Virus record (IMG/VR): IMGVR_UViG_3300046665_000548
Location: 372,001-436,000 of that record
DNA length: 64,000 bases
Direction: 5' to 3' (one strand)
Shown: positions 1 to 64,000 of the stretch, piece after piece
Numbering within the stretch: the stretch's first letter is position 1
How the letters are laid out: every line of letters begins with the position of its first letter
The notes under the pieces: model-generated
What the model was told of the DNA's origin: nothing
Databases searched by the model: none
The model's input: the letters and a program-made list of their open reading frames with translations, nothing else
Translations under genes and position numbers: made by a program

Positions 1-257
1 ACGAGCGACACGCCAGTATAAGTGACGCCTTCGCCTTGTTGCCTTAGCCAGCCATATTCCCCGAATTGCTTAAAGCCGTCCGACAGGCAATTTTGCAGCG
101 CCGGATAATCAATCCAGCCTCCGTCAAATTCGATGATGTCTGGATACTTGCGGCCCGGAACGCACGAATCCATGCGTTCAACGAAATCAGTATTGGCTTT
201 GAGATAGTCTGCTACGGTGTACTTGTCTGGAATGTCTTTGGTGTAGACCTTGAACAT
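1..257 (-). CDS. Hypothetical protein, runs off the window edge (MFKVYTKDIPDKYTVADYLK...)
   Basis: Manually translated open frame from ATG at 257 to the window edge, 9 nt downstream of the 267..515 gene. Not in the ORF track. Confidence 0.6.
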   Translation of the reverse strand, partial: MFKVYTKDIPDKYTVADYLKANTDFVERMDSCVPGRKYPDIIEFDGGWIDYPALQNCLSDGFKQFGEYGWLRQQGEGVTYTGVSL

Positions 258-266
258 TATGGTTCC

Positions 267-515
267 TTAGAAGGGCATGCCGCCAGGAGGAGCCCCGCCC
301 TCGCCCTCAGGGGCACCGTACATAACGGCAAGTAAATCCTGCCGCTTTAGGTTCTCAAGCGTATCGAGCGCTCGCATCTTTTTAAGACGATTCACTTTGC
401 GCAGCGTAAGTTTTGGCTTACGGGTGTCGCCAAGCGTGCGAGAGGAGATACGATCCCTGGAGGGATCGTAATAAGCGGTGACGAGATCGTCTTGTGCTAG
501 CTCGAAGAGTTTCAT
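267..515 (-). CDS. Small conserved protein downstream of portal (possible head/prohead-associated protein)
   Basis: 82 aa with DTRKPKLTLRKVNRLKKMR motif; directly follows the portal gene; TAAATA lies 7 nt upstream of the ATG. Confidence 0.6.
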   Translation of the reverse strand: MKLFELAQDDLVTAYYDPSRDRISSRTLGDTRKPKLTLRKVNRLKKMRALDTLENLKRQDLLAVMYGAPEGEGGAPPGGMPF

Positions 516-528
516 GATGAACTATTTA

Positions 529-2334
529 TTAGCCCATCGCCGGTCCGCCGCCCGGTGGGGGCGGAGGAGCGGGAGCGCCGCCCGGAGCAGGAGGAGGAGC
601 ACCACCGGCAGCGGCAGGATCGCCACCCGGATCAGGCATTGCGGTTTCATCCGGCATTCCGAAATCATCCATTCCGCCGCCAGAGCGCATACCAATGGCA
701 CCCAGATCGGCTGCATTGTCGCTCTCGGCCGGGGTTGTGCCGGACACCTTCTTAAGCTTGGATGCGTTTTCTTCCTTCCATAGCGTTTCGTTCTCAAGCA
801 ATTCTTCCTCAGTGAGGTTCAAGAAACGCTTGAGTTTGAAGCGCTCGGCCAGCTTCTTGTTCTCCGCGACCATCTGATAAACCGAAGCCTGAGCGGCATC
901 GAGTTCGATCTGACGATACTTGGTGAAGTTCTGAGGAGGATTGAACTGAAGCTCGTACAGGTTGGAATCAACACTCACGCCGTTTTCACGTACGAAGCGT
1001 TTGAATTCCGCGTCGAATACTGGAGCCAACAGGGACTGCATTCGCATGCAATACTTGTTGAAACGGAACTCCTGGATCAGCGCAGCGCCGAGCTTGCCGT
1101 CGCTATATGCAACGTTGTTGCCGTCATCCTCACCGAGGGACAGATAGCTGGACGGAATACGAAGGCCGCGAGCCATCTTCTTAGTGAAGAAACTCAGATC
1201 GCCAATCTCTCCCAGATTGTCACCGCCAGCAAGCGTCTCAACCTTGGAGCCGCGACCTTCGGCTGATTGCGCGAAGAAATAGTCTTCCATGATGCTGAGC
1301 GGATTGTAGGCCGCGTCGAGAATGGAAGAACCACCACCGGTACGGTTTGGAATGCGGCGCTGATGAATTTCGTTCTTGATCGCCTGGATGTGAGCCTTGG
1401 CGCGAACGGGAGGCATATTTCCGACATCGATGTAGAAAATTCGGCGTTCAGGAGCGCGCTGAACTCGGTAGATGATAATAGCGTCTTCGAGCAATTCTTT
1501 CTGCTTGTACGTCTTGAAGATAGGCTCAAGGATCGAGGCACCGAATGGCCAGTTGATGTCCATGCCGACTGAAAGAGACAAATGCACCATGTGGTCGGCA
1601 TTCACGATCTGAACATCATCGACGCTCTGAGTTTGTCCAGGACGGTTTTGACGCTGATCGATGTGGGCTCCAGCCATCTGGAAGGAACCGCCCGTCACGC
1701 CCGCGCCGGAACGTGAGCCATAGGCATTGCTGCTACCAAGCGGAGTGAGACCGAACTGTGATGTATCGACCTTGTTCGTTGCGAACTTTGCTTGACGGTT
1801 CAGATCGAGACCACGAAGTAGATATTCGTCAGCTACCTTGCCGCGCTCTTCGTCTACTTTCACCATGAGAACAGAGTAGTGATCCACCCATAGCCATTCA
1901 AATGTCTCGGGGTCACGTAAGAAGAAGGCATCTCCGTTCTTGATGCAGGACCTGAACATGTACCAGAGACGTGACTTGAAATCGTTCAAGCGAACCCACT
2001 TTTCCATACAGGTCTTCAGCAACTTGACCTCAGTCTCGTTGGCTGTTTCGTCATAGTTGATCTGGAACGGGTTTTCGTTCTGCTCCTCCGACTGGGTGCA
2101 GAAGTCAGCGATAGTATCGAGCGCTGCGTTGATATCGGAGTCTCTATCCATATCGTCGTACTGATAGTAGCGCTGAATACGATTCGGATGACCAGCGTAT
2201 ACCTCGGGAAGATAGCTTGAATACTTGGAAGCAGTTCCTGCTCCGCCACCTTCGTCATTACCTTGGGACGAAACAGACGGTCCCTGGGATGACGATTGGT
2301 TGGGAACTACTCGAAAATGCTTCTTCCAAGACAT
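529..2334 (-). CDS. Portal protein (T4 gp20-like)
   Basis: Motifs YDDMDRDSDINAALD, LEDAIIIYRVQRAPERRIFYIDVGNMP, EDYFFAQSAEGRGSKVETLAGG and a Pro/Gly-rich tail; AGGAG SD upstream. Confidence 0.93.
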   Translation of the reverse strand: MSWKKHFRVVPNQSSSQGPSVSSQGNDEGGGAGTASKYSSYLPEVYAGHPNRIQRYYQYDDMDRDSDINAALDTIADFCTQSEEQNENPFQINYDETANETEVKLLKTCMEKWVRLNDFKSRLWYMFRSCIKNGDAFFLRDPETFEWLWVDHYSVLMVKVDEERGKVADEYLLRGLDLNRQAKFATNKVDTSQFGLTPLGSSNAYGSRSGAGVTGGSFQMAGAHIDQRQNRPGQTQSVDDVQIVNADHMVHLSLSVGMDINWPFGASILEPIFKTYKQKELLEDAIIIYRVQRAPERRIFYIDVGNMPPVRAKAHIQAIKNEIHQRRIPNRTGGGSSILDAAYNPLSIMEDYFFAQSAEGRGSKVETLAGGDNLGEIGDLSFFTKKMARGLRIPSSYLSLGEDDGNNVAYSDGKLGAALIQEFRFNKYCMRMQSLLAPVFDAEFKRFVRENGVSVDSNLYELQFNPPQNFTKYRQIELDAAQASVYQMVAENKKLAERFKLKRFLNLTEEELLENETLWKEENASKLKKVSGTTPAESDNAADLGAIGMRSGGGMDDFGMPDETAMPDPGGDPAAAGGAPPPAPGGAPAPPPPPGGGPAMG

Positions 2335-2429
2335 ACAATACTCCTAAAATACTCAACTTTTTCGAGTATACTTACAATACATTAGTAAAAACGAGACAAG
2401 ACTTCAATTTAAGTATGCCGAAGATAGTA

Positions 2430-5255
2430 TTACTCGCCACCAGACTGCGCTGTTCGCACTCCAGCGTCTCTGACTTCTTTTTTGAGACCAATGATAGCCG
2501 CCATCTGACCGTCGAATTGACTACGTGCGTCGCTGCGGCGGTTTTCCATCGATTGTGCTAATGATCCAATATTCTGGGCAAGCACACTCCTCGTGGCATT
2601 GATTTCGTCTGCTACTCCGTCGATCCGGCTTCCAACGTCGCCAACAGCTTGAGTCACTGGAGTAGCAGCACTGACGCGTTCCACCGCTCCGGCTACTTGC
2701 TGCCCAATGTCGCCGCCAATAGCGTTCGTGCGGCTTTCCTGCTGTGTTGCCGAGGTGTTACGTTCAACCGCGCCGCCTAGATAACGAAGTACGTTGCTGA
2801 CGCTCTCCATTTCTCTCGTGAGAGCGGGATCAACGGGCGCTCCGCCGCCCGCGTCACGTCTCTTTGTGAGATTAACAAGCTCTTTTTGCAGGATGAACAC
2901 CTGTTCTTCGGTCGATAATCCTCGAAGCACTCCGCCCATCACTGTATTCAACGCAGCAAGTTGATTACCCAACATTTGGTTCGAACCAACGATGGCAGAT
3001 GCCCCGGTATCACGGGGCAATCCGGCCTCATATGATTCTACCTGTCTAATTGTTCGTTGCTGTTGTGCTCGGCCCATTGCCTCATTGGTTGCTTGCTGTG
3101 CAGCATCGGCTCGCTTGTTGGCAATATCCAATGCATCGTTCACGTTTCTCAGAGCGTTTTTCTGCGCGTCGATGGCGTTTTGATTGCGGAGATTTTCACT
3201 CACACTTTCGAGACGAACGATGTCCTGTTGAATACTCTGGCGCTGACTGGCGAGACTAGCCGCCTGTTTGTCGGCCAAAATCTTTTCCAGATAAGCGTTT
3301 TCGGCTGCTCTCTCTTGCTTGAGTGCTTCGATTCTGCCTTGAAGTTCGTTGATCTTGCTCTGGTTGCCTGCTCCCTGCGCTCGGGACAATTCGCCTTCAA
3401 GCATGTTCATTTGCTGGCGAATTTGATCTAGCTTTGCGCGATGTGGGCCTTCGTCTTCATTGAGCCCGCTTCTTGCCACAAGCGTCATTGCACCAATGCC
3501 AGCCGCGATAGCCGCAAGTGCTGGTGCTCCTAAGATTCCGACAAGACTGCTGAGCGCGGATGCAAGTATCCCGAAGACGCCCGAACCTCCGCCGATCAGT
3601 CCAAGTGCTCCGAAGGCTAGCTTTAGTCCCATAAGGCCGCCGACAACGGCTAGAATGGTCCCGCCGTGTGACTCCAGCTTGTCCGCAAGCCATCCGATAC
3701 CATTGGCGGCTTTTGTTATTCCCTTGAGTAAAGATTCGGTCGCTGTAGCAACGTCCTGTGCAAAGTTTCCGGAGAATGTTGCGCCGAAAAGTTTGAAAAT
3801 AGACGAAGCCGCTCCACTGAGAGCCTGCTCAAGTTTCTGAAGACCGCCGCTACCTCTGAAGCTCTCGAAGCCTTTCATGACTGCGGTCATACCGCTTTCC
3901 ATCATGCCGTACATCTTCAGACGAATATCACCGGTCGCCCTGAGCCAAAGGTCTTCGAAACTTGCCGCCGCCGCAGTGAGCTTGGCCCGCGAATCTGCCA
4001 TCAGCGCGATATTCCTGGCATCTTCCTGCTGCTTGGCCGTGATCACCCTCTCCATTGCGGGTCCCATAGAGGCCAATTGTTGCCCAGTAGAATCCATTAG
4101 TCGCAACGCGGGTGCAAGCTGGGACATGGTATTGCCGAGAAGAACTCGATAATCCGCGAGGGCTTTTTTGTTCGATTCCGTGGGTGACTTCATGGCTTGT
4201 TCCATCAAATCGCGAAGATGGAAAACCATGTCAGTCATACCGTGATCCATCATGTCCTTGGCCGGACCCGATTGGATCATGCCCGGATTGTCCATGTGCC
4301 CGGCTACCTGAGTAGTCAACTTGGTGAGGAATTGTCCTGCCTCTCCTCCCAGGGCCGCAAACTGTGGAGTAACGTAGTTCATCATTTCATCGAACTTACG
4401 TTTCATATCGTCCGATAGAGTTTCCCTATACGAAACAACTCCAGCATCTCGCTGAGAAGCAGCCGTTTGCTTTAGAATCTCTTCACGGCTAGTGCCAAAC
4501 GCTTGTGACAGGATTGATGCGTTAGTGGCCAGCTTAGAAATCTGCTCAGCCGCCGCTACGCGGCTCGTCATTTCGAGTCGGCCCTGCACCCGCATGGTTT
4601 CAGTATAGTCACCGATATAGTCATTGATTTGCGAGACGGTCATGCCGAGCATATTGAAATCTTGCAAATTTCTTCGTACGCCCGTGGCAAGACCGAGGAA
4701 ACCGCTAGGACCTCCAAGTTGCGACATTGCGGCCGAATTTTTCTGAGTAACGCGTACCAGTTCTCCCATGGTAACGCCGCCAGCCGCTGCTGCTTTGCCC
4801 ATGTCCTGCATGCCGCCAACGAAACCTTGACCGGCGTCGTTCATCTTTCGATAGTTGTCCAGCATCGACGTGCCGTAATCAACTAATTGGCCAACGATAG
4901 AACCGAGGAACGATCCCTTAGCGAGACCCTTTAAGGCGTTAAGAGCGCCGTCTGATCCTTCGCCAAGCAGCTTCAACTTTCCAGAAACGGTATCAACGCT
5001 TCGGTTGAAACCCGAACGGGCGTCATCCAACATACTGTTGACAGTACGACGTTGCTGATTTGCCGCCATGTCTTGTTTGTCGTTGTATTCCTTCAGCCCC
5101 TTCATGAAGCTGTCGAAGCTGCCGCCGCCTAGGCCACCTCCGCCGCCTCCATTAGCGATAGAGCGCGCGACGCCGCCCCATATCTGGTTGCCGCGCTGCA
5201 TTTCGGCTAGGAGCCGAGACCATTGATGTTCCGAAGGTGTGTTGTCGTCAGACAT
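2430..5255 (-). CDS. Tail tape measure-like protein
   Basis: 941 aa, Ala/Gly/Gln-rich and helical, with a hydrophobic central segment and coiled coil; lies divergent to the gp26-like chaperone gene. Confidence 0.75.
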   Translation of the reverse strand: MSDDNTPSEHQWSRLLAEMQRGNQIWGGVARSIANGGGGGGLGGGSFDSFMKGLKEYNDKQDMAANQQRRTVNSMLDDARSGFNRSVDTVSGKLKLLGEGSDGALNALKGLAKGSFLGSIVGQLVDYGTSMLDNYRKMNDAGQGFVGGMQDMGKAAAAGGVTMGELVRVTQKNSAAMSQLGGPSGFLGLATGVRRNLQDFNMLGMTVSQINDYIGDYTETMRVQGRLEMTSRVAAAEQISKLATNASILSQAFGTSREEILKQTAASQRDAGVVSYRETLSDDMKRKFDEMMNYVTPQFAALGGEAGQFLTKLTTQVAGHMDNPGMIQSGPAKDMMDHGMTDMVFHLRDLMEQAMKSPTESNKKALADYRVLLGNTMSQLAPALRLMDSTGQQLASMGPAMERVITAKQQEDARNIALMADSRAKLTAAAASFEDLWLRATGDIRLKMYGMMESGMTAVMKGFESFRGSGGLQKLEQALSGAASSIFKLFGATFSGNFAQDVATATESLLKGITKAANGIGWLADKLESHGGTILAVVGGLMGLKLAFGALGLIGGGSGVFGILASALSSLVGILGAPALAAIAAGIGAMTLVARSGLNEDEGPHRAKLDQIRQQMNMLEGELSRAQGAGNQSKINELQGRIEALKQERAAENAYLEKILADKQAASLASQRQSIQQDIVRLESVSENLRNQNAIDAQKNALRNVNDALDIANKRADAAQQATNEAMGRAQQQRTIRQVESYEAGLPRDTGASAIVGSNQMLGNQLAALNTVMGGVLRGLSTEEQVFILQKELVNLTKRRDAGGGAPVDPALTREMESVSNVLRYLGGAVERNTSATQQESRTNAIGGDIGQQVAGAVERVSAATPVTQAVGDVGSRIDGVADEINATRSVLAQNIGSLAQSMENRRSDARSQFDGQMAAIIGLKKEVRDAGVRTAQSGGE

Positions 5256-5275
5256 TATTTTCTCTTGTTTCGGAA

Positions 5276-5319
5276 TATTTATGCCTCCGATAAGATGGGC
5301 GTTTATTCGACAATAAATA
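5276..5319. promoter_or_regulatory. Divergent T4-type late promoter pair (TAAATA at 5276-5281 minus, 5314-5319 plus)
   Basis: One TAAATA on each strand, between the tape measure gene and the gp26-like gene. Confidence 0.6.
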
Positions 5320-5351
5320 ACCGACTATTACTCACCACCAAAGGGTGCCGA

Positions 5352-6284
5352 ATGACTAAGAGAGTTGATGATCTCGAAGACGAATTTTCAGAAGACGAGC
5401 TTTTTACGCCACAGCCGCCACGTCGTGCTGCTGCTCCGCAGGGAGGCGGAAATCCACTCGCCAAGTATTTCAGAATGCCTGGAGTACATATTGCGCTGCC
5501 GACAAAGGGAGCGTTCTATCCGCCGGGGATGATTGAGTTCACCGACTCGCACGAACTGCCCGTGCTACCAATGCGCGCCGCTGACGAAATTCTAATGAAA
5601 TCCCCTGATGCTCTTATGAGCGGATACGCGTTGGAAAAGCTTATCGAAAGCTGTGTTCCGTCGATCAAGAACCCAAAGCTGGTATCTACCCCAGACCTTG
5701 ACGTTCTGCTGCTCGCGATCCGAGTTGCTTCTTACGGCAACAAGATGGGCGTGGAAACTACTTGCCCAAAATGCAAGACCGAGAATTCTTTCGATTGCGA
5801 TCTTCCTAGCATCATTGCTTCTATGACCGATGTGCCTAGCGAAATTTCAGTCCGTCTCACGTCTGAAATCGTCGCTTACCTACGTCCGTTCAATCTGAAA
5901 AATGCTACGAAGATGTCTCTTATAGCTTTCGAGCAGACTAGGAAGCTTCAATCACTCGACCTTGGAGCAGAAGAAGCCACGCGTATTCGCTCCATCAATG
6001 AAAGCTACGACACTTTGACCAAAGAGAATGTCGCGGCTGCGGCTGATTGTGTGATCAAGGTCGTAGTTCCAGAAGGCGCAGTTACTGATAAGAAATCCAT
6101 TTCAGAGTTCATTATGGGAGCGCCATCAGATTTCATTAACAAGATCGATGATAAGCTGAGGGAGATCAACGCACTCGGTATCGATAGACGCATCAAGGTT
6201 AAGTGCCCGAACGAGGAATGTGGACACGATTGGGAAAGCGAAATTCAGTTCGATCCGACAACTTTTTTCGCTCGCGGCTCCTGA
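5352..6284 (+). CDS. Baseplate hub / tail assembly chaperone (T4 gp26-like)
   Basis: NPLAKYFR..HIALPTKG, ADEILMKSPDALMSG, DLDVLLLAIRVASYG, two CxxC-type motifs (CPKC, CPNEEC). Likely start MTKR at 5352. Confidence 0.75.
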   Translation: MTKRVDDLEDEFSEDELFTPQPPRRAAAPQGGGNPLAKYFRMPGVHIALPTKGAFYPPGMIEFTDSHELPVLPMRAADEILMKSPDALMSGYALEKLIESCVPSIKNPKLVSTPDLDVLLLAIRVASYGNKMGVETTCPKCKTENSFDCDLPSIIASMTDVPSEISVRLTSEIVAYLRPFNLKNATKMSLIAFEQTRKLQSLDLGAEEATRIRSINESYDTLTKENVAAAADCVIKVVVPEGAVTDKKSISEFIMGAPSDFINKIDDKLREINALGIDRRIKVKCPNEECGHDWESEIQFDPTTFFARGS

Positions 6285-6314
6285 GGTGTGAAACACCAGA
6301 AGCCGTTCAGGAGC
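6263..6314 (+). promoter_or_regulatory. Programmed -1 ribosomal frameshift element
   Basis: In-frame heptamer T TTT TTC (6263-6269), 7-nt spacer, stem GCTCCTGA (6277-6284)/TCAGGAGC (6307-6314) enclosing hairpin GGTGT-GAA-ACACC. Confidence 0.75.
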
Positions 6315-6502
6315 TTCTACACGACTATCGGTACGAATCTAGGGAACTAACCAAGCACATCACGCAACTGATGTGGTATATGCGGGGAAGCTTGACCCGC
6401 GAGGAGGCTTGGACTCTGAGCGTTGAAGAACGTAAAGAGATTATGAAATTGGTAGATGAACGAATCAAGCTCGTTGAAAAAACCGGTTTACCTTTACTTT
6501 AA
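6263..6502 (+). CDS. gp51-like / GT-like extension reached by -1 frameshift from the gp26-like gene
   Basis: The -1 frame is open from the slippery site to TAA at 6502 (FFRSRLLRCETPE...LMWYMRGSLTREEAWTLSVEER); no good independent start. Confidence 0.65.
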   Translation, partial: FFRSRLLRCETPEAVQELLHDYRYESRELTKHITQLMWYMRGSLTREEAWTLSVEERKEIMKLVDERIKLVEKTGLPLL

Positions 6503-6506
6503 CAAA

Positions 6507-6530
6507 AAACGGAGCCGAAAGGCTCCGTTT
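6507..6530. terminator. Intrinsic terminator hairpin between convergent genes
   Basis: AAACGGAGCC-GAAA-GGCTCCGTTT perfect hairpin; A-tract on the left gives a U-tail on the minus strand. Confidence 0.8.
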
Positions 6531-6533
6531 ATG

Positions 6534-6755
6534 TTAGAACTTACTGTCGCGGGTCTGTCCGCATCCGCCGAGACAACACCACTTTCCGTTGTTCATCCCG
6601 TAGTGTTCTTCTAGCAGCCACGACCCCTGATCGTGTTTACAACAGAGATCGCAAATCGTTGCGTGATTTTCATCGTAAAAATAGATGCCATCTCCCTTGC
6701 ACTTGGGACAATCTGCTTTTGCGTTCTCTTTAGCGTGGTCTAACTGATTACTCAC
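6534..6755 (-). CDS. Small Cys-rich, probably zinc-binding protein
   Basis: CPKCKGDG, CDLCC and WCCLGGCG motifs; probable GTG start at 6755 overlapping the upstream stop. Confidence 0.55.
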   Translation of the reverse strand: MSNQLDHAKENAKADCPKCKGDGIYFYDENHATICDLCCKHDQGSWLLEEHYGMNNGKWCCLGGCGQTRDSKF

Positions 6756-6912
6756 TATTTTTGAAATATCCGAGAGCTTGGACCGCGACAACGTTAATCG
6801 TCGCGAGACAAGCGAAGGCAATGATAAAAACCCATGACCCCGTAATCACAAAACCCGTGAGAATAGCGACCAGCAGGGTAATCCAAGCGGCTGAAAAGTT
6901 TGTCAAACGCAT
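6748..6912 (-). CDS. Small membrane protein (54 aa, MRLTNFSAAWITLLVAILTG...)
   Basis: Manually translated; long hydrophobic stretch; TAATG overlap with the stop of 6912..7715. Confidence 0.6.
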   Translation of the reverse strand: MRLTNFSAAWITLLVAILTGFVITGSWVFIIAFACLATINVVAVQALGYFKNSE

Positions 6913-7715
6913 TATTTCACTCGGTAAGTACGATTGTCGGTTCCTGCGCGAGCCATTTTCGTATCAGTGCCGATACGCTTCTTTGGCTTACGATGGCTGC
7001 TATCAATCTTTCGAAGCAGATACATTGATGTTTCCTGGCTCAGTTCGATTGTCCACTGACCTGGGTTGGTGCCGTCATCGTCATCCCGCAACGTAACGTA
7101 ATTCCAACTGGTTGTTGGAGCCGAAATGTGAAGAGGGGTTCGAATGTAAGGCAGTCCAATCGCCATCCGCCCATCCTTAGTAGCTGTAACCAGAGCAGAC
7201 TTTGGAAGCTGGAGATGGCGCTTGTTTCGCGGCTCAAGCTGCGTGACCGTCTCCAAGGCAAACTTGTAGACCTGATCTTCTCGGTTTTGAGGATTTGCGA
7301 TATGAGCCGACTGCTCGCGCGCGTGACGTAGCATTTCAACTGCTAGTCCACGCCGTACCGATGGATCGATGCTCGATACCGAACGAGCGATATCGAATAG
7401 AAGCATCGTTCTCGTATCGATGGCAGACTTGCCGTCCTTGAAAAGAAGATCGGCATAAGGCTTGAACCGAGCAGGAAGATCGTCTTCCTTCAATGAACGC
7501 ACATCCGCGTAACTCTGCGCGACCTCACCAAACAGGCTTTCAAGCCGGTTGGTCATGGCGGCAAAGGTTTCAGGCATGGTTCTCATCGGTCCACCGAACC
7601 CGGCAACCAAAGCATTAAAGTAATGCATCTCCTGGGAGATGTATTGACGGAGACGAAGCGTGTCGGCGGCGGGCAATGTGACGCGCGCTGTCCAACTAGA
7701 AGATCGAAGGGACAT
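6912..7715 (-). CDS. Hypothetical protein with weak resemblance to the TnpB/Cas12f N-terminal lobe
   Basis: 267-aa ORF; the resemblance is a by-eye pattern only. Confidence 0.5.
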   Translation of the reverse strand: MSLRSSSWTARVTLPAADTLRLRQYISQEMHYFNALVAGFGGPMRTMPETFAAMTNRLESLFGEVAQSYADVRSLKEDDLPARFKPYADLLFKDGKSAIDTRTMLLFDIARSVSSIDPSVRRGLAVEMLRHAREQSAHIANPQNREDQVYKFALETVTQLEPRNKRHLQLPKSALVTATKDGRMAIGLPYIRTPLHISAPTTSWNYVTLRDDDDGTNPGQWTIELSQETSMYLLRKIDSSHRKPKKRIGTDTKMARAGTDNRTYRVK

Positions 7716-7755
7716 AAAGTATTCCTCGAAATAAAAAAGGTGTTAATTCCGCCAA

Positions 7756-7763
7756 TATAAATA
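7756..7763 (+). promoter_or_regulatory. T4-type late promoter TATAAATA
   Basis: Exact T4 late consensus, 5 nt upstream of ATG 7769; no SD. Confidence 0.7.
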
Positions 7764-7768
7764 GAAAC

Positions 7769-8500
7769 ATGTACTACGTCTACATATTACGCGATCCACG
7801 CGACGGAAGCCCTTTCTATGTTGGTAAAGGAAAAGGTCACCGATATTCAAACCATTGGCGATGGAACTCTTCTCGTGGCGGAAACGAGTTCAAAGATCGG
7901 GTGATCGCAAAAATTTTGGAAGCCGGTCTAGAGCCAGTATGCGAACTGCATGTGAATGAGATCACGTCTGAGGAAGAAGCGTATCGCATCGAAGAAGAAC
8001 TCATCAAGAGTATCGGACGGCGCGGAAAAGAGCCAGAAGGTTGTCTTACAAACATCTGTTTAGAAACGGGCAAACCGCCTTCTCGATTTGGCTCGGAAAA
8101 CGGCTTTTTCGGCCACCATCATTCCGAGGATAACAAAAAGCTGTTTTCGTCCAATGCGAAGAAGCAGTTTCTAGGCAAACGACAAACTCCTGAGCACATT
8201 GCCAAGAGAGTGGCGAACTTCGACAGAGAAGCAGCCCGCCAACGTCGCGTCAGGTTCAATCAAAGCGAGAAAATGAGGGCGGTGACCGCGAAGACAAATG
8301 TACAAAAGGGTCGAGCGAAAACGCTGAGAAATGTCATGCGTAAATTGGAAGATCACAAGGCTGTACTACACAGCAAAGAAGTTGGGTTCTCTGTAAGCGA
8401 AACCAGAAAACAGCTAAACTTGCCTTACATGTTTGTATGGCAGATTTTTCAGCGACCTGACTACTATTTTGAACTCATCAAGGAGGCAGATGCCAAGTAA
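7769..8500 (+). mobile_element. GIY-YIG (LEM-3-like) homing endonuclease with NUMOD3-like repeats
   Basis: YYVYILRDPRDGSPFYVGKGKGHR, EEEAYRIEEELI, LTN motif, and GSENGFFGHHHSEDNKK / GKRQTPEHIAKR repeats. Confidence 0.85.
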
Positions 8501-9005
8501 AAGTAAAAGTAAAGGTAATGGAGCAGAACGAGAGTTATGTAAGTATCTTGGTGAAGTATTCGATGGGTCGTTCACCCGAGTGCCCAACTCAGGGAGTTTT
8601 GTTGGAGGAAAGAACGCGTTTCGTAGCGGATTTCTGAGCACCACCCAGTCGAAAATATACAAAGGGGATATCATCGCGCCAGACCACATGCCGAAACTCG
8701 TGCTTGAATCCAAGTTCTATAAAGATTTCAGGTTTCATCAATTTCTTCAGCCCGGCCCGGTACCGCAGCTAGAAGAATGGATTAAGCAGTGCCTTGACGC
8801 AGGAGAGGACGGTGATCTCTGGTTGATCTGTTTCAAAATCAACCTACGCGGCTGGTTCGTTGTTGTCCCTGAGGAACAAGCGAATGATTTCGTCTTCACG
8901 AACTATTCAGTCTATGTTGGTGGCCAGTACGGAAAATATCGGATCACCGATCTGAAAGAGTTCTGTTCAAACAACAAGGATGCTGTCCTTCGACTGTCAG
9001 CATGA
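8490..9005 (+). CDS. Holliday junction resolvase (Hjc-like PD-(D/E)xK nuclease)
   Basis: SKGNGAERE..RVPNSG..KGDII..VLESKFYK; AGGAGG SD before ATG 8490. Confidence 0.8.
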   Translation: MPSKSKSKGNGAERELCKYLGEVFDGSFTRVPNSGSFVGGKNAFRSGFLSTTQSKIYKGDIIAPDHMPKLVLESKFYKDFRFHQFLQPGPVPQLEEWIKQCLDAGEDGDLWLICFKINLRGWFVVVPEEQANDFVFTNYSVYVGGQYGKYRITDLKEFCSNNKDAVLRLSA

Positions 9006-9011
9006 AGTCTA

Positions 9012-9341
9012 ATGGGTTTCCAAACCAGGAACATCGGTTGGTCTAGAAGAGTGCGCGCGAAGGTTTCTCCGCGCGCCGCCGAGGGCTATAAGTTCGAGGT
9101 ACGATTTAGAACCACCTATAAGTGGCGAAAGAATAAGACCGAGGTGATGCAGGAAATTCTGGATATAGTCCGATCCAGTTTCGGCAAATACAAAATCACC
9201 AAAAATGGCAAGAAAGTGCATCGTACACATTACACCGTGTACCTCGGGTCAGAGTCCGACCTGTTGATGCTGCGCATGGCTGATCGAGAAAACCTCGTTT
9301 TCCGGGTTTATAGCCTTTCTGAAAAACGCTTGACGGATTGA
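9012..9341 (+). CDS. Hypothetical basic protein, divergent member of the small C-terminal-motif family
   Basis: VYLGSESDLLMLRMA near the C-terminus. Confidence 0.55.
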   Translation: MGFQTRNIGWSRRVRAKVSPRAAEGYKFEVRFRTTYKWRKNKTEVMQEILDIVRSSFGKYKITKNGKKVHRTHYTVYLGSESDLLMLRMADRENLVFRVYSLSEKRLTD

Positions 9342-9357
9342 TAATCTCTGGTAGGAT
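9330..9357 (+). promoter_or_regulatory. Sigma70-like early promoter (TTGACG-N13-TGGTAGGAT)
   Basis: -35 TTGACG and extended -10 TGnTAGGAT upstream of 9379; the same TTGACG-N13-TGGTA arrangement occurs at 36383. Confidence 0.5.
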
Positions 9358-9378
9358 ACTTCTTAACAGGAGTGATCT

Positions 9379-9912
9379 ATGTCGGAGACTGACAAGCTAA
9401 TTCGGGCCATCGAGACCGGGGCGGTCATCACCTTGGGGTGGATGTCCATCAAGGTTATCGTCAGTTGGGTATTCCAGAACTGGATTCTTCTCGCTGTTCT
9501 TTTCGCTCTCGTCTGGGTTCATGACGCCGGGACCGGTCGCCGCTCTCGCGTGGAAAAGATCAACAATTTCCCGACCTCCAGCGTTACCGTTAGCGACGTG
9601 GCTTATCAGAAGCCATCGGGGGTTCCGGATTATTTTACCGCAACTGTGAAGAACGATGGTCCGGCCCGTATCTACGACTTGACCATCTCCTGCAATATGC
9701 AGTACCGGACTACCGCTTCCGCCGACGATAGCAGTTCCAAGGTGAAGACCACGGTGAACCTGGGTTACATCAATCCGGGAGAGACCGCCCGGCTGCGGTT
9801 AAACGCTGATGGTTCGGGCCTGCGTCTGATGGAAAACATCCGCCTAGGGGACTGTTCCCCGAACTTTACCCCCGAAATCAACGATATGCTTAAGCTTGGA
9901 AAGGTACAGTGA
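9379..9912 (+). CDS. Membrane-anchored protein with FxLYD/Ig-like domain
   Basis: N-terminal hydrophobic segments; ATVKNDGPARIYDLTISC..LGYINPGETAR; AGGAG SD. Confidence 0.55.
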   Translation: MSETDKLIRAIETGAVITLGWMSIKVIVSWVFQNWILLAVLFALVWVHDAGTGRRSRVEKINNFPTSSVTVSDVAYQKPSGVPDYFTATVKNDGPARIYDLTISCNMQYRTTASADDSSSKVKTTVNLGYINPGETARLRLNADGSGLRLMENIRLGDCSPNFTPEINDMLKLGKVQ

Positions 9913-10400
9913 TGTTGGCGATTGCTTCGATCTTCGGTCTGTTCGTCCTCTATCAGGATCAGATCAAGAAGGCTGCCACCTTCGGTATGATCGGATACGG
10001 CATCTATATCGCATACCTGACCGTTCTGCTGCCCTTCGCGGGCTTCCAGGCGAAGCCTGAGATCGATGAATACGTTCTCAACGAACGCGTCTCGGGGCAG
10101 GTTACGAGCGTTGCCATTTCCGGCACGAGCTACGGTAAGATCAAGATCACCGGAACGGTAGAGAACCGCACCGATTGGACGCTTGGATCGTACGTGGTAA
10201 CCTGCCGCGTTCAGGAGACGTTTGATGGCAATACCGCGATCATGGTGACGACTGGCTTCGCGAATATCGCGCCGAATTCAAAGGGGACCTTTGAGGCCGT
10301 GGTTGATGGCGTGAAGCAGGACAATCCGCGCGGCTTGCTCGGTGGAGACCGGACCATGCTGAACCACTTTTGCCGGTTCGATCACGCTGACCGGGCCTAA
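9909..10400 (+). CDS. Membrane-anchored FxLYD/Ig-like protein, paralogous to 9379..9912
   Basis: TM segments; ITGTVENRTDWTLGSYVVTC..NIAPNSKGTFE; GTGA overlap with the upstream gene. Confidence 0.55.
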   Translation: MMLAIASIFGLFVLYQDQIKKAATFGMIGYGIYIAYLTVLLPFAGFQAKPEIDEYVLNERVSGQVTSVAISGTSYGKIKITGTVENRTDWTLGSYVVTCRVQETFDGNTAIMVTTGFANIAPNSKGTFEAVVDGVKQDNPRGLLGGDRTMLNHFCRFDHADRA

Positions 10401-10403
10401 CAC

Positions 10404-10643
10404 ATGATCGACTACGCAGAAGTTGCCCGAAAGGCCGCTCACCGGATCGCAGGAACCTGTGATTCTTTGGATGGCGTGTTGGAGAACATGGGCCATGATG
10501 GGGCGGATAACCTGATGGAGTTCTGCAAGGAATTCGACCGGCTGGTGTTCTGCTGTACCTCCTGTGATTGGTGGCACGAGCAGAGCCAGAACGCCGATAG
10601 GGAAGGCAATTGGATTTGCCGGGAATGTGCTGCTGAAAAGTAA
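10404..10643 (+). CDS. Small zinc-ribbon-like protein
   Basis: CCTSCDWW...CREC motif pair. Confidence 0.55.
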   Translation: MIDYAEVARKAAHRIAGTCDSLDGVLENMGHDGADNLMEFCKEFDRLVFCCTSCDWWHEQSQNADREGNWICRECAAEK

Positions 10644-10649
10644 TGGGGT

Positions 10650-11264
10650 CTAGTCGGCCCCATTAGTCGAAACAGTGTCGGGAGCGCTCTCGTCCGGGTG
10701 TAGGTTGACCCATTCTTGTGGGTTATTCTGTCCTTCTTGGCGTAGGTAAACGTAAGTGGTTTCCTCCCAAGAGAGAACTTTATGTGTCAGGTTATCGAGA
10801 ATAAAGTCCCCGCGATCCGTCTTGATCATAAGAACGGCATGGCCCCGCTGCTCGCTGTCGAGGACGACTGTGATCCTCATAGCCCGGCGAGGAATACCCA
10901 AGTCAGCGAGCAGACTACGCTTTAGAAGCTGATGATCTTCGCAGTCGCCGTATCCGTCCTCGGCCAAGTCCCAACGATCTTCCACACCCCAATGAAGCGG
11001 GTCTGTTATCGAGGTTGTGGTGTCGTTGACGTTCGAGTTGATGACCGCGATTGCCGACCATATCTCCTCAGTCAGGACGATGCGCTTGGGCTCGTCCTGA
11101 CCGAATGTGCATTCTTTTTTGTACTTGTCGGCCTTGCAGAATTCAACCCACGCGTCTAGCGGAATACCCGCACCATTCGCGATGATCGGTCGATGCTTGG
11201 TTGGTAGAGCCAAGCATTGTGTTGTGAAAAGACACGCAAAAAATAAAGTAAGAACGTATTTCAC
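10650..11264 (-). CDS. Transglutaminase-like cysteine proteinase (BTLCP/LapG-like), secreted
   Basis: Signal peptide; GDCEDHQLLKR, GHAVL and ILDNL carry the Cys-His-Asp triad pattern. Confidence 0.88.
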   Translation of the reverse strand: MKYVLTLFFACLFTTQCLALPTKHRPIIANGAGIPLDAWVEFCKADKYKKECTFGQDEPKRIVLTEEIWSAIAVINSNVNDTTTSITDPLHWGVEDRWDLAEDGYGDCEDHQLLKRSLLADLGIPRRAMRITVVLDSEQRGHAVLMIKTDRGDFILDNLTHKVLSWEETTYVYLRQEGQNNPQEWVNLHPDESAPDTVSTNGAD

Positions 11265-11267
11265 TAT

Positions 11268-11285
11268 AGCCTCCTAAAGGAGGCT
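11268..11285 (-). promoter_or_regulatory. Hairpin sequestering the SD of the BTLCP gene
   Basis: Minus strand AGCCTCC-TTTA-GGAGGCT, 3 nt before the GTG start. Confidence 0.6.
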
Positions 11286-11365
11286 CACGGACCAAACTCA
11301 GGGTTGCCGATTGAGGCCGTAAACCATCTGGCTATTTACTGATTAGCAATGGGTGAAAGTATTGA

Positions 11366-11575
11366 TTAAGCGCGCGCAATGCTCTCGATATTTTCCGAGA
11401 AACGCAGCTTAAGCTTAAGAGCTTCGTTCATGCAGGTGGAGATAATCTGCCTGCCAACCAGGGTAGAGCCGGGAAGACTCTTGAGTTCTTCGTCAAGAAG
11501 TTCTTTGACGGCTCCGGCTTCGTAATCCGGATCGGCGTCGTAGTTGAGTTCCACAATCCAATAGGTCTTAGCCAT
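11366..11575 (-). CDS. Small motif-family protein (MAKTYWIVEL...EALKLKLRFS)
   Basis: GGAGA SD before ATG 11575; C-terminal A-x2-LKLRF. Confidence 0.6.
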   Translation of the reverse strand: MAKTYWIVELNYDADPDYEAGAVKELLDEELKSLPGSTLVGRQIISTCMNEALKLKLRFSENIESIARA

Positions 11576-11663
11576 TTTATCTCTCCGCAATGAGTTGGTA
11601 GTAAACAATAAGCCGAACGTAACGTCTGAATTTCTAACAGTCAAAAGGTCTTTTTGGTCAACT

Positions 11664-12215
11664 TCATACGTCGGATTCCAACCCATAAAAAATGAAATGG
11701 TAACGACGGTTTAGAGTTCGACGCCTCTGATTGGCGTCGATCCCATTATCCCAATCCGTGAGTGCGGATAGAAGCTTTCCTTCACGGCCAAGGAGACGAT
11801 CTGCGATCTCCGTGACGTGTAGGTTAGGAACGGCCTCTGGACGCTGCTCCAAGAGGCTCTTAAGGGCTTCCTGTTCACGTCCTGGCCCGAGATGCTGAGC
11901 CCACAATGCGAGCCCTATAGCGCCTGAGCGCCCGACACCAGCCTGACAATGGACAAGGATATTCGTTTTGTCCCTTCCGAAGTCGAGGGCTCGTTGAACT
12001 TGATCTTCGGTAGCCTGTTTGAAGACTGGCCAATCCGTATAGGGCGACGGCGCTGGCCTGTCGAGGTCAACGAACGGGAGAACAAGATGCTGCGGATGAG
12101 GCTTCTTAGTGAACCGTAGACGATTTTTCGCGTCCGGGTCTTCAAGCGAGATGACTGCTTCGAAGTCTCGCTTGTGGCGCTTTGCCCAACCAAATGCTGA
12201 AACTGTGATTTGCAT
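11664..12215 (-). CDS. Protein-tyrosine / dual-specificity phosphatase
   Basis: CX5R active-site motif VHCQAGVGRS; FVDLD acid loop. Confidence 0.85.
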   Translation of the reverse strand: MQITVSAFGWAKRHKRDFEAVISLEDPDAKNRLRFTKKPHPQHLVLPFVDLDRPAPSPYTDWPVFKQATEDQVQRALDFGRDKTNILVHCQAGVGRSGAIGLALWAQHLGPGREQEALKSLLEQRPEAVPNLHVTEIADRLLGREGKLLSALTDWDNGIDANQRRRTLNRRYHFIFYGLESDV

Positions 12216-12217
12216 CT

Positions 12218-13012
12218 TCAGCTTCTCTGCTTGGCAATCCGTTTGGCCATCCGCTTTTCCAGGCCGTCGTCTTTTGGTTTGGCCGAACGAGGTTGATCCT
12301 CGACTAGCTCGTGCTCGGCCTCAGTTGTTGAGGTCTTCTTGTATTTGTCCTTGTTGGCCTTTGTCGGGGGCTTTTTCTTAGGAGCTTTCGTCGGGCGCTC
12401 TTCTGGTTCTGGGAACGCCATAACCGGGAGTTCAAAGTTGTACCAAGCTGAGATCGCCGCGACCGTCTTGGTGTGATACTCGGCGCTCGTGCTCCATGAG
12501 GCAGCGCCATCCGAGTAGAATTTGTCGAGCACATCCGCGTAAGCCGGATCATCAAGCTTCCATCGCCGTAGGAAAAAGAAGTAACGGATCGTACCAAGCA
12601 CGAACCATCCGGCCGATGTATCGCCCGGCTCAATGTCCATCATAGCTTCGAGAGCGGGCTCCAGGGATACTTCGTCGGGCGTTCCCATATGCGCGAGGAC
12701 GGTCTTCCTGATAGCATCCAAGTTACGGAAACCATCCAGTAGGTTTCCCATTGGGTCATCGGGCAGTTCTTGTGCCATGAAGGCGTGAGCCCAGCCTTGA
12801 GTGTATCCGCAACCCGGCACCGGGCAGCGCCAACCGTCGTTGCCAGCTACAAGCAGACCGGTATCGTGCTCGTTGTGCTCTTCAGCGTATCTCTTGTGAG
12901 CTTCGTCGCTACGGTCGTTTCCGCACGTGAAAGGATGAAACGTGCCTTTGCGCTGAAATGCATTCAGATTCTTGACTTGATCATCCGACCAAGGTGTTTC
13001 AATTTTTTCCAA
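12218..13012 (-). CDS. Hypothetical protein with N-terminal zinc-binding domain and Lys-rich tail
   Basis: HPFTCG...WRCPVPGCGYTQGWAH motif. Confidence 0.55.
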   Translation of the reverse strand: MEKIETPWSDDQVKNLNAFQRKGTFHPFTCGNDRSDEAHKRYAEEHNEHDTGLLVAGNDGWRCPVPGCGYTQGWAHAFMAQELPDDPMGNLLDGFRNLDAIRKTVLAHMGTPDEVSLEPALEAMMDIEPGDTSAGWFVLGTIRYFFFLRRWKLDDPAYADVLDKFYSDGAASWSTSAEYHTKTVAAISAWYNFELPVMAFPEPEERPTKAPKKKPPTKANKDKYKKTSTTEAEHELVEDQPRSAKPKDDGLEKRMAKRIAKQRS

Positions 13013-13019
13013 ATTATCC

Positions 13020-13238
13020 TCACACGAAAACGATTTTGAATTCTACAGCTAAACGATGATCGGCAAAGAAGAAAGAAGTATATCCAAGCCGTCCTCCGTG
13101 CATGTCAATACTCCAATCTTTATCGTTCACCAGCTTTCGATCATTGAGCCATGCTAGTGCGGCGTACGTAGGAGCAAGGTAAATGTCGGTGTCAACAACG
13201 CGAACCTCGTTAGTGAGATTCCGAAGCTTCCGTGTCAT
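13020..13238 (-). CDS. Small motif-family protein
   Basis: Ends FFFADHRLAVEFKIVFV. Confidence 0.6.
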   Translation of the reverse strand: MTRKLRNLTNEVRVVDTDIYLAPTYAALAWLNDRKLVNDKDWSIDMHGGRLGYTSFFFADHRLAVEFKIVFV

Positions 13239-13459
13239 TTCATCCGCTCCAGGAGTTGATGAGCATACACGCCGGGCACCTCTTGATCACTCCACTGGCC
13301 CTGGGTGGCGTCGGCCCATGCCAATATAATTACCCAGTAGCGGATTCGATATGGAATACGCCGTACGCAAGCAATAAGCACATTTGAAAAGACTCGTCGG
13401 GATTTTCCGCTGATCCGATCAAAAGAACTGATAATTTTATTTTGAAGATAATCTGTCAT
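13235..13459 (-). CDS. Hypothetical protein
   Basis: 74-aa ORF with ATGA overlap to the next gene. Confidence 0.5.
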   Translation of the reverse strand: MTDYLQNKIISSFDRISGKSRRVFSNVLIACVRRIPYRIRYWVIILAWADATQGQWSDQEVPGVYAHQLLERMK

Positions 13460-13472
13460 TTTTCAACATGGG

Positions 13473-13620
13473 TGCGATTGACATTGGCTACCGAGTCCGT
13501 CCCGTTCGGCCTACTTGCAGTCCAACCCCGGCTCAGTACCGGGTGACTCGTTCGGCATCCCCACGCGTGACCGCGTGTTGGATTTCTACTTGCGTTCTAC
13601 CCGCTGGACGAACAATCGCA
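13473..13620 (-). ncRNA. Candidate structured non-coding RNA with pseudoknot (strand inferred from neighbouring genes)
   Basis: 8-bp closing stem TGCGATTG/CAATCGCA, two internal hairpins and two crossing 5-6 bp helices in a ~215-nt gap with no credible minus-strand ORF. Confidence 0.45.
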
Positions 13621-13675
13621 ATTACTCCTGTGCCTACTCCAGGCCCATGGTTCGCCCACTATACCATCAGCATCG

Positions 13676-13987
13676 TTATTCGCCATCATCTTTTGCGCCG
13701 TCCCAATTCAGTTTGAACCAAATTGCATGCTTTTCGTCACGAAAGAACAAAGTAGGTAGACCAGTACCTCTCAGCATCCATCGCGCGTAATCGGCATCCT
13801 TGCGTAATTCATAGAGAATTGAATTGTCTGACGCGTAGGTGAACCTTTCAACCAAGCTCACCCAAGTGGTTTCTTTATCGATCCATTCGGATGCATTGAT
13901 ATAGAGGGGGAAGCCAAAGTCAAACCGGAACGGAAAATTTTCCAGGATGTACTGACTTACTTCGCTCCCTGTTTTATACAACAGCAT
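13676..13987 (-). CDS. Small motif-family protein
   Basis: LFFRDEKHAIWFKLNWD near the C-terminus; start overlaps the end of the SbcC gene. Confidence 0.65.
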   Translation of the reverse strand: MLLYKTGSEVSQYILENFPFRFDFGFPLYINASEWIDKETTWVSLVERFTYASDNSILYELRKDADYARWMLRGTGLPTLFFRDEKHAIWFKLNWDGAKDDGE

Positions 13988-16040
13988 CGTCCTCGAACTT
14001 GGTGAACGAGTCTTCTTTGTGGACCATCAGAATACGGGACACACGGCTTCTCAAGTTGTCTTTATGACTAATCAGGAACACGTTCTTTCCGCGATCTCGC
14101 GCCAATCCCTTCAGAATCTCAAGGGCCGCTTCTGCGCCCTGATCGTCCAACCCATTATCGATCAATTCGTCTACCCAAAGCAAGTTGACCGAATTATTCA
14201 GACTTTCCCAAACATCGCGGAACGACAGTGAGGTGGCCATGATGACGCGGTTCATCTCGCCGCGCGATAGCTGCTCGAAATCGAAATCGCGTCCGAGCAG
14301 TGTGATTTCTACTGACAGGTCAGATACGAAGCGAACTTCGTGCGGCAGTCCGAGCTTATCCAAATACTGGTTCAGGCGAGAATTCAAGTAGGCGAGATTT
14401 TGATCGATGATCCGCTTGCGAATAAACGAGTCTTTGGACGTGAGCAGCTTGAGCAGGAAGTCTTGATGCTTCATCAGGACGGTGAGATCATTGAGAGGAG
14501 CCATGTCGATCTTCTGGAGAGTTTCCTTTAGACTATCGATCTGCTGCGTGTACGGGTTCACCTTCTCGTTCTCTTTTTCAAGATCGCGAACAAGCATCTC
14601 GTACAACTGTTTGGCCTTGTAGACCTCATCACGACTTTTAAAGGTAGTGACTGGTCGTGCGCCAAGAGCCTTGATCGCATCCTTCGCGGCTTTCCACCTA
14701 CTATCTTGTTCAGTTACGTCGGCTTGCACCTCGGTGCACCGAACCTGTTGCTCTTCTGCACGCGCAATCAGTTCAGTAACGCGTTGTTCAGAGTCGCTAC
14801 GGACTTTGTTCATCTCGACCTTGAGGACGTTTTCGATCTCGTTGGTCAAACTATCGAGGCTTGCAAGTTCACGGGTGATCTTGGCTTCTAGAGTTTCCTT
14901 CTGCTTCTCCAGGTTCGCCTGTACCGTCTTCAGGTGATCTGTTCCTGAAAGGCCCTGGCCGCAGGTCCTGCACGAGTGCTCATCGGAGTGCTCAATCTCA
15001 TGCATTATTACGGTGAGTTCTTCTGTCAAGCGCGCGGCCTGAGAAGAATGACGTTCGGCGTCTTTCTCTTTCCGAGAAATCTCTGTCCTTAGTCGTGCAA
15101 TCTGCACCTCAGGATCAAGAGCGGTTGCTTCTTTGCGATAGCGATCAGCCTGCGAACAAACGCTATCAACCTCACGCTGAAGACGCGCGGCCTCACGCGA
15201 CTCCGCATCCTCGACTACTCGAAGCTCGCGCAGCTTAGTATCGAACGCATCCAACGCATCGAATGCTACAATCTCAGCCTCAAAGTTTATGTCCTGGACG
15301 GCCTGTATTTCCGCTTCGAGTTCAGCAACGGCATGAACATGATGCTTCAGCCAGTTCGAAGAATTCGTCTCGGCTTGCTTGATGGTAACCTCGATGCGGC
15401 TGTTCGCTTCGGTGGTTGCCTTCAGGTCCGCTTCGAGATCGCGAATCTGATCTTTGGTTCCATCAGGACCGTTCATGATCCTCTTCAATTCGTCGGCACG
15501 CTGAGAGATTTGGGTAACACCAAGAAGCTCTTCGATTACTGCTCGCTGTTCGCTTACAGTCATCTTCAGGAAAGGTTCGGTGAAAGTATTGAGTGCCAAC
15601 ACATGCTTGAACATAGTGTGGCTCATACCGATCAGACGCTCGATCTCTTCTTGCGTGTGGCGGTTCTCGCCCTGCGCCTGATCATCGCTGCTCGTTTCAG
15701 TATTGTTCACGTAGAAGCGCATCGTTACAGGCTTCTGTCCGCGCTCAATCCTATAGGATTTACCATCACGCTCGAACTCAATGGTTACGAGCATGGCCTT
15801 GTTGTTGATGTTGTTGACGAGATTTGGAATCTTGATCTTCGTCAGCGGCTTCCCGTATAGGGCATAGCTGATCGCTTGAAGAATAGATGTCTTGCCAGCG
15901 CCATTACGCGTGACTCCTCCGGTGCCATCGGTGTTCTCACCAAGGACGAGGGTCAATCCAGCACTATCAAGATTGATCGCTTGGGTAACGTTGCCAACAG
16001 ATAGGAAGTTCTTGAGTGTAAGCTTTGTAATACGGATCAT
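13974..16040 (-). CDS. SbcC/Rad50-like recombination ATPase (T4 gp46-like)
   Basis: KNFLSVGN, Walker A NGAGKTS, zinc hook CRTC, LSRGE signature, Walker B LWVDE, ISH loop. Confidence 0.93.
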   Translation of the reverse strand: MIRITKLTLKNFLSVGNVTQAINLDSAGLTLVLGENTDGTGGVTRNGAGKTSILQAISYALYGKPLTKIKIPNLVNNINNKAMLVTIEFERDGKSYRIERGQKPVTMRFYVNNTETSSDDQAQGENRHTQEEIERLIGMSHTMFKHVLALNTFTEPFLKMTVSEQRAVIEELLGVTQISQRADELKRIMNGPDGTKDQIRDLEADLKATTEANSRIEVTIKQAETNSSNWLKHHVHAVAELEAEIQAVQDINFEAEIVAFDALDAFDTKLRELRVVEDAESREAARLQREVDSVCSQADRYRKEATALDPEVQIARLRTEISRKEKDAERHSSQAARLTEELTVIMHEIEHSDEHSCRTCGQGLSGTDHLKTVQANLEKQKETLEAKITRELASLDSLTNEIENVLKVEMNKVRSDSEQRVTELIARAEEQQVRCTEVQADVTEQDSRWKAAKDAIKALGARPVTTFKSRDEVYKAKQLYEMLVRDLEKENEKVNPYTQQIDSLKETLQKIDMAPLNDLTVLMKHQDFLLKLLTSKDSFIRKRIIDQNLAYLNSRLNQYLDKLGLPHEVRFVSDLSVEITLLGRDFDFEQLSRGEMNRVIMATSLSFRDVWESLNNSVNLLWVDELIDNGLDDQGAEAALEILKGLARDRGKNVFLISHKDNLRSRVSRILMVHKEDSFTKFEDDAVV

Positions 16041-16095
16041 GATCAACTCTAAATATAAGCTGATCATAGGCCACGGGTCGGAAGGTTAGCAATAA

Positions 16096-16443
16096 ATGCG
16101 ATTTACAGAGGTGTTTGATAATTTCACTGATGGCGACGTTGAGCAACGTCGTACCTCTGGTCGTGGCGCATCTCTTAAAGATAAGGGATACCCGCTGAGC
16201 CGTTGTACTATTTTTCGTGCAATGCTTCCCGGCCAACCGCTACGGCAGATGGACTACGTGACACGATCAGAGAAGTTCGCTCGCGAGCATGCCGATCATA
16301 TGGCGGCAGTTGAAGGCGAAACCTACATCGTGAACCGCTACCGTGCCAGTACGGAGCATGTCTTTGAAGCATTCAATCCCGGAGAGTATTTCTACGACGG
16401 TCCGGCCATTGAAGGGCAGACCATCTATAAAGCAGACTACTGA
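16096..16443 (+). CDS. Small protein resembling ART-fold/polyvalent-protein domains; possibly head-packaged
   Basis: TIFRAM..MDYVTRSEKFAREHA..FNPGEYFY pattern; N-terminus MRFTEVF. Confidence 0.45.
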   Translation: MRFTEVFDNFTDGDVEQRRTSGRGASLKDKGYPLSRCTIFRAMLPGQPLRQMDYVTRSEKFAREHADHMAAVEGETYIVNRYRASTEHVFEAFNPGEYFYDGPAIEGQTIYKADY

Positions 16444-16449
16444 CAAGAT

Positions 16450-16480
16450 AAGGGCTGCCGTCCGTAGAACGACAGCCCTT
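16450..16480. terminator. Hairpin between convergent genes, possible terminator
   Basis: AAGGGCTG...CAGCCCTT 8-bp inverted repeat; weak U-tail. Confidence 0.4.
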
Positions 16481-16513
16481 CGCAGATATCAGCTATAGGT
16501 TGCGGCCCGTGCT

Positions 16514-17023
16514 TCAATCTGCTTTCTTGCGGCCTCGGCCGGTGGTTTTCTTGGCGGTCTTCTTCGCCGCGCCCTGGCGCTTCTGTCCGAGGCCCATCTG
16601 CTTGGCGAGGTCCGACCGAGCCTTCGCGTAGTTCGGAGCTACCATGGGATAGTTCGGCGGGAGACCCCATTTGGCGCGATACTGCTCTGGGGTCAGATCG
16701 CGGCCGGACAGATGTCGCTTCAGCGACTTGTAGGGCTTACCATCTTCGAGCGAGATCAGGTAGTCGGCAGTAATAGATTTCTTGATCGATACAGGGGGCT
16801 CGCCGCGCTGCGGAGAAGCACTCTGCTGCATTTCACGACTGCCACTGCCGCCGCCAGATGAGACGGTAAGCAGAGCGGTGTGAACCGTGTTGATGAGACT
16901 GGCCACGTCGTCCGGACGAACGTTGTTGTGAGTGTTGGCCAGATACGCTGACACGATGTCGCTCGTCATATTGAGGAGACTTGTGTCGTTTCCGGGCTGC
17001 CCGGTCGATTTGTTGCCTTCCAT
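16514..17023 (-). CDS. mucR: Ros/MucR family transcriptional regulator (prokaryotic zinc-finger fold)
   Basis: TSDIVSAY, PPVSIKKSITADYLISLEDGKPYKSLKRHL, LTPEQYRAKWGLPPNYPMVAPNYAKARSDLAKQMGLG. Confidence 0.93.
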   Translation of the reverse strand: MEGNKSTGQPGNDTSLLNMTSDIVSAYLANTHNNVRPDDVASLINTVHTALLTVSSGGGSGSREMQQSASPQRGEPPVSIKKSITADYLISLEDGKPYKSLKRHLSGRDLTPEQYRAKWGLPPNYPMVAPNYAKARSDLAKQMGLGQKRQGAAKKTAKKTTGRGRKKAD

Positions 17024-17121
17024 CTAATGATCCTTCGTTAGAGGTAGCCCCCAAGGTTGGGCGCTACAGTTCACTATAGATAGATGACTTTCGCTTATCT
17101 TGCAAGAGGGCGGCTATTTGG

Positions 17122-18144
17122 TTAGCTATTCAGACCTTTGTAGATGTGAACAAGCGTCTCTGGTTGCATACCAATACTCTGTACTGAAAGCAAACCGTCT
17201 ATCACGATTTGGTCTACAGATTGGAACACAACATCCCCGATAAACTCTTGATCCGCCTCACTTTTTGCCGCGTGGATCAGTTCTACTTTGCGCAACCCAT
17301 ATTGTGCCGCGAATGTATCTTTAACGACTTGAGCTTCCTCGTAAGAGATGTCCTTGTCGATGGTTACTCGGGCGGTAAGTTTTGGACGTAGCAATCTACC
17401 AGGATCGTCAAGCATCTCCGAAAGCTTCATGCTTCTAAACAGAGGCTGATCTGGCCAAGAGGCGAATTCGGGGTCTTTACCCCACTCCAAAAACATAGCG
17501 CCGCGCTCGCTGTCCCAGTTGTCTGAAAAGTCGAACGGCATAACATTTCCAAGATAACAGATGTTACCTTTGGTCTGTCTCTTATGGAAATGCCCAGTAA
17601 ACACGAACTCCTGCTTTGGGAAGGAGTCCGCCTGCACCGCGTGTGGCGAATCCGGCATTTCAACCATCGCGTTCATAAGAAATCCAGGCACCTCAAGATG
17701 AGCAATGACGTACCTGCTGTCCAAGTTCTTCAGTTTCTTGTGTTCGTCACCAATTAACCAAGGCAGGAACGTCACGCCTCCGATAGTCTCGGGGTTGCGT
17801 AGAATTTTGATGTTCGGCAAATAGCGAACGAACTCGATGCTGCTCACATCGCGCTTATCGCGATAGAACAGGTCGTGGTTGCCCGGAATCCAGTAGGTGC
17901 GCTCGAACGCATCATTGATCATCTGGATGCCCTCTAGAGAGGCAGCCATGGTTGAAATATGCAAAGCATGACGGTTGTCGTGCCAATCACCGGCAAAGAG
18001 ACAGGTCTCGCAGCCGCGCGTCTTTGCCTCTTCGATGAACCATCGAAGATAATCCATACTGTCCTGAATCGCGATTGGGTTGTTACCTGAGCGTCCGAAA
18101 TGAATGTCGGTGAAGACCGCAGCCTTCTTAAATAAATTTGTCAA
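17122..18144 (-). CDS. SbcD/Mre11-like nuclease (T4 gp47-like)
   Basis: Metallophosphoesterase motifs TDIHFG, AGDWHD, PGNHD, GHFH. Start (TTG 18144) is uncertain. Confidence 0.92.
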   Translation of the reverse strand: MTNLFKKAAVFTDIHFGRSGNNPIAIQDSMDYLRWFIEEAKTRGCETCLFAGDWHDNRHALHISTMAASLEGIQMINDAFERTYWIPGNHDLFYRDKRDVSSIEFVRYLPNIKILRNPETIGGVTFLPWLIGDEHKKLKNLDSRYVIAHLEVPGFLMNAMVEMPDSPHAVQADSFPKQEFVFTGHFHKRQTKGNICYLGNVMPFDFSDNWDSERGAMFLEWGKDPEFASWPDQPLFRSMKLSEMLDDPGRLLRPKLTARVTIDKDISYEEAQVVKDTFAAQYGLRKVELIHAAKSEADQEFIGDVVFQSVDQIVIDGLLSVQSIGMQPETLVHIYKGLNS

Positions 18145-18754
18145 TTTTGCTGTCCACAAAGACGAATATGTCGTCATGCATATCGCCATCTTCTTTAGAT
18201 GGTTCAGTATTGTCTATTGGAAATTGCTGGATAAGCTCTTTTAGTCTTTCCGGATGGTTCTCAGTAATTTCGATGCTATTGGCTTCGATATACTTTGCCG
18301 GAATATTCGGATCGTTGAGAAGAGCCCCATCCTTCATAAGCTTGGCTGCTCTCTCGATAATAGCTTCATCTACGTTGGCGGCCTGGAGTACCGAAACCAC
18401 ACGATTTGCTACTTCTTTGTCGGCGTCTAACTTGCCGCGTATTTTATCGAACCATCCCTTTAGATGCTGCGGAGCCATAAACCGGAATGACTGCCAAACG
18501 TGGCCTGAATCGTGATTGATGAATCGACCTAGGACCCAGTAACGCTTCGACATACGATCCAGATACGCATATCCGAGGTCGCGAGCAGTGGACACGCTTG
18601 GCTTGGAGTGCGACTTGAACTCTAACTCAATGCCCTCATCGGTATGCGAATCAGCCGCTTCGCGATGCGCATTCCAGTGCGTTCCGAAGATGCGCGCCAT
18701 ATCTTCTTCGCGCTTGTCGTCTTGTACGATCCGAGTGTTTCCGTGACGAGCCAT
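18128..18754 (-). CDS. Hypothetical protein
   Basis: 208-aa ORF overlapping the SbcD start. Confidence 0.55.
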   Translation of the reverse strand: MARHGNTRIVQDDKREEDMARIFGTHWNAHREAADSHTDEGIELEFKSHSKPSVSTARDLGYAYLDRMSKRYWVLGRFINHDSGHVWQSFRFMAPQHLKGWFDKIRGKLDADKEVANRVVSVLQAANVDEAIIERAAKLMKDGALLNDPNIPAKYIEANSIEITENHPERLKELIQQFPIDNTEPSKEDGDMHDDIFVFVDSKIDKFI

Positions 18755-18797
18755 TATAGTGACCCATCCTTAGCAAACGTCAGTAGTCTAAAAGTAA

Positions 18798-18845
18798 AAG
18801 CCATGTAACCAATAGATCAATGAATGATCAGACGTTACATGGCTT
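18798..18845 (-). terminator. Long hairpin/terminator downstream of the late sigma gene
   Basis: 12-bp inverted repeat AAGCCATGTAAC/GTTACATGGCTT with inner GATCA/TGATC stem; TTACTTTT follows on the minus strand. Confidence 0.6.
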
Positions 18846-18862
18846 AGTATCTGAAAGCGAAA

Positions 18863-19693
18863 TTAATCTGGCGTAACAGGAGCAGGCTTTCGCTTTGGTG
18901 GGGGACCGCGACGACGCTTTACGGGCGGTGCCGAAGCATCTGTGCCCATGCGGTACTCCATCTCGTTCTCTATCTGACGAGTGTAGGAAGGCGTGACGCC
19001 TGCCATGATCAAGATATCATCGCGGATGTTCTGATTACGGCGTTCTACGTTCAAAACTCGCGTGAAGCAGTTCTGAATGGTCGTGGTGTAGAACGCGAAA
19101 GGATTGTCTCCCTTGGATTCGTCAAATTGAAGACCAACCTGGGAAAGTTGAAGAAGCGCATGTGAACGCATTTCATCAACATACGTGTAACCTCGCCAGT
19201 TACCGCGACGAGAGTAACGGTCCACCAGCATCATGAACATCATAGCGAGAGCCGAAGAGATCGCGCCCTTGTCGAGACAGAATGCGCCTTCTTCGGTTAT
19301 GCCCTTCCAATGTGATCGTCCAACCTCGATCAGCTTGTCATCGCGAATGATGAAATGCTTGAAGGGAGGAAAATTTGTCCGGGCGTACGACACGTCGGTA
19401 TTGCGCGCTTTGCGCTTTCGATCCGGGTCGAGGGGAATGTGTTCGTGAGTCATCAACCGAATCACCAGATCATCCTTGGTGTAGTCGGTCCTAACAACTT
19501 CGCCTGCTTTCACCTTCGGATTGCACTTCTTGGTGAGGGCTCTTTCGATAAGCTCGGGTGTAATCGCGTCACGTGTGATGGCAATTACGTCAAAGTTCGC
19601 ATACTCGGGCTTTTCGAAATAGCAAAAGGTCGTCTTGCTTTTATGAATTTCACGAAGCAGGTCTTTGTTGGTAATATACTTTGGTTTTTGCAT
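18863..19693 (-). CDS. Late transcription sigma factor (T4 gp55-like)
   Basis: YITNKDLL..., RGNWRGYTYVDEMRSHAL, FDESKGDNPFAFYTT. Confidence 0.85.
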   Translation of the reverse strand: MQKPKYITNKDLLREIHKSKTTFCYFEKPEYANFDVIAITRDAITPELIERALTKKCNPKVKAGEVVRTDYTKDDLVIRLMTHEHIPLDPDRKRKARNTDVSYARTNFPPFKHFIIRDDKLIEVGRSHWKGITEEGAFCLDKGAISSALAMMFMMLVDRYSRRGNWRGYTYVDEMRSHALLQLSQVGLQFDESKGDNPFAFYTTTIQNCFTRVLNVERRNQNIRDDILIMAGVTPSYTRQIENEMEYRMGTDASAPPVKRRRGPPPKRKPAPVTPD

Positions 19694-19824
19694 GACCTCA
19701 GGGGGTTCGAGATTCCTAGTTATAATCTGGAAGTAGTTGTATTCGCAAATTTATTTTTTGGTTTGACTATTTCGTCTAAAGTAATGCCAAGTAAACACCC
19801 AAGTTTAAGGACGGCTAAATATTT

Positions 19825-20358
19825 ATGAGCAAGGAAACCAAACGAGTTGTGTTTGCATGCGGGAGGTTTAACCCTCCTACGGCGGGCCACCGGAAACTCT
19901 TAGAAGAGATGAGGGCGGTTGCTGGAGACGCGGAGATAAGACTCTTCGCTACCCAGACCCACGATCCAGAGAGGAATCCATTGTCTCCTGAGACGAAGCT
20001 CGGTTTTTTACGCCGAGCCTTTCCAGGAACCGACATCCAGCTTGCGACGAATGCGTTCGATGCCGCGAAGATGTTGTCCAAGGAAGGTTTCGCTGAGGCC
20101 ACATTGATTGTGGGTGAAGACCGAGAAGCTTTGGCTCGTAACGTAGTCCGCTATGCGGCTGACCTTGGCTTAGAGAGCGTGCAATTTCACGTAGTCTCAA
20201 GACAAGACGGCGACGCCAGCGCTACTGCGATGCGCCAAGCAGCCGCTTCTGGAGACATCAAGGCATTTGCAGAACTGTGTCCTAGTGAGGATTCTGTTCT
20301 GAAGGACGACATGTACCGGGCCGTTCGGCTTGGGATGGGAGATAGATGGCAGAGCTAA
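19825..20358 (+). CDS. Cytidyltransferase-like (HxGH nucleotidyltransferase fold) protein
   Basis: GRFNPPTAGHRKL, RNPLSPETK, VGEDR, SATAMR; TAAATA 3 nt upstream. Confidence 0.8.
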   Translation: MSKETKRVVFACGRFNPPTAGHRKLLEEMRAVAGDAEIRLFATQTHDPERNPLSPETKLGFLRRAFPGTDIQLATNAFDAAKMLSKEGFAEATLIVGEDREALARNVVRYAADLGLESVQFHVVSRQDGDASATAMRQAAASGDIKAFAELCPSEDSVLKDDMYRAVRLGMGDRWQS

Positions 20359-21098
20359 TCGGGCCGAATACATTTCAGGACACATTTGGCGTTGAAGGGC
20401 AAGGCTATGGCTACGTAGGTTACCAGGATAATGGGACTCAGACGGATGTGGGAGCCCAAGCTAGAACTTATGCTAGCCAGCAGGACACCGCCAAGGAAGA
20501 CTTCCGAGTCAGGCTCGCAGCCCAGACTCGAACTCAATATAATGGCGAGCTTCTGTCCCCGTTGCTAAACACGGGTGGGCTTCTCTTCCCGTATACGCCG
20601 ACGATTACAGTTTCGCAGGAAGTTGATTATGCGAACATGCAAATGGTCCACAGCAACATGGACTATTATTCATACTCGCGTACCCCGAACACGACGATTT
20701 CGCTGGCCGGAAAATTCACAGTTCAGAACCAGAAGGAAGGGCTCTACGCACTCGCCGCGATCCACTTCTTGAAAACAATGTCAAAGATGTACTTTGGTGA
20801 GAAAGATGCAGGCAATAATCTTGCCGGTCTCCCGCCGCCGATCCTTCTACTGAAGGGTTACGGCAAGTACATGTTCAATAACATTCGAGTCATCCTGAAA
20901 TCCCACAACTACACATTTGAAGAGAGCGCGCAGACCGTCGCCGTCAATACGATAAGCGGCGGCATAGTTCGTCTGCCCGCACTGTTTACGCTATCCTGCT
21001 CTCTCGTGTCCCAGCCTACTACAAAGATGATGCGTAAGGATTTTTCGCTCGATAGCTTTCGTTCGGGTGAACTCCTCAAGACCGGAGGTTACATCTAA
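20346..21098 (+). CDS. Baseplate tube-like protein (gp48/gp54-like)
   Basis: FPYTPTI..HSN..SY..ISLAGKFT..HFLKT..PPPILLLKGYG pattern; located ahead of LysM, hub and gp5. Confidence 0.65.
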   Translation: MAELIGPNTFQDTFGVEGQGYGYVGYQDNGTQTDVGAQARTYASQQDTAKEDFRVRLAAQTRTQYNGELLSPLLNTGGLLFPYTPTITVSQEVDYANMQMVHSNMDYYSYSRTPNTTISLAGKFTVQNQKEGLYALAAIHFLKTMSKMYFGEKDAGNNLAGLPPPILLLKGYGKYMFNNIRVILKSHNYTFEESAQTVAVNTISGGIVRLPALFTLSCSLVSQPTTKMMRKDFSLDSFRSGELLKTGGYI

Positions 21099-21403
21099 TG
21101 CAGGTTAAGTACGCTTCTGCGTCCCCGTATGCTGACACTCCACAGTCGCCATGGAGGATCAAGAATTACGTTCACAGAGCAATCCCTGACAGCGCTTCGG
21201 ATAGGCTCATCACGGTCAAAACGAAGCACGAGTATCGCCCCGATCTGCTAAGTTTTGAACTCTACAACACTCCGGAATATTGGTGGGTTTTCATGGTGCG
21301 CAACATGGACATCATTCGTGATCCCATCTGGGACCTCAAGGCTGGAATCACAATCACTGCGCCGTCATTGACGGCAATTCAGGCAGCCAAAGGACAGCCA
21401 TAA
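21098..21403 (+). CDS. Baseplate wedge protein (gp53/LysM-like)
   Basis: EYRPDLLSFELYNTPEYWWVFMVRNMDIIRDPIWDLKAG; TAATG coupling. Confidence 0.8.
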   Translation: MQVKYASASPYADTPQSPWRIKNYVHRAIPDSASDRLITVKTKHEYRPDLLSFELYNTPEYWWVFMVRNMDIIRDPIWDLKAGITITAPSLTAIQAAKGQP

Positions 21404-23487
21404 TGGCAGAAACAGATATCGTCATTGCCAATAATGGGCCAGCGGACATCCCATACAGCAAGTCAACGACTGGCTCCCAATACAATTTCATTGAAAATCC
21501 ACTAAGTCCGTTTGCCCAGGTGGCCTATCACATAACCCTATACGCGATAGGAGATACGGCGACCTATAGCAGTGAGGATGACGGAAAGATCATCATCGCT
21601 GAGAGCGGCGTGACGGGCTATAATATCAAAGATTTGATCATTGACGGGCTTGTTACACCGAACGAGAAATCGCGCGGTACTGTATCCACGAAGATTACGA
21701 TGACCATAACTGAACCGGCCGGGACGAGTTTTCTCGACTCGATGTATGATGCGGTGCTTGCTGTCGGCGGTAGCAACTGGCAAAAGTCCGTTTATCGTCT
21801 TGAGGTCCGATTCAAAGCGTATGACGAGCAGGGAAACATTATCCATTGGCTCGATTCTTCCAATGGCATGCCGAAGGACGGCAAGTGGACGTGGAAGATC
21901 ATGATTGGCGATGTCGAGACGAACCTCGATGCCAGCGGAGCCACGTACAGAATCACTGCCCGACCAATTGAAGAAACGGTGCCGTGGGATGCACCTTCCT
22001 CGACAACTCTTAAGGCTACTACGATTGGCGAATTCTTTACTGCGCTAAAAGACCACTTGAATGGCGCAGATCAGAAGAAGACCAACACCTCTCCGTTGGA
22101 TGAACCGACCATCATCTACGATATCAACGTGCATTCTTTGGCAGATGGTACTGACCCGAAAAGCTGGAGTGTCCTTGGTAAATGGCAAAATCCTGACTTT
22201 CATCCGATTTTCCACAAGGGATTCAAGACTGATGATCGAGACAAAGGAGTGTTCAACCTGACCCGAGGTGAAAAACTTCCTGATATCGTTGATGCCATCT
22301 TTGCCGTTTCTGAAGAAGCTCAGGCGCGCATCAAGAACTCTCAGAAGCCAATCGTTGACCCTAACGACCATGGGGACGGTAATTACCGAGACGCGCTCGT
22401 GTTCCGTATCTATGCGGAAACAGAGATTACCGGATATGACTACGTGAACCAGAATTTGAAGATGAAGGTCACTTATCATATCAAGCCGTTCCAGGCTCAA
22501 AACAATTGGCTTCTCTCTAATGAGACTACCAAACCGGGCAACGGGCAGGCTGCGCTCAATATCGTCAATGGCTACGAGGGTCTGAAGAAACGGTACGAAT
22601 ACCTCTACACGGGCTTGAACACGGAGGTCATCCACCTCGACCTAAAGTTCAATTTCCAGTTTAGCGCTTCAATGCCGCGAGGCAATGGCGACAACTACTA
22701 CAGTGATAACGTTGTGTGGCATGCTCGCATGCCGTCTGATCCCAAGGCAGAAGCCGACAAGCGGAAACAAAAACAAGACGACGAGAACGCCCAAAAGGAC
22801 AGAGACAATCGCGAAAATCTCATCAGGATCAAAAACGGCCTGGAAATGCCGGACCTTACTGCGGAAGAAACGCAGGCTTTGACGAACGAATATCGAACTA
22901 TCGCTACTGCACTACAAGCCGAGTACGAGAACGAAGCCAGAGCCAGACGTGCCCAGTATGCCGGAATCCGTTACGCCGAAGATATCACTGACCGCGCCAC
23001 AAATACGGCCATCGTCAGCACGGGTCAAAGCTCTGGAGAAGGTGCTCGACAGGCGAACCTAAAAGGTCATACAGGCCAGCGGCATCGGGCTAAGTCGGTA
23101 TATGGGGCGTTGCTGGATCAGCTTTACGCGCCAACCAAGGAACTGACGCTGAAGATCAAAGGTGATCCGTTCTGGCTCGGAGACTATCAAACAGTAATGG
23201 TCAACGGAAACCAAGATAAACAACTTGTCGATTGGTCACGTGGGCATGTAGGATTTGTTCTTTACTTTAGATATCCGAAGGGCATGACCGATGAGGGTGT
23301 TCCGATCATTTGGGAAGACAGCCAGGTATTCAATACAGTATATCTACCTTGGTACGTTCAACATTCCTTTGCTAACGGAGCCTTTACTCAAACGTTGAGA
23401 GCACGCCGACTGAGAGCCGTCACAAGAGAAGACGTTGCTCCATTGGCGAGCGTTCAGCCTACTGATAGCCCATTTCCAGGATACTGA
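21403..23487 (+). CDS. Baseplate hub protein (gp27-like)
   Basis: Position between LysM and gp5 genes; LKIKGDPFWLG and VQHSFANGAFTQTLRARR near the C-terminus. Confidence 0.7.
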   Translation: MAETDIVIANNGPADIPYSKSTTGSQYNFIENPLSPFAQVAYHITLYAIGDTATYSSEDDGKIIIAESGVTGYNIKDLIIDGLVTPNEKSRGTVSTKITMTITEPAGTSFLDSMYDAVLAVGGSNWQKSVYRLEVRFKAYDEQGNIIHWLDSSNGMPKDGKWTWKIMIGDVETNLDASGATYRITARPIEETVPWDAPSSTTLKATTIGEFFTALKDHLNGADQKKTNTSPLDEPTIIYDINVHSLADGTDPKSWSVLGKWQNPDFHPIFHKGFKTDDRDKGVFNLTRGEKLPDIVDAIFAVSEEAQARIKNSQKPIVDPNDHGDGNYRDALVFRIYAETEITGYDYVNQNLKMKVTYHIKPFQAQNNWLLSNETTKPGNGQAALNIVNGYEGLKKRYEYLYTGLNTEVIHLDLKFNFQFSASMPRGNGDNYYSDNVVWHARMPSDPKAEADKRKQKQDDENAQKDRDNRENLIRIKNGLEMPDLTAEETQALTNEYRTIATALQAEYENEARARRAQYAGIRYAEDITDRATNTAIVSTGQSSGEGARQANLKGHTGQRHRAKSVYGALLDQLYAPTKELTLKIKGDPFWLGDYQTVMVNGNQDKQLVDWSRGHVGFVLYFRYPKGMTDEGVPIIWEDSQVFNTVYLPWYVQHSFANGAFTQTLRARRLRAVTREDVAPLASVQPTDSPFPGY

Positions 23488-23499
23488 TAAAAGGACGAT

Positions 23500-24579
23500 A
23501 TGCCCGAAATTAATACACAAAATCCCGATTTCGTCACAGAAACATCAGATGGTAGGCCCCGCGAGACTGCCATCTACGTTGGTATTGTTACTGACAACGA
23601 AGATGAACAGCGGATGGGGCGTCTAAAAGTCTACATTCCCGAGCTTGGCGGAAGCCACGGTAACGAGAATACGCATTACATCGTTTCTTATGCTTCTCCG
23701 TTTGCTGGCGCGACTCCGGCAGGTGCCACAAAGAAGCATGAGGACGGCGGTGACGAGATGTCCGGCTCACAGAAGAGCTATGGCTTTTGGATGGTCCCCC
23801 CGGACAAAGACAACGAGGTGCTTGTCTGTTTCGCCAACGGTGACACGCGCCGTGGTTTCTGGTTCGCTTGTCTTTACCAGCAATTCATGAACCACATGGT
23901 GCCGGGTCTCGCGCTCAATAAGGTAACCAATCCGGAGGTCAATCATCTCGCCCCTGTGGTGGAATACAACAAAAAAGATGACGTGCATGCGGCCGACCCA
24001 TGGGACCCGAAGCGTCCTATTTTTGAGCCTTTGCACAACGGCCTTCGTAAGCAGGGCCTCTACACCGATCCGGAACGCGGTCCGTCCACAACGTCTGCCC
24101 GCCGCGAGGCACCATCAAAGGTGTTCGGCTTTATCACGCCGCGCGGTAATACTATGCACATTGATGATAACCCCGAGAACGAATTCGTTCGTTTCCGCAC
24201 CAGGAGCGGTGTGCAGCTTTTGATCCACGAAACCGGTGGCTACATCTACATGATTTCCAAAAACGGAAATTCTTGGCTTCAGGTTTCCGATGAGGGAATC
24301 GATATGTACTCGAAGAAGGGCGTCAACATTCGAGGTGAAGGCGGTCTCAATGTGCACTCTGACAAGAACGTCAATCAGCATTCAGTAGCGGGTCGCCATC
24401 GTCGTTCAGGTAAGGCAACGACCGAGCACAGTGATGGTCAGAAGAGGACGACGGCTGACAAGAAGATCAAAGTCGATTCGGCAGTTAAAAAGGAAGACCA
24501 GAGCAACCCAGCAGGAGGCGGTGGCGGTCAAGATGCTGGCACCCCGGCGAGCGGCGGCTTCGGAAGCAACATCGGCTAA
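23500..24579 (+). CDS. Baseplate spike gp5-like protein (OB fold plus beta-helix; no lysozyme domain seen)
   Basis: YVGIVTDNEDEQRMGRLKVYIPEL, GFWMVPPDKDNEVLVCFANGD, RFRTRSGVQLLIHETGGYIY. Confidence 0.85.
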   Translation: MPEINTQNPDFVTETSDGRPRETAIYVGIVTDNEDEQRMGRLKVYIPELGGSHGNENTHYIVSYASPFAGATPAGATKKHEDGGDEMSGSQKSYGFWMVPPDKDNEVLVCFANGDTRRGFWFACLYQQFMNHMVPGLALNKVTNPEVNHLAPVVEYNKKDDVHAADPWDPKRPIFEPLHNGLRKQGLYTDPERGPSTTSARREAPSKVFGFITPRGNTMHIDDNPENEFVRFRTRSGVQLLIHETGGYIYMISKNGNSWLQVSDEGIDMYSKKGVNIRGEGGLNVHSDKNVNQHSVAGRHRRSGKATTEHSDGQKRTTADKKIKVDSAVKKEDQSNPAGGGGGQDAGTPASGGFGSNIG

Positions 24580-24593
24580 GCCCTAAATAGTCG

Positions 24594-27149
24594 ATGCAGT
24601 ACATTGTCGTCACAGCAAAGGGTGCTGATCAACAGCATGTCCTTGACCTCTTCGCCGCGAATTCAGCGATCATCCTGAATGATTACACTGACTTGTTCCC
24701 GGATCACTGGCACGTGTCAGTGGACGACACAGCGGCTATTGAAGCGGACGCGGATGTGCTTTCTGTTGTGCGTGACGATACTCGGATCACGCTTGCTGCA
24801 AGGCAGTCAATGGTGGGTGCGCTAAATGCTGCCTTTTTCGGAGTCAGTCCCAGTCTGACGATGCATTTCACCCGAGGCAATTGGGGATTGGCGCGCATCT
24901 CGGCTGAGACCAACGCGCTCACCGCATCGCAATACGGGCAAGTCGATCTTAGCTATTCGTACACGCGGGACGGCACAGGAGTAGACATATATGTGATCGA
25001 CGGTGAGACAATGTACCCGTCGTCTCTCGGTGCCAACACGACCGAGGGTGGCCCGGCGTCCCGTATCACGGTCATTTTTGACGATGCCGCAAGTATTAGT
25101 GGCATCAATTACGGCGATGAGTCTCCGCAAGTTCTACACGCGGATACGTGCGCGGGCTTTGCGGCTGGTTACGTTCAAGGTCCAGCAAAAGGGGCCAAGC
25201 TCTACTATTCTCGCGCGTTCCACAACAATAGCGCCAGTGTAAATTCCGTTCTTGCCGCGATGGCAGCGTGTTTGGCTCACCACAATCGTAAGAAGGAACT
25301 TGGGGTGAATCGCCCATCGCTTGTGAACATGAGCTTTGGAGCGCTTAGCGATATGTCTTGGTACATGTCGGCGCTCGATGCGCTTACACAAGCCGGAATG
25401 GTCATGTTCATCGCTGCTGGTAACGAGGGAGCGAACCTGGACATAGTTGACTATGCCCCGGCAGAATACGAACCAGCCATCACAGTTGGTGCGTGCCAGA
25501 TCAACGATTCTATATGGCCGTCATCCAACTATGGATCGATCATCGATGTATTCGCTCCTGGAAATGCACTGGGAACGTTCTACGGCCTAGAGTCGTCAAT
25601 GGGCGGCGTCTCCTCTTCTGGTTCCGGCACGAGCTACGCCACTCCTTTCGTGCTCGGAGTGAGCGCCTTGTACCTTCAGGGTAAGGACATCGGGCGCGGA
25701 CCAGAGCAGCAGCAGGAAGTGCGAGATTTTATCGTAAACAATGCATTCATCGATAAGCTAACGCTCGGCTCGGCGGCTGCCACATCTCCAAATCGGTTGT
25801 TGAACAGTTTCTATACTGCGCCAACGAATGCAAAAATAACCTGGGTTGGTCCGGACATCGATTCGTCTGCCGTCAATGACCTTACGGTTATAACATCGCT
25901 TGCTTCGCCCCTTCAGGCCACATCTAGTGATGGCCGTCCGGTGCGGTTCACCCTTGTTGGCGGTCGCCTTCCGTGGGGCTACAGCATCAATGAAACGACG
26001 GGAAGCTTCGTTGGCAATCCGAATACGTTCTGGGGATCATGGAGCGGTTCGTTTACAGTGCGAGCTTGGGTGCAAACAGATTCCGGAGAGCCGGTCATCG
26101 AACAATACCGGGTCATCCGGTATGACAACATAGCGGGAACGCGAGGCGGGTCTATCACCGGAAATACCGCGCTGTTTCGTTGGCACGTTCCGACGACGAT
26201 GCCGAGCATAATGTTCGGCATTCCTTCGCGACAGCGTTTCTTGACACAGGACAACAGCGGAGGCGAACGGTTTGCTACGTTCGTAAGCGGAACCATTCCT
26301 CCCGGTATGTCATACAACAATTCCACTGGTGTTCTTTCAGGTACTCCGACGAGTTCTGGAATGTATCAGTTTACTCTTGGCGTCGTATATACGACAGGTT
26401 CACCACAGGACACCAGGACATACACGCTGCAAGTCCTCGGCTATCCAAGCATCACGGCCTCACAGACGATCTCTGCCTTTCAGTCCGTTGGTGCTGTTAA
26501 TGAGCTAACAATGGCGACTGGACAGTCAACAATGGCCGCCTATACCCAGGCCGCCAATGCTGTACGGATGATTACCTCACTTGCAACTGGGCAATCAATG
26601 GTGGGTGCATTCACTCAATCTGCGAATGCTGTCAAATCGATCAAATGGGCACTGCCAACAACACGCGGGAAAGTAACTGATGTGCCGGGCTCCCACCGTC
26701 TTGGCGGGCGCACTCACACGGGCTACGATATAGCCGTTGATTCAGGAACATTCGTTTATGCTGCGGGAAACGGTGTAGTTACGCACGCCGTAACAAAGAT
26801 CGACCGTAATCCGGCCGGACGACGTGTCTACATAAAGCACGAAGATGGCTCAACGACTCGATATTTGCATTTGAGCAAAGTAGACACGTTCGCCGGAGTT
26901 GAGGTGAAGGCCGGAGACTATCTAGGTCTCTCTGGTAGCAGCGGTCCGTTTGATGACGGAGACTACGCTCCGCATTTGCACTTTGAACGAAGGGACGCCA
27001 TCACTGACGAGCTACTACCGGCCTTCGGTGATTCGCGGTGGGCTGATAAATTCAAGGTCGGCTTCACGTGGGATATCGGTCTCAACGATGACGAGGCAGA
27101 AGCAATAGCCCAGGCAAAAGCTGACGCTCAAACCAACGACGAATATTAA
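24594..27149 (+). CDS. Multidomain subtilisin-like (S8) protease + putative Ig domains + M23 metallopeptidase
   Basis: S8: YVIDG, HADTCAG, AAGNE, GTSYATP. Ig: PPGMSYNNSTGVLSGTPT. M23: HTGYD, YLHL, PHLHFE. TAAATA 4 nt upstream. Confidence 0.88.
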   Translation: MQYIVVTAKGADQQHVLDLFAANSAIILNDYTDLFPDHWHVSVDDTAAIEADADVLSVVRDDTRITLAARQSMVGALNAAFFGVSPSLTMHFTRGNWGLARISAETNALTASQYGQVDLSYSYTRDGTGVDIYVIDGETMYPSSLGANTTEGGPASRITVIFDDAASISGINYGDESPQVLHADTCAGFAAGYVQGPAKGAKLYYSRAFHNNSASVNSVLAAMAACLAHHNRKKELGVNRPSLVNMSFGALSDMSWYMSALDALTQAGMVMFIAAGNEGANLDIVDYAPAEYEPAITVGACQINDSIWPSSNYGSIIDVFAPGNALGTFYGLESSMGGVSSSGSGTSYATPFVLGVSALYLQGKDIGRGPEQQQEVRDFIVNNAFIDKLTLGSAAATSPNRLLNSFYTAPTNAKITWVGPDIDSSAVNDLTVITSLASPLQATSSDGRPVRFTLVGGRLPWGYSINETTGSFVGNPNTFWGSWSGSFTVRAWVQTDSGEPVIEQYRVIRYDNIAGTRGGSITGNTALFRWHVPTTMPSIMFGIPSRQRFLTQDNSGGERFATFVSGTIPPGMSYNNSTGVLSGTPTSSGMYQFTLGVVYTTGSPQDTRTYTLQVLGYPSITASQTISAFQSVGAVNELTMATGQSTMAAYTQAANAVRMITSLATGQSMVGAFTQSANAVKSIKWALPTTRGKVTDVPGSHRLGGRTHTGYDIAVDSGTFVYAAGNGVVTHAVTKIDRNPAGRRVYIKHEDGSTTRYLHLSKVDTFAGVEVKAGDYLGLSGSSGPFDDGDYAPHLHFERRDAITDELLPAFGDSRWADKFKVGFTWDIGLNDDEAEAIAQAKADAQTNDEY
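26505..26642 (+). repeat. Two tandem 69-bp (23-aa) degenerate repeats in the Ig-M23 linker
   Basis: LTMATGQSTMAAYTQAANAVRMI / TSLATGQSMVGAFTQSANAVKSI; a third weaker copy precedes them. Confidence 0.75.
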
Positions 27150-27160
27150 GGACATTCATC

Positions 27161-27454
27161 ATGGCAGGTAAAAACAAGGTAGAGCCGGACGAAAGCGATC
27201 CGGTCGAGTACACTGGTGCCGAGGCTCAATCCGGTAAGGAAGATGGGCGCAAGGAAGCGGAAGAGCCGCCGAAGCCGGAAGAGCACGCTAACACGGAAGG
27301 CGAGCCCGGTAAATGGAAGCAGAAAAAGAAAAAGTCAATCGTGACGCGATTGCCATGCCATGAACCATTCGCTGGTCATCCCAAGACGAAACTCAAGAAC
27401 CCTCGTGATGGCGGTAATGGTCGCGGCGATGAAGGTCGTAATCAAAAGAAGTAA
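27161..27454 (+). CDS. Small charged protein carrying a gp5-associated SIVTRLPCHEPF motif
   Basis: 97 aa; AAGGA SD. The motif resembles the R-x-P-x-HEP-(W/F) segment I recall from the C-terminal part of gp5 in related jumbo phages. Confidence 0.5.
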   Translation: MAGKNKVEPDESDPVEYTGAEAQSGKEDGRKEAEEPPKPEEHANTEGEPGKWKQKKKKSIVTRLPCHEPFAGHPKTKLKNPRDGGNGRGDEGRNQKK

Positions 27455-27802
27455 TCAATCCGTTCCGTAAAAACGGATGCGAAACATGAGAAGATCGTGT
27501 TCTCGCTTGAAGCTGATCCAGAACGGAACGCTTTCGGCATTAGGATTTCCAGTAAGTATGCGATGCGCGTCAACTTGTTGGATAGGCGGGTACTGCACTC
27601 GGTATTGATCGTCCTCGTCCTGTAGGCCGTCGAGCCATTCGCGGAGTTGCAGGATAGGTTCGAGATTGATCTTCGAAAATGCTCTGCGACTTTCGCCCTC
27701 CCGATACAAGAACAAAAATGGCGGTACGCGAATCGCGAACCGTTCTTTTCGGATGCACCAATCCCAGGCGTTGCAATCTAGTGGTGATTTTTTGAGAGGC
27801 AT
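27455..27802 (-). CDS. Small motif-family protein
   Basis: ISFKREHDLLMFRIRFY at the C-terminus; GGAGG SD. Confidence 0.6.
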   Translation of the reverse strand: MPLKKSPLDCNAWDWCIRKERFAIRVPPFLFLYREGESRRAFSKINLEPILQLREWLDGLQDEDDQYRVQYPPIQQVDAHRILTGNPNAESVPFWISFKREHDLLMFRIRFYGTD

Positions 27803-27813
27803 TGCCTCCCATA

Positions 27814-29271
27814 TCAGAACATTCTTACGCCGTGAAGAGCTTGGAACCGTAGAGCATCATCCCAAGTATTCACCAATGGCTCGCCCTTGATGTTCAAGCT
27901 AGTATTCAACAGCATTGGGCATCCGGTAGCTTTATACCAATCCATCAGAAGGCCATAAAACATTGGGTTCTGATCCTCAGTGAGGGTCTGGACGCGGGCC
28001 GTGTTGTCGTAGTGTGATATGGCGGGAAACAGATCGGGTCTCCTCACGGGGGCTACGAACTGCATGTAAGGGCTCGTCGCGACGGGCATCTCAAAATAAT
28101 CGTTGGCGAACTGCTCTAGGATAATCGGAGCGAACGGCCGGAACGGTTCGCGCTTCTTGATCCGATTCACGCGATCTTTCGTCGCCGGGCCGCGAGGGTC
28201 GGTGAGGAGAGAACGATTCCCTAGCGCCCGAGGGCCGAATTCGGCCCGGCCATTGGCCACGCCTACGACCTCTCCCGCCAAAAGAGCCTCCAGGCAGCCC
28301 TGGCGGTCGAATGGGCGGGCTATGTCGTGGCCCAGGTACGCAGAGCGCCAGTTCAATTGCTGGCGCTGGTAGGCCGCCACAGCGCCAATGCTGGAGCCAG
28401 CGTCGCCAGGGTTTGGCATGATCCAGATATTCTGGAATGCTCCTCCGGTCGCGATGCGAGAATTCGCAACACAATTTAGCGCCACGCCGCCTGCCAGCAC
28501 GAGATTAGGCGAACCGGTTTGCAAGGAAGCCCAGTCGATGAGGCTGATGAGATATTCTTCGGTGACTTCCTGGATAGAGGCGGCGATGTTCGCGTTGTCG
28601 GTGATCTCTGGACGCCAATCCCGTATTCCGCGATGAACGTTTTGCTTCAGACGAAATTCCGGCAGCCGTGCCTTCTGAACGAAATCCTGGCGGATGATGT
28701 CCGCGTAGATGGGTTTGCCAAGTGCGGCCATACCCATCAGAATGTATTCTTCCTCGTTCGGTTTGAAGCCGATCCGTTGAGTAAAGGCGCTGTACAGAAG
28801 ACCGAGACTGTGGGGATAATTCTGAGACCAAAGCTCGGTTAGATCATCGCCCTCGCCGTGCCACATGCTGATGGTGTTCCATTCGCCAATCGCATCAATG
28901 ACGAGAACAATCGCGTCAGAAAATCCACTTGTGAAATAACCAGCCGCAGCATGGCTTTCGTGGTGGCCGACATATTTGACCGGCGCGGTAAGACCATGTT
29001 GCTTGAGATAGCTCGCGCCGTCCGTGCGCATCACGCTGTCATATTGACCCGCGTATAGCTTCCGAGTGCGCTTCAGAAACGGCCTCTCATACCAAACGAT
29101 GAGATCGGGTTCGCCATGGACGCGAGCAGCGCTGATCAGGTCTGGGTGAAGATGGGCATCGTTCTTGACACGACTGTATCGTTCAGAATGGGAAGCGAAC
29201 AGAATTTCCTGATCTTTGATAACGGCTAGGCTTGCGTCGTGCTCGTTAGCGCTTATGCCGTAGATGACCAT
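27814..29271 (-). CDS. O-carbamoyltransferase (NodU/CmcH family)
   Basis: HDAS, SERYSRVKND, HHESHAA, LAGGVALNCVAN, GRAEFGPRALGNRS, RPFAP, LLNTSLN. Confidence 0.93.
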   Translation of the reverse strand: MVIYGISANEHDASLAVIKDQEILFASHSERYSRVKNDAHLHPDLISAARVHGEPDLIVWYERPFLKRTRKLYAGQYDSVMRTDGASYLKQHGLTAPVKYVGHHESHAAAGYFTSGFSDAIVLVIDAIGEWNTISMWHGEGDDLTELWSQNYPHSLGLLYSAFTQRIGFKPNEEEYILMGMAALGKPIYADIIRQDFVQKARLPEFRLKQNVHRGIRDWRPEITDNANIAASIQEVTEEYLISLIDWASLQTGSPNLVLAGGVALNCVANSRIATGGAFQNIWIMPNPGDAGSSIGAVAAYQRQQLNWRSAYLGHDIARPFDRQGCLEALLAGEVVGVANGRAEFGPRALGNRSLLTDPRGPATKDRVNRIKKREPFRPFAPIILEQFANDYFEMPVATSPYMQFVAPVRRPDLFPAISHYDNTARVQTLTEDQNPMFYGLLMDWYKATGCPMLLNTSLNIKGEPLVNTWDDALRFQALHGVRMF

Positions 29272-30095
29272 TTCTTCTCCAGTGCATCCTTCGCCATATC
29301 GAACACAAACTTGGCGTAAGCCGCATGTGCTCTTGGGCCAGGATGCATCATATCTCTCCCATAATCTCCCTGGGCAATGAATGACGGAAAGCGGTCAACG
29401 ACCATGTTATCAGTCCTAACGTAATCATAGAGAAACGGTTCTATCTCGTTAATGGGCTGAAAATCTCCCCAAATCCACGGGATGCCTGCTCCTCGGAGAA
29501 CCAATTCGATGAATTGCCAGTTCATCACCCAATTGTAGAAATCATTAGCATCTGTCTGAAGAGTAATGAGTGCCTTCTGCTCGTTGACAAAGAAATTAGT
29601 TCGAAGGACGTTGGGGATTAAAGCAATTCGATGATGGTAGTTGTTATAGTATTGGCGGCGCTGCATGCCTGGGAACAATACCACGACGAGTTCGGGTTTG
29701 ATAATATCAACGGTTTGATAGACAACCTGTGCCATTGCATCGCTACCATAGCCGGGCAAACCCAAATTGTGTTGTTCAAATTCTACGTTAAAGTGCTTAG
29801 ACAACATATCGGTCACGATAGACGTGTACACGGACTCGTACGGAACACCAATTCCGGTCGTGAACGAACACCCAACAAACATAAGTTTTGGTTTAGAAGA
29901 TTTCGGATCGAATTCCATGGATCGGTAGCCTCGGCTATTCACAGTATAGCCGAAATCGGTTGGCTTATATAAGTTGCCTTTGGCCTTATAGGTCTCTTTG
30001 GCGTCGCTCGGCCACCATGTAATTGTCCTGCCATAATCGCGAACGTTACCGGCCATCGCCTCTGGTATCTGGTCTTTAATCCAGAAGCGGGTCAT
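29253..30095 (-). CDS. SGNH/GDSL-like hydrolase or acyltransferase
   Basis: VGCSFTTG (block I), NLGLPGYG (block II), DMMHPG (block V). Confidence 0.7.
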   Translation of the reverse strand: MTRFWIKDQIPEAMAGNVRDYGRTITWWPSDAKETYKAKGNLYKPTDFGYTVNSRGYRSMEFDPKSSKPKLMFVGCSFTTGIGVPYESVYTSIVTDMLSKHFNVEFEQHNLGLPGYGSDAMAQVVYQTVDIIKPELVVVLFPGMQRRQYYNNYHHRIALIPNVLRTNFFVNEQKALITLQTDANDFYNWVMNWQFIELVLRGAGIPWIWGDFQPINEIEPFLYDYVRTDNMVVDRFPSFIAQGDYGRDMMHPGPRAHAAYAKFVFDMAKDALEKKWSSTA

Positions 30096-30145
30096 ATTCT
30101 TGTTTACCGCAAGGTGATGCATGAGACTTCCGGTTAAGGGCCTAC

Positions 30146-31378
30146 TTATTTATTGCTGTCCAGTATGGCCCAAAATTCAGGAAACACAGCGGCGTAACTT
30201 TCCTTTCGGTATTTGTCATGCCGATCTACGGTCTGGAGAAACGAGTCTAGGAGATTTTTTCCTGGGGCGCGCAGCAGGCTAATAATGCCGTCAAGCGGCT
30301 CGAACAAAATCGAACACTCGTCCACGCTCATTCCAGAAAGCTTTACGGCAATCGCTTCTTTGACTGGTTGTGGTAGGTTCATGGCGGTCATGTTGTCTGG
30401 ATTGTAGAGCATGTTTACCCAAACCCGCACGTTGAGATCACGAAAATACTGGACGTACTCAGGCAGGTAAAAAATGTTCAAGCTCGATACGGTGAGACAC
30501 ACATGGACATCCTTCGGCCCCATGGTTTCCAGGAAACGCTTCATGTTTTGCTCAACTAGCGGCCACTTAGCCGGATATCTCTGGTATTCGAACTGTTCTC
30601 CTGTGCCATCGATAGAGAGCATGATGTCTACGCGCTTGAAATGCGGGAATAGGTTTTCGATGGCGTCTTCCGGATAGATCGTTCCGTTCGTGTTGTAGTG
30701 AACGGTCTGGTTCTTCGACCATCCGTTATCAACCGCGTGTCGTAGAAGCTCAAAATGACGTTGAATGAGAAACGGCTCTCCGCCGTAAATCTCAAAGTGC
30801 TCAATATGCGGAAGCCATTCTTCAAGATCAGTCCAAAATCGCGGATTGTGCTCGTGCCAATTCATGAGCATCTTGCGTTCAAGCGGGAAACTAGCCGTGG
30901 ACAAGTTCTTCGCCGCATTGGTGATCACGTCGCTGCCATAGATGTCGATGGTCTCTTTGATCCATTTCGAGGAAGAGCCAACCGAACAGATACGGCACTT
31001 GAGGTTGCAGAGATTTCCAAGCTTCAGGTCCAGGAAGATCGGCTGAAGCTCGTCCTCTGGGACACTCAGTACGGCTTCCACTTTATTCCACCAACGCTTG
31101 TTCTCTCGAATGCGCTTGGATGTCTTACCAGCGGCTTCTTCGCGCCAGCATGACGAACATGCGGGGTGCTTAGTTCCTGCTACGAGCGCGCCTCGGAGAT
31201 CACGAACTGACTTGGACTTCCATACGTCCGTCATGCTGTCGCGTGCCAGAGTGAACTTGGTGCCGTCTTCCTTCTCGAAGAAATGCGTGCTCATACAGCA
31301 GGGAGCCACAAACCCGTCAGCGCGAGCTTCCAGATGGATGAAAGGCAGGATGCAAAAGGTATCGCTTATAGTAGACAT
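30146..31378 (-). CDS. Radical SAM enzyme 1 (class A, N-terminal twitch/SPASM-like domain)
   Basis: FCILPF..CC..CSSC; CNLKCRIC; GGEP. Confidence 0.92.
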   Translation of the reverse strand: MSTISDTFCILPFIHLEARADGFVAPCCMSTHFFEKEDGTKFTLARDSMTDVWKSKSVRDLRGALVAGTKHPACSSCWREEAAGKTSKRIRENKRWWNKVEAVLSVPEDELQPIFLDLKLGNLCNLKCRICSVGSSSKWIKETIDIYGSDVITNAAKNLSTASFPLERKMLMNWHEHNPRFWTDLEEWLPHIEHFEIYGGEPFLIQRHFELLRHAVDNGWSKNQTVHYNTNGTIYPEDAIENLFPHFKRVDIMLSIDGTGEQFEYQRYPAKWPLVEQNMKRFLETMGPKDVHVCLTVSSLNIFYLPEYVQYFRDLNVRVWVNMLYNPDNMTAMNLPQPVKEAIAVKLSGMSVDECSILFEPLDGIISLLRAPGKNLLDSFLQTVDRHDKYRKESYAAVFPEFWAILDSNK

Positions 31379-32571
31379 GCAAGCTCCGGGAAGGTCGTGG
31401 CAAAATCTTCTCCACGAAGATCGTCCATTTGCTTAAGTTTGTACCGAAGACGACCCAGCCATTGCGGCTCATGGGGCTGGCGAAGGCTAGTGATCGCGCC
31501 CTCCCAGCGACTGAGGGCCATTTGGTTTCCACCAACACTCTTCAGCCAATCCATGTGATCTTCGTATAGCTCGATAGCCTTTTCGCGAAGATTGTCGGGA
31601 GCCACGGATGGACGGAAATATTCAGGATATGTTAGAGGATTGATGTTCCATTCACTCGGCTCTACTAGTCCTTCCTCTACCCACGTGCGGTGGAAGGCTG
31701 GCATGTCGAGAAAATTCAGCACGCTCAAAGTAAAGTTAACGTAGAAATTAACGTTCGGGCATACGCGCATCATCTCTTTGCGATTGGCAACGATCTGATC
31801 CCACTTCATACCTTTGCGAATGTATTCGCCCTTTTCGCCCATGCCGTCCAGTGATGCCCCGACAACCACATACTTGAACTGATTCCAAAGTTCGAACACC
31901 TTGAGGTCTTTGAAGGCGGTCTGCGACATATTAGTATTGTAGCTGAGGTGCACGTCGAAGCGACCTTGCGCGGCGAGCATTTTTAAAATGCGGTAGTGCT
32001 CTTCCATCATCAATGGTTCGCCCCCCGCAAAGTAAATTTTCTCCACGGTCGGCAGAAAGCTTTCAATTTCTCCCCAAAGTTTTTCCGGATCATCCGGCCG
32101 CAGGATACGCTTGCTCGGCTTGCGACCTGACGCCTTTGCGTCATCGAACCAATTAGAGGAAAGCTCTGGTCCGCAGGTGCGGCATCGAAAATTACAGATA
32201 TTACTGAAACGGATATCCAAGTACGGCATGTTGATGCGATCAACGGTGCCATCCTCTTTCGTTTCGGAAACGATCTCCAGGTGATGCTTGAACGATTCGT
32301 TGTGGTCAATGCGCAGAGAACGGAAACCAGATTGCTCCATCTCGTAGCAGCGCGAGCATTCATCGGACGCCTTGTCCGCCAGCATGTTCAAACGAATCTG
32401 CTTCAGCTTCGGACTGTTCCAAACGTCTGCGAGCCCAGTTTCTTTGCCGATCTTTGCTATCGGCTTCTGTGAGTCCTGAACGCAACACAAATACGTGTTG
32501 CCGTTTGGCCAAGCATGCAGATGAGTCCATGGGACGAGACAGAAATGTTTGTTAGATAGTATATCAGTCAT
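31366..32571 (-). CDS. Radical SAM enzyme 2 (class A)
   Basis: FCLVPW..CC..CSRC; CNFRCRTC; GGEP. Confidence 0.92.
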   Translation of the reverse strand: MTDILSNKHFCLVPWTHLHAWPNGNTYLCCVQDSQKPIAKIGKETGLADVWNSPKLKQIRLNMLADKASDECSRCYEMEQSGFRSLRIDHNESFKHHLEIVSETKEDGTVDRINMPYLDIRFSNICNFRCRTCGPELSSNWFDDAKASGRKPSKRILRPDDPEKLWGEIESFLPTVEKIYFAGGEPLMMEEHYRILKMLAAQGRFDVHLSYNTNMSQTAFKDLKVFELWNQFKYVVVGASLDGMGEKGEYIRKGMKWDQIVANRKEMMRVCPNVNFYVNFTLSVLNFLDMPAFHRTWVEEGLVEPSEWNINPLTYPEYFRPSVAPDNLREKAIELYEDHMDWLKSVGGNQMALSRWEGAITSLRQPHEPQWLGRLRYKLKQMDDLRGEDFATTFPELACLL

Positions 32572-33781
32572 TTAGACCCTTCAGAAGAGCATACAATTCT
32601 GGGAAAACATCTTCTGATTTCTCGCTGCGATTGGCATCGAGAGCGCCGTTGTATGTGATGCCACGGCGTAGAAGGTCGGGATTACTGGGGTTATTTAGTA
32701 GCTGGCTTTTGATGCTATTGAAATCATAATCCGCCAGCACTGGCTCCATCTTGGCCAACGCAGCCATTTTGATGCGCTCGGGTAAAATCCATGGAGCCAA
32801 ATATTCTGGATCGTAGATATAGTTGAAATGCACGTGGAGGCCACGACCATGCTTCATATACTGGTAATACTCGGGGACTGTGAGTAGGTTTTGCCATCCA
32901 ATGGTCTGATTGACCGACGTGTTGATCCACGTTTCTTTCTGAAGTCGATCTAGGTTGCGTTCAACGTCCGCCCATTTCGTGCCATATCTGAGAAGCGCGT
33001 TTCGTTCTCCGAGATCGTCAATCGAGCAGGAGATACGAACTTCCTTGAACGAACGCCACACCTCGAAGGCGCTCTCCGGAAGGTTGGTCATGTTGATGTT
33101 GTACCAGAGCACGACATCCTTGGCCTTGCCGGAGGCGCGCAGCCGCTCCAGGAACTCCCAGTGTTTCTTGATCAGCGTCGGCTCGCCACCGTTGATGTAG
33201 ATCAGTTCCAGGTGGGTGGAGTTCTCAAACAGATCATCCCAGAACAGGTCTTTCTCCGGCCAATCGAAACCGGTCAAGCCTTGGTATGATCGAACGAAAT
33301 CAAACTTTTGTTCGAGTTGCGCGTACTCGACCACCCACTTAGACGAAGAGGCGGGATTGCAGGAGCGACATTTGACGTTGCAGATATTACCAAGTCGTAA
33401 TTCCACAAAACGCAGTTTGGGTGCAATCCGTCCGTCGTTGTCCGTCTCTAGCGCAGCAACCTCGCGAGTTAGGTCCGCAAAATTTTCATTCTCGGCAAGC
33501 CTTTTAGATTTCACGCCATTCTCTTCCTCACGGAAGCAACGCATGCAAGCGAGCGGCTTTCGGCCGTCAAGCATCTGCTTTCGAACCTGCCGAAAGTAGT
33601 CGCTATTCATGATCTCATCTGTAGAGTTTTGGTTCAGGTTTAACCACTCAGTGCTTCCATCTTCACGAAAATTGCGAGATCGGTTGACGCCTTTGTCGTG
33701 ATTGCTCACGCAGCACAACGTGACGCCGCCGTGGGGATGACTGGCTAGATGCAACCATGGGAGAACGCAAAACGTGCTCAT
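32564..33781 (-). CDS. Radical SAM enzyme 3 (class A)
   Basis: Start MSTFCVLPW at 33781 (ATGA overlap); CNVKCRSC; GGEP. Confidence 0.92.
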   Translation of the reverse strand: MSTFCVLPWLHLASHPHGGVTLCCVSNHDKGVNRSRNFREDGSTEWLNLNQNSTDEIMNSDYFRQVRKQMLDGRKPLACMRCFREEENGVKSKRLAENENFADLTREVAALETDNDGRIAPKLRFVELRLGNICNVKCRSCNPASSSKWVVEYAQLEQKFDFVRSYQGLTGFDWPEKDLFWDDLFENSTHLELIYINGGEPTLIKKHWEFLERLRASGKAKDVVLWYNINMTNLPESAFEVWRSFKEVRISCSIDDLGERNALLRYGTKWADVERNLDRLQKETWINTSVNQTIGWQNLLTVPEYYQYMKHGRGLHVHFNYIYDPEYLAPWILPERIKMAALAKMEPVLADYDFNSIKSQLLNNPSNPDLLRRGITYNGALDANRSEKSEDVFPELYALLKGLND

Positions 33782-34977
33782 ACCCAATGATCTTCTATTA
33801 GTTTGTACATCTCCGGAAATGTAGCCGCAAAATCCTCTTTGCGATACGCATCGCCCTCTTTGATCTCTTTTACGGCTCGCTTCATGAGATATTCGTCGTA
33901 CTCGGAATTCTCCATATGGTTCATCAGGGGCGTGACCGCAGCTAGCGTTTGCTCTCTCCAAACCTTTGACCGGAGATGATTACAGATCACATCCTTTGCT
34001 GCTCTCGGTAGAATACTCACTTGATACCACGGCGGAAAGTAAACAAGATTGTGCCATACGGTGTCTTCGATACCGAGTGTATCAAGATACTCATGCAGTT
34101 CGTGGATATAGTAAATGTTGTGCAGCGACACGGTATGCGTGATGCCGAAGTCGAACTTCATGCGGTCGTCTAATGAGTTTCGGAGGTTCGTAAAATACTC
34201 CAAATTGGATGCAGCAAGGGACCAGTTGCCTGGATGTCGAAGGTACTCAAACCGCTTGCCGACACCATCAACGCTTAGGCCAATCGCCATCCCTGCGAAA
34301 TTATCGATAATGCGCTCGATCAGCTTTTCGGGGCGTTGAGTGCAATTTGAAGACATCCGGATGCGAACGTTCTTCGCGTATCCCTTGTCGATGAACTCAT
34401 CTAGTACAGTGGCGAACTCCTTCATGAAGAAGGGCTCGCCTCCCATGAACTCCAAAGATCGTACATGCGGCATCCACTCGTCGCGGGTGTTCCAGAAGGC
34501 GCTATCATTCGAGATTATCTTCTGGCTACCGATTGGATCGAAACTGATATTGCGATCAATTGCTTCTTTAATCCACTTAGACGATGCGTGTGGATGGCAT
34601 GTTCGGCACTTTAGATTGCAAGTATTATTCAGTATTAGCTGCCAGTCATCCGGAAGCCCAGGCTCGGCGTCATAGTCGATTACTCGTCCATGATCGTCAG
34701 CCATTTTATTGTAGATCATGCGCTTGGAAGTTTTACCGTTTGCTTCATCCGACCAGCAAATGTTGCACGTCTGTGGCTTCTCACCGTCGCGAAACTGTTT
34801 TCGAAGCTTCTTCATGTATGGGCCATGAAAGATTTCGTTCACAGAACTGGTCTGGAGTTTCAACGGAACGCCGTCATCTCCGGTAATTTTCTCAGACGCG
34901 ATACAGCAAGCCCGCAATATGCCATTCGCTTCATTAGCCAAATGCGTCCAAGGCAGAGAACAATAAGTTTTAGTCAT
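33778..34977 (-). CDS. Radical SAM enzyme 4 (class A)
   Basis: MTKTYCSLPW (TGATG overlap); CNLKCRTC; GGEP. Confidence 0.92.
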   Translation of the reverse strand: MTKTYCSLPWTHLANEANGILRACCIASEKITGDDGVPLKLQTSSVNEIFHGPYMKKLRKQFRDGEKPQTCNICWSDEANGKTSKRMIYNKMADDHGRVIDYDAEPGLPDDWQLILNNTCNLKCRTCHPHASSKWIKEAIDRNISFDPIGSQKIISNDSAFWNTRDEWMPHVRSLEFMGGEPFFMKEFATVLDEFIDKGYAKNVRIRMSSNCTQRPEKLIERIIDNFAGMAIGLSVDGVGKRFEYLRHPGNWSLAASNLEYFTNLRNSLDDRMKFDFGITHTVSLHNIYYIHELHEYLDTLGIEDTVWHNLVYFPPWYQVSILPRAAKDVICNHLRSKVWREQTLAAVTPLMNHMENSEYDEYLMKRAVKEIKEGDAYRKEDFAATFPEMYKLIEDHWV

Positions 34978-36359
34978 CAGTTTTTCATCCACCAGCGGAG
35001 CACATCCGGATAGGGTTCAAATATTTGTTCGATTGTAATGCGACCGTTCTGGCCATCGCCGCGATGCCGGGCGAGACGTTGCAGAAACTCGCGCCCCTTG
35101 TAAAACGCTTCTTCGTATCGATCTGGGAACTGTTCTTCGAACGTTGGGCGAGTGCGCATGTCTTGTAGTGTCGTCACCAAGGTCTGAGTACGGTGGTTGA
35201 CCTTTGGCTCCATGTAACAGAGCAGATCATCAAGAACGTCATCCAGCACTTTACGTGGTAGCGCGAAAGGCGAAACTAGCTTCTCCGGATCGAACGCGTA
35301 AACGATCTTCGTCAAGATATCGACATCTAGTTCGTTGGCTAGATCGAAGAACTCTTTCATGTGGAGGAGGCCCGGAAGGGTCAGCGTCAGATCAAGCTTC
35401 ATGCGATCACGCAACTCTGGGACCTCAAGTCCGGCCTTAAAGTTGACGAGCCATTCGTCCCAGTTCAACCCAGTGCGGATGTACTCACCGACGCGGCCCG
35501 TCGCGTCAATCGAGCAGCACATTAGGTAATTCTTATAGTGCGGAAGGATGTCCTTAAACAGGTTCACGCCCTTCCAATCGATCCTGGACAGGTTCGTGTT
35601 GTAGCGCGCGTAGACGTTCTTGGAGTGGCCGCTTTCTACCATGTGGTGCATAAGCTCCCAGTGCTTTTCCCACATCAGCGGTTCGCCCCCGACCCAGTAA
35701 AGCTCTTCCACGATCCCCTGCTTGCACGCATCCGCGAGTTCCACCTCGACCGTTCCGGTCTGGAACTCTTCAATCTGAGCCTTCATCTCCGGCACCATCC
35801 AGGGGTCATAGATCGGAGACCACTCGTCATGCTTGCGCTTCTCGGCTTCCCAAGAAGACGATAGTTGATGACCGCACATACGGCACTTAAAGTTACAGAG
35901 ATTGTTGATCCGATAGTCGAAGCTGATGACCGGCAAGCTGAGATGTCCGGTGTCATCTGTGGCCGCAAACACCTCATCTACCTTTTCGTGAAACAGGTGA
36001 TTAAACCAGTTACGGTAGACATCAATGTTCAGTATTCGGTCGTTGCAGACCATACACTCAGGAATAACCTCGCCCGCCATATGAGCAAGTCGAACCTTCT
36101 TCAAGGCATCGCTATTCCAATGTTCTTCAAGCGTCTTCGGAGCATACCCGGTTGATGTGTTTTCGCCAGACCCGCTGTCGATATACTGTCGGATGTAGCT
36201 TGCTTCTTCTCTCGACGCACAGCAAAGCCGCCGTTCGCTCTGAGGCGAGATATAAGTGTGGGTAAACGGAGCCATGCAGAACGTTTTGTTCGGAGAATCC
36301 TCCTTGAAACGACCACTGGTTTCAAAGAGGGGTCGGACGCGCTTCGGCTGATGAATCAT
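34977..36359 (-). CDS. Radical SAM enzyme 5 (class A)
   Basis: FCMAPF..CC..CMVC; CNFKCRMC; GGEP. Confidence 0.92.
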   Translation of the reverse strand: MIHQPKRVRPLFETSGRFKEDSPNKTFCMAPFTHTYISPQSERRLCCASREEASYIRQYIDSGSGENTSTGYAPKTLEEHWNSDALKKVRLAHMAGEVIPECMVCNDRILNIDVYRNWFNHLFHEKVDEVFAATDDTGHLSLPVISFDYRINNLCNFKCRMCGHQLSSSWEAEKRKHDEWSPIYDPWMVPEMKAQIEEFQTGTVEVELADACKQGIVEELYWVGGEPLMWEKHWELMHHMVESGHSKNVYARYNTNLSRIDWKGVNLFKDILPHYKNYLMCCSIDATGRVGEYIRTGLNWDEWLVNFKAGLEVPELRDRMKLDLTLTLPGLLHMKEFFDLANELDVDILTKIVYAFDPEKLVSPFALPRKVLDDVLDDLLCYMEPKVNHRTQTLVTTLQDMRTRPTFEEQFPDRYEEAFYKGREFLQRLARHRGDGQNGRITIEQIFEPYPDVLRWWMKN

Positions 36360-36445
36360 GAACTAGAGTTTACGGAAATCCCTTGACGAAAACCATTTGT
36401 TTGGTAACGATCAGGTATAGCGAATCACCTACGAAAAGCGACGCA

Positions 36446-36700
36446 ATGCCCGGTGAACCCCACAATACTAATGCACCGGAACAAGATTGGCAGCGCCCAC
36501 GTAACTGTCATTGCCTAACCACACAGCAACGCGCTTGCTGTTACGAGCAATGCGACCCTGAAGACGTGGGTCGCATCATGCGGAAGGGCGAAGGATTGAT
36601 GGTCTTCGGATATTCGCTCGTGGCTGTAGTCGCCATCACTATCGTGATGTTCGCAGTTAAATGTACGTTTGGATCAGGGTGCTTTGGGCAGTATCAATAG
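36446..36700 (+). CDS. Small Cys-rich membrane protein on the opposite strand within the rSAM array
   Basis: CHC..CC..C followed by a TM helix; TTGACG-N13-TGGTA promoter-like site at 36383. Confidence 0.45.
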   Translation: MPGEPHNTNAPEQDWQRPRNCHCLTTQQRACCYEQCDPEDVGRIMRKGEGLMVFGYSLVAVVAITIVMFAVKCTFGSGCFGQYQ

Positions 36701-36783
36701 ATGAACGGATCGCGCTTGCGTAGTTTACGCAACTTGTTCTTCAATTTGATCCAGTCGATGAAGCGTTGAAAGAGTGTAATCAT
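36694..36783 (-). CDS. 29-aa basic peptide MITLFQRFIDWIKLKNKLRKLRKRDPFIY
   Basis: Manually translated ATG 36783 to TGA 36694; TAAATA at 36789-36794, 5 nt upstream. Below the ORF-track size cutoff. Confidence 0.7.
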   Translation of the reverse strand: MITLFQRFIDWIKLKNKLRKLRKRDPFIY

Positions 36784-36798
36784 ACGACTATTTAGGCG

Positions 36799-38199
36799 TT
36801 AGATTACAGACCCGCTGATCAATTCCTGGCGAAAACCTAGATTGGTCGTCGGGATAGTATTGAGCCAATCCCTCATGGAAGGGAACACGTCGATACTCTT
36901 ACCTCGTCGTACGTCATACTGTGCGTGGAAGCTCTTAAAATCCTGTTGGAGCTTGCCCATTTCGTCCGCACCTGGATGAGGTGTCTTAACCGCGTCGAGA
37001 TAGTCTGCCAGCCGCTGGATATTCTCGATCTCGAAAGACGATACGAGAGGATTGTCCTTAAGCTGGGCGCAGAGCGTCACTAAAGTGTCACGACGTTCCG
37101 CCAGTACGGCTGGCGGAAGGACGAGCGGGCTCATGAAACTCGGAAAACGCACGATATTGGCGCTCCACCGTACGCGTTCGCTGCCAAACTGCCGCTTCCA
37201 CTCAATCATAACGTCCAGGAACTCAGGCAAACTGAACAGGGAGAGATTGTTGATGGTCATCATCATGGTTAGCTGCTTCACGTTGCCATGGGTCATGACC
37301 TTTTCGACGTTGGCCTTCCAGGTGTCGAAAATCATCCCGTCTCGGATGTACTCTGCTTGAGCGCCCATGGCTTCGTTGGACGAGAAGATTTGCAGGTCCG
37401 GGACGGCATGCGATTTTTCAATCAGCCGGTCGATCAGTTCTGGCTTCCCGCCCAGGTTGGTATTGATCGCAAATTGAACCCCATTGGTGCCGTTTTCCTC
37501 AAAGAAATCGAACAGCTTCCAAACGTCCACCGACATCAAAGGCTCACCGCCAGTGATGCGAAGCTGCTTCAGTGTTTTGGATAGTTCTGGCCACCACTTC
37601 CAGAATGCAGCGATATACGGGTTTCCTTCATTGCGTTTTCCGTACGGCTCGGCCCATGCTCCGTTGTGCTGGAACGCACCAGCGCCGTCACTAACGAGGT
37701 TCTGGTACGCGCCATGCGTGTTGATATCCTTGGCCCATGTAGTGGAGAACCCAGCGTTACAATACGAACATGCGAAGTTGCAGGTACGATTGAATGCGAT
37801 CTCAAGCGTCTCCAGATGCACGTCCGCATCCCATGGCATTTTGGCGATTTGGTCGATTGATGTTTGATCGTATCGGGAAGATTTGAAAGCTCGATCAGAA
37901 ACGTTGTTCCGATTAATCCCCTCAATTCGCCAGCAGTAGTCGCACTCAGAAGGCTGATGCCCGTCGAGCATCAGCTTGCGCATCTTTTTCTTGTGCACGG
38001 TGTTGTGAAGCGCTGACGGATTGACGGCGATCTCGTCTAGCTGAATCTTGTGTGCAGGCGGTAGGTGGCATGACGCGGTTGCGCCATGGCCGAGCCAGAT
38101 GGTTGAGTCGAGCCATTTTGTTGCACAGAACGACGGCGATACCGGATCGAGCACGCGAGCCTGATAGTCCTGCCAGGATTCGTCAGCCTTCTTTGTCAT
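36799..38199 (-). CDS. Radical SAM enzyme 6 (class B, FCxxKW N-terminus)
   Basis: FCATKW..SCH..ECDYCW; CNFACSYC; GGEP. Confidence 0.92.
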   Translation of the reverse strand: MTKKADESWQDYQARVLDPVSPSFCATKWLDSTIWLGHGATASCHLPPAHKIQLDEIAVNPSALHNTVHKKKMRKLMLDGHQPSECDYCWRIEGINRNNVSDRAFKSSRYDQTSIDQIAKMPWDADVHLETLEIAFNRTCNFACSYCNAGFSTTWAKDINTHGAYQNLVSDGAGAFQHNGAWAEPYGKRNEGNPYIAAFWKWWPELSKTLKQLRITGGEPLMSVDVWKLFDFFEENGTNGVQFAINTNLGGKPELIDRLIEKSHAVPDLQIFSSNEAMGAQAEYIRDGMIFDTWKANVEKVMTHGNVKQLTMMMTINNLSLFSLPEFLDVMIEWKRQFGSERVRWSANIVRFPSFMSPLVLPPAVLAERRDTLVTLCAQLKDNPLVSSFEIENIQRLADYLDAVKTPHPGADEMGKLQQDFKSFHAQYDVRRGKSIDVFPSMRDWLNTIPTTNLGFRQELISGSVI

Positions 38200-38480
38200 T
38201 GCTGAGCACCATGCCATCTCAGCTTAAACAGTATCGCGTGCTTCGGATTGTCGAACATATACATCACGTTTTCCGGTAGTCCCCCGATATACCCCTCATT
38301 CCAATACGTCCAATTGTCAGTATACATTGAACCGACGTGATCCATACACCAAAAGAGCCGCGCTTCGGCGGTTGGGCCTGTCGGGAGAGTGATGATATGC
38401 GGAAACCGCATCATCTCTGCGCGAACCTCTTCCAGCCTCTTTTGGGCTTGTTCCTCTGGCGTAAGATCGTCAATCATCAT
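38196..38480 (-). CDS. Small motif-family protein coupled to rSAM6
   Basis: MFDNPKHAILFKLRW; ATGA overlap with the rSAM6 start. Confidence 0.65.
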   Translation of the reverse strand: MMIDDLTPEEQAQKRLEEVRAEMMRFPHIITLPTGPTAEARLFWCMDHVGSMYTDNWTYWNEGYIGGLPENVMYMFDNPKHAILFKLRWHGAQQ

Positions 38481-39915
38481 TACCCATGACTGAGTCGAAC
38501 CAACCGTCAATGTCCTCTTGGGGTTCGGCTTCCGCAGACTCGCCACGCAGCCACGAACCAAGCTCGGGTGGGAACGTCGCGTAGATGTCCTTTCCACGTC
38601 GCTTGTCATACTGCTCGTAGAAGTTCTTAAAATCTGCAACCAGCCGTTCCATCGGAGCCGGGTCGGCATGTGGCTCATCCGCGTTGCGCAGATAGTTGAT
38701 CAAGCGCTCGGTGTGTTCCTTCTCGTGGTCCTGAAACAGCGGTCGGTTTGTTTTGCTGCACAGTTCACCGGCCGCCAACGTCTTGCGCAGCCAAGCCTCA
38801 AGCTTGTCAGCGATGGATTGCCGGATAGCAAGCGGCAGCACGAGAGGGCTTTGGAACGTCGGCCAACGCAGGATATTCATGGTGATGGCTGGAAAGTTAT
38901 GGTGATAACTGCGCTTCATTTCCATCACGTCATCCAAGAACTCAGTGATCGAGAACAGGCACAGGCTATTGATCGTCATCATACAGTGCAGGCTCTTAAC
39001 GTTGCCATGCGTTGCGAGATGATGAATATTCGCCTTCCATTGCTTGTAGTCCATTCCGTCACGGATGTACTCGGCTTGTGCACCGAATGCTTCGCACGAC
39101 GTGTAGATGTCGAGGTTATCCACGGCATGGCTCTTCGTAACCAGTCGATCAATGAACTCTTGTTTCGCGCCCAAATTTGAATTGATCGCGAAATGCATTT
39201 TCGTGCCTGGGTTCTTCTCGAACCAGTCAAATAGCCGCCAAACATCGACGCTCATCAACGGCTCGCCGCCAGTGATGCGAATCTGCTGGAGCGTCTGAGT
39301 CAATTCAGGCCACCACTTCCAGAACGCCTCGATATACGGATTTGGCTGAGCGCGCCCGAAAGGCGCTGCGCTAGGATGGGTGTGCGTGTAGTGCTGGCGC
39401 TTATCGGATGATAGCCCGGTGTACGGCCCGTCCGTCTTGATGTCTTTCACCCACGTGGTGGAAAATGACGGATTGCAGTACGAACAAGCAAAGTTGCACG
39501 TCCTGTCGAAAGCAATTTCGAGGGTCTTTAGCGATGCATCATCATCTGGGTCAGCCGCTGCCATGGCTGCGATCTCTTTGTCTGTAGAGATAAGAGTCTT
39601 CCAAACACGGTCCGACACCACCTCAGGACCAAGGTCTTCAAACTTCCAGCAATATTCGCACTCGCTAGGACGCTCGCCTTCGAGCATCAGCTTACGCATC
39701 TTCTTCTTGTGCCGCGTGTTATGAATGGCACTTGGATTGTGCTGGATTTCTTCGACCTCGATCTGATGCGATGGCGGGTGATGACACGAAGCAGTTTGGC
39801 CACCGGCAAGCCAAATAGTGGCGTTGTTCCACTTAGCGGCGCAGAACGACTTAGATACGGGATCGATTACCCGAGCCTTGTAGTCGAGATAGCTTTCGAT
39901 GTTATTCTTAGGCAT
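38470..39915 (-). CDS. Radical SAM enzyme 7 (class B)
   Basis: FCAAKW..SCHHP..ECEYCW; CNFACSYC; GGEP. Confidence 0.92.
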   Translation of the reverse strand: MPKNNIESYLDYKARVIDPVSKSFCAAKWNNATIWLAGGQTASCHHPPSHQIEVEEIQHNPSAIHNTRHKKKMRKLMLEGERPSECEYCWKFEDLGPEVVSDRVWKTLISTDKEIAAMAAADPDDDASLKTLEIAFDRTCNFACSYCNPSFSTTWVKDIKTDGPYTGLSSDKRQHYTHTHPSAAPFGRAQPNPYIEAFWKWWPELTQTLQQIRITGGEPLMSVDVWRLFDWFEKNPGTKMHFAINSNLGAKQEFIDRLVTKSHAVDNLDIYTSCEAFGAQAEYIRDGMDYKQWKANIHHLATHGNVKSLHCMMTINSLCLFSITEFLDDVMEMKRSYHHNFPAITMNILRWPTFQSPLVLPLAIRQSIADKLEAWLRKTLAAGELCSKTNRPLFQDHEKEHTERLINYLRNADEPHADPAPMERLVADFKNFYEQYDKRRGKDIYATFPPELGSWLRGESAEAEPQEDIDGWFDSVMGNDD

Positions 39916-40127
39916 TAAATTTGGTCACTCCAGAACATCTTGTATAGCACGCGGTCTTTCGGATCGGCAAAATGAACGTAATAGTTCCCTACCCCATGTC
40001 CGAAACTAAACGCGCCGTTCGTCTGCTCAAATACCCATTCTGCCGCATCGAGAAAGTGCGTGTTCCATGTACCGTGCCGCCAAGGGTGAGGCATCAGTTC
40101 GCATTCGTACGAAAATATCTTCATCAT
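39915..40127 (-). CDS. Small motif-family protein coupled to rSAM7 (start uncertain)
   Basis: VHFADPKDRVLYKMFW; TAATG overlap with the rSAM7 start. Confidence 0.6.
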   Translation of the reverse strand: MMKIFSYECELMPHPWRHGTWNTHFLDAAEWVFEQTNGAFSFGHGVGNYYVHFADPKDRVLYKMFWSDQI

Positions 40128-40216
40128 TGTTCGGCAGTGACATTTTGCCGTAGCTGAAGTTATGCTCCGTACGATTTTCTCCATACATGGAGTGCACTTC
40201 ATGTCGAGAGGAAAAC

Positions 40217-41620
40217 CTATTGGGCTGCTGTTCGACATAGTTCCCAAAAGTCTTCCATCTCTGGGAAGCTCTCCAAGAATTTCGTACCTCGACGGCGATC
40301 ATGTTCAGTAAAGAAGCGAAAGAAATCGGCGCGATCACGCTTCAGCTTCTCTGGCGGAAGCTGATCACCTGCCCGCATCCATTCGAGATCGCGTTCAAGC
40401 TTGCTGATCTCGTAATCCTTCACACCTCGCAAGAACGTGTCGGACGTTTCGATCTTCGTTTTGAGGTATTCGATATCATCGGCCAGGATGTCTCGATAGC
40501 GCTGCGGAAGAATCTGGATTGACTGCCACGCAGGCGTACTCAACAGGGGAGGATCGAACCAGATCAATTGGCGATCATCATTGAACTCCTGCCGCATCTG
40601 AATGATCTGATCCAACAATGGTCGCAGCGAAGTGATCGACATAACGTTCATCGTGATGATGTACGAGATAGATCGACGCGCCGGTTTTTCGAGATACTTG
40701 CGTGAGTTCTCCAGCATGTAGTCGAAGTTCATGCCGTGACGAATGTACTCGGCCTTCTTGCCGTACGCGTCTACGCTCACGAACGTCATCAAATGCTCAA
40801 CTGCGCACTGATCCGTTATCGTGTTGGCCTGTTCGATAAACTTAGCGAACAGGCGAGGATCGGGACAAAAATTTGAGGTGAGACCAAGCTGAAGGTCCGG
40901 CTTTGGATTCTTGATGATGTAATCGAACACCTTGTAGGTGTTCTTGTCCATCAACGGCTCCCCTCCGGTCATGCGGAAATGCTTCAGGCCCTTGTACATT
41001 TCAGGCCACCATTTCCAGAAAGCGTCCACATAAGGATTGGCATCCTTGTGGGGGATCGGCATAAGCCCTTTCTGCCTTAAGTGCTCGATGCTATTGTGAG
41101 GCAAGGTGGTAGGGTACGGACCAAAGCGCTCAACCTCCTCGCGCCACGTGGTAGACAGATGGGGGCTGCAATAGCTGCATTTGAAATTGCAGGCAGAGTT
41201 GAAATTGACCTCGACATATCGCGGCGACACATCCCAATCCCAAGGATGCTCCATGATCTCATCGAACGTTTCCATGGCCCATTGTTCGCCAGACCGATAG
41301 TGGCGGTCGCTGAGATGGTCTCCAGGCTGATCTTCGATATTCCAGCAATACTGACACTCGGACGGCCGGTCGCCCTCCAGCATCATCTTGCGCATGCGCT
41401 TCTTATGCTGCGTGTTATGGAGCGCGGTCGGGTTAACGGCGAGTTCATCAAGCGGCACCTTGTGCACGCGAGGATGATAACAGCTTTGCGTCAGGCCCGC
41501 AGTGAGATTTATCGATACCTGATGCCACTTTGCGATGCACATACCCGGCCCGACTGAATCCAGCTTGGGCTTCACCTGTTCTGCGTTCGTCAGGTAGACG
41601 CTTTTGATCTTATCGTTCAT
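40217..41620 (-). CDS. Radical SAM enzyme 8 (class B)
   Basis: MCIAKW..SCYHP..ECQYCW; CNFKCSYC; GGEP. Confidence 0.92.
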   Translation of the reverse strand: MNDKIKSVYLTNAEQVKPKLDSVGPGMCIAKWHQVSINLTAGLTQSCYHPRVHKVPLDELAVNPTALHNTQHKKRMRKMMLEGDRPSECQYCWNIEDQPGDHLSDRHYRSGEQWAMETFDEIMEHPWDWDVSPRYVEVNFNSACNFKCSYCSPHLSTTWREEVERFGPYPTTLPHNSIEHLRQKGLMPIPHKDANPYVDAFWKWWPEMYKGLKHFRMTGGEPLMDKNTYKVFDYIIKNPKPDLQLGLTSNFCPDPRLFAKFIEQANTITDQCAVEHLMTFVSVDAYGKKAEYIRHGMNFDYMLENSRKYLEKPARRSISYIITMNVMSITSLRPLLDQIIQMRQEFNDDRQLIWFDPPLLSTPAWQSIQILPQRYRDILADDIEYLKTKIETSDTFLRGVKDYEISKLERDLEWMRAGDQLPPEKLKRDRADFFRFFTEHDRRRGTKFLESFPEMEDFWELCRTAAQ

Positions 41621-41808
41621 GCGAATCTCAGCTTAAAAATCACAGCGTCTCTTTCAGACGAAAACCAATACGTCCACGTGGCAGTGCCATCGTGATGATA
41701 GTGCGCGAAATCATAGGTGACGTTGTTTGATCGATAATCGCGAACCCACCCACTCATCCTATTGATTCGATCAAAAGTCACTTTATTGCGGAACGAAACC
41801 TTAATCAT
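41617..41808 (-). CDS. Small motif-family protein (63 aa) coupled to rSAM8
   Basis: Ends WFSSERDAVIFKLRFA; ATGA overlap. Confidence 0.75.
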   Translation of the reverse strand: MIKVSFRNKVTFDRINRMSGWVRDYRSNNVTYDFAHYHHDGTATWTYWFSSERDAVIFKLRFA

Positions 41809-41996
41809 GCGAATCTCAGCTTGAAGATAACGGCGTCGCGTTCGGAATGAAAATAATACGAGAAAGTGCGCGTACCGTCATCATTCAGGTTTCTAAAACG
41901 GGGTTCTACTTTATCTGTTCGGTAGAATTCTATCCAATTGAGCATCGTATAGATATCCAACCCTGTCATCTTTTTCCTGATCTTAACCTCAGTCAT
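41805..41996 (-). CDS. Small motif-family protein (63 aa), tandem paralog of 41617..41808
   Basis: Ends YFHSERDAVIFKLRFA; the last 18 nt are identical to those of the neighbour. Confidence 0.75.
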   Translation of the reverse strand: MTEVKIRKKMTGLDIYTMLNWIEFYRTDKVEPRFRNLNDDGTRTFSYYFHSERDAVIFKLRFA

Positions 41997-42912
41997 TTCG
42001 CAAGTGAAAGCTCTCACGGAAGAACTCCGACTCATCGGCGCTCAGGATCGGGAGGGCTATCTTTGTCTGTTTGGACACCTCTGCCCCGTACTGGGCCAAC
42101 AGTTCACCCATACGGCCCTGCGGAGGCCCCTGGCGGCTTCCTTCCTTAATGGCGGACTCGCCGCCCAGCATGTCCACAACGCCTCCCCAGAGGCTCTGGA
42201 ACCAGTCGTAATCACGGATCGGGGTGTAATCCCAGTCTAGGTCACACATGTGCGCCCAACCCATACGAGTTCCGAGCATGGCAAACATGCCATTATCGAA
42301 GTCTGCACCGACGCACGCCCAAATACGGACGTTGCGCAGGTTCACCGGGTGAAGCTGCTTCTTCATCCGCTCAGGATCGACGCGCCCTCCCCGATCTAGG
42401 GTCAGCTTGACCGCCTCGCGATAACCGACGCGGAAAGCCTGATAGGCAGAACCGTTGACCCAAACCTCGGAGAACGTCTTGTGGACCTGCTTGTAATCGT
42501 CTTCCCAACAGAAATCGACAGCCTTGCGGGGGTCATCGGCATTTTCGTGTGAATTCATGTTTAGCACGAAGTTTTTTGACCAAAGCTTTAGGCCGCCGTT
42601 GCCGTACATAAGACCATTGATCATGTTTACCCCATTCCAAGAGAAACACCTATTCGGGGTCGCTTTGGGATCGAACTCTACCATTTCATCGAAGAATTCG
42701 GGGCGGACAATATTGTCTGCGTCAACAGTTACGAACCAATCGGTCTCGGACTGCTCGGCACAGGCCCTATGGGCGGCATCAAAGCCTTTAACGCCATGCA
42801 CGCGCTTGGCCCAAGGAGCCTTTTCGCATAGATCGGCGTAATGCTTGTCCGCGTTGGGCTCATCGTAGCTTAAAAAGAAGCTGTCGAATTCAGATACATG
42901 AAAGGATGGCAT
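41989..42912 (-). CDS. GT-A fold glycosyltransferase-like protein (GT2-like)
   Basis: FLSYDEPNA..HGVKG..AH..WFVTVDADN (DxD motif). Confidence 0.7.
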   Translation of the reverse strand: MPSFHVSEFDSFFLSYDEPNADKHYADLCEKAPWAKRVHGVKGFDAAHRACAEQSETDWFVTVDADNIVRPEFFDEMVEFDPKATPNRCFSWNGVNMINGLMYGNGGLKLWSKNFVLNMNSHENADDPRKAVDFCWEDDYKQVHKTFSEVWVNGSAYQAFRVGYREAVKLTLDRGGRVDPERMKKQLHPVNLRNVRIWACVGADFDNGMFAMLGTRMGWAHMCDLDWDYTPIRDYDWFQSLWGGVVDMLGGESAIKEGSRQGPPQGRMGELLAQYGAEVSKQTKIALPILSADESEFFRESFHLRND

Positions 42913-42947
42913 TGCTATTGGTAACTCGTTCTAAACTGAAAGTCGAT

Positions 42948-44408
42948 TTAACGCACTAACCTGCAAGATTTGAATATTCGTTTTGTCCAAAGACCGAAAT
43001 CTAACTTCACATCGGTGCGAACCTGCACCGCTACCCGGCCATCTCGCATTAGCGGTTCAACTGGGACTTGGAAGCGTTCGTAAAACTCGCTGAGATCGCC
43101 GCGTCTGGCCATTACGAATGGTAGATATTCGAAGCCAAAGATTATACCCTCTTGGGCTTCGTGCTCATATTCCACCTCAAACACGATCTCATTTGTGTCT
43201 TCCTTTGGCGTGGCGGTCAATCCGACGCGATCAGGCACCTCAAACGTCAGAGGCACCTCATACCAATTTTCGTCAATAATTTCTTTACCGACGACGAAGC
43301 GATCTTTCATTACCATGTTTTCGAAGACCAACGGCAACATGATGTCGAATCGATCCATGATCAGATGATCCGGAATATCGATGTCAAGATATCCAGTCTG
43401 TACTAGATGGTAGAACGATATACGGGCGGTGTGCAGCAAGTAACCTGGATTGTCGCGGATCGTAAACAATACGGGCATATCGTTCAGGTCTCGGTCGTAT
43501 ACTGCTCCATCTTTCTTGTCGAATTCGAATTGGATTTTGCGCTCATCCCTATAGACGGCAACGACCAGACCCGGCGCGTATTCGGTCTCCCAAGGAACAC
43601 GCACAACGTCGCAAAAATGACCTTCAGGAAGAGGAAGCAGGTTCGAGACAAAGAAGCTCGATTGACGTTGCACGCCATCGAAAATATCCGGAATGTACAC
43701 GTCATACGGTTGAGACGGATCAAGACCCAACGGAAAGATCAAGTCTCCATTCCGAAGGTCGGACATCTTGACCTTCGCGCCCTGATAGATCGTCGCCATG
43801 TCCTCAGGTGCGGTGAATAGTATCGTGAACTCTTCGACCTCAGACGCTAGTTCGACGCCTGGGCTGAGTAACAATCGAAGCATGAATTTGCGCTCATCGA
43901 CGCCGATGCGCAGCAATAGAATTGCCGAACCCTGCGGGCGCTCGTCTGTTATCCTTGCCCAGCCATCGCGTTGAATGAGTTTAACGAGACGATTTTTTGA
44001 ATTACGCGGAAGCAATTTCGGATTCACGCGATCCGTCGTCGTGTAACCAATGATCCAATCGTCTGTTGGAAGCTCGCCAGAACTAAGCTGTTCAGCAATA
44101 TCTCGCGGGATGGTGGCGCAATCGTACTGACGTGCTAATTCGTCAGAGGGATGGAAACAAACCGCTCGAATAGTACCTACTCTGTCGTAATAGACTAAGC
44201 CATTCAACTCTTGCTTTGCTTCTGGAGTGTCGTTCCAGATACTTCGCGTGTATAGACCTTCGTACTCTGGGAGCACGCGCGGCGAAATTGCAATGACGCC
44301 GCCGTCTTCGTCCTCATAAATGTAGACGAAAGTCTGCTCCTCAGCGGCGGAGGCAGCAATGTCAGCTTCGATTTCGTCAAACCATGAATCAAGCTCTTTT
44401 TCTGCCAT
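42948..44408 (-). CDS. Acidic hypothetical protein with three internal ~100-aa repeats
   Basis: 486 aa; repeated pattern of an I-x-F strand, a P-(V/F)-L-F-(T/V) strand and a D-(I/V/F)-x-(L/I) end. Confidence 0.6.
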   Translation of the reverse strand: MAEKELDSWFDEIEADIAASAAEEQTFVYIYEDEDGGVIAISPRVLPEYEGLYTRSIWNDTPEAKQELNGLVYYDRVGTIRAVCFHPSDELARQYDCATIPRDIAEQLSSGELPTDDWIIGYTTTDRVNPKLLPRNSKNRLVKLIQRDGWARITDERPQGSAILLLRIGVDERKFMLRLLLSPGVELASEVEEFTILFTAPEDMATIYQGAKVKMSDLRNGDLIFPLGLDPSQPYDVYIPDIFDGVQRQSSFFVSNLLPLPEGHFCDVVRVPWETEYAPGLVVAVYRDERKIQFEFDKKDGAVYDRDLNDMPVLFTIRDNPGYLLHTARISFYHLVQTGYLDIDIPDHLIMDRFDIMLPLVFENMVMKDRFVVGKEIIDENWYEVPLTFEVPDRVGLTATPKEDTNEIVFEVEYEHEAQEGIIFGFEYLPFVMARRGDLSEFYERFQVPVEPLMRDGRVAVQVRTDVKLDFGLWTKRIFKSCRLVR

Positions 44409-45280
44409 CAGATGCCAAGCGCCTTCTCGAAGGTAGTGATCATTTCGTTAGTCAAGAAACTCTTCCAGTGATAATGCACGGGTAAGTGCTGGCGATAAAG
44501 CCCTAGCTTGAGTTGAAGATCGCTTGTGAGTGAAGGGCGCACATGTTTGATCCACTCTTCTGAAGCGATCCCTTCAGGCCAGTTTTGAACTTGTGAACGC
44601 ATGTGCACGAAGCGAGGTGCTGGTAGAGTAGAGGTGCATTCTCCGGTAATATCAAGGAGCTTCATGGCGAGACCAAACACTACGTCGGTCGAGACAATTT
44701 TTGGACGCGTATCCGGCTCCAGATACTCGTGAAAGAACGTCTGCCAATTGTGAAATATGATCTCGCTTAGATTGAAGAACTCTTCTGCCATCTCGCTGTA
44801 GCGGAAGAATGTGAACGCGCTGTACACGTTAGGCAGGTTGTTTGCCGTAAACGTCTTTCGATAATAATCGCTCGTTACGAGTTCTCCGCGATAGGTTTCG
44901 ACCTGCGTGCAAGCAAAAATATCGTTCTCGAACAAAGACCACCAGTTCGACACGTCGCTGAGAAACAACATGTCGGCATCCAGCTTCACCGTCTCCTTAT
45001 ACGGAGTTACGTGATACGCCTTCCATTCATTCTCAAGCTTCCAGGTGCTATCGCGTGCTTCGTCCACCCAAGGAATATCGATAACGTGGTCAAACACGGC
45101 TCGGTACTTGTCAGGCACAGTCATTCCCGGCGTAATCGCAACTGAGAGATGTGACGCTTCTTCTGGCTGGGTAGCCTTGAGGCTTAGAGCCAAGGCGTAA
45201 GCCATGCGCAAGTAATCCATTTCGCCGCCATTCTGGGCAAACGTGAGATATCCGCGTTCTCGCTTGAAATCTCGGGTCAC
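44408..45280 (-). CDS. Nucleotide-diphospho-sugar transferase (GT-A, GT8-like)
   Basis: RGYLTFAQN, TPYKETVKLDADML; GTG start overlapping the upstream stop. Confidence 0.75.
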   Translation of the reverse strand: MTRDFKRERGYLTFAQNGGEMDYLRMAYALALSLKATQPEEASHLSVAITPGMTVPDKYRAVFDHVIDIPWVDEARDSTWKLENEWKAYHVTPYKETVKLDADMLFLSDVSNWWSLFENDIFACTQVETYRGELVTSDYYRKTFTANNLPNVYSAFTFFRYSEMAEEFFNLSEIIFHNWQTFFHEYLEPDTRPKIVSTDVVFGLAMKLLDITGECTSTLPAPRFVHMRSQVQNWPEGIASEEWIKHVRPSLTSDLQLKLGLYRQHLPVHYHWKSFLTNEMITTFEKALGI

Positions 45281-46167
45281 TGATACACCTCTAATAGCTT
45301 GTCCGCGTGGCGAATAATTGAAAACTTGTTCATGCAATGCACGTTGATGTTTTTGACCTTCGTGAGCCTGAACATCCAACGTTCTTTGGGATCATTTACG
45401 AAGAACAGCAATTCGTTCTTACCCAAAACGCCATACAGTTCGTCACAGTCGAAGCTGGAGAATATAGCGGGCGTTGGAAGCGCGGGTATTCCGTCGCGCT
45501 CGATGAAACCGTTCATCATGTGAATGGCAATAGAGAACGCGTAGTCATTTCTGAACATGCGGCCCTTGAAGCCATACACGAGTTGATAGAATTCGTAATT
45601 CTCTCTCACGGCGGTCACCAGATCGAAGAGAAGTTCCGCTGTTTCTGACTTGCGGAAATAAACGCAGGTTGCCCAATACATCGGAATCGTGAATGGGTCG
45701 AGAAAGCGTTCTTCCGTGCTTGGAAGCTGATGATCAAGCGTCCTTGCTTCTTTGTTGATCATGATAGGGTTGTTCGATCCCCATACGAGATCGAGCGTGG
45801 AATCCAGGACCAGATAGTCGCAATCGATCAACACGGTTTCTTCGTACGGAGTCAACTCATACGCGCTACGGCGACCGCCGTTATGCCATGGCACTGTATG
45901 TGTCGTGCTGAGAGTGTCATGGAAACGTCGCTCGGAAGTACCCTCATGGGCGTCCTTCCAAGACCTGACTACGATATGATCGAATGCCTTGTTGATTACT
46001 TCTTCGGTATGCGCCGCGTTAAGGTAATCAATCGTACCCTGGTCGGTAACCAGCGTAATATTGTTCTCTTTCAGATTGGCCTTGATCATTCGCGCGTTCA
46101 CGAGAGCGATCAGACCGTAATCGATCTTTTCGTTATTGTGCGCGAACATTAGAAAACCGCGTGACAT
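45277..46167 (-). CDS. Nucleotide-diphospho-sugar transferase (GT-A), paralog of 44408..45280
   Basis: RGFLMFAHN, TPYEETVLIDCDYL, RNDYAFSIA. Confidence 0.75.
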   Translation of the reverse strand: MSRGFLMFAHNNEKIDYGLIALVNARMIKANLKENNITLVTDQGTIDYLNAAHTEEVINKAFDHIVVRSWKDAHEGTSERRFHDTLSTTHTVPWHNGGRRSAYELTPYEETVLIDCDYLVLDSTLDLVWGSNNPIMINKEARTLDHQLPSTEERFLDPFTIPMYWATCVYFRKSETAELLFDLVTAVRENYEFYQLVYGFKGRMFRNDYAFSIAIHMMNGFIERDGIPALPTPAIFSSFDCDELYGVLGKNELLFFVNDPKERWMFRLTKVKNINVHCMNKFSIIRHADKLLEVYQ

Positions 46168-46514
46168 CAGACCCCCAGCAGTGACTTGACTGTCCGTGCC
46201 TTGCGAATAGTTTCGTAGTCGTGATGAAACTCGTTGGTCGCCTCTGCATATTTGGCGAGCATTTCGTCCATGACTTCTTCGAGATTTTCAATCATGACGG
46301 GATTGCCGTTGTTGTCGATGATAATCGTCCCGGTATCGCCTCGCTTAACGAGTAGATCGACAAAGGCAATTAGTTGCGGGGTGACAGTAAAAATTCCGCC
46401 ATTTTTCGCGTACAGGCAATTATTGCTGAAACGCAGCTTGGCGTTCTCTTTTTGCTGAACAATACCTAGCTTGTAGTTGGCGTGGCTCAGGGCTTTTTGA
46501 AGCCGATCATCCAT
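46167..46514 (-). CDS. Hypothetical protein, first gene of the modification locus
   Basis: MDDRLQKALSHANY..; GAGGAGG SD; TGATG coupling to the GT gene. Confidence 0.65.
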   Translation of the reverse strand: MDDRLQKALSHANYKLGIVQQKENAKLRFSNNCLYAKNGGIFTVTPQLIAFVDLLVKRGDTGTIIIDNNGNPVMIENLEEVMDEMLAKYAEATNEFHHDYETIRKARTVKSLLGV

Positions 46515-46560
46515 AAAAAAACCTCCTCTAACGTATGGGTTAGCATACATCGAGGAGGTT
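46515..46560 (-). terminator. Terminator-like hairpin that also sequesters the SD of 46167..46514
   Basis: Minus strand AACCTCCTC..ATGTATG-CTAACC-CATACGT..GAGGAGGTT followed by a T-run and ATG. Confidence 0.7.
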
Positions 46561-46585
46561 CAAGAGTCGAAATATTTTGACCGTC

Positions 46586-47476
46586 TTAGTAGACAGTCCA
46601 AGCCTGATTCACCGCGAAAGTGGGTGCGGCAATTCCGGTTAGCGTCGATGTGCAGCGATACACGTCAAACAGAGCGCTTGTGCCGGTACCAACCGTGTCC
46701 GCTCCGCCCGTGTGCTGATCCTGCAAGTTGATCTGAATACGGAAGCCTGAGCCGTTGCCGCCATTCGTTCCAACGTAGTTCAAGCGGTTCACGTAGACCA
46801 GCATGTCGTTCGTTGCGTAAGCGCCGGTACCGACATCTGTGCCATTGACCATGATCGACTGTGCGGAAGGCATCTGGTAATAACCGTACGAGGTCAGAGT
46901 ACCCGCTGTTCCGCTTCTAGAAGAAGTATTGGCACCGATTGTGATCGTTCCAACGCTCGAAAAGATAGTTGACCATACAGTGTCCTGTCCGGTACCGGCA
47001 GGCTGTGACATGCGGATACGAATCTGACCACCAGAGTTGAAGAAGAACCGGGCCGAATCTTCATTCGTCCAGGTCACGTCAACGACGGTCGAAATATTCG
47101 TGCCCCAAGAACCACTGCGAACAGACGATCCCGCGCTAGATGCGAGGGTCATGTCCGAAGTAGCAGCGGTCAGACGGTTGGTATCAATGGCCGTAATATT
47201 CGAAGCCAAGCTAGAAAGAATAGATGCGCGGCCTGTGGTGGCTGGAGCCGTATACGTTGAGCCCGAACCCTGGTGGGTGGCACATGCGTTGTACATGTTA
47301 GTCAATGCTGCCCAATGAGCAGCATTGATTGTTCCACCAGCAGATACTGCGGCCTGTGAATATGTCGTCTGTCCATAGCCACGGTCTCCGGTACCGGTGC
47401 CATAGATCGTGCGGACAGTCGAAAGATAGTTGTTTAGGTCTGCCGCAGTAATAAGAGAACCGGTAGCGTAAGTCAT
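46586..47476 (-). CDS. Virion structural / fibre-like protein
   Basis: Gly/Ser/Thr-rich; YGTGTGDRGYGQ; ARFFFNSGGQIRI; start immediately follows the stop of the upstream fibre gene. Confidence 0.65.
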   Translation of the reverse strand: MTYATGSLITAADLNNYLSTVRTIYGTGTGDRGYGQTTYSQAAVSAGGTINAAHWAALTNMYNACATHQGSGSTYTAPATTGRASILSSLASNITAIDTNRLTAATSDMTLASSAGSSVRSGSWGTNISTVVDVTWTNEDSARFFFNSGGQIRIRMSQPAGTGQDTVWSTIFSSVGTITIGANTSSRSGTAGTLTSYGYYQMPSAQSIMVNGTDVGTGAYATNDMLVYVNRLNYVGTNGGNGSGFRIQINLQDQHTGGADTVGTGTSALFDVYRCTSTLTGIAAPTFAVNQAWTVY

Positions 47477-48427
47477 TTAGCGCACTCCACTCAGTACGAT
47501 TTCCACGAGTCCAACTTCTTCGCTCGTCTTGTCAGCGAGCGCGCGCCCGAGAACCATGTGAGCATTGAAGCCAGGGCGGATCGTGTCGCGAACAACCATC
47601 GCAACGCCTGGGACAGAAGAGCTTACGAGACGGTCGCCCTTCTTTACTGGGCCGATAACCTTACAAGGGACGCGGCCGAGCAGAGCGATATAGGGATGGG
47701 TTTCATCCGTACCGGCCTTGGCATTCAGCTTGAAGGCAGGCTTGGTCGAAACGACGCCGAAGATAGCTCCGGAGAATTCGCCACGGGTAAGCTGAATTTC
47801 CTTGTCGCCGCCGATTTCAACAACGTCGCCCGCAACCATGGGCTCAGAAGCAGCATAACGCTCAGCAACGTCGGCGTATTCGGCGGATGTTGCGCGGCCA
47901 GCCATTTCGTAATCGTTCGGGTCGGTAGCCATGGTCATACCGGTGTCGATACCGCTGGGGAATCGAGCAGCCAGGACGTAGGAAACGCCTTCAACTGTAA
48001 TGTTGGCGGGGAGCTTGTTGTAAGCAATGGCGGAGTGAGACCAGATCGTGATGATGCGGCCTTCCGACAGCATACCAGCGATAGTCCAAGTTTCCGAACC
48101 GTTATTGATGACTACGCCGAAAGCACCGGAAGCGCGAGTGCCGCCAATGTTAACGAGGCCCGATCCGAAGGTGTGCCAAGCAGCACCATCGTAAAACTTC
48201 ATGGTACCGGTAGAGGTGTCGTACCAGATTTGGCCCGGTGTTGGCAGTGCTGGCGCGGAAGCGTTCGCAAAGTTCTCAAGCAGGTAAACAAAGTTCTGGG
48301 CAAAGGCTAGACCGTAGTTGACGGCACCACGACCAACGAGCGACACCGAGGTGGCTGACGTATCGATGGTTTGGTCAGCAACTGTGACCAGTGTAGTTCC
48401 GTTCGACTTTTTAACGGTATAGGACAT
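47477..48427 (-). CDS. Tail fibre-like protein with C-terminal peptidase G2-type autocleaving chaperone domain
   Basis: N-terminal LVGRGAVNYG..QNFVYLLENFA; C-terminal YADVAERY..GVVSTKP..ALLGRVPCKV..KGDRLVSS. Confidence 0.7.
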   Translation of the reverse strand: MSYTVKKSNGTTLVTVADQTIDTSATSVSLVGRGAVNYGLAFAQNFVYLLENFANASAPALPTPGQIWYDTSTGTMKFYDGAAWHTFGSGLVNIGGTRASGAFGVVINNGSETWTIAGMLSEGRIITIWSHSAIAYNKLPANITVEGVSYVLAARFPSGIDTGMTMATDPNDYEMAGRATSAEYADVAERYAASEPMVAGDVVEIGGDKEIQLTRGEFSGAIFGVVSTKPAFKLNAKAGTDETHPYIALLGRVPCKVIGPVKKGDRLVSSSVPGVAMVVRDTIRPGFNAHMVLGRALADKTSEEVGLVEIVLSGVR

Positions 48428-48473
48428 ATGAAAAGTCTCCTATAGCAATAGAGTCGCGTGGCGACGTTTGGTG

Positions 48474-48481
48474 TATTTATA
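48474..48481 (-). promoter_or_regulatory. T4-type late promoter TATAAATA
   Basis: Exact consensus on the minus strand upstream of the 48427 start (GGAGA SD). Confidence 0.7.
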
Positions 48482-48511
48482 TAACCGGCTTTAGACCAGT
48501 TTTTGCGATGA

Positions 48512-49099
48512 TTAGGTCAAGTATATCCGAAGAGTATACACAACTTCAATTGAGCGATTCAGCGATTTCTGCACGGGATGAAAGATCACGTGCGTTAAAA
48601 GCTTTCCTGCGCCCGCAGTAGTGTTAAATGCCTTTAGACCAAGCTCGTCAAAGACGAAATCACTCTCAGTAGAACTTGCGTCGTCAAATAATTCTTGACC
48701 AGATGGCTCGTTGTAATCAAGCAAGCACGTTATGATAACATCGCTATACACGTTGTTTTCAGAGTGTTGCACACGGATAAAGTTGTGCGATCTGTCGTTA
48801 TTAAGGGGACTTTGATCGTTGATGATCTTTGAATACGTCTGGTTATACAGTCGTGCGTCCGACCCTACCACGTTGGGAGGGAAGTACGTGATTGCGCCAA
48901 TACCGGAAACGGTAGATGCGCCATTTCCGAATACCATTTCATGAAGATTGCCAGATGAGCGATTGGCAAGACTGAGCGCCAGAGCCTCGGACATGTTCTC
49001 GAAATGAATAGCATTCTTCTTGTCTACCAGCACCTCATGAGTGTTGGCGTCACGGATTAAGACGTGACCTTCTATCGAGTTATTCACCTTTGTCAGCAT
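48512..49099 (-). CDS. Virion structural protein
   Basis: IEGHVLIRD..LVDKKNAIHFENMS..FDELGL..LLTHVIFHPVQKSLNR; located in the baseplate operon. Confidence 0.65.
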   Translation of the reverse strand: MLTKVNNSIEGHVLIRDANTHEVLVDKKNAIHFENMSEALALSLANRSSGNLHEMVFGNGASTVSGIGAITYFPPNVVGSDARLYNQTYSKIINDQSPLNNDRSHNFIRVQHSENNVYSDVIITCLLDYNEPSGQELFDDASSTESDFVFDELGLKAFNTTAGAGKLLTHVIFHPVQKSLNRSIEVVYTLRIYLT

Positions 49100-49247
49100 G
49101 GCTCGATTCTTCAAGTTGGACCTGTTGAGCCACAGTGCCGCGCTGATTGACTAGTATTTTCCCAGTATCTACATCGCGAATGAGAAGATGGCCAACTACT
49201 GTTGGCCTCGTCTCTTCAAATTCTTCCGGATTAAAGACGTTGTTCAT
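49080..49247 (-). CDS. 55-aa protein sharing a motif with the N-terminus of the downstream gene
   Basis: MNNVFNPEEFEETRPTVVGHLLIRDVDTGKILVNQRG...; two TAAATA sites upstream (49260-49265, 49269-49274). Confidence 0.6.
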   Translation of the reverse strand: MNNVFNPEEFEETRPTVVGHLLIRDVDTGKILVNQRGTVAQQVQLEESSHADKGE

Positions 49248-49286
49248 GTGACCCAATGATATTTAGAGTATTTATTATAAGCGATT

Positions 49287-52200
49287 TTAATCGACCACCT
49301 CTGACCAGAAACCGCCCTCTTCCTTGATCATGAAGGGAGATCGTTCGTAGGCGGACGGAACTGCATGGCGCACTACGGAACCGGCCAAGTGAACGGTGGC
49401 AGGTGCAGATTGTGCCAGCAGGATTTTCGATCCAGCTTCGGGAGCTTCATTCAGGGTAATCAAGAGGTCAGAACCGTTCCGCGAGGCGGAGAAGTGTAGA
49501 CCAAAGTTGAGAGCAGTCGTAGTTCCAGATACATCTACTACTGATACCTCAATGTTGCCATTGATGTCAGCATTTTGTAGCGGATATTCTGTGGTTGTGC
49601 CGTTGGAAGAGTAAACAGAAAGGTTTCGCTGCTCTTCGCCAACACGAGTTGCTAGGGTACCACGGCGCAAGTCTGTCAGCGTCGCAGTATTGTTGTTTTG
49701 GTCGATGTTGTAATACTCGATGCGCTCGCCGTTGATCCAGATTACGCCGGGAGAACCGTCATAAGGCTGAGGCAACGCCTGAGGAGGCATCAGGAAGTTC
49801 GATACCTTGTAGGGGTTCAAATGGACGGTGATCGTGTCCGAATCATCGGTCAGATCGTCCACGAGGGTGCCCGTGCGCTGGTAAGACAACTCGATCACAT
49901 CCCAAGTTCCGTTCATCTTATAAACGCTGCGCATGCCAAACTCGGTCTTTTCGACGGCAGGAACCGTCGATTCGAGCCTGAAGGTGTCGATAGGCGCAAC
50001 GTCCCAGTCTGCCGAGAACGCAAGGTCGCCCATGAGGCCAAGGCCAGACTGCTTCGTCATGGCAACCCATTCGTTAGGCAGGCGAGCCGGATTACCGGTA
50101 AAGGCCATAACAACGATCTTGTCCGAGGCGATCTGGGTGCCTGGGATGTAGACCAGGGTTCCGCCAGAATCCGTGAACATGAACGAGTCATGATCGTACG
50201 AATCCCAACCGCCTGAATCGAAATCGTAGTTCGACAGAATACGGTCATCAATTGGGCTAGCAGAGAATTCTAATCCTGGTGTCAAGAACTTGCCGTTCTT
50301 AGTAACCAGCAGATAGTCGATGCTTGGTACCTTGAATGGGATAAAGTATTCGCTGATGCCAGAACCACGGAAGCTATGGGTCTGGATGCCCATCAGGGCA
50401 GGATTTTCGAAGGTTGTCGAAACAATACGGGTGTTGTCATCTGGTGGGATGACGATATCATACTGATAGGTGTCCCAACCGCTCTGTTTCACATCGTAAT
50501 CTGACTTGGCATACTGCTTCGTAACTGTGAGTACGCCGCCGCTTACGACATAATCGTGATCTTCGAAGATACACACGACTACGCGATTGCTATTGACGGA
50601 CGGACTTGTCTGGACGAGCTTGTCCTGAACAATAACAATTGGAGCAAGATTGTTATTCTGTAGAGCATCGGCAACAGACGTACCGCGAGCGATAGCACCC
50701 GTGTACAATTGGTCATCAATCCAAATCTGAAGGTTGCTGAGATCAGCGACTGGTTTAATGAGCAATTGGCGATGGTTGTTTTCGAAATCGAAACGTCCAT
50801 ATCGGGTAAATGGCGGAGTTAAGCGCACGCCGTTTCCTTCAACAATCGTTCCGATGTGCTCCAATGAGGCTCCTGCTCCGAGAAGAAGTGTACGGTTGGC
50901 GAGGTTCCAGGATTGACCGACGTTGTATGCCAATTCTTCCTGATGAGTACGGGTCATCACAGTAACTTCATTGTCTGACGGCGGACCGTAGACGTTGATG
51001 GTGACCTGCTGACCGACATCCGGAACGGAATCGAGAACGATCTGTGGTCCATTGATGGTGTAGGCATCATCGTCCATAACCACGCCATCGAGAAGAACCT
51101 CGACCGGGCCGACAGGAGCGTCGAAGAGTTCGAACGACGAACCGCCTACACAGTCGAAATAACGCTGTTCGACAATCGCAGAGGTGCCAGCGGACCCAAT
51201 GATGTGAGCCGTGATGACCTTCGGACGAGGAGCGCTCATCTGAACTGTGATTGTGCGAGCAAAGTGGTCGATGGTGTAATCATCGGTCATCTTAAGACGG
51301 ATGCCGTCGCGATAGACAAACACCGACTCTAGGCTCTGGGCTACGTTCTGGTAGCTCAGTTCGATGGTTGCCGAACGGATGTGGGCCGTGCGAACGTACG
51401 CGGTATACTGGTTCGGAGCGCCCTTTACCCACTCAGACTTGACGCGGATCGCTACGTGATCGTTTCCATGTACTGGGACGAACTCTTCCGGGTGCTTGCG
51501 GTCATGGTACGGATCGACCAAGCCGAAGGCCGTGCGGTGGATCGCATACGGGTTATACTGAGTTTCCTCAGCAAGACCGCCGCTGATATCCACATCGCGA
51601 TCAGTGATGATCTCGGTCTCAAGCGGCAGAGTGTCGTACGGTCTGATATCCCAGTCGCGAAGATCGGGTAGATGCGGAACGTAAAGTTCTCCGCCCTCAA
51701 CATCCAAGCCCTTGAAGTTCGTATTGAACAGCGTTTCGACATCCTTCTCGCGCATACCCAGGCGAGGCTCATAGAAAGCGAGCATTCGCGATAGAGCGGA
51801 CGGAGTTTGGAAGCCGCTTACGTTCCAGAGCGTATCGAACGGAATAACGTCCATCGGTGGGTAATCCCAGCCGTAGCCCTGTTCAAGTGGTGTTAGACCC
51901 GGATCAATTCGGTCGAACAGCAGCGAAATGTTAAGGCGACGAACAGGATTGTAGTTCGAATCAGCAGGATCGAAGCTAGCATTGAGATAGTTGTCGTACC
52001 AATTTTTCCACGGCTGCTGATTTTGAAGAACCAGTGCGTCAGCGGCGTTAGAAATCTGAAGCGTGCGATATTCCTGCGTGTCTGGATCGAAGTACAGAGG
52101 CTTGTCAAAATCGGTCACGTGCACCGCTGCAACATCGATATCAGGCGTCAAGATGCGTGAGAAATCACGCGTCTTCAAATGATACGGCTTGACCTCTTCG

Positions 52201-55200
52201 ATGTACGAAAGCAGATTTCCAGTAGGATCGTAGGTCTGAATTGGAGGCTGACCCAGACGCTCGTTGAAATCTCGAACGACGAGGAAGCTGGTCTTGAACG
52301 CCCAATCAACCTGATCCTGCACACTGTGTAGGAAATGGATCATCGAGAAGAACAGTTCATTGATCTCAGCATTCGTCAGAATGAATTGACGAAGAGCATG
52401 AATGATCTGACGCAGTTCCCAGCTTCCATCTCGGTTCACGACATCGGGGAGGTTGATAAATGTCGAACGAGCGAATGGGACACGAGCCGTGTTATTGAAC
52501 TCGTCCGAAAGCCTGATTGTGCCCTTTTCCCGCGCGACTACGACCCAATGATCGCCATCAAAAGCAGTCCACGCCCATCCAGCGCCATCGTTGGCAATGC
52601 GGACGAACACGTTTCTCGGATCGGTGCCTTCGGTGTTATTGCGATCTACCATGGTCGGGTAGGACACAACTGGCGGCTTCGAAGCCGAGTATCCGGTTGC
52701 ATACCAATCGGTGATCGTCCAGAAATCCTGAACGTTGTACGTCTGGGTGTTCTGAATAACGAGGCCCTGAACATCAGAAAGATTGCTAGATGGGCGATAG
52801 AACCATGTAGTCCAGAAGCCACCGGCTGTGGAGTCGTTCTCAATTAGAATTCGGGTACCTTCGGCTGGCGGCTCGAATGTCAAAAGAGTAGCGAGAGCAG
52901 TGCGATCTGCGACCTTGATGTCGAAGTTCGACGCAATTCTCAATAGTTTGTCCGGGTTGAAGCGCTCACCCGGATCAGAGATGGACTGATCAATCTCCCA
53001 AATGCTCCACGTCTTCAACGGCCCGTTGTAGTTTCGCAGAAGCACGCGAGGGCTACGCTTACTGTAATTGAAACGAAGAGTAGTATCGAAATCGAATGCT
53101 ACAGTATCCCAGGTATATCTGTCCCATGGACGGAAGCCGTTGACATAATCTCCATAGAGTTCGAAGAAGTATTCGTGCAGCCCTTCGACCGAATCCGTAG
53201 CAAAGTCATAGCTATTGACGGGCGGCGGCTCGATCAGATCACTTCCCTGCGGCATCGACCAAACCAGCTTCTCGAAAGTCGGCGTCTTGGCCTTCAGGTA
53301 CGACACCGCGCTTGGTCGGTCGAACATGATGTTCGAACGTCCGAGTAGGATGTTCACCATGCCTGTGAACGAAAGGCGGCCTGCGCCGATAGCTCGGGCA
53401 ACCGAGATGTCGAACATGCTCTGGACCGGGCGCATTTCCAATCCAACTCGGTGGCGGGCCGGAACACTTTGATCAGGCGTGCGAACGCGGAACTCGTTGA
53501 AGCCAACAAGACTATCCTGAAGTTTTTTCCAGATAGGAGCAGGCGGAACGGCAGTCTTGTCAGCACGAAGCATGAGTTGCCATTCGTTATGAATGACACC
53601 ATCGTAATCGTCTTTTGCTACCTCGAACTGGAATACCGTTGTCGCATCATTGAGATACTGTTCCAGACCACCCATCAACAGACCGCTGACGGTGATCGGA
53701 GATACCCAAGGAATGTTTTGGCCAATCGGGTCGGTTAGAAGCTGCGAGACCTGACGGGCACTGATCTTGCGGCCAGTAACACCGACTGGCGTTGTAGCGA
53801 CATTGCGCTGCCAGAAATAGTACGCAGTAACCATCTGGTTCGTACGGTTGTCGTACTCCAGCTTCTCCACGTACTGGGCTCCTGGAGCCATGTCTGGGTT
53901 GTCTTCGGCCGGGGCCTCTGTGGTTCGGGTCCACTCATAGATGTCAACCGACGTGTTTGGAGCAAGTTTTGTCCAGTTAGCGACGCGGTAATCAATTTCT
54001 ACCTTGTTGCGAACGATGTCGGTGGAATCCGTGATATCTGTCTGGCATTCGAGATAACGAACTGCCGAGAGGTCCCACCAGAGCATACCAACTTCATTCG
54101 ATCCCCACTGATCGTTCAGACCAATGCTGTAGCGAGCCGGATCATATTCAAGCTTGAAGGTAAGTTCCTTTTCCGCTGCACCAGATATCAAACCAGCAGT
54201 AGGATCAAGTATAGTGATCTTGTCCATCTGCATTGGTTCGGCGGTAAGCGCCATATCGGTTTGCTTCGTAATCAGATCGAAGATCAACGCCGACGACATG
54301 CGGTGAGTTTCAATCTTCCTCGGTTCAGCACGATATACTGCCCAGATATTGCCGTTAAACTTATACGCACCCCAACGCTTCTGTAGTCCGGAGTTGTTCG
54401 GAGTAGCATCGTCCACGTAGACGATCTGGTTAAGCATCGGCGTGAAGCGCGTGAAGAACTGCGTCATCTGGCTAACGGTTGTGAAACGCAGAGAACGGAA
54501 GATAGCCAAAGTCGGCACGGTAACCGAGCCTGGGCTTTCCTCGTAGCTGATACCCTTCTTGCCAGTGCCGTTGATGATGATGCTCGCGGCCGAATCGATC
54601 TCGGCAAGTTCGCAAAATCCTTCAAAGTTAGGCGTCGTGTGGGTATCGCCGCTGATGAGAATGTTCAGACCGAGATCGGCATCCGTGAGATTATGCGGCT
54701 CGGTGAATGTCACACGGAACGTATTCAGCAGAACTGCATCTTCTCGAACGGTATCGATAAAGCGCACTGCGTTGTTCGAAGAGCCGATGGTATAACCCTG
54801 GAGAACGTCCCACGACTTGTCACCACGTCGTTCATACATCCACAGGCGAGAACCGGTGGTGATATCCTTGTTGCCCATGTATAGGGCCGTGAGGTCGGAC
54901 GGACGGAATACGCTGTAATCAACCTCGTCGCGACGAACGTAACCGGCTGTCGGGAGGAATTTCTCAGCGGCCATCGTTGCCGCAGAAACCTTCGGCGTAC
55001 CGTAGGTCGGGAATACCTGCCTTGTGTTAGGAGCCATCTCGACCCAACGAGTGTCAGCCGATCCAAAACCGATAATTCCGTCGTTGCTGTGGGACGAGCC
55101 GAAATCTACATATTGAGGATTGTTGCGGATGTCTGCCGTGATGAGACGGAAGCTAACAAGCGTCTTCTTGTCAATTGCACCATAGCGCCCGACATGCAGA

Positions 55201-58200
55201 CCCCATTCCTCTAAGAAACGAAGATCGCGGTTTTGGTCGATGAAATCAGAACGCGAAAGCTTATTGAAGACGCCAGGAGCGCCCTTCTGCTGGATCATGC
55301 CCTGATAGAATTCGAACTGCGCCGTCTCTGACAATAGCAGATTGTCCAAGTAAGAGCGGTTCTGGTAGCCGACGACGTGACGAGCGTGTTCGCGGAAATC
55401 GCGGTTATCAGCCTTCTCGATTTCGAACATCTCTCGGATATCAGTCGTGGTTTTCTCGAAGTTCGGAACAAGCTCTGCGCCGTTAACGATGTAACCGGGT
55501 GCGTCGCGGCGTCCCTTCCAATCCGACGAGCGCATGCCAAGGAGACGCAGACGTGGTTGTCTAAGATCGAACAAAGGAACGTAAATTACGTCATTGAAGA
55601 TCGTAAGATTGGAGAAGATAATGACATGCTCGGCTTCGCCTACGCGTGCGCGGGCTGCGAACATATTATCAGTTGTAGTGATGATCTTTGTCGTCTCGTC
55701 CAGACGGGAAACGAACGTGGAACGACGCGCAATCGGGCGTCCAGTACGATCTAGAAGACCGTAGACGCCGTTGTGAACATCTTCCAGGCCATAGACGAGG
55801 CCGTGATCGGAAACGAACGTGAGTGAAGATGCGCCAGGGCTGAGGGCGATAAAATTGCCCGGCTGCCACTTCATCTGCGCCCAACTCATGAACGTCTTAG
55901 TTGCAGTGTTCCAGTCCTGAACCTCTGAGGTATCGTCGTCTACTGCATCAAAGACCCATCCGCATTTCTCAAGCCAACGAGAGTAGGAGCGCAAAAACTC
56001 CGCAACATCCTGGATGCTCTCAAACACGGTATCGTACGGAACCATTTCGAGTGTTCCGGTGCCGACATCGGTGACAAATGCTCTTGGAAAGCGCTTGGTA
56101 ACTCCGGGCTCAGCCTTCCAGAATTCTGGTTCGAACTTGCCGCTGGAGGTATGCGAGATGATAGCCTTGTAAGCGGAATCTTCGTGCTCAACAATTCGAT
56201 CAACCGGATAGTAGACGTTCGATTTCCACTCGTAGATTACAGGGTCCTGGCCGATAGAGATCAGAGACTTGGGTCCGTTCTCCTCGCCCGGCTCGACGCA
56301 GAAGTATTCTTTCGAGCCGTCATAACCGACAACCCGATAACCATTTCCTGTCCACTCGATGATCACACCAGAGTAGATCACCTCTCTCAGGGGAGGCGAC
56401 TCGTGGTATAGAACCTCGATATCTTCGTCTGGAATAATACCAAAGTTATCCGCAAACACACGGAGGTTCTTTGGATTGGTGAAGCCAGCCATCTTGTGCG
56501 CAAGACGCACCTCAAGACCGCGCAGAGCTTCGCCAAGTTCTGACGGGGAGCGAGCGTTTGAAATCAGGTATTCCGAAACCCACTGCTGGATACCCGGCAT
56601 GCTTAGCGGTTCGCCGCTGGCTCCGATCTCGCCATGAACGCGGGAAATGTCCGGATTTCGAATTTCTGTTCTATCATAGTTGCGGCTGATGCCGACGCGT
56701 CGGCCATCGCGGGGTAGAATTTGACCGTTGTCGGATACGTCGATCTTTGACCAGCACAGTTCGGTGAACTCAGCCGGACGAATCAGACCAGCGATCATCG
56801 CTTTTGCGAAAGGCCAAGACGATGAATTCAGCCACAGGTTTTCTACAGGACCGTGATCGCCAACTTTCCATGCACGTTTTGCATCGTCGTACGAAGGCGT
56901 ATGTAGGACAATTCCTGCCGCGATGGGGTCGAGCAACGCTCCATCGTCATCGACCGGAAGGATCGAGAGAAGATTAGAACGGACGAAACGGGGGTCAATC
57001 CCTTCACGAGCACCATTGCGGATGATGCCATTTGCGATGTCGCTCCAAAGTCCAGAGTTTCCACGCGTGTATGGAGCGGGGCCGTATTCGGCTTCCCACC
57101 ATGTCGGCTTCGTACTAAAGCCCAGCATCTCCCATGGAACCTGATGAGGACGATCCGTGTCGAAATACCAGCGATAAATCGCTCTCCAGTGGCCCGGCAT
57201 TGAGTTGCCGAACTTGTCGGATACGCCACGATAATTCCAAGTAAAAGGATCGGCTTCCTGATAGCCATCGTTAACGCGGAAATCGAGACCGTTTACCTGC
57301 GCCCAGCGCATGAAAGTAGGCGTGTAGATGTCAACGATTTCATCTCGTGTAAACCGGCGCTTGGCTGCCGAAAATTCTGGGTTTACTGAGGAGTCGGAAT
57401 CTACGGATGCGTTGTTCGGCGGCAGAGAAGCCGAACATGTGCTGGTCTTCTGACGAAGATCACCTCCGTCAGTCAGTGCGGGACGATACGCTCCGTTGAC
57501 ATAATTCCACCAATCGAAAGCGTACTCGAAAGCATCGTCAACCGATTTAAACACGGCTGCGATGTTGTTATAAATGCGCTTCTCAAGCACAAGAATAATA
57601 TCGTCGCGAAGGTCACCGAACGCGGGTGTTCTGCTTCCGTCATGACCACGGATCATTGTCACGTTTGTCGAGAAGCTTGTATCGACCTGAATTTCCGGCT
57701 CGTAACAAGGCAGCAGTCCCATGAAGGCTGCGGTAGGCGGAATGAATGCGCCGGGAATCATCGCAGACAGCGAGAACGGAAAGTCCGGAGTCTTGGCGAG
57801 CGTCATGCGGCTCAGGATGGTGTCAACCCAAAGATCAGCGCCATCCGATACCAGACGATCACCAGTTCTAAGAAGTTCAGAAATCATGCTAACGAATTTG
57901 TTTCGGAACAGGACGTATTCCTTGTCAACGAATCGGATCGAGTCGAACAGATCGAACCGCTTGTCGCTGGCGAGGAGCATAGCCTTGAGCATTGGCGAAC
58001 GATGCTGAACAAGCGTGCGCCCTAGATTGATATCCTTCTTCGAATCGCGGTAGTTGTTAGACGCGTTCGGTGATCCAACAAAATTCTGTTGATTTTGAAT
58101 GATCGTCGTTGTGTGTTCACGCAACTGTGCGCCAGTGATGTAGCTGATGCAGTCATTATCCGCATTGGCACGAAGCTGAGAGGGCACAGAAAATACGCCA

Positions 58201-60299
58201 TTATGAAGCGTCTGTGTCGTGTAGTGGTTGGCCAGTCCGTATGACGTAAAGAATCTGTCGTACTTAGTCGCATCGCGGTTAGTATCGCCATAGTACGTAT
58301 CAGGATCGCCACCTACGCCATTGTATTTCGGCGGATCAATCGTCTCGCCTTCAATTCTGTCGCCAATGATTCTGAAAAAGTCATACGTCGGCTCGCGAGC
58401 CCAGGTCACGAGAGAATTTTCGAATACCAGTTCACCTTTCGCGTCGTGCTCTACGAAACGCTGAATGATCGGGTCCCACGTCGGTCCATCTGTGAACATG
58501 AAAATGGCGCAACCGCCATAGATCAGTCCGGGGTCCTTGACGCGATGCGGATGCACCATTCGACGCATTTGGCAGCAATTGTAAATGCGGAAATGCGGCA
58601 CCTTGTAGTAAACTTGGTCGCGACGGTCTGCGAGTTTCCAGATTGTGCCATCAAAGAAATATTCGATGATACGGTCGGAGTAATCATAAGGAAACGCATC
58701 GAGACCGTAGACGAAGCGACGAGCGGCTTCTATTGGATCGCGTGCGATTTCTCGATTGTCGTTGTATCTCGGCAATTCATCGTAAGGCACATAACCCTGC
58801 GGGTTCAAAGCTACGATATCGCCCTCTTTCGGAACGGTAGTGACTTCCATAACCAGCGTGTTCGTGTCCCTCAAAAGGACAGCGGTCAGGATGCAATTTT
58901 TTAGCGTTCCGTTTGTGTTTTCCAAAACCAAGATGCGGTCGCCAGGGCCGACTGGGTAGTCGGCATCGACAAACACTGTTCCGGTTTCTTTACCACTGGC
59001 ATCAGCGAGTGGGATACGAGTTAACGTCACGCCAGCAGGCGGGCTAGGATCACGCCCAACACGCACCCCGCGTTCGCGATGGAGAACTACCGAGCAGTAA
59101 TTAGGCTCGCCAGACAGCGTGCAACTTACGTCTGGGAGACGATTGATACCGTAACGGAAAAGCTCGATGTTCGGAATGAATTCGATGATAGGACGAGCAC
59201 CGCGACGATCTGGAAACTTTTGATCGGACCACGCAAAACTATCATGGTGCACCCAGTAGTTCAGGCGGCTCCAGTGGTTTCGGTCACGCGAACGGCGATC
59301 AATGAGTGAGTGGATCGGCAGCATTGCATCTACATGCATCGGCACGACTTCGAACTCGACCAGCATGATTTTGGTGCCGACGCCTTCTACCCAGAACTCG
59401 GGGTATTTCTTGTCAGCATCCCATGGCATTTCTCGAATACCAAGGTCCCAGCCGAAACGTTCGAATGCTGGAAGCGAGAAGCGACCAATGAATTCTTTAC
59501 GAAGCTGCTGGTCAAGGGGGTAATGATCATACGAATGGAAATACCAAAGGGCATCATCAAGGAACACACGCATATTGGACGTGAGTGTGGTTACGCCTTG
59601 GTAGTTGAACGCGCTAACGTCGCAATTCTCCATCCCCTCAAGCATGAATTTGAGGTTGCCGTAGCGATAAACTCGGACCTCCGCACCCTCGGGAGGAATA
59701 ACGGAAGCGTTTGCAAAACCGTTTATCACTTCCGCATCAACAAGCAGACCATCAACGAACAGCATGACCGATTCGCGGTCACTCGCGATACCGTCTACCG
59801 CTTCTGGGATCGGAAAAGCTGCCTGATTGCCGTTAGCGAAAGTCGTGGTGTAGCCCGGCGACAGATTCAGGCGCGGAAGGATGTTTGGATTGTCGCCAAA
59901 CCAGTAATATTGACGGAAGTTGTTCAGCTTGTCGAAATCGATTGGAGGCGCATAGCTGTAGATTTCATCCGAGAACAGGCGATTGTGATCGGACACGTTG
60001 CCCGAATTAGACCGCAGATAGTTGATGAAATCCTCGTAGAAGAGAATTCGCTTTTCGCCTTCCGAAGGATTGCTGTACATGATCGGCTCAAGCTGGTGCT
60101 CGCTTCGAATCACGCTGGGTTCAGGAATATAAAACTCCGTCAGCGGATCGTAGTAACTCGGCTTTTGGCCGATGTACCCGCTCAACTGCTCCGGCTTACC
60201 CGGTTGAAACATATGATCGACCGTTGAGCCAAAGAATTTCTTCAGCGGCTCAGTGCGGTTGATTTCCGGGAGTTGATTTATAAACCTGCGCTTATCCAT
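49287..60299 (-). CDS. Giant (3670 aa) baseplate wedge-like virion protein
   Basis: Single uninterrupted ORF coupled (TAATG) to gp6; a YIEEVKPYH..R motif resembles gp7-type wedge proteins. Confidence 0.75.
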   Translation of the reverse strand: MDKRRFINQLPEINRTEPLKKFFGSTVDHMFQPGKPEQLSGYIGQKPSYYDPLTEFYIPEPSVIRSEHQLEPIMYSNPSEGEKRILFYEDFINYLRSNSGNVSDHNRLFSDEIYSYAPPIDFDKLNNFRQYYWFGDNPNILPRLNLSPGYTTTFANGNQAAFPIPEAVDGIASDRESVMLFVDGLLVDAEVINGFANASVIPPEGAEVRVYRYGNLKFMLEGMENCDVSAFNYQGVTTLTSNMRVFLDDALWYFHSYDHYPLDQQLRKEFIGRFSLPAFERFGWDLGIREMPWDADKKYPEFWVEGVGTKIMLVEFEVVPMHVDAMLPIHSLIDRRSRDRNHWSRLNYWVHHDSFAWSDQKFPDRRGARPIIEFIPNIELFRYGINRLPDVSCTLSGEPNYCSVVLHRERGVRVGRDPSPPAGVTLTRIPLADASGKETGTVFVDADYPVGPGDRILVLENTNGTLKNCILTAVLLRDTNTLVMEVTTVPKEGDIVALNPQGYVPYDELPRYNDNREIARDPIEAARRFVYGLDAFPYDYSDRIIEYFFDGTIWKLADRRDQVYYKVPHFRIYNCCQMRRMVHPHRVKDPGLIYGGCAIFMFTDGPTWDPIIQRFVEHDAKGELVFENSLVTWAREPTYDFFRIIGDRIEGETIDPPKYNGVGGDPDTYYGDTNRDATKYDRFFTSYGLANHYTTQTLHNGVFSVPSQLRANADNDCISYITGAQLREHTTTIIQNQQNFVGSPNASNNYRDSKKDINLGRTLVQHRSPMLKAMLLASDKRFDLFDSIRFVDKEYVLFRNKFVSMISELLRTGDRLVSDGADLWVDTILSRMTLAKTPDFPFSLSAMIPGAFIPPTAAFMGLLPCYEPEIQVDTSFSTNVTMIRGHDGSRTPAFGDLRDDIILVLEKRIYNNIAAVFKSVDDAFEYAFDWWNYVNGAYRPALTDGGDLRQKTSTCSASLPPNNASVDSDSSVNPEFSAAKRRFTRDEIVDIYTPTFMRWAQVNGLDFRVNDGYQEADPFTWNYRGVSDKFGNSMPGHWRAIYRWYFDTDRPHQVPWEMLGFSTKPTWWEAEYGPAPYTRGNSGLWSDIANGIIRNGAREGIDPRFVRSNLLSILPVDDDGALLDPIAAGIVLHTPSYDDAKRAWKVGDHGPVENLWLNSSSWPFAKAMIAGLIRPAEFTELCWSKIDVSDNGQILPRDGRRVGISRNYDRTEIRNPDISRVHGEIGASGEPLSMPGIQQWVSEYLISNARSPSELGEALRGLEVRLAHKMAGFTNPKNLRVFADNFGIIPDEDIEVLYHESPPLREVIYSGVIIEWTGNGYRVVGYDGSKEYFCVEPGEENGPKSLISIGQDPVIYEWKSNVYYPVDRIVEHEDSAYKAIISHTSSGKFEPEFWKAEPGVTKRFPRAFVTDVGTGTLEMVPYDTVFESIQDVAEFLRSYSRWLEKCGWVFDAVDDDTSEVQDWNTATKTFMSWAQMKWQPGNFIALSPGASSLTFVSDHGLVYGLEDVHNGVYGLLDRTGRPIARRSTFVSRLDETTKIITTTDNMFAARARVGEAEHVIIFSNLTIFNDVIYVPLFDLRQPRLRLLGMRSSDWKGRRDAPGYIVNGAELVPNFEKTTTDIREMFEIEKADNRDFREHARHVVGYQNRSYLDNLLLSETAQFEFYQGMIQQKGAPGVFNKLSRSDFIDQNRDLRFLEEWGLHVGRYGAIDKKTLVSFRLITADIRNNPQYVDFGSSHSNDGIIGFGSADTRWVEMAPNTRQVFPTYGTPKVSAATMAAEKFLPTAGYVRRDEVDYSVFRPSDLTALYMGNKDITTGSRLWMYERRGDKSWDVLQGYTIGSSNNAVRFIDTVREDAVLLNTFRVTFTEPHNLTDADLGLNILISGDTHTTPNFEGFCELAEIDSAASIIINGTGKKGISYEESPGSVTVPTLAIFRSLRFTTVSQMTQFFTRFTPMLNQIVYVDDATPNNSGLQKRWGAYKFNGNIWAVYRAEPRKIETHRMSSALIFDLITKQTDMALTAEPMQMDKITILDPTAGLISGAAEKELTFKLEYDPARYSIGLNDQWGSNEVGMLWWDLSAVRYLECQTDITDSTDIVRNKVEIDYRVANWTKLAPNTSVDIYEWTRTTEAPAEDNPDMAPGAQYVEKLEYDNRTNQMVTAYYFWQRNVATTPVGVTGRKISARQVSQLLTDPIGQNIPWVSPITVSGLLMGGLEQYLNDATTVFQFEVAKDDYDGVIHNEWQLMLRADKTAVPPAPIWKKLQDSLVGFNEFRVRTPDQSVPARHRVGLEMRPVQSMFDISVARAIGAGRLSFTGMVNILLGRSNIMFDRPSAVSYLKAKTPTFEKLVWSMPQGSDLIEPPPVNSYDFATDSVEGLHEYFFELYGDYVNGFRPWDRYTWDTVAFDFDTTLRFNYSKRSPRVLLRNYNGPLKTWSIWEIDQSISDPGERFNPDKLLRIASNFDIKVADRTALATLLTFEPPAEGTRILIENDSTAGGFWTTWFYRPSSNLSDVQGLVIQNTQTYNVQDFWTITDWYATGYSASKPPVVSYPTMVDRNNTEGTDPRNVFVRIANDGAGWAWTAFDGDHWVVVAREKGTIRLSDEFNNTARVPFARSTFINLPDVVNRDGSWELRQIIHALRQFILTNAEINELFFSMIHFLHSVQDQVDWAFKTSFLVVRDFNERLGQPPIQTYDPTGNLLSYIEEVKPYHLKTRDFSRILTPDIDVAAVHVTDFDKPLYFDPDTQEYRTLQISNAADALVLQNQQPWKNWYDNYLNASFDPADSNYNPVRRLNISLLFDRIDPGLTPLEQGYGWDYPPMDVIPFDTLWNVSGFQTPSALSRMLAFYEPRLGMREKDVETLFNTNFKGLDVEGGELYVPHLPDLRDWDIRPYDTLPLETEIITDRDVDISGGLAEETQYNPYAIHRTAFGLVDPYHDRKHPEEFVPVHGNDHVAIRVKSEWVKGAPNQYTAYVRTAHIRSATIELSYQNVAQSLESVFVYRDGIRLKMTDDYTIDHFARTITVQMSAPRPKVITAHIIGSAGTSAIVEQRYFDCVGGSSFELFDAPVGPVEVLLDGVVMDDDAYTINGPQIVLDSVPDVGQQVTINVYGPPSDNEVTVMTRTHQEELAYNVGQSWNLANRTLLLGAGASLEHIGTIVEGNGVRLTPPFTRYGRFDFENNHRQLLIKPVADLSNLQIWIDDQLYTGAIARGTSVADALQNNNLAPIVIVQDKLVQTSPSVNSNRVVVCIFEDHDYVVSGGVLTVTKQYAKSDYDVKQSGWDTYQYDIVIPPDDNTRIVSTTFENPALMGIQTHSFRGSGISEYFIPFKVPSIDYLLVTKNGKFLTPGLEFSASPIDDRILSNYDFDSGGWDSYDHDSFMFTDSGGTLVYIPGTQIASDKIVVMAFTGNPARLPNEWVAMTKQSGLGLMGDLAFSADWDVAPIDTFRLESTVPAVEKTEFGMRSVYKMNGTWDVIELSYQRTGTLVDDLTDDSDTITVHLNPYKVSNFLMPPQALPQPYDGSPGVIWINGERIEYYNIDQNNNTATLTDLRRGTLATRVGEEQRNLSVYSSNGTTTEYPLQNADINGNIEVSVVDVSGTTTALNFGLHFSASRNGSDLLITLNEAPEAGSKILLAQSAPATVHLAGSVVRHAVPSAYERSPFMIKEEGGFWSEVVD

Positions 60300-63200
60300 T
60301 ATGCCATTCTCAGATTGGTAGGAGTATTAGACTGTATAATAGTTATATCCGTTACTTGAGCGGTAGAAATGAAAAGCTCATCGCTGCGCGATTGTACTTC
60401 AAAACCGTCGCCAAATACTCCGGTATCGGATTCAGGGACAAGGACGAATGACGAGATGGAGATCGCAAGTTGCTGGTGCACATAGGCGGCAAGCTCGGTG
60501 AAATAGAAAGTCTCACCAAAGTCCCATCGCTCGGCCTTGAAGAATTCATCAATGGCCTTGATCACGCGGCTTTTGATTTCGCCATCGCTCATTGAGGAGT
60601 TTGCCAGACGAACGACCTTAAATTTAGCGCGAAGCATCGCGTCAGCGCCGGTTCCGAACAAATACTTGTAGCGGACAGGACGCCAGATGATTTCGTCTGA
60701 AAACATCTTGAAATTTTCGAAGTTTGCAAACGACATACGCAGATCGAGTTCAGTCGGTGCTGTCGGCAGGCTACGCGCCAAAGCTCCGTTTGCAATCCAA
60801 TCCCGCGTGAGGAAATCGTATTCGGATGTCAGGACGAAGATATCAATGATGTTGGTCTTGGCCGGATCGATACGGCGATCAGAAGGAGCAAAATGCTTCC
60901 ACTGGAAATACATTCTAGCGCCAATCGGAACAGGACCAACCGTTCCGCCTTGTTTGATCCATTTCGCTCCGACATTCGGACCATGGCCAACGCCATAGCG
61001 GAAGGCTCTTTGCTGAAATGTCCAGCCAGTATCCGTCTTAAGCCAGAAGCTGAATGGGCGAGCGCCGTTGATTTGGAACGCAACGGTGCCCGTAGCCACC
61101 AAATCATCGACCTGTCGATCTTGATCGCTTTCATAAACGACCATTGAATAGTACGGAGCCCACAGAAGATCGGGCTTGCGATACCAAAACAGATACGAGT
61201 TCTTGGCGTCATCTGGGTTTACGATGTTGTAATAGGTGTTCGGTACATCTGGATAGCCATCCGCGTCTTTGTCGCTGAAACGGATAACGATACGATTCGG
61301 ATCACCGAAACCATCGGCGTAATAGATCATTCGATCCACGGTCAGATCATAGTCTTGGTTCAGCGGCTGACCCGTGTTTGGATCAGGGTTCACCTTCAGC
61401 ACACGGATGTAGTCTTCGTCTTGCTGGCGAAGCAGGGACTCGACCGCTTTTTGACCATCAAAATAGAAGCGGACGTTCTCGATGCTTTCAAATACGTAGC
61501 GAAGACCTTTGGTGCGGAAGCGCCACAATGCGTTACTAACGTAATCCGCACTCATGATTTTGATTGCCGTATCGGAACGATTTGGCAGGTCATCAAGATT
61601 GGCTGGATCGCGCAGGGTCCAGTGGTTCATGCCGTCTGGAGAGTTGTAATCATACCAGAGCGTAAAAGACAGACGATTGACCAGTTTCGCAAGAATCGCC
61701 TGCGTAATTGTGTTCGACAGCGTGGAAGCATAGCGCGGCAGAATTCTTGTTACTATCCAGCCGCTCTCGATGCCCTGGGATAGCATAATAGGGCCTGGGG
61801 AGCCTTCTCCTGGAGGGGAACTAGGCGTACCGGTGCGATCACTTACAGTGACCCACTGCCCATCTCCGCCGCCCGGAGGAGTAATGAAAAGCATCGCTCC
61901 GGGGAGAAGGAGGTCTGAGTTAGCGTTGAACCAGCCCGTGCTGCTGAAACGACCATCGCTTACGCGGTACCAAGTCATCCCACCCGGTACCGGAATCGCT
62001 CCACGGCGCGTGTCCTGAATAAGAAAATCGTGAACGTAGTTGAACGCATCGCTAGATTTTACCGATGGTTGAATGTACGTACCCAGAATGGCATCTGCAC
62101 TGACGTTATCGCTGAGCGGAATTTCAACGAAGGTTGTCTGGGGTTCCTTGTAGAACATACCATCGTCGGAAAACACGTTGGTGTCTTGATAATTTCCGGT
62201 CGGATCGTTCAGATCGATGAAACGCGAATGTCCCGAATAGACTCGATTTACGGCCTTAATCTTGGTCGCAAGGTTGGACTGGAGCGGGAACGCATTGTAG
62301 TCCTCACCAGAGACCATGCGGTTCTGTGTCGAGTATACTTGCGGAGCGCGCAGACGAATCTGTTCTTCTGTCTCTGCCGGAGCAGAGTTCGATACAGGAG
62401 ATTCCAGACCCAAGGTGATGGTTAGCGTGCGCTGAACGCCGCGACGATTGAAGTAAGGAACATCAATCCTGATCTGCGACATTTCGAACGGACGGATTTG
62501 ATACTGCTGGCCATTAGACGAGCGATACCATGCACGAAGACGCCCGACTGGTGCTTCACCGAAACGACCATCACCGAAACGCAGTGTGATCTGATCTTCA
62601 TCACGAGTAGTAACGGAGAAAACCTTGCGAATGTCAGCAGGGATCGAGTTGAACGTGATGTTCTCGTTCAACATCAGGGGGACCTTCTCCCACTGTGCAG
62701 TGACATCACCGTTGTCGTCCAGCGATTGGACCCAAACGTCTGTATCATTGATGTTTGCCACATCGATATCAATCGTCTGGTTTTCGATTGGGTTCAAAAT
62801 GTTATACTGAGCACGCTTCAAGATGCCTTGACGGAAACCCATGAAGAAACCAGTGTCCGCGCTAGCATTGCCGTTTCCGTCAGTGCGATAGAGCATGTGG
62901 AGCGCGGCTTCGGTATTCGGGGTACGCTCGGTGATGCCAAGCGTTTCGTCAAAATCGGTATTGATGACTTCGAAATCCATCGTATCGCCGCCAACCTTTG
63001 CAGCGTAAGAAAGATCGAGGTCGGCAAATCGAGAATTGATGCGGTACTGCTGCGTCTTCACACCAGCCAGTGTTCCATTCTTCAATGGGACGCCGAACGG
63101 GTTGGTGGAAACGAACACGCTGTTCAGAACCAGGACGATACGCTCAAACCAATCCGGATCGTCCGGGTTGTTCCAGTTCAGAATTCGATTCTGTAGATTG

Positions 63201-63604
63201 TTACCAAGAGCATCGTAAACGTCATCGTCTGTTTGGATCGCCTGAACCTTCAGGAGACCGCGAGCAGCTTGATTACGGCGAGGATTGTAGGAGAGAAAGC
63301 GGGCAAGGCGCAAAATGCTCTCGCGAGCCTCTGCCTTCTCAAGAAAGTTTTCACGGGCATTGATGTCGGTCTTGAACGCAAGAATGCCGGAAAGCCACGC
63401 AAGCAGATCGATAATCGCGATGAACTCGGAAGATTCGATCCAGTCGTTGAAATCTTCAGGATAGTTGACGCGGATGTACTCGCGAAGCGCAGCAGAGATC
63501 GTCTGAGGATCGGAAGAGTTGAAATTGATTTGCGTGAAAGCGCGGTATAGAACCTGCCAGTCTTGGGCAGCGAACAACTCGCTCTGGCGTTGAACGGAAG
63601 ACAT
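60299..63604 (-). CDS. Baseplate wedge protein (T4 gp6-like)
   Basis: NYPEDFNDWIESSE, NARENFL..ARESILRLARFLSYNP, FGDGRFGEAP, QNRMVSGEDY. Confidence 0.9.
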   Translation of the reverse strand: MSSVQRQSELFAAQDWQVLYRAFTQINFNSSDPQTISAALREYIRVNYPEDFNDWIESSEFIAIIDLLAWLSGILAFKTDINARENFLEKAEARESILRLARFLSYNPRRNQAARGLLKVQAIQTDDDVYDALGNNLQNRILNWNNPDDPDWFERIVLVLNSVFVSTNPFGVPLKNGTLAGVKTQQYRINSRFADLDLSYAAKVGGDTMDFEVINTDFDETLGITERTPNTEAALHMLYRTDGNGNASADTGFFMGFRQGILKRAQYNILNPIENQTIDIDVANINDTDVWVQSLDDNGDVTAQWEKVPLMLNENITFNSIPADIRKVFSVTTRDEDQITLRFGDGRFGEAPVGRLRAWYRSSNGQQYQIRPFEMSQIRIDVPYFNRRGVQRTLTITLGLESPVSNSAPAETEEQIRLRAPQVYSTQNRMVSGEDYNAFPLQSNLATKIKAVNRVYSGHSRFIDLNDPTGNYQDTNVFSDDGMFYKEPQTTFVEIPLSDNVSADAILGTYIQPSVKSSDAFNYVHDFLIQDTRRGAIPVPGGMTWYRVSDGRFSSTGWFNANSDLLLPGAMLFITPPGGGDGQWVTVSDRTGTPSSPPGEGSPGPIMLSQGIESGWIVTRILPRYASTLSNTITQAILAKLVNRLSFTLWYDYNSPDGMNHWTLRDPANLDDLPNRSDTAIKIMSADYVSNALWRFRTKGLRYVFESIENVRFYFDGQKAVESLLRQQDEDYIRVLKVNPDPNTGQPLNQDYDLTVDRMIYYADGFGDPNRIVIRFSDKDADGYPDVPNTYYNIVNPDDAKNSYLFWYRKPDLLWAPYYSMVVYESDQDRQVDDLVATGTVAFQINGARPFSFWLKTDTGWTFQQRAFRYGVGHGPNVGAKWIKQGGTVGPVPIGARMYFQWKHFAPSDRRIDPAKTNIIDIFVLTSEYDFLTRDWIANGALARSLPTAPTELDLRMSFANFENFKMFSDEIIWRPVRYKYLFGTGADAMLRAKFKVVRLANSSMSDGEIKSRVIKAIDEFFKAERWDFGETFYFTELAAYVHQQLAISISSFVLVPESDTGVFGDGFEVQSRSDELFISTAQVTDITIIQSNTPTNLRMA

Positions 63605-63617
63605 ACGTTAAAACTCC

Positions 63618-64000
63618 TCAGTCGCCTGAATATGCAATGGATTGGTTCTTCTGAAACGTAGCAAACATCGTGTCCACAATACCCCATCCAAGAAACTCAA
63701 GGGTATTTTCAACTCGCACACCCTGGTCAAAATCGACAACAACGGTGCGAACAAGTTTCACACGGGGATCGGACTGACAAATGCGCACGGCATCATCAAT
63801 GATCTCTTGTCGAATGACGGATGTTAGTTGCTCGTCCAGCAAGTCCCAAATGCGCGACCCGAAATTAGGGCGCATCACGCGCTCGCCAATTCTCGTCATA
63901 AAATGATTGAGAAGATCGCGCTTGATGAGATCAATATCCGTCAGCACCCAAGACATGGTGCGTTCGGCGTCAATCGTGCTGAATCCTCGGAAAGATTTCT
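63618..64000 (-). CDS. Baseplate wedge protein (gp25/GPW-like), 5' end outside the window
   Basis: FRGFST.., DLLNHFMTRIGERVMRPNFGSRIWDLL, DPRV. Confidence 0.9.
   Translation of the reverse strand, partial: KSFRGFSTIDAERTMSWVLTDIDLIKRDLLNHFMTRIGERVMRPNFGSRIWDLLDEQLTSVIRQEIIDDAVRICQSDPRVKLVRTVVVDFDQGVRVENTLEFLGWGIVDTMFATFQKNQSIAYSGD

Follow-up and report, generated by a model that had tools for sequence, protein, structure and literature searches.

In phage T4 the baseplate hub assembly proteins gp26 (208 aa) and gp51 (249 aa) are paralogues that both match the whole PF12322 model, gp51 differing by a C-terminal tail of about 48 additional residues. Both are listed as hub-assembly chaperones, and gp51 is absent from virions (PMC3004832). 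T4 encodes them in two diverged genes on opposite strands, close to the hub and tape-measure cluster (51-27-28-29). The long-tailed phages use a different expression strategy, in which a -1 slip on a heptamer near the 3' end of a tail-assembly gene yields a short form and a C-terminally extended form in a fixed ratio, as with lambda gpG and gpGT; this frameshift is reported to be conserved among them (Xu, Hendrix and Duda 2004). These genes lie between the tail tube and tape-measure genes, on the same strand and immediately upstream of the latter; the short part binds the tape measure, the extension binds the tube protein, and both forms are needed and absent from virions. In the contractile-tailed phage P2 a T-rich slippery run (TTTTTTG) produces the extended form of the gpE/gpE+E' pair, which are small helical chaperones encoded directly upstream of the tape-measure gene.

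Here we describe a locus at which a giant phage very probably uses a programmed -1 ribosomal frameshift to make a short and a long version of a gp26-type protein from one gene. The window analysed is a stretch of 64,000 nucleotides (positions 372,001 to 436,000 of IMG/VR record IMGVR_UViG_3300046665_000548) of a 607,744-bp genome. An earlier note, made from the sequence alone, had proposed a frameshift fusing a gp26-like and a gp51-like ORF as the equivalent of the G/GT pair; what it observed in the sequence is confirmed, whereas its interpretation is only partly supported.

Organization of the locus

The features of the locus are as follows:

2430-5255, minus strand: divergent neighbour, a 941-aa Gly-rich, coiled-coil protein with a long hydrophobic segment, likely the tape-measure protein
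5352-6284, plus strand: 0-frame gene, gp26-type baseplate-hub assembly protein, short form, 310 aa
6263-6269, plus strand: slippery heptamer T_TTT_TTC in the 0-frame register
6277-6314, plus strand: candidate stimulatory stem-loop 7 nt after the heptamer, with an 8-bp outer stem (6277-6284/6307-6314), an inner 5-bp stem (6285-6289/6293-6297) and a 9-nt 3' bulge
6269-6502, plus strand: -1 frame extension, 77 codons read after the slip plus the stop at 6500-6502
6507-6530, no strand assigned: 10-bp G+C-rich hairpin just after the extension's stop, with an A-run before and a T-run after on the minus strand; terminator-like, mainly for the convergent minus-strand gene

The ORF starting at ATG 5352 ends ACT TTT TTC GCT CGC GGC TCC TGA (stop 6282-6284), such that T_TTT_TTC is an X_XXY_YYZ heptamer in the 0-frame register and TTC is the fifth codon before the stop, as the earlier note had stated. 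The -1 frame reads FFRSRLLRCETPE...LPLL, and together with residues 1-306 of the 0-frame gene it gives a predicted long form of 383 aa. The source genome's own gene call covers only 43 aa of the extension. In the window the -1 frame is also open for 20 codons upstream of the heptamer and holds GTG 6203 and ATG 6218, although GAGGA directly abuts the ATG, which is poor spacing. The claim that the downstream ORF lacks a good start is thus fair, but a start does exist; it is not conserved, and in most relatives the -1 frame is closed 0-3 codons before the heptamer.

The 0-frame product matches PF12322 (T4_baseplate; E 1.1e-18, 68 bits against a cut-off of 24.5, model positions 42-218 of 219) and the baseplate hub family phrog_150 (E 5.6e-22), and it is the only PF12322 match in the genome. 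Its AF2 model has a pLDDT of 90.8 and pTM of 0.83, and BFVD fold matches to T4-like hub assembly proteins reach E values down to 8e-14. It contains two CxxC zinc-ribbon halves (C138/C141 and C285/C290) and a C-terminal FDPxxFF motif. In 45 relatives C138 and C141 are 90% or more conserved and C285, C290 and F305 are invariant; in a second alignment of 15 sequences all four Cys and F306 are invariant, although gp51's C-terminus was misaligned there by MAFFT.

The 941-aa neighbour was described in the earlier note as the tape measure gene beside the cassette, but it is on the opposite strand, and its tape-measure identity is likely but weakly supported. Its language-model neighbours are PF10145 and PF20155 tape-measure clusters (score 0.93-0.94). 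Its N-terminal part is homologous to the divergent neighbour of the gp26-like gene in at least 22 related loci, including the MS-detected structural protein of PA5oct, and the syntenic, divergent neighbour in RaK2 (no sequence match to protein P0003 was found) is annotated as similar to a tape-measure protein. No match was found in Pfam, PHROG or NCBIfam, nor by tblastn against the phage records. In Atu_ph07 the annotated tape-measure gene is about 15 genes away. In the CBB virion proteome list the likely tape-measure neighbour (CBB_251) is present and no CBB_249 or CBB_250 appears, provided that the RefSeq and published numbering agree.

Conservation of the slippery site

We examined 91 related loci, comprising 11 cultured jumbo phages (RaK2, 121Q, CBB, PA5oct, XaC1, Atu_ph07, Phosso, SCTP-2, RAS14, Xoo-sp13 and Vibrio 2.275.O), 79 IMG/VR contigs and the window, and a canonical heptamer in register with its -1 ORF recurs in 90 of them, at 25-50% protein identity, which is more than chance. 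Of these loci 88 carry T_TTT_TTY, two carry another canonical heptamer, A_AAT_TTT, with a shorter T-run, and one (L037) has a T6 run in a different codon register. Synonymous positions are fixed at the site. At the 61 T-run sites of 63 non-redundant loci, the preceding codon ends in T in 61 of 61 (background 0.57-0.64), across eight different codons encoding eight different amino acids, and the first Phe is TTT in 61 of 61. The last codon of the heptamer is TTC in 59 of all 63 loci, even though TTC is the minority Phe codon (38%) in these genes, and other FF pairs in the same genes use TTT TTC only 3 times in 14.

Amino-acid conservation switches frame exactly at the heptamer, with pairwise identity over the next five codons of 0.48 in the -1 frame and 0.25 in the 0 frame. 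The -1 frame often has no ATG, GTG or TTG for 14-50 codons, PA5oct having none in the whole ORF, and gene callers truncate or skip it. Nine of the 11 GenBank records examined carry annotation here, showing two ORFs (some truncated) or only the upstream one, and none of the 11 annotates a frameshift.

RNA structure downstream of the heptamer

The spacer, outer stem and inner GGTGT/ACACC hairpin are present as the earlier note described them, and ViennaRNA returns this fold at -19.2 kcal/mol. An alternative fold starting at 6270 scores -20.7 kcal/mol (z = -2.2), with 8 of 200 shuffled sequences folding as well, so that in the window alone the hairpin is only moderately unusual. Across the 63 non-redundant loci the 60 nt after the slip site are on average 4.6 kcal/mol more stable than other windows of the same gene (Wilcoxon P 1.6e-9), with 27 of 63 in the top 5% and 10 of 63 showing nothing notable. 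The note had named conservation of the hairpin in homologues as a check, and RNAalifold on the 63 aligned slip-site regions found no common structure: the 5' arm, which encodes RLL, stays fixed, but its 3' partner moves between subclades. We therefore report only the enrichment in stability. No Rfam family matches around the site.

The extension and natural long forms

A profile of 52 of the -1 extensions finds 725 proteins at E<=1e-3, and among the 150 best hits are 20 natural in-frame long forms of 319-351 aa, which carry the same body and tail in one frame with a junction ...F(R/K)xK(L/I)... like the predicted transframe junction. The AF2 model is compact (pLDDT 87.7, pTM 0.84). These in-frame forms belong to another jumbo-phage clade, and all four such genes with context (loci L105-L108) follow a tail-less paralogue in tandem. 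The window's genome by contrast has a single PF12322 gene, and the 60 rows examined of 97 related phage records show one place each. The pattern is either two genes or one gene with a slip site. Three of the four tail-less paralogues in the two-gene clade still carry T_TTT_TTC or T_TTT_TTA at the same NFF motif although their -1 frame is closed; the run can therefore persist without a frameshift product, either as a relic or for another reason.

The earlier note called the downstream ORF gp51-like, but it is not a gp51 homologue as such. The extension resembles only the gp51 tail, and it is the transframe product as a whole that has the gp51 architecture. This match is moderate: hhalign against an alignment of nine diverse T4-like gp51 tails gives a probability of 87.9% (P 3.2e-6), whereas the extension profile against T4 gp51 gives only 5-6 bits and hhalign against a single sequence a probability of 1.4%. 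The family PF28602 is listed on T4-like gp51 in precomputed annotations. The ORF downstream of gp26 in Streptococcus phage GXN1 looked similar by eye but did not match the profile and was dropped.

A probable programmed frameshift and its alternatives

We conclude with high confidence that one gene gives two proteins. In this model most ribosomes translate the gp26-type protein to its stop at 6282-6284, and a fraction slip back one base on T_TTT_TTC, with both Phe-tRNAs re-pairing, probably helped by the stem-loop, and continue in the -1 frame to 6502 to make a long form with the same body plus a 77-residue helical tail. The short form would correspond to T4 gp26 and the long form to T4 gp51, with the frameshift fixing their ratio. 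The comparative analysis establishes the site, the frames, their conservation, the paralogy and the existence of natural fused forms; that slipping actually occurs, its efficiency, the expression of the long form and the chaperone role, including any requirement in hub assembly, absence from virions or contact with the tape measure or tube protein, are inferred. By inference from T4 genetics, both forms would act as non-structural or transient assembly factors for the central hub and tape-measure complex. A complex prediction of residues 60-480 of the likely tape-measure protein with the gp26-like body returned a score of 0.01, which is not evidence either way.

Translation of the downstream ORF as a separate gene, by independent or coupled (stop-start) initiation and acting in trans with the gp26-like protein, is unlikely. 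Five of the 11 phage records call a small separate ORF, the window has the upstream GTG and ATG noted above, and in a distant 484-kb uncultured phage (L013) a weakly similar ORF lies in the +1 frame with its own ATG. Seven of the 63 non-redundant loci have an ATG three codons into the extension, overlapping or just before the 0-frame stop (FFRM...), where coupled re-initiation could add or substitute. However, most loci have no start codon near the beginning of the conserved region, conservation in the -1 frame begins at FF, upstream of the 0-frame stop and of every candidate start, and separate initiation explains neither the fixed third-position T nor the TTT TTC codon choice in the 0-frame register. 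The natural single-frame fusions moreover show that the tail is normally covalently joined to the body.

Transcriptional slippage, in which RNA polymerase adds one U in the T6 run so that a fraction of mRNAs encode the same long form in-frame, is similarly unlikely. The site is a homopolymer (T6, and T7 in RAS14 and Xoo-sp13), one extra U gives exactly ...FFR..., and L037 keeps its T6 run in a different register. But six T is short for efficient polymerase slippage, the run starts at codon position 3 in 88 of 91 loci, a register that matters to the ribosome and not to the polymerase, the two A_AAT_TTT loci shorten the run to T5 yet keep the X_XXY_YYZ pattern, and a stable RNA structure 3-9 nt downstream is enriched. 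A homopolymer sequencing error or a pseudogenised in-frame fusion is very unlikely, as the same T6C and frame relation occur in 11 independently sequenced isolates and 79 metagenomic contigs, and both frames are under purifying selection. One metagenomic contig (L109) has T7 and an in-frame fusion, but also a second frame break upstream, typical of an error-prone assembly; the apparent in-frame fusion protein P0067 within the frameshift clade, which comes from an error-prone contig, was rejected.

Comparison with known systems

No description of a gp26/gp51 frameshift was found in full-text searches of the open-access literature, which do not cover subscription journals. A conserved frameshift producing gp26-like and gp51-like forms from one gene in a large clade corrects the annotation of this gene pair in the RaK2-like phage records examined, and probably in the many related metagenomic contigs. 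It also provides a concrete, testable model for what gp26 and gp51 do and why both are needed, and shows the same short/long expression logic arising in a protein fold unrelated to known chaperones. The earlier note considered a link between the gp26/gp51-like pair and G/GT as one not usually drawn for T4-type genes; it is not entirely undrawn, since Acinetobacter phage Octan (MT409116) annotates both gp26 and gp51 as 'tape measure protein assembly chaperone'.

With lambda gpG/gpGT the locus shares a slippery heptamer near the 3' end of the upstream ORF, a -1 extension, and a position next to the likely tape-measure gene, and the equivalence holds for the logic of a short and a long form made from one gene. 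It fails for membership: the gene is divergent from the putative tape-measure gene, and its body is a protein of about 280 aa with a zinc ribbon. No tail-chaperone family is matched in Pfam, PHROGs or NCBIfam, no PDB relative was found by sequence, and no PDB fold match was found for the long or short form apart from a generic helical hairpin (Z below 8). P2 is likewise a myovirus with a T-rich slippery run, but its chaperones belong to an unrelated family.

T4 gp26 and gp51 are of the same protein family as the 0-frame product, and as in T4, where the genes lie close to the hub and tape-measure cluster, the gene here adjoins the likely tape-measure gene. The bodies share only about 15-19% identity, the window's tail is about 25 residues longer, and T4 has no heptamer (gp26 ends GAG TTC TTT GAG TTA CTA TAA), one gene plus a -1 slip here supplying, as we predict, both forms. 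In the tandem paralogues of the two-gene jumbo-phage clade, the long copy equals the predicted transframe product in architecture and junction motif, the short copy ends at the NFF motif, and the same divergent large neighbour is present; the two copies are already diverged from each other (38-93 bits) and need no frameshift. It is possible, although we hold this only tentatively, that T4 gp26 and gp51 are the long-missing T4 counterpart of the G/GT pair, having arisen in an unrelated zinc-ribbon fold. In this view the need of large myoviruses for a short form plus a tailed form would be met either by two paralogous genes (T4 and one jumbo clade) or by one gene with a programmed -1 frameshift (RaK2-like jumbo phages and megaphages), a convergent evolution of the same expression logic for tape-measure and hub assembly.

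The Probable Slip Site and the Two Reading Frames

The plus strand of the window contains a 310-residue open reading frame that matches Pfam PF12322, 'T4 bacteriophage base plate protein' (the gp26/gp51 family), with an E value of 1.1e-18, and also matches PHROG 150, 'baseplate hub'. The features of this locus are as follows.

5352-6284, plus strand: gp26-like ORF, from ATG 5352 to TGA 6282-6284, 310 aa
5352-5450, plus strand: segment encoding the first 33 residues of this ORF (acidic, then Pro/Gly-rich)
6263-6269, plus strand: heptamer T_TTT_TTC
6277-6284/6307-6314, plus strand: 8-bp stem with an inner GGTGT/ACACC, after a 7-nt spacer
6500-6502, plus strand: stop of the -1 frame
6507-6530: 10-bp G+C-rich hairpin between the stop of the extension and a convergent minus-strand ORF

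The final codons of the ORF are ACT TTT TTC GCT CGC GGC TCC TGA, and T_TTT_TTC is therefore an X_XXY_YYZ heptamer in the 0-frame register. The -1 frame reads FFRSRLLRCETPE...LPLL and remains open to 6500-6502, such that a slip would give a 383-residue protein consisting of 306 residues of the body and 77 new ones. The first 33 residues are an N-terminal extension found only in the window and its nearest relatives, and are modelled with low confidence (pLDDT 54-67). The stem-loop described in the earlier note is present and folds at about -19 to -21 kcal/mol, with z = -2.2 against shuffles. The hairpin at 6507-6530 resembles a terminator on the minus strand, and only weakly so on the plus strand.

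The window (positions 372001-436000) is part of a 607,744-bp virus record judged to be complete, i.e. a megaphage, which has only this one PF12322 gene. Its nearest cultured relatives at this locus are Sinorhizobium phage Phosso (469 kb) and Agrobacterium phage Atu_ph07 (490 kb).

Conservation among Related Loci

The extension matches no Pfam, PHROG or NCBIfam family, although tblastn finds it next to the gp26-like gene of the jumbo phages Phosso, Atu_ph07, RAS14/CM1, Vibrio 2.275.O and SCTP-2. The gp26-like body is found in 97 phage records of the RaK2-like group. We read 11 of these loci together with 80 IMG/VR loci, and among the 91 loci with an intact 3' end, 86 have T_TTT_TTC and two have T_TTT_TTT. 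Two others (loci L057, at 2346-2352, and L065, at 919-925) have a different canonical heptamer, A_AAT_TTT, whose -1 frame reads KFF, and one (locus L037, near 2300) has ACG TTT TTT ATA, a T6 run one base out of register. All three of these variant loci have an intact extension, that of L037 scoring 47 bits against the extension profile. The 0-frame stop follows 1-11 codons after the heptamer, and the -1 extension is 72-103 aa long with the shared consensus FFRxRLL...PEEI...WYMRGGxSYEEAWxLSxxER.

These patterns reflect more than amino acid conservation. Of 63 non-redundant loci, 61 have the T-run heptamer and the other two have A_AAT_TTT. At those 61 sites the codon preceding the two Phe codons ends in T in 61 of 61 cases, across eight different codons (AAT, AGT, GAT, CAT, ACT, TAT, CGT and GCT), whereas the same genes use T at such sites only 57-64% of the time. 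The first Phe codon is TTT in 61 of 61, and the last codon of the heptamer is TTC in 59 of all 63 loci, even though TTC is the minority Phe codon (38%). Other FF pairs in the same genes are TTT TTC in only 3 of 14 cases. Following the heptamer, pairwise identity over five codons is 0.48 in the -1 frame and 0.25 in the 0 frame.

In most loci the -1 frame has a stop 0-3 codons before the heptamer and then lacks any ATG, GTG or TTG for 14-50 codons; in PA5oct there is none in the whole ORF. Accordingly, annotators call a truncated ORF (Atu_ph07, RAS14), call none (PA5oct, RaK2), or choose a TTG, and the gene call of the window's own source genome covers only 43 aa. In a distinct arrangement, the uncultured phage LR756508 (484 kb; locus L013, ~2150-2600) has a weakly extension-like ORF (15 bits) in the +1 frame after the gp26-like gene, with its own ATG overlapping the end of that gene, which is possibly a free-standing version of the tail.

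Natural Fused Forms and the Two-Gene Arrangement

A profile of 52 extensions, searched against 1.84 billion representative proteins, finds 725 hits at E<=1e-3, most of which are small ORFs. Twenty of the 150 best hits listed are proteins of 319-351 aa with the extension at their C-terminus in a single frame, and their junction, ...LDxxxxF(R/K)xK(L/I)..., is very like the predicted transframe junction FDPxxFF-RxRLL. AlphaFold models one of them as a compact protein (pLDDT 87.7, pTM 0.84) in which approximately the last 80 residues form four helices.

Genomic context is available for four of these genes, which belong to another jumbo-phage clade (loci L105:411-2389, L106:820-2744, L107:1959-3790 and L108:5172-7008, the last on a 327-kb contig with a T4-type portal). 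In all four, the long gene (334-351 aa) is directly preceded on the same strand by a tail-less PF12322 paralogue of 276-294 aa that ends at the NFF motif, and in the three for which that flank is represented a large divergent gene lies upstream, as in the window. An apparent in-frame fusion within the frameshift clade itself (locus L109, 1898-2683) has T7 instead of T6, but it also has a second frame break upstream and most likely reflects homopolymer errors of a long-read assembly.

T4 likewise has two genes, for gp26 and gp51. Both match the whole PF12322 model (E values of 9e-64 and 4e-52 respectively), and gp51 carries about 48 extra C-terminal residues. In RB16 (L102) and a Slopekvirus (L103) the gene order is 54, 51, 26 on one strand, with 51 overlapping 26, which differs from T4, where 26 and 51 are divergent. 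An alignment of nine diverse T4-like gp51 tails matches the extension profile with an hhalign probability of 87.9% and P of 3.2e-6 over 46 columns, although a plain HMM comparison against T4 alone is not significant. Precomputed annotations of T4-like gp51 proteins list a second Pfam family, PF28602, which may describe the gp51 tail.

Genomes thus have either two genes (short and long) or one gene with a slip site, and the window's genome and the RaK2-like isolates have a single copy. We consider this to be the strongest functional argument that both forms are needed and that the frameshift supplies the long one.

RNA Structure Downstream of the Heptamer

No structure is shared at aligned columns of the slip-site regions. 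Even so, the 60 nt beginning 3 nt after the heptamer are on average 4.6 kcal/mol more stable than other windows of the same gene, with a Wilcoxon P of 1.6e-9 for 63 loci and 1.3e-5 for the 23 loci below 45% identity. In 27 of the 63 loci this segment is in the top 5% of the gene, and in 10 of 63 there is nothing notable. The 5' arm (GGCTCCTGA-like, encoding RLL) is fairly constant but pairs with different downstream (Q/E)EL-coding segments in different subclades. A stimulatory hairpin is plausible but not proven, and it may not be universal.

Interpretation and Alternatives

The earlier note's observation of an in-register heptamer followed by an open -1 frame and a stem-loop is confirmed. Its interpretation, a programmed -1 frameshift joining a gp26-like and a gp51-like ORF as a G/GT-type chaperone, is partly supported: a programmed -1 ribosomal frameshift yielding gp26-like and gp51-like forms is the best explanation and is held with high confidence, but the 'gp51-like ORF' should be read as the gp51 tail, and a G/GT-like chaperone mechanism is about as likely as not. 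The heptamer, the two frames and their conservation are seen in the sequences themselves, whereas slippage and the long product, for which there is no direct evidence, are inferred, as is the chaperone function.

Seven of the 63 loci have an ATG three codons into the extension, overlapping or just before the 0-frame stop, so coupled re-initiation may operate in some phages. Transcriptional slippage on T6 would give the same protein, although the fixed codon register, the A_AAT_TTT variants and the downstream structure all favor the ribosome. Three of the four tail-less paralogues in the two-gene clade still carry T_TTT_TTC or T_TTT_TTA at NFF (L105, ~1260-1295; L106, ~1670-1704; L107, ~2755-2789) although their -1 frame closes after 1-2 codons. 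The run can therefore persist without an extension, most simply as a relic of common ancestry with a frameshift ancestor, but perhaps through an unexplained constraint.

Relationship to Known Tail Assembly Systems

A T4 review lists gp26 and gp51 as hub-assembly chaperones (PMC3004832), and one GenBank record, Acinetobacter phage Octan (MT409116; L098), already names both as 'tape measure protein assembly chaperone', so the functional link is not wholly new. The frameshift appears to be new: it is annotated in none of the 11 records examined (9 of which have annotation here), and full-text searches, which did not extend to subscription journals, found no paper describing it.

The divergent neighbor in the window is probably the tape measure gene. 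The language-model neighbors of its product are tape-measure clusters with scores of 0.93-0.94, and the synteny is conserved, with a homologous divergent neighbor in at least 22 related loci, including PA5oct, where the homologue is a structural protein detected by MS. The syntenic neighbor in RaK2 is annotated as tape-measure-like, though no sequence match to the window's protein was found, and no match in the standard families searched (Pfam, PHROG and NCBIfam) or by tblastn against the phage records supports the assignment. A complex prediction with part of the putative tape measure gave no answer.

Comparison with BFVD shows that the fold is that of T4-like hub assembly proteins across many large myoviruses. 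Membership of the G/GT group fails on gene position and on any sequence or fold relation. The parallel with G/GT lies instead in the logic, with short and long forms made by an inferred -1 slip in a tail-assembly factor encoded next to the probable tape measure gene. The locus is of real interest for T4-type tail assembly.

What the first reader, a model, noticed from the sequence alone, without database searches (positions are those of the whole stretch)
9012..41996. Nine-member family of small proteins sharing a C-terminal F-x4-(D/H)A-x2-F(K/R)L-x-(F/W)-like motif
Seen: YLGSESDLLMLRMA (9012), TCMNEALKLKLRF (11366), FADHRLAVEFKIVF (13020), FRDEKHAIWFKLNW (13676), FKREHDLLMFRIRF (27455), FDNPKHAILFKLRW (38196), FADPKDRVLYKMFW (39915), FSSERDAVIFKLRF (41617), FHSERDAVIFKLRF (41805). 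The N-termini are highly divergent. Inference: an expanded small alpha/beta fold (RRM- or ferredoxin-like) with a constant C-terminal docking helix and a variable specificity part. It could be an adaptor, anti-defence or RNA-binding repertoire.
Basis: partly seen in the sequence, partly recalled or inferred. Interest (0 to 1): 0.6.

Follow-up and report, generated by a model that had tools for sequence, protein, structure and literature searches.

The report
Expanded mini-domain family in a megaphage
Seven of the nine small genes encode one undescribed 60-residue alpha/beta domain that occurs 74 times in this 608-kb T4-like phage and dozens of times in related huge phages; its function is unknown, and the best guess is a diversified protein-binding scaffold.

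Summary
Seven of the nine ORFs (13020, 13676, 27455, 38196, 39915, 41617, 41805, all on the minus strand) belong to one family. The ORF at 9012 is at best a remote look-alike, and 11366 is not a member.

The window lies in a 607,744-bp T4-like phage. An iterated profile finds 74 copies there, about 8% of genes, spread over the whole genome. Most end exactly one residue after the final Trp/Phe. Codons under the motif vary synonymously, so selection acts on the protein.

AlphaFold gives a confident beta-alpha-beta-beta-alpha domain, a ferredoxin-like fold lacking strand 4, with no specific structural relative. Pfam, NCBIfam, PHROGs and PADLOC have no model for it. About 6,000 metagenomic cluster representatives match.

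It is multi-copy in related huge phages: 51 matches in cultured Sinorhizobium phage Phosso, 46 in a 480-kb phage and 5 in Atu_ph07. It is absent from T4, KVP40, S-PM2, CBB and BcepSauron.

Conserved positions look structural, while the beta2-beta3 hairpin and the N-terminal extensions are hypervariable. Domains are mostly acidic.

Best reading (inferred): a stable scaffold diversified to bind many targets. The function is untested.

The parts
41805..41996 (-). Family member, 63 aa if started at Met14 of the open frame, which runs up to 42035. It consists of the domain only. Its stop overlaps the start of the next member (ATGA).
   Evidence: HMM E 1.3e-13. AF2 model at pLDDT 84.8, strand 1 starting right after Met14. 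49% identical to its neighbour 41617. Start checked.
41617..41808 (-). Family member, 63 aa, domain only. It lies directly upstream of a 467-aa radical SAM gene (40217-41620), with a 4-nt overlap.
   Evidence: HMM E 3.2e-16; translation; neighbour gene.
39915..40238 (-). Family member, 107 aa. An N-terminal four-Cys (CxxC...CxC) extension precedes the C-terminal domain. It sits between two radical SAM genes.
   Evidence: HMM E 1.9e-11. Ortholog P0008 (45% identical, same start, same Cys pattern, identical C-terminal 17 residues) also lies directly upstream of a 481-aa radical SAM gene in a JGI contig.
38196..38480 (-). Family member, 94 aa. The listed 160-aa ORF runs into the upstream radical SAM gene, so the likely start is at 38480.
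   Evidence: HMM E 9.9e-14; gene model.
27455..27802 (-). Family member, 115 aa, with the domain in the C-terminal 70 residues. It is the last gene after the carbamoyltransferase.
   Evidence: HMM E 2.1e-9.
13676..13987 (-). Family member, 103 aa, with a long insertion between helix 1 and strand 3 and an 8-residue acidic tail. Its start overlaps by 14 nt the 3' end of the upstream SbcC/gp46-like ATPase gene (13974-16067), so it lies just downstream of that gene.
   Evidence: HMM E 1.4e-9.
13020..13238 (-). Family member, 72 aa, domain only.
   Evidence: HMM E 7.3e-8.
9012..9341 (+). Not shown to be a member. It is a 109-aa protein with a similar order of elements plus an extra final strand, and it lacks the family Trp residues.
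   Evidence: HMM E 5.9. hhalign probability 7%. Orthologs P0160 and P0161 keep the same non-family sequence. AF2 at pLDDT 73.5 gives b-b-a-b-b-a-b.
11366..11686 (-). Not a member. Only the last-helix string resembles the motif.
   Evidence: No HMM hit; hhalign probability 5% over 23 columns.

Best explanation
The seven ORFs are copies of an undescribed, phage-specific domain of about 60 residues with topology b1-a1-b2-b3-a2. Its hallmarks are [H/Y]x[V/I]x[V/I/L] in strand 1, 'W-C/L-x-E/D-N-x-x-G-x-W' at the end of helix 1 and start of strand 2, and 'F-x-F-x4-D-A-x2-F-K-L-R-W-x-stop' in strand 3 and helix 2.

The domain is hugely expanded in one clade of very large T4-like phages, with 74 copies in this 608-kb genome.

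Shown: the family, its copy number, selection at the protein level, the fold class, and the absence of any catalogued relative.

Inferred: it is not an enzyme and not a general nucleic-acid binder. It is a stable mini-scaffold whose conserved residues only hold the fold together. The hypervariable b2-b3 hairpin, the open edge of strand 1 and the unrelated N-terminal extensions (for example a four-Cys knuckle in 39915) give each copy its own partner. On this reading the set is a diversified repertoire of small binders used by the phage against host proteins (host take-over or counter-defence) or to regulate its own proteins.

The confidence given is for the functional reading. The descriptive part is near certain.
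For: Family and significance.

Protein-level selection: the codons for D, A, F, K, L, R and W vary freely among copies.

Fold: AF2 pLDDT 84.8.

Conservation profile: the only positions above about 2.5 bits are W34, C/L35, N38, aromatic 43, aromatic 60, F62, D67, A68, F71, K72, L73 and W75, with C/F39 borderline at 2.51. These are hydrophobic or capping positions. Hairpin columns have occupancy 0.16-0.55.

No catalytic-type polar constellation is present, and there are no hits in Pfam, NCBIfam, PHROGs or PADLOC.

Domains are acidic to neutral.

Copies are about equally distant from each other within and between phages, at roughly 25-35% identity. Only about one clear ortholog is shared with phages whose portal is about 49% identical. 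Closer phages keep orthologs at 45-61%. This is fast divergence under a fold-only constraint.

The family is multi-copy wherever it occurs: 51, 46, 17, 12, 9, 5 and 5 matches. In Phosso the copies sit in arrays of small genes among tRNA genes.

Tandem two-domain proteins make up 33 of 147 outside representatives.
Against: There is no direct evidence of any binding partner, expression time or phenotype.

The homodimer prediction gave no verdict.

The promoter-class analysis was inconclusive, and no sequencing run was listed.

Burial of the conserved residues is inferred from periodicity, not measured on coordinates.

The conserved Lys/Arg pair and the fixed position of the C-terminus (one residue after Trp in 47 of 74 copies) could mark a common functional site, which would argue against a pure scaffold.
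Confidence: 0.4

Rival explanations
1. The family is a repertoire of small nucleic-acid-binding proteins (RRM/KH-like RNA binders or DNA-binding regulators). Each would control different transcripts or promoters of a very large genome, like the roughly 35-copy Zn-ribbon expansion proposed as transcription factors in Bacillus phage G.
For: The fold class is shared with RRM, KH and papillomavirus E2 DNA-binding domains at Z 5-6.7. Lys and Arg on the last helix and aromatic residues on strands are conserved. One member carries a four-Cys knuckle. A precedent exists in phage G (PMC7824862).
Against: The median domain pI is 5.6 and the median net charge is -1. Strand 4 and the RNP1/RNP2 motifs are absent. 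No RRM or KH Pfam hit appears even at E<=1. The structural matches are no better than the background for small sandwiches (note).
Confidence: 0.15
2. The copies in the window are partners or substrates of the neighbouring radical SAM enzymes. They could be precursor-like proteins modified on the aromatic/basic C-terminal motif, or specificity subunits.
For: Four members are interleaved with the last three of eight tandem radical SAM paralogs, with overlapping stops and starts, and a fifth ends the operon. The ortholog of 39915 is again directly upstream of a 481-aa radical SAM gene in another contig. Family members also lie near the two other radical SAM genes of the genome.
Against: 69 of 74 copies lie outside the window's radical SAM operon (at most one or two of them near the two stand-alone radical SAM genes). 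The 480-kb relative has 41-46 copies and no homolog of these radical SAM enzymes. The three copies next to the enzymes are not each other's closest paralogs. The domain is a folded unit, unlike typical precursor peptides. With 8% of genes in the family, adjacency is expected fairly often by chance.
Confidence: 0.07
3. The constant C-terminal domain is a targeting or docking module, for packaging into the very large capsid or for attachment to a phage structure. The N-terminal parts would be the cargo.
For: The domain is always at the C-terminus, with a fixed end and unrelated N-terminal extensions of 0-180 residues. Several copies lie near structural genes in the window.
Against: Many copies are the domain alone (63-76 aa) and so carry no cargo. 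Two-domain tandems are common. The sequences diverge almost to saturation, which is unexpected if all dock on one site.
Confidence: 0.1
4. These are selfish or nearly neutral filler genes that proliferate by duplication in huge genomes and serve the phage little.
For: Copy number tends to rise with genome size within the clade: 74 at 608 kb, 46-51 at 470-480 kb and 9 at 360 kb, although Atu_ph07 has only 5 at 490 kb. Few orthologs are shared between distant relatives.
Against: Purifying selection on the fold is evident from synonymous variation. No decayed copies were seen among the 74. Orthologs are kept between closer phages. No DNA-level repeat or mobility gene accompanies the copies.
Confidence: 0.08

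Closest known systems
Lineage-specific expansions of small domains in jumbo phages, e.g. the ~35-copy Zn-ribbon of Bacillus phage G (Iyer et al. 2021, PMC7824862)
   Same: One small domain is multiplied to dozens of divergent copies in a very large phage genome, with function only guessed.
   Different: The fold is different, with no metal site as a family feature. The copy number is higher (74). The family is shared as multi-copy by a whole clade, including cultured Phosso and Atu_ph07, rather than by one phage. It is not mentioned in that survey or in the Atu_ph07 and AP-J-162 papers.
Ferredoxin-like two-layer sandwiches (ACT, RRM, KH-like, GlmM C-terminal domain; structural-genomics proteins VPA0419 2jz5 and VC_A0919 2khd)
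   Same: The order b-a-b-b-a is the same, with two helices packed on one face of an antiparallel sheet. Foldseek gives TM 0.46-0.62 and VIA-align gives Z 5.2-6.7.
   Different: Strand 4 is missing and the protein ends with helix 2. There is no sequence relation: Foldseek E is 0.06 or worse, the profile search against PDB sequences gives E>0.1, and Pfam finds nothing. These scores are at the background level for small domains.
Uncharacterised viral clusters in BFVD and the ESM Atlas (Atu_ph07 A0A2L0UZT1, BcepSauron A0A482MMM8, 'uncultured Caudovirales phage' proteins)
   Same: They are the best structural matches, with TM up to 0.69 and rmsd 1.6-2.8 over 62-70 residues. All are viral and all are unnamed.
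   Different: They carry no annotation to transfer. BcepSauron has no sequence-level member at E<=1e-3.
Small early host-take-over proteins of T4-type phages (my own knowledge, not tested here)
   Same: They are small, often acidic proteins, encoded in runs of short genes between core modules and poorly conserved between relatives.
   Different: T4's small early proteins are not one paralogous family, and T4 itself has no member of this family.

Membership tests
The family itself (uncatalogued b-a-b-b-a 'W...F-x4-DA-xx-FKLRW' domain) | Significant match to the family profile over the whole domain, not only the last helix | tested here: met
   Seven window ORFs score E 7e-8 to 3e-16 with HMM coverage of about 60 positions. 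The null search of reversed proteins gives nothing at E<=0.1. The ORFs at 9012 and 11366 fail.
The family itself | Near-invariant Trp in helix 1, Phe at the end of strand 3, Asp-Ala helix cap, and F-K-L-R-W ending 0-8 residues before the stop | tested here: met
   Column statistics: W 98%, F 96%, D 87%, A 83%, F 96%, K 82%, L 82%, W 82%. The tail is exactly 1 residue in 47 of 74 copies and in 64 of 145 outside representatives. Several window copies carry substitutions (H for D, R for K, F for W) but keep the pattern.
The family itself | Predicted b1-a1-b2-b3-a2 fold | tested here: met
   AF2 of the 41805 protein gives pLDDT 84.8, with E15-21, H25-38, E44-50, E56-62 and H65-75. Only this one member was modelled.
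RRM (RNA recognition motif) | Four-stranded b-a-b-b-a-b sheet with RNP1 and RNP2 aromatic/basic motifs, and a match to Pfam RRM models | tested here: not met
   There is no strand 4. No Pfam hit appears for 65+19 members even at E 0.1-1. Domains are mostly acidic.
ACT / RAM ligand-binding regulatory domains | b-a-b-b-a-b fold with the Gly-rich b1-a1 ligand loop, a match to Pfam ACT, and usually fusion to metabolic enzymes | tested here: not met
   There are structural matches only, at Z 6-6.7. No Pfam ACT hit. No enzyme fusions were found among long members.
RiPP precursor or partner proteins of radical SAM/SPASM maturases | Consistent genomic linkage to the maturase wherever the family occurs | tested here: not met
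   69 of 74 copies lie outside the window's radical SAM operon. A 480-kb relative has 41 copies and no such enzyme.
Known anti-phage defence components (PADLOC) | Match to a PADLOC model | tested here: not met
   0 of 65 members match at E<=0.01. PADLOC does not hold anti-defence proteins, so that class is not tested.
Known anti-defence proteins | Homology to a characterised inhibitor or sponge, or inhibition of a defence system | not testable with these tools
   No library of anti-defence families was available. BFVD and PDB fold searches gave no named inhibitor.

The most novel reading that the evidence does not exclude
Huge T4-like phages of the Atu_ph07/Phosso clade carry a dedicated, fast-diversifying library of dozens of mini-binders built on one minimal b-a-b-b-a scaffold, about 8% of their genes. 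Each would be tuned to a different host or defence protein, so that growth of the genome to 0.5-0.6 Mb is partly growth of this counter-host repertoire. This would be a phage analogue of the ankyrin/F-box-type expansions of giant eukaryotic viruses. It would be directly testable in the cultured Sinorhizobium and Agrobacterium systems.
Probability: 0.3. Interest if true: 0.75.

Novelty: new variant of a known kind. Interest (0 to 1): 0.6.

Why it matters
Most genes of huge phages are unexplained. Here a single unnamed domain accounts for about one gene in twelve of a 608-kb phage and for dozens of genes in its relatives. It is missing from Pfam, NCBIfam and PHROGs, although about 6,000 metagenomic clusters match it.

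Giving it a profile would annotate thousands of 'ORFans' at once and mark one clade of megaphages. Two members of the clade, Sinorhizobium phage Phosso and Agrobacterium phage Atu_ph07, are in culture, so its role can be tested experimentally. If it is a binder repertoire, it bears on why phage genomes grow so large, and it offers a very small, highly designable natural scaffold.

Tried and rejected
- DNA-level element instead of a protein motif: rejected, because codons under the motif vary synonymously and the downstream sequences differ.
- The terminal 'W-G-stop' as a device for translational coupling: rejected. 24 of 67 copies abut or overlap a downstream same-strand gene, against 264 of 740 genome-wide, which is the same 36%.
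- Chance motif: rejected.
- Megablast of the window against INPHARED phages, and tblastn of one outside member: no match.
A degenerate DNA pattern for DAxxFKLRWG-stop found 12 IMG/VR contigs.
- Foldseek against PDB and BFVD, VIA-align wide and the ESM Atlas: only generic or unnamed matches. The profile against PDB sequences found nothing.
- Homodimer prediction (two copies of the 76-aa frame of the 41805 gene): no verdict, score 0.02. This is not evidence either way.
- Early/late promoter assignment from enriched intergenic motifs: the family did not differ clearly from other genes and most genes were unassigned.
- Public sequencing runs holding window 37500-43000: none was listed.
- N-terminal extensions of long members, here and elsewhere: no Pfam domain except one weak MazG.
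- Unit duplication of 'small gene + radical SAM': not supported.
- Literature: no relevant paper with the motif string, and the family is not mentioned in the jumbo-phage survey or in the Atu_ph07 and AP-J-162 papers.

Full report
WHAT THE WINDOW IS

The window is bases 372,001-436,000 of a 607,744-bp IMG/VR virus record rated 100% complete, with GC 0.517. It carries:
- a T4-type portal gene (529-2334, Pfam Portal_T4, E 2e-96);
- gp46/gp47-like SbcCD genes;
- a baseplate hub gene;
- an S8+M23 peptidase;
- a carbamoyltransferase;
- eight tandem radical SAM paralogs.

By portal protein the nearest cultured phages are Sinorhizobium phage Phosso (469 kb, 49% identity) and Agrobacterium phage Atu_ph07 (490 kb, 48.7%). 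The Rak2-like jumbo phages follow.

CHECK OF THE OBSERVATION

All nine strings are present. A regular expression for the motif hits 25 times in the whole genome, and 21 of these lie within 8 residues of a stop codon. Ten codon-block shuffles gave 0-2 hits and the reversed genome gave none.

A profile built from the last ~70 residues of those ORFs was iterated on all six-frame ORFs. It converged after five rounds on 74 ORFs at E<=1e-3. The same profile finds nothing at E<=0.1 in reversed proteins.

The other two fail:
- 9012-9341(+) scores E 5.9 with the HMM and 7% probability in hhalign. Its orthologs in two other contigs keep the same non-family sequence. Its low-confidence model (pLDDT 73.5) is a complete b-a-b-b-a-b sandwich with an extra N-terminal strand. 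It may be a remote structural cousin, but membership is not shown.
- 11366-11686(-) matches only over the last helix, at 5% probability.

THE SIGNAL IS IN THE PROTEIN, NOT THE DNA

Under the conserved D-A-x-x-F-K-L-R-W the copies use all synonymous codons (GAT/GAC, GCN, TTT/TTC, AAA/AAG, six Leu codons and six Arg codons). The sequence after the stop is unrelated between copies.

The end of the protein is remarkably fixed. In 47 of 74 copies exactly one residue, mostly Gly, follows the last aromatic residue. The same holds for 64 of 145 outside representatives. This is not a translational-coupling device, because the share of copies that abut the next gene equals the genome average.

ANATOMY

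A crude gene model gives 947 genes, so the family is about 8% of them. Members occur in every 50-kb bin, on both strands, singly or in runs of two or three. The median length is 95 aa, and the domain is almost always at the C-terminus.

AlphaFold2 with the paralog alignment models the 41805 protein at pLDDT 84.8 as b1(15-21)-a1(25-38)-b2(44-50)-b3(56-62)-a2(65-75).

In an alignment with 79 outside members, the informative columns are:
- [H/Y]-x-[V/I]-x-[V/I/L] in b1;
- W (98%), C/L, E/D, N, G and W/Y/F around the end of a1 and the start of b2;
- F-x-F at the end of b3;
- D-A as helix cap;
- F, K, L, R, W in a2.

The b2-b3 hairpin columns have occupancy of only 0.16-0.55, and insertions of up to about 40 residues occur there and after a1. 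By helical and strand periodicity, nearly all conserved positions are core, cap or turn residues. Lys72 could pair with the conserved acidic residue of a1. This is inference, since no coordinates were available.

Domains are acidic to neutral, with median pI 5.6 and net charge from -4 to +2.

N-terminal extensions are unrelated to one another and have no Pfam domain. In 39915 the extension is a four-Cys knuckle conserved in its ortholog.

RELATIVES

Pfam, NCBIfam, PHROGs and PADLOC have no model that matches window members, the 65 aligned paralogs or ten canonical outside members.

An exhaustive profile search of 1.84 billion cluster representatives found 5,965 proteins at E<=1e-3. Nearly all are 50-200 aa, unnamed and from metagenomes. 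A fifth of the best 147 have two tandem domains.

Copy numbers with the same profile are as follows.

| Phage or record | Size | Matches |
|---|---|---|
| Sinorhizobium phage Phosso | 469 kb | 51 (all annotated 'hypothetical protein'; an array at 3-14 kb among tRNA genes) |
| Agrobacterium phage Atu_ph07 | 490 kb | 5 |
| IMG/VR phage with terminal repeats | 480 kb | 46 |
| IMG/VR phage with terminal repeats | 360 kb | 9 |
| IMG/VR record | 251 kb | 12 |
| IMG/VR fragment | 69.7 kb | 17 |
| IMG/VR fragment | 36.5 kb | 5 |
| CBB, Vibrio phage 2.275.O, T4, KVP40, S-PM2, BcepSauron | - | 0 |

The three large IMG/VR genomes have portals 48-50% identical to the window's. The family therefore marks this clade of very large T4-like phages. 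Whether the thousands of other metagenomic hits belong to the same clade was not tested.

FOLD COMPARISONS

Foldseek against the PDB gave no match at E<=1e-3. VIA-align gave Z 5.2-6.7 to ACT, RRM, KH, NikR and designed ferredoxin folds, which is the background level for small sandwiches. BFVD and the ESM Atlas returned only unnamed viral proteins and clusters, including Atu_ph07 proteins. A profile search of PDB sequences found nothing.

EVOLUTION

Within the genome, the median identity to the best paralog is about 35% over short stretches. Only three pairs are recent, at 49-63%.

Against Phosso and the 480-kb phage, almost all copies score no better than against their own paralogs (25-35 bits). 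Only the copy at genome 161-553 has clear orthologs of about 50% identity in both. Closer relatives keep orthologs at 45-61% identity, with changes concentrated outside the last strand and helix.

The family thus diverges much faster than core genes while the fold signature is kept.

MECHANISM

Taken together, the data best fit a stable mini-scaffold diversified for binding many different partners. The supporting points are:
- fold-only conservation;
- a hypervariable hairpin and hypervariable extensions;
- an exposed edge where strand 4 of the ferredoxin fold would lie;
- mostly acidic surfaces;
- very high copy number;
- fast turnover;
- location in runs of small genes.

Host take-over or counter-defence is the most likely arena. 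None of this is shown directly, and I put it at about 0.4.

Nucleic-acid binding (0.15) is disfavoured by charge and by the missing RNP features.

Linkage to the radical SAM enzymes is real in the window and in one related contig. It cannot be the family's general role, because 69 of 74 copies lie outside the window's radical SAM operon and a relative with 41 copies lacks these enzymes.

A packaging or docking tag is unlikely for domain-only copies, and neutral filler is unlikely given the purifying selection.

A homodimer prediction returned no verdict. Promoter typing was inconclusive. No sequencing run was listed.

NOVELTY

Expansion of a small domain in a jumbo phage has a precedent in the Zn-ribbon of phage G (PMC7824862). 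This domain, however, is not catalogued and is not mentioned in the survey or in the papers on the related cultured phages. It is larger in copy number and shared across a clade. I rate it a new variant of a known kind of feature, of moderate to high interest because it is testable in two cultured systems.

Noticed in passing
window 27814-44408 (-): One long minus-strand operon holds eight tandem radical SAM paralogs (30146-41620). Four of them (30146-34992) have a SPASM-type Fe-S domain placed N-terminal of the radical SAM core, which is an unusual order. The operon also holds 486-, 307- and 289-aa unknowns and a carbamoyltransferase (27814-29271). Two more paralogs lie at genome 135483 and 582386. 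A 480-kb relative has none. This could be a DNA or protein hypermodification pathway.
   Followed up: partly
window 49287-63604 (-): A 3,670-aa ORF is followed by a 1,101-aa ORF. The only hit is a weak CBM_5_12 match, so they are probably fibre or decoration proteins.
   Followed up: partly
window 24594-27149 (+): A single 851-aa protein combines an S8 subtilase, a He_PIG Ig-like domain and an M23 peptidase, directly after the baseplate hub gene (23500-24579).
   Followed up: no
window 11664-12215 (-): A dual-specificity protein phosphatase-like gene (DSPc, E 2e-7) lies next to the non-member ORF at 11366.
   Followed up: no
whole genome, intergenic regions: Two classes of 7-mers are enriched 7-16-fold upstream of genes: NTAAATA (T4 late-promoter-like) and GCTTGACA with GTGGTAGATTG (sigma-70-like -35 and extended -10).
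   Followed up: partly
genome 161-553 (+) = L004:161-553: This is the only family member with clear orthologs of about 50% identity in both Phosso and the 480-kb phage. It may be a conserved founding copy with a core role.
   Followed up: partly
window 39915-40238 (-): The N-terminal extension carries a CxxC...CxC four-Cys pattern that is conserved in the ortholog P0008. It is likely a small zinc knuckle fused to the family domain.
   Followed up: partly
window 9012-9341 (+): This 109-aa protein has orthologs in two other contigs (60-67% identical). Its model is a complete ferredoxin-like sandwich with an extra strand. Its function is unknown and it is not a family member by sequence.
   Followed up: partly

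Follow-up and report, generated by a model that had tools for sequence, protein, structure and literature searches.

The intergenic gap between two small genes of a giant phage very probably holds a structured RNA element maintained by selection. The element appears to represent a new structured-RNA family, found so far in five distinct related giant-phage contigs, and its predicted fold is nested rather than pseudoknotted. A preliminary description of this DNA had proposed that this gap encodes a novel, structured non-coding RNA; conservation, compensatory changes, a fifth homologue found with a covariance model (CM) and the lack of any Rfam, tRNA or tmRNA match now support this proposal. On balance, we favour a role of the element as a discrete protein-binding RNA, possibly serving also as the leader of the gene that follows it.

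Genomic Context of the Element

The virus record is 607,744 bp long and rated complete; the window, i.e., the whole stretch of 64,000 nt that was analyzed, comprises its bases 372001–436000. The genome carries 57 tRNA genes (ARAGORN) and a permuted tmRNA. The gap (13460–13675) spans 216 nt, and the genes on both sides of it are all located on the minus strand. By a crude gene call in this genome, about 15% of gaps measure at least 200 nt. The locus is organized as follows:

17122–18189, minus strand: SbcD-like gene
16514–17023, minus strand: Ros/MucR gene
13974–16067, minus strand: SbcC-like gene
13676–13987, minus strand: g103 (103 aa), upstream of the RNA, a paralogue of g72
13465–13651, minus strand: RNA element, 187 nt, delimited by alignments and CM
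13235–13459, minus strand: g74 (74 aa), downstream of the RNA, a small helical phage protein
13020–13238, minus strand: g72
12218–13012, minus strand: g264
11664–12215, minus strand: g183, dual-specificity-phosphatase-like

A domain search of the neighbour proteins revealed no known domains in g74, g103 and g72. AlphaFold models for the g74 and g103 families (pLDDT 61 and 43) are too poor for use, and the ESM Atlas entries for g264 and g74 read only "hypothetical phage protein". None of the genes downstream of the gap has a recognisable metabolic function. The gene g74 itself shows identities of 0.72, 0.83 and 0.47 at the three codon positions, a pattern typical for a real gene. The gap, as described earlier, lacks a credible gene: its best minus-strand open reading frame (ORF) encodes 30 aa, and the two plus-strand ORFs (82 and 91 aa) score negatively for coding.

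Homologous Elements in Metagenomic Phage Contigs

The same element occupies the same syntenic place, between the 103-aa and 74-aa genes and downstream of the SbcC-like gene, in four other distinct metagenomic phage contigs, giving five in all:

L083, 6345–6547: alignment and CM; RNA identical in L096
L084, 2745–2959: alignment and CM
L085, 183–445: alignment and CM
L094, 4358–4621: CM; contig of 220 kb

These homologues are 203–264 nt long and score 190–230 bits with the CM (R1). L096, from a sister sample, represents the L083 phage; its RNA has an equal score (over 2810–3016), and it is not counted as a sixth distinct contig. Word-based searches with the two small flanking proteins led to L083, L084 and L085, and L094 came from an exhaustive search with a profile of the g103/g72 family. 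A CM built from the first four sequences scores L094 at 190.7 bits, exactly at the syntenic place.

Wider searches returned no further members. BLAST comparisons of the region, near and distant, against a phage database of 50,697 records yielded no match. An IMG/VR scan seeded with SbcC gave 80 loci, none of them with the element or the small neighbour genes; scans seeded with g103 and g183 found nothing, and the scan seeded with g264 gave one distant locus in which the RNA is absent. The more distant g74 homologues (L086–L090) overlap their upstream gene, leaving no gap and giving no CM match. Neither BLAST nor the CM detected a second copy in the 608-kb genome.

Exact-pattern scans with three conserved blocks gave 0 and 0 matches in viral contigs (IMG/VR), 0 and one chance match (L091) in JGI metagenome contigs, and 0 and one chance match (L093) in about 186,000 prokaryotic species, represented by one genome each. 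The L093 match falls within a gene for a membrane protein in a Prevotellaceae MAG and agrees with the element only in the 23-nt seed and a hairpin; both chance matches were rejected as homologues. Absence from these scans is weak evidence, since an exact match is needed and two true homologues from JGI samples lie outside the scanned collection.

Selection Acts on the Nucleotide Sequence

Flanking proteins are only 46–64% identical between these phages, yet the gap aligns in long invariant blocks. We aligned window positions 11300–16100 with L083, L084 and L094 and calculated per-site identities between the window and the three contigs. Without its variable tip, the element reaches 0.805 identity per site, against 0.40–0.50 in the short spacers on both sides of it (0.50 in the upstream one), which excludes a neutral spacer. 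Third codon positions show 0.41–0.55 in six of the seven neighbour genes and 0.70 in g106.

The conservation is not that of a protein. Identity over the element is 0.74–0.92 in all three phases, versus 0.86, 0.91 and 0.54 in the SbcC-like gene, without 3-base periodicity, and no reading frame is conserved across relatives. All the genomes have open antisense frames here, and gene callers annotated ORFs in them in L083 and L096 (the spurious antisense ORFs called in relatives measure 158 and 224 aa), which could be taken in favour of coding. However, the open frame differs between genomes through 1-nt indels, which also fall within the conserved blocks, and the peptide segments of one such ORF require two frames elsewhere. 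On the other strand, the window has a stop codon two codons upstream of the g74 AUG, in the g74 frame. Taken with the identity figures, the absence of 3-periodicity, the indels, the frame switching and the in-frame stop indicate that the element is non-coding and under strong selection at the nucleotide level. The same gene callers left the real 74-aa gene uncalled in L083, L096 and L094.

Little of this is apparent from one sequence. The fold z-scores of the gap (−0.57 for the minus and −0.70 for the plus strand) lie within one standard deviation of dinucleotide shuffles; the exact RNA element gives −1.38, and homologues give −1.80 and +0.79, so thermodynamic stability is unexceptional. A fold energy no better than that of shuffled controls had been named as refuting the proposal, and by this measure the sequence alone would have failed. 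Among dinucleotide shuffles, 16% contain a perfect 8-bp inverted repeat, 21% have at least two short hairpins and 5% show both; the motifs first listed for the gap, judged in a single sequence, are barely above chance. Such chance-level statistics are what a neutral spacer with accidental hairpins would give, and it is the identity over the element, set against that of the adjacent spacers, that speaks against one.

Secondary Structure

The fold was derived from RNAalifold and manual analysis and comprises helices P1, P1a, P2, P3, P4 and P6 together with a composite module, M. Its parts outside module M are:

13644–13650, minus strand: P1, 5′ strand CCAUGGG; 97% of cells paired, one compensatory change of G-C to A-U
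13627–13643, minus strand: P1a hairpin CCUG/CAGG with 9-nt loop GAGUAGGCA; invariant except for one loop base
13613–13620, minus strand: P2, 5′ strand UGCGAUUG; 92.5% paired, two pairs with compensatory changes
13593–13610, minus strand: P3 hairpin CGUCC/GAACG with 8-nt loop AGCGGGUA; 92% paired, one compensatory change
13584–13592, minus strand: P3–P4 junction CAAGUAGAA; invariant
13557–13583, minus strand: P4, AUCC/GGAU helix capped by a variable-length tip (CACGCG-GUCA-CGCGUG in the window, 13562–13577)
13497–13509, minus strand: P6, tentative, 3-bp CCG/CGG with 7-nt loop; 86.7% paired, one compensatory change
13481–13496, minus strand: 16-nt 3′ tail ACUCGGUAGCCAAUGU; invariant except for its third base, with GGUAGCCAAUGU identical in all five sequences
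13473–13480, minus strand: P2, 3′ strand CAAUCGCA, contiguous with the P1 3′ strand
13466–13472, minus strand: P1, 3′ strand CCCAUGU, pairing with 13644–13650

Over the five sequences, 93% of the cells in the nested model are standard pairs and seven pairs are changed on both sides, a small count that comes from only three or four lineages and partly reflects shared ancestry. None of 500 shuffles reaches either value, and shifting the partners by 1–3 columns leaves no more than 42% of cells paired and two such pairs at most.

P1 (7 bp) and P2 (8 bp) are predicted to form stacked outer helices, with P1a inserted between their 5′ strands. In relatives P1 reads GCGUGGG/CCCACGC. P1a never varies, and covariation speaks neither for nor against its pairing. 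One position of P3 is mismatched in two of the five sequences. The tip of P4 differs in sequence and length in every relative, a hairpin always being possible, and the P4 helix grows to 8 bp in L083. P6 is weak, and two sequences (L085 and L094) disrupt it. A tertiary contact between the P3 loop (CGGGU) and ACNCG of the tail is conceivable, the pairing having been noticed by eye in three of the first four sequences.

Several motifs of the preliminary description have a place in this fold. The closing stem, TGCGATTG at 13473–80 with CAATCGCA at 13613–20, is kept in the homologues as P2. The CCCGG/CCGGG hairpin (13527–43) corresponds to P5 of module M, its position being kept in the four homologues, and the CACGCG/CGCGTG hairpin (13562–77) is the variable tip of P4, supported by relatives. 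The direct repeats CGTTCGGC and CTACTTGC are each present twice where they had been reported.

The pseudoknot did not survive the comparison. Both crossing helices exist in the window as given, CGAGTC/GACTCG at 13492–97/13545–50 and TCCAA/TTGGA at 13521–25/13578–82, but neither is conserved: the first is paired in 66.7% of cells and competes with the nested helix P5a of module M (95–96% paired, two covarying pairs), the second in 77.8% and competes with the AUCC/GGAU helix of P4. Two alternatives offered by RNAalifold were also set aside as less probable, namely GGAUGCCG/CGGUAGCC, as L085 carries an additional U between GGAU and GCCG, and GGGU/AUCC, as L083 extends AUCC/GGAU to 8 bp.

Read on the minus strand, the fold has more G·U pairs than C·A mismatches. 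This, like the orientation of the TATA box and U-run described below, points to the minus strand as the probable functional one.

Module M and the GUAG Repeats

Between P4 and P6 lies module M, predicted as a bent hairpin:

13509–13556, minus strand: module M, with a GCC/GGC base, internal loop GAACG/GCAAGUA, P5a, P5 and loop UACUGAG
13545–48 and 13519–22, minus strand: P5a, AGUC/GACU, 4 bp; 96% paired
13539–43 and 13527–31, minus strand: P5, CCCGG/CCGGG, separated from P5a by a small internal loop

P4 and M behave as a unit, which is present in two tandem copies in L085 and L094 and in one copy in the others, providing seven copies of M. P5a covaries in all seven modules: its outer pair is A-U or G-C, and its third pair is U-A, C-G, G-C or U·G. 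GCC-GAA-CG stands opposite GCA-AGUA-GGY in all seven, i.e., the AGUA/GAA loop is invariant, and the pairs beside it are C-G (U·G in one copy) and G-C or G·U. By its letters the internal loop carries the S-turn signature of loop E and sarcin–ricin RNAs, from which the corresponding geometry is predicted. Such S-turns are classic protein-binding platforms.

The tetranucleotide GUAG occurs 5, 5, 7 and 5 times per RNA in four sequences, compared with 0.9–2.2 times in shuffles (P ≤ 0.0045), and additional P4-M units and inserts bring further copies. Both marks of a repeated-motif sponge are found here: GUAG is over-represented, and the number of units is one or two.

Signals at the Ends of the Element

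A candidate promoter lies just upstream of the element:

13658–13663, minus strand: −10-like box TATAGT, preceded by TGG

Relatives carry GGTATAAG or GGTATAAA instead, and in all five genomes the box is located 6–7 nt upstream of the first base of P1. The consensus is GGTATA(A/G)(G/T/A), the window version being TGGTATAGT, and the surrounding spacer is poorly conserved. This suggests that the box may be a −10 element with the transcript starting at P1, and we infer a discrete transcript from the element. The final T usual for such a box is missing in four of the five genomes, and a promoter scan did not call it. GGTATA-type boxes do not recur across this genome; one similar sequence (G000:363971), which has plus-strand genes next to it, was rejected. 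The g103 gene reaches into the candidate promoter, its stop codon falling between the −35 and −10 positions.

At the other end, U4–U7 directly follows the 3′ strand of P1 in four of the five sequences, while the window has UUGAAAA. P1, the helix before the U-run, closes a "loop" of 170–250 nt; it is a long-range stem rather than a classical terminator hairpin, and the U-run of the window is poor. The only candidate from a terminator scan (13562–77) is on the plus strand, i.e., the wrong one, and is not conserved. In all five genomes the g74 AUG follows P1 within 6–17 nt, across an A/U-rich spacer without a clear Shine–Dalgarno sequence. The RNA had originally been thought to end 13 nt before the ATG at 13459; the additional helices P1 and P1a extend it, and its end now falls 5 nt before.

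Comparison with Known RNA Families

No match at the gathering score was found in the 64-kb window with the 4227 models of Rfam 15, so that the Infernal/Rfam scan first suggested as a check assigns the element to no family. These models include riboswitches, ribozymes, 5S, 6S, Y RNA, SRP, RNase P, tmRNA and the sbcC/sbcD motifs. Rfam searches with 300–700 nt around the five homologues at E ≤ 10 returned only noise matches of 11–16 bits. They contained no match to the core of a self-cleaving ribozyme family (hammerhead, twister, pistol, hatchet, HDV-like, glmS), nor to any riboswitch family. ARAGORN detected no tRNA in the window and ruled out a tmRNA identity of the element. Only P3 is D-arm-like, and no T-arm is present beside the 3′ strand of P2, which sets aside a tRNA or tRNA-like RNA. 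The conserved strings are absent from the searchable literature; a published catalogue lists 10,006 candidate phage RNAs (PMC10690425).

Several known classes share individual features with the element. Sponge RNAs of the CsrB/RsmZ type resemble it in having a repeated motif (here GUAG, 5–7 times), a varying number of units and a promoter-like box of their own. However, the motif here is not the GGA of CsrA, no CsrA-like partner is known, and CsrB/RsmZ sponges lack a large invariant closed core such as the one formed here by P1, P2, P3 and the tail.

Module M shares with the 5S loop E and sarcin–ricin hairpins the AGUA/GAA signature between Watson–Crick pairs. Short strings of the element (AUGCCGAAC, AGUAGG and GGUAG) also resemble E. 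coli 5S rRNA; we treat this only as a lead. In contrast to 5S rRNA, the element leaves the Rfam 5S model unmatched at E ≤ 10, measures 187–264 nt and has five or more helices.

With 6S, Y RNA/YrlA and 4.5S RNA, the element has in common a terminal stem joining both ends and a size of about 190–260 nt, and the D-arm-like hairpin P3 is reminiscent of the tRNA-like portion of bacterial Y RNAs. The 6S, YrlA and SRP families nevertheless give no Rfam match, and the T-arm is missing.

Possible Functions

We lean towards a discrete protein-binding RNA because the copy number of P4-M varies, the M loop is invariant with an S-turn signature and GUAG is repeated. The RNA would be transcribed on the minus strand, from 13651 to 13465, from its own sigma-70-like promoter with the conserved TATA box, and its 3′ end would lie at, or be trimmed to, the P1 stem and the U-run following it. 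It would then bind a protein, either as the scaffold of an RNA–protein particle or as a decoy (sponge), the P4-M units and the 5–7 GUAG motifs being the putative binding sites. As the g74 start codon follows so closely, the element may at the same time be the 5′ leader of g74; a dual role, in which a stable RNA is released from such a leader, is possible.

A purely cis-regulatory 5′ leader of a g74–g72–g264 operon, either a riboswitch or a protein-operated one, seems about half as likely as a discrete protein-binding RNA. Such a leader would act through formation of P1 and P2 beside the start codon, or through P1 and the U-run as a terminator. The tight spacing between P1 and the g74 AUG in all five genomes fits a cis-acting leader equally well. 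The A/U-rich spacer without a clear Shine–Dalgarno sequence and the G+C-rich P1 followed by U4–U7 in four of five also speak for it. Like riboswitches, T-box and ribosomal-protein leaders, the element adjoins a start codon, has a multi-helix junction closed by P1 and is more strongly conserved than the coding sequence that follows; its size and junction resemble large aptamers. However, the distant g74 homologues (L086–L090) lack the RNA, which argues against an obligatory leader of the g74 family: the link with g74 holds only within the clade and does not extend to the gene family. Neither an alternative antiterminator or anti-sequestor pairing nor a switching structure was found. Duplication of an internal unit (one or two copies) would be unusual for an aptamer, no riboswitch family matches, and the genes downstream have no recognisable metabolic function.

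We further speculate, with considerable doubt, that the one or two S-turn units of the proposed protein-binding RNA mimic a protein-binding site of rRNA (loop-E or sarcin–ricin-like). The element would then be a decoy for a host or phage protein, such as a ribosomal protein, a translation factor or a defence toxin that targets rRNA, and would constitute a new class of modular RNA restricted to this giant-phage clade, whose hosts are probably alphaproteobacteria.

Action at the DNA level is very unlikely. The conserved short direct repeats, and the neighbouring genes for SbcC/SbcD-like DNA-processing proteins and a Ros/MucR regulator, would agree with a signal for replication or packaging, with hairpins in single-stranded DNA or with arrayed protein-binding sites (repeats GCAAGTAG and GCCGAACG). 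However, the compensatory changes maintain pairing within one strand, several G·U pairs of the minus strand become C·A mismatches on the other, and the repeats are few and irregularly spaced, whereas a hairpin tip of variable length is typical of RNA.

A still slimmer chance attaches to the relic of a small mobile element (MITE-like, with P1 and P2 as terminal inverted repeats) between g103 and g74, for which the inverted repeats of 7 + 8 bp and the distant relatives carrying g74 without the element could be adduced. Such a relic is at odds with a single copy in the 608-kb genome, an identical site in five genomes and the lack of matches elsewhere in the viral, metagenome and prokaryote exact-pattern scans; furthermore, the element is about 80% conserved where neutral sites are about 45% identical, which points to selection on the element sequence itself. 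Least probable of all, given the data above, are a protein-coding region (one of the 82-aa and 91-aa ORFs on the plus strand, or a short ORF on the minus strand) and a neutral spacer with chance hairpins.

Implications

To our knowledge, giant phages possess large sets of RNA genes, and almost all of the recognised ones are tRNAs and tmRNAs. The element described here is as conserved as the best proteins nearby and has a well-defined modular fold. It also provides a warning for annotation, as antisense ORFs were called over the RNA and the true adjoining 74-aa gene was missed. If the element does bind a protein, a hitherto unknown RNA–protein interaction would be used in infection by a 600-kb phage; should the idea of an rRNA-mimicking decoy hold as well, a phage already equipped with 57 tRNAs and a tmRNA would also deploy an RNA decoy.

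Paralogous genes around the RNA

The conserved folded RNA and the 74-aa gene downstream of it (g74) are bordered on either side by paralogues, both on the minus strand:

window 13676-13987, minus strand: g103, upstream gene
window 13020-13238, minus strand: g72, gene following g74

They have in common the C-terminal motif W..L..D.D...G...FFF.D...A..FK and belong to a small phage family, for which an exhaustive search returned only about 10 representative clusters. One of these, P0013 (377 aa), carries the domain in seven tandem repeats.

Duplication within the RNA

The unit composed of the P4 hairpin and module M is duplicated in tandem in two relatives (L085:251-399 and L094:4428-4573). Both P4 tips of L094 are near-identical (CGCACCCGGAAUGUGAG), a sequence likeness suggesting that this duplication is recent; the two units of L085 have diverged from each other.

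Gene calls over the RNA

In public gene calls, the RNA region carries a spurious ORF on its antisense strand, 158 aa long in L083 and 224 aa long in L096, which is the same phage from a sister sample; the L096 ORF additionally covers g103 and a portion of g74. Because the RNA is devoid of stop-codon complements, the strand opposite it reads as open. The real 74-aa gene beside the RNA was left uncalled in L083, L096 and L094.

L083:6284-6760, minus strand: spurious antisense ORF across the RNA region (public gene call)
L096:2552-3226, minus strand: spurious antisense ORF across the RNA region (public gene call)
L083:6563-6784: g74 homologue
L094:4616-4840: g74 homologue

Other genes and probable host

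Additional genes of the window include the following:

10650-11264, minus strand: bacterial transglutaminase-like cysteine protease (Peptidase_C93, E 5e-53)
11664-12215, minus strand: dual-specificity-phosphatase-like protein
16514-17023: Ros/MucR regulator
49287-60299, minus strand: very long ORF, 3670 aa
60299-63604, minus strand: very long ORF, 1101 aa

The phosphatase-like protein is by far the best conserved of the block, with 82-91% identity among relatives, whose other proteins share 45-65%; some members of its family act on RNA 5′ ends. The phage-encoded protease is retained in L083, L084, L094 and L096, and the two very long ORFs lie head to tail.

The phage genome (G000) appears to use the standard genetic code. 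Of 171 long ORFs, 22 end in TAG, the least frequent stop. Outside the window, it encodes two neighbouring CUA-anticodon tRNAs (amber suppressors; G000:C1:4091-4256), an odd tRNA with a four-base anticodon as called by ARAGORN (G000:C1:1944-2020) and a permuted, two-piece tmRNA (tag ANDNVAVSEYALAA; G000:C1:576377-576796). Together, the permuted tmRNA and the Ros/MucR regulator suggest an alphaproteobacterial host.

What the first reader, a model, noticed from the sequence alone, without database searches (positions are those of the whole stretch)
23500..27454. gp5 spike appears split, with a subtilase-Ig-M23 gene between its two parts
Seen: the gp5-like ORF ends in a Gly-rich tail with no lysozyme domain. 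An 851-aa S8-Ig-M23 gene with its own TAAATA promoter follows, then a 97-aa ORF containing SIVTRLPCHEPFAGH. From memory, an R-x-P-x-HEP-W motif lies within gp5 of related jumbo phages, after the beta-helix. Inference: an insertion divided gp5 and replaced the glycosidase with a combined protease and peptidoglycan endopeptidase, possibly for breaching an S-layer or proteinaceous coat.
Basis: partly seen in the sequence, partly recalled or inferred. Interest (0 to 1): 0.6.

Follow-up and report, generated by a model that had tools for sequence, protein, structure and literature searches.

The report
Split phage spike with protease cargo
In this 608-kb phage the cell-puncturing spike gene exists as three separate genes (spike trunk, a unique protease plus cell-wall peptidase, and a 97-residue protein that keeps only a conserved linker motif); the split is old and under selection, not a fresh insertion.

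Summary
ORF 23500-24579 is a gp5/VgrG-type spike trunk with no enzyme domain. ORF 24594-27149 is an intact subtilase-Ig-M23 protein. ORF 27161-27454 carries the S-I-x-x-R-x-P-x-HEP-W/F-x-x-H motif. Related jumbo phages have that motif inside gp5, after the beta-helix (profile E 2.8e-9; the only hit among 12,002 genome ORFs).

The interpretation needs revising. The split is not a recent insertion. Six related phages with a motif-less trunk form one clade (100/100 support). Their ancestral layout is trunk | small M23 gene | third gene (M15 peptidase, motif, lysozyme).

In the window and its sister contig L084, the third gene has shrunk to the 97-98-aa motif protein. It is still under purifying selection (dN/dS about 0.10). 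Only the window has the subtilase-Ig part. It is a complete copy of a phage S8-Ig gene, with its own TAAATA start signal, fused in frame onto the existing M23 gene.

No protein among 5.8 billion shares this architecture. Virion location, the binding partners and the protease target (the S-layer idea) remain untested.

This is a new variant of the known modular spike-cargo theme, of moderate interest.

The parts
18863..19693 (-). gp55-like late sigma factor gene, divergent from the baseplate operon
   Evidence: phrog_12791 'sigma factor for late transcription', E 9e-79. Same position as Atu_ph07 gp694 and PA5oct gp346.
20346..23487 (+). Upstream baseplate and hub genes: virion structural protein (20346-21098), gp53-like wedge protein (21098-21403), 694-aa virion structural protein (21403-23487)
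   Evidence: phrog_12050, phrog_7145/PF11246 and phrog_11190. Syntenic with Atu_ph07 gp696-698, all three detected in virions by MS.
23500..24579 (+). gp5N: central-spike trunk (OB domain plus short beta-helix, Gly-rich disordered tail aa 334-359). No enzyme domain and no motif.
   Evidence: PF04717 and phrog_13211. 56% identical to Atu_ph07 gp699 over aa 9-294 and 87% to L084. The profile hits VgrG/CIS spikes in the PDB. dN/dS 0.046. Tail aa 337-359 has pLDDT below 50.
24583..24589 (+). CTAAATA start-associated (late-promoter-like) motif, 4 nt before the ATG of the S8-Ig-M23 gene
   Evidence: TAAATA is the hexamer most enriched upstream of long-ORF ATGs (36.7% against 4.4%), with spacing of 4-5 nt. 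It is absent at the equivalent junction of L084, where the two genes overlap as TAATG.
24594..26639 (+). S8-Ig module of the 851-aa protein: propeptide-like N-terminus (aa 1-95), proteinase-K-type subtilase (aa about 96-407), two Ig-like (He_PIG) regions (aa about 410-617), linker of about 65 aa (aa 618-682)
   Evidence: PF00082 and PF05345. Catalytic D, H, S and N align to 5wsl and 4dzt. Aligns end to end, from Met1, with the 633-aa paralogue at genome 553179-555080 (38% identity). Absent from L084. Contigs about 95-97% identical occur in a root metagenome.
26640..27149 (+). M23 peptidoglycan endopeptidase module (aa 683-851). Orthologue of the stand-alone 155-174-aa M23 genes of relatives.
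   Evidence: PF01551. 79% identical to the 172-aa gene of L084. 40-43% identical over full length to the M23 genes that sit between gp5N and gene 3 in L168, L169 and L170. dN/dS 0.10. It is the only M23 in the genome.
27161..27454 (+). ORF97: small, mostly low-complexity protein carrying the conserved spike-linker motif. Preceded by AAGGA at 27148-27152.
   Evidence: Profile E 2.8e-9, unique in the genome. Aligns to L004 gene 2 aa 173-231 (E 1e-9) and to gene 3 of L170 and L168. 83% identical to the 98-aa gene of L084. dN/dS 0.10, with pN 0.11 against pS 0.59. No Pfam or PHROG match.
27329..27385 (+). Motif core, K-S-I-V-T-R-L-P-C-H-E-P-F-A-G-H-P-K (aa 57-75). P65, H67, E68, P69 and H73 are invariant in 18 aligned sequences.
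   Evidence: Alignment A1. Lowest pN within ORF97 (0.056). In a fused relative the motif lies in a linker with pLDDT below 50.

Best explanation
What the locus is. It is the central-spike and cargo module of a 608-kb T4/Rak2-related jumbo phage. The module has been taken apart into separate genes and then rebuilt.

History (shown by comparison):
1. The ancestral gene was one polypeptide: OB domain, beta-helix, disordered linker with the S-I-x-x-R-x-P-x-HEP-W-x-x-H motif, then a variable cell-wall hydrolase.
2. In the common ancestor of a clade of six known phages the gene split after the helix. The resulting layout was trunk | small M23 endopeptidase | third gene (M15 peptidase, motif, lysozyme).
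3. In the lineage of the window and L084 the third gene lost both enzyme domains. A 97-98-aa protein remains that keeps only the linker and motif, and it is still under purifying selection.
4. In the window alone, a complete copy of a phage S8-Ig gene landed exactly at the trunk/M23 junction, carrying its own TAAATA-N4-ATG start signal. It fused in frame to the M23 gene and produced the 851-aa protein.

Mechanism (inferred):
- The gp5N trimer forms the spike shaft.
- The S8-Ig-M23 protein is late-expressed cargo carried on or near the spike. It cuts peptidoglycan cross-links with M23 and an unidentified envelope protein with S8 during penetration.
- ORF97 is a disordered adaptor. Its short linear motif docks in trans onto a conserved spike or baseplate partner, the role it plays in cis in fused relatives.
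For: Homology and uniqueness of the motif.

Sister contig L084, from an independent JGI sample, has the same three genes but an M23-only middle gene. Identities are 87%, 79% and 83%.

dN/dS is 0.046 for gp5N, 0.10 for M23 and 0.10 for ORF97.

The junction is exact. L084 has TAATG. The window has TAA, then 14 nt including CTAAATA, then ATG and about 2.05 kb, and homology resumes at the second to third codon of M23.

Small stand-alone M23 genes are the closest relatives among 1.84 billion representatives. They lie between gp5N and an M15-motif-lysozyme gene in L168 and L170.

L004 has gp5N followed by an M15-motif-Lyz2 gene.

The six split forms are monophyletic with 100/100 support, sister to the fused L005 and L089.

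The S8-Ig paralogue aligns from Met1 to aa 617 and sits beside a tail-fibre-like gene.

The S8 protein gp329 of Atu_ph07 was detected in virions and is encoded next to tail-fibre genes (PMC6102473 Table S5).

The cargo after the motif varies in relatives: M23, SLT, GH24 and Trypsin_2.

The motif linker is predicted disordered in a fused relative.

A late sigma gene and the TAAATA enrichment are present.
Against: - No direct evidence places any of the three proteins in a virion. The phage is uncultured, and no RNA or protein data exist.
- The complex prediction of the gp5N C-terminus with ORF97 gave no verdict, so the partner of the motif is unknown.
- The wider family includes spikes without the motif (PA5oct, the Rak2-like fEgEco12, L006, L009). 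The motif is therefore not generally needed for spike assembly.
- Atu_ph07 gp699 itself was not among the MS-detected virion proteins.
- The S8-Ig-M23 protein could be a lysis enzyme instead, since it holds the only M23 in the genome.
- Synonymous sites between the window and L084 are near saturation, so the dN/dS values are rough.
Confidence: 0.62

Rival explanations
1. One reading: one recent insertion of a complete S8-Ig-M23 gene cut an intact gp5 in this genome, and ORF97 is the left-over C-terminal fragment of gp5.
For: The gene order is trunk, enzyme gene, motif piece. The motif lies inside gp5 in many relatives. The enzyme gene has its own start signal.
Against: - The split is shared by six phages in one clade.
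- M23 already sits between trunk and motif gene without S8 in L084, L168 and L170.
- ORF97 aligns to the middle of a separate third gene, M15-motif-lysozyme.
- ORF97 is under purifying selection, so it is not a decaying fragment.
- About 120 aa of helix and linker present in relatives between the end of homology and the motif are missing from both pieces.
Confidence: 0.05
2. The 851-aa protein is not carried on the spike. It acts as a late lysis enzyme (an endolysin with an accessory protease) or as a released enzyme, and its position next to gp5N is only a historical remnant. ORF97 has some unrelated function.
For: - It holds the only M23 in the genome, and no Phage_lysozyme2 is present.
- It has its own late-type start signal.
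- No attachment domain is recognisable in it.
- The complex test gave no support for any interaction.
Against: - The M23 gene keeps its place between trunk and motif gene in four lineages.
- In sister clades M23 is covalently part of gp5 (L008, L013).
- An M15 peptidase candidate for lysis exists elsewhere in the genome, at 255931-256140.
- The related S8 protein of Atu_ph07 is virion-associated.
Confidence: 0.2
3. ORF97 forms the metal-binding tip of the spike, as a PAAR or apex analogue. In the trimer, the invariant His-Glu...His residues of three chains would bind an ion on the three-fold axis at the end of the shortened helix.
For: - P65, H67, E68, P69 and H73 are invariant.
- The window and L084 add a Cys next to them.
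- The gp5N helix is shorter than in relatives.
- One of three complex runs scored 0.88.
Against: - The genome encodes a genuine PAAR protein at 573966-574193, E 8e-10.
- In fused relatives the motif lies 40-60 residues beyond the helix end, in a linker with pLDDT below 50.
- In L004, L168 and L170 it sits between two enzyme domains.
Confidence: 0.1
4. Artefact: sequencing frameshifts or a chimeric assembly split one gene or created the S8-M23 fusion.
For: The sequence comes from a single metagenomic contig. No read set bridging the junctions was available.
Against: - The three ORFs are complete, in three frames, with proper starts and stops and no overlap that a frameshift could join.
- The same gene boundaries occur in L084 from another sample.
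- The 851-aa frame is uninterrupted across the fusion point, with intact domains on both sides.
- Composition of the insert is typical of the genome.
Confidence: 0.03

Closest known systems
Atu_ph07 gp699 and Sinorhizobium phage Phosso protein 300 (annotated 'baseplate hub subunit and tail lysozyme')
   Same: Same operon position, after the gp53-like and 690-aa structural genes. 50-56% identity over the OB/helix trunk. Same motif (R-M/L-P-T-HEPF) after the helix.
   Different: These are single polypeptides of 865 and 1044 aa with the cargo fused after the motif (Trypsin_2 in Atu_ph07). Here the trunk, the enzyme and the motif are three genes, and the order is enzyme then motif.
T4 gp5 cell-puncturing protein (with gp27 and the PAAR protein gp5.4)
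   Same: OB domain (PF04717), a beta-helical shaft, the baseplate-hub gene neighbourhood, and a muralytic activity associated with the spike (T4 features from established knowledge).
   Different: T4 has a lysozyme between the OB domain and the helix, in one chain that is cleaved during assembly. Here no enzyme domain lies in the trunk, and the enzyme is a separate S8-Ig-M23 protein. The T4 family has no HEPW motif.
Type VI secretion 'evolved' VgrG spikes, and cargo effectors loaded through adaptors (established knowledge; the PDB spikes)
   Same: Same spike fold family (profile hits to VgrG chains). C-terminal enzyme domains are swapped freely (VgrG3-like C domain in L006). Both covalent and non-covalent cargo occur. 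A separate PAAR gene is present.
   Different: ORF97 matches no known adaptor family (DUF4123, DUF1795, DUF2169) and no Pfam family at all. An adaptor role for ORF97 is inferred only.
Split-clade relatives L168 and L170/L171 (Logan assemblies) and L004 (IMG/VR)
   Same: Motif-less trunk, a small M23 gene next to it, and the motif in a separate downstream gene.
   Different: Their motif gene still carries M15 and lysozyme domains (411-456 aa). Their M23 gene has no S8-Ig extension. L004 has no M23 gene at that place, and the L170 trunk carries its own lysozyme.
Atu_ph07 gp329 and Phosso protein 119 (large S8 peptidases), and the window genome's own 633-aa S8-Ig paralogue
   Same: All are phage-encoded proteinase-K-type subtilases. 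gp329 is encoded next to tail-fibre genes and was detected in virions. The 633-aa paralogue lies beside a tail-fibre-like gene.
   Different: None is fused to a cell-wall hydrolase or lies in the spike operon. Identity is 25-27% (Atu_ph07, Phosso) and 38% (paralogue).

Membership tests
gp5/VgrG central spike | N-terminal OB-fold domain (PF04717) | tested here: met
   PF04717 E 2.5e-11, above the curated cut-off. phrog_13211 E 5e-47.
gp5/VgrG central spike | Trimeric beta-helical shaft after the OB domain | tested here: inconclusive
   Profile positions 185-354 hit the helix regions of VgrG/CIS spike chains (7aef_q E 9.5e-10), and the AF2 monomer shows beta strands at aa 208-271 with pLDDT 63-81. 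The window protein itself does not reach PF10106 or PF22178, the overall model is poor (pTM 0.36), and the helix is about 70-90 residues shorter than in relatives. The trimer could not be modelled.
gp5/VgrG central spike | Encoded in the baseplate-hub operon | tested here: met
   Follows the gp53-like wedge gene and conserved virion structural genes, in the same order as in Atu_ph07, Phosso and PA5oct.
T4-type gp5 specifically | Lysozyme domain within the spike polypeptide | tested here: not met
   No enzyme domain in the 359-aa protein. No Phage_lysozyme2 anywhere in the genome.
Subtilase S8 (proteinase K / aqualysin type) | Asp-His-Ser triad and oxyanion Asn in the conserved motifs | tested here: met
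   PF00082 E 2.9e-23. V-I-D-G, L-H-A-D, A-A-G-N and G-T-S-Y-A-T-P align with the catalytic positions of 5wsl and 4dzt.
Subtilase S8 (proteinase K / aqualysin type) | N-terminal I9 propeptide | tested here: inconclusive
   Bacterial homologues carry PF05922. The window protein has a 95-aa N-terminal extension conserved in its paralogue, but PF05922 is not detected.
Peptidase M23 (LytM/lysostaphin type) | HxxxD and HxH zinc ligands in an M23 domain | tested here: met
   PF01551 E 7.9e-20. H-T-G-Y-D and H-L-H are present and conserved in L084. PDB hits include 6jmx, ShyA, zoocin A and LytM.
PAAR / gp5.4 spike tip (considered for ORF97) | PAAR-repeat domain (PF05488) | tested here: not met
   ORF97 matches no Pfam family. 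The genome has a separate PAAR gene at 573966-574193.
Mobile insertion (intron, intein or homing-endonuclease cassette) splitting gp5 | Endonuclease or intein domains, or splice or frameshift geometry that would rejoin the halves | tested here: not met
   Only S8, He_PIG and M23 domains lie in the intervening gene. The three ORFs are in three frames, and no overlap allows a frameshift. The same split occurs without S8 in relatives.
Virion-associated cell-wall hydrolase (spike cargo) | Physical presence in the particle | not testable with these tools
   The phage is uncultured, and no RNA or proteome exists. Only the conserved gene position and fused relatives support it.

The most novel reading that the evidence does not exclude
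The R-x-P-x-HEP-W-x-x-H element is an undescribed, autonomous docking module of jumbo-phage spikes. It works in cis in fused spikes and, as the 97-aa ORF97, in trans. That would make ORF97 a new kind of phage spike adaptor, analogous to type VI secretion adaptors. It would recruit a unique virion-borne dual peptidase (subtilase plus M23) that digests both a protein layer and the peptidoglycan of the host envelope during penetration.
Probability: 0.25. Interest if true: 0.7.

Novelty: new variant of a known kind. Interest (0 to 1): 0.5.

Why it matters
Spike proteins with exchangeable enzyme heads are known from T4-like phages and from type VI secretion. What is rarely seen is the natural dissection of such a spike into separate genes.

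Here related phages show the same modules fused, split in two, split in three, reduced and re-fused. This amounts to a natural domain-deletion experiment. It singles out a 15-20-residue motif that is kept under selection even after every enzyme domain around it has been lost. The motif has no Pfam or PHROG match, no solved structure, and nothing in the literature searched here.

The motif is a concrete target for binding and structural work in the cultured relatives Atu_ph07 and Phosso.

The S8-Ig-M23 fusion has no counterpart among 5.8 billion proteins. If it is virion-borne, it would be a candidate phage enzyme aimed at envelope proteins as well as murein. That would be of interest for host-range biology and for enzybiotic design.

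Tried and rejected
- Complex prediction of the gp5N C-terminus (aa 225-359, three copies) with ORF97 (aa 40-97, three copies): no verdict, scores 0.88, 0.00, 0.00. It is evidence neither for nor against binding.
- AF2 monomer of gp5N: mean pLDDT 56.6 and pTM 0.36. This was too poor for a fold search, so none was run.
- PDB profile search with the motif region: no hit at E up to 10.
- ESM Atlas features for ORF97: nothing usable.
- Literature searches for the motif, for jumbo-phage spike structures and for PA5oct late promoters: nothing relevant to this clade.
- tblastn of ORF97 and of a 70-aa motif region against cultured phages: no match. The motif is too short for that database size.
- Origin of the M23 from the gp5-fused M23 domains of sister clades: rejected. 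None of the 36 best M23 relatives carries PF04717. The best are small stand-alone M23 genes of the split clade, and many of the others are bacterial M56-M23 proteins.
- Recent foreign origin of the S8-Ig part: not supported. Its GC and GC3 are typical of the genome.
- Programmed frameshift joining the 851-aa ORF to ORF97: the frames overlap by 25 nt with a -1 relation, but no slippery heptamer is present (read by eye).
- Terminator-like hairpin on the minus strand inside ORF97 (27352-27336): not conserved in L084, and such hits occur at chance frequency.
- Sequencing runs: one root metagenome holds only short contigs of the S8-Ig part, and none bridges a junction.
Each piece was aligned by reference on its own.

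Full report
**Setting.** The window is bases 372001-436000 of a 607,744-bp IMG/VR virus record rated complete. The finding lies in a plus-strand late operon that starts beside a divergent gp55-like late sigma gene (18863-19693, phrog_12791, E 9e-79). The operon runs through a cytidylyltransferase, a virion structural protein, a gp53-like wedge protein and a 694-aa structural protein. The same order is found in Agrobacterium phage Atu_ph07, Sinorhizobium phage Phosso and Pseudomonas phage PA5oct.

**Checking the observation.**
- ORF 23500-24579 (359 aa) has the gp5/VgrG OB domain (PF04717, E 2.5e-11). It matches only the N-terminal part of phrog_13211 'baseplate hub subunit and tail lysozyme'.
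- It is 56% identical to Atu_ph07 gp699 over aa 9-294, after which homology stops. The last 25 residues are Gly-rich and predicted disordered.
- ORF 24594-27149 (851 aa) has Peptidase_S8, He_PIG and Peptidase_M23 domains. The subtilase Asp, His, Ser and oxyanion Asn align with keratinase 5wsl and aqualysin 4dzt. The M23 HxxxD and HxH ligands are present.
- ORF 27161-27454 (97 aa) has no Pfam or PHROG match but contains S-I-V-T-R-L-P-C-H-E-P-F-A-G-H.
- The three ORFs are in three frames. The middle ORF opens two codons after an in-frame stop that lies downstream of the gp5N stop. The 25-nt frame overlap at its 3' end has no slippery site. No frameshift or read-through can therefore join them.

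**The motif.**
It lies inside the gp5 ORF of Atu_ph07 (aa 432-446) and Phosso (aa 425-446). It is also inside the gp5 ORF in about 35 of 80 related IMG/VR loci, in nearly all of them 400-500 residues from the N-terminus (915 in the long L016 protein).
- In an alignment of 18 sequences, P65, H67, E68, P69 and H73 (window numbering) are invariant.
- A profile of 21 such regions was built without the window and without L004. It finds ORF97 at E 2.8e-9. This is the single significant hit among all 12,002 six-frame ORFs of the genome; the next is E 0.24.
- The motif matches no chain in the PDB, and I found nothing on it in the literature.
- It is not universal. PA5oct, the Rak2-like E. coli phage fEgEco12 and several uncultured lineages lack it.
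- After the motif, relatives carry different hydrolases: M23 (L008, L013), SLT (L005), GH24 lysozyme (L016) and Trypsin_2 (Atu_ph07).

**The split is old.**
- A word search with ORF97 found one relative, a 98-aa protein 83% identical.
- Its 6.8-kb contig, L084, comes from another JGI sample. It has gp5N (361 aa, 87% identical, same Gly-rich end), a 172-aa M23-only gene (79% identical to aa 683-851 of the window protein), the 98-aa gene, and the same convergent genes.
- Between the two phages dN/dS is 0.046 for gp5N, 0.10 for M23 and 0.10 for ORF97. For ORF97 pN is 0.11 against pS 0.59, and pN is lowest in the motif. ORF97 is therefore a selected gene, not debris. Synonymous sites are near saturation, so these ratios are approximate.
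- The next relative, L004 (62% identical), has gp5N (487 aa) followed by an overlapping 456-aa gene with Peptidase_M15_4, the motif at aa 220 and Phage_lysozyme2. ORF97 aa 14-76 align to its aa 173-231 (E 1e-9).
- An exhaustive search with the M23 module (1.84 billion representatives) gave small stand-alone M23 proteins of 155-174 aa as its closest relatives.
- Looking up their contigs showed that in L168 and L170/L171 they sit directly after a motif-less gp5N. They are followed by a 411-450-aa gene with an M15 domain, the motif at aa 181-182 and (in L170) a lysozyme domain.
- A maximum-likelihood tree of the trunk places all six motif-less forms (window, L084, L004, L088, L168, L170) in one clade with 100/100 support, sister to the fused L005 and L089.
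- The parsimonious history is one fission giving trunk | M23 | M15-motif-lysozyme. L004 then lost M23, and the window/L084 lineage reduced the third gene to ORF97.

**The subtilase is the only recent event.**
- In L084 the gp5N stop overlaps the M23 start (TAATG). In the window the stop is followed by 14 nt containing CTAAATA, then an ATG and about 2.05 kb. Homology to L084 resumes at the second to third codon of M23.
- The inserted part aligns from its first Met to aa 617 with a 633-aa S8-Ig gene elsewhere in the same genome (553179-555080, 38% identity). That gene lies directly after a tail-fibre-like gene.
- The insert is thus a complete gene of a phage S8-Ig family that lost its stop and fused to M23 through a linker of about 65 aa.
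- L084, L168, L169 and L170 all have the small M23, so the fusion is a gain in the window lineage.
- Its GC and GC3 are ordinary for the genome. At 38% identity, the resident paralogue is not the immediate donor.
- No protein among 5.8 billion combines S8 with M23 (only the 8000 best word-sharing candidates were scored).
- Short contigs about 95-97% identical to four stretches of the S8-Ig part occur in a root metagenome. None bridges a junction.

**The start signal.**
- TAAATA is the hexamer most enriched just upstream of long-ORF ATGs in this genome. 77 of 210 sites (36.7%) lie there, against 4.4% background and 11-13% for Shine-Dalgarno-like hexamers. The spacing peaks sharply at 4-5 nt.
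- The S8-Ig-M23 gene has it at 4 nt. The first gene of the operon (19825) has it at 3 nt.
- With a gp55-like sigma gene present, this resembles the T4 late promoter TATAAATA (established knowledge), placed so that transcripts would be nearly leaderless. That reading is inferred.
- The motif came in with the insert. L084 has none at that junction.

**How it probably works.**
- What is shown is the anatomy, the homologies, the selection and the order of events. The rest is inferred.
- The trunk belongs to the VgrG/gp5 spike family (PDB profile hits). A true PAAR gene lies elsewhere in the genome, so ORF97 is unlikely to be the tip.
- In an AF2 monomer of a fused relative, the motif lies in a linker with pLDDT below 50 between a confident helix region and a confident M23 domain. 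This is the behaviour of a short linear motif that becomes ordered only on a partner.
- Its retention as a mini-gene after loss of both flanking enzymes suggests the docking itself matters. ORF97 could be an adaptor for the neighbouring M23 protein, or a structural element of the hub.
- The complex test with the trunk gave no verdict.
- Virion location of the dual peptidase is supported only indirectly. The M23 gene keeps its position, M23 is fused to gp5 in sister clades, and the S8 protein gp329 of Atu_ph07 was found in particles (PMC6102473).
- The alternative, that it is a lysis enzyme, cannot be excluded, since it holds the only M23 in the genome.
- Nothing tests the S-layer idea. The host is unknown. 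The nearest cultured relatives infect Rhizobiaceae, and the only other sample holding the sequence is a root metagenome.

**Verdict.** This is a new variant of the modular spike-cargo theme with three points of interest: an undescribed conserved linker motif that survives as a free-standing gene, a well-resolved series from fused to split to re-fused forms, and a unique S8-Ig-M23 fusion.

**Compliance with the operators' notes.**
- I did not build the concatenated gp5N plus ORF97 sequence; each piece was compared by reference.
- The reads call stayed under 6,000 letters.

Noticed in passing
whole genome; examples at window 19815-19821 and 24583-24589: TAAATA followed after 4-5 nt by ATG is the strongest start-associated hexamer in the genome (77 of 210 sites, against 4.4% background). 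It exceeds Shine-Dalgarno-like hexamers. This suggests T4-type late promoters that give nearly leaderless mRNAs.
   Followed up: partly
genome 553179-555080 (L085:7180-9081), outside the window: A free-standing 633-aa S8-Ig paralogue lies directly after a 477-aa tail-fibre-like gene (phrog_7389). It is a possible tail-associated protease, like the MS-detected gp329 of Atu_ph07.
   Followed up: partly
genome about 555848-556306 (L085:9849-10307): An Acb1 anti-CBASS gene (PF23474, E 2.5e-41) lies next to class Ia ribonucleotide reductase genes.
   Followed up: no
window 27455-31378, minus strand: Convergent cluster right after ORF97: a 115-aa ORF, a carbamoyltransferase (27814-29271), a 289-aa ORF and a radical-SAM-like protein (30146-31378). 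The first three are conserved in L084. L170 has two radical-SAM genes and a ParA-like gene at the equivalent place. This may be a modification pathway.
   Followed up: no
genome 573966-574193 (L172): A PAAR-motif gene (PF05488, E 8.4e-10) lies about 175 kb from the spike trunk gene.
   Followed up: no
L170:4478-5989 and L004:4036-5499: Trunks of split-clade relatives carry their own extra C-terminal parts. L170 has a Phage_lysozyme2 domain without the motif. L004 has a 190-aa extension ending in a D-H-L-H-I-S-Y stretch that looks like an LAS/M15-type zinc site. Cargo modules move among all three genes of the locus.
   Followed up: partly
window 26500-26640 (aa 636-682 of the 851-aa protein): The linker between the Ig part and M23 contains two similar units of about 22 aa (A-T-G-Q-S-x-x-x-A-[YF]-T-Q-x-A-N-A-V). 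The DNA tandem-repeat finder does not report them.
   Followed up: no
window 27290-27460 against L084:1806-1980: The 3' half of ORF97 is 89% identical at the nucleotide level to L084, against 79% for the whole gene. The reason was not explored.
   Followed up: no
genome 255931-256140: An M15-type peptidase segment (40% identical to the M15 domain of L004 gene 2) lies elsewhere in the genome. It is a candidate endolysin.
   Followed up: no
PMC6102473 Table S5 (Atu_ph07): In the Atu_ph07 virion proteome, gp696, gp697, gp698 and the small lysozyme gp701 were detected, but the spike gp699 itself was not listed.
   Followed up: no
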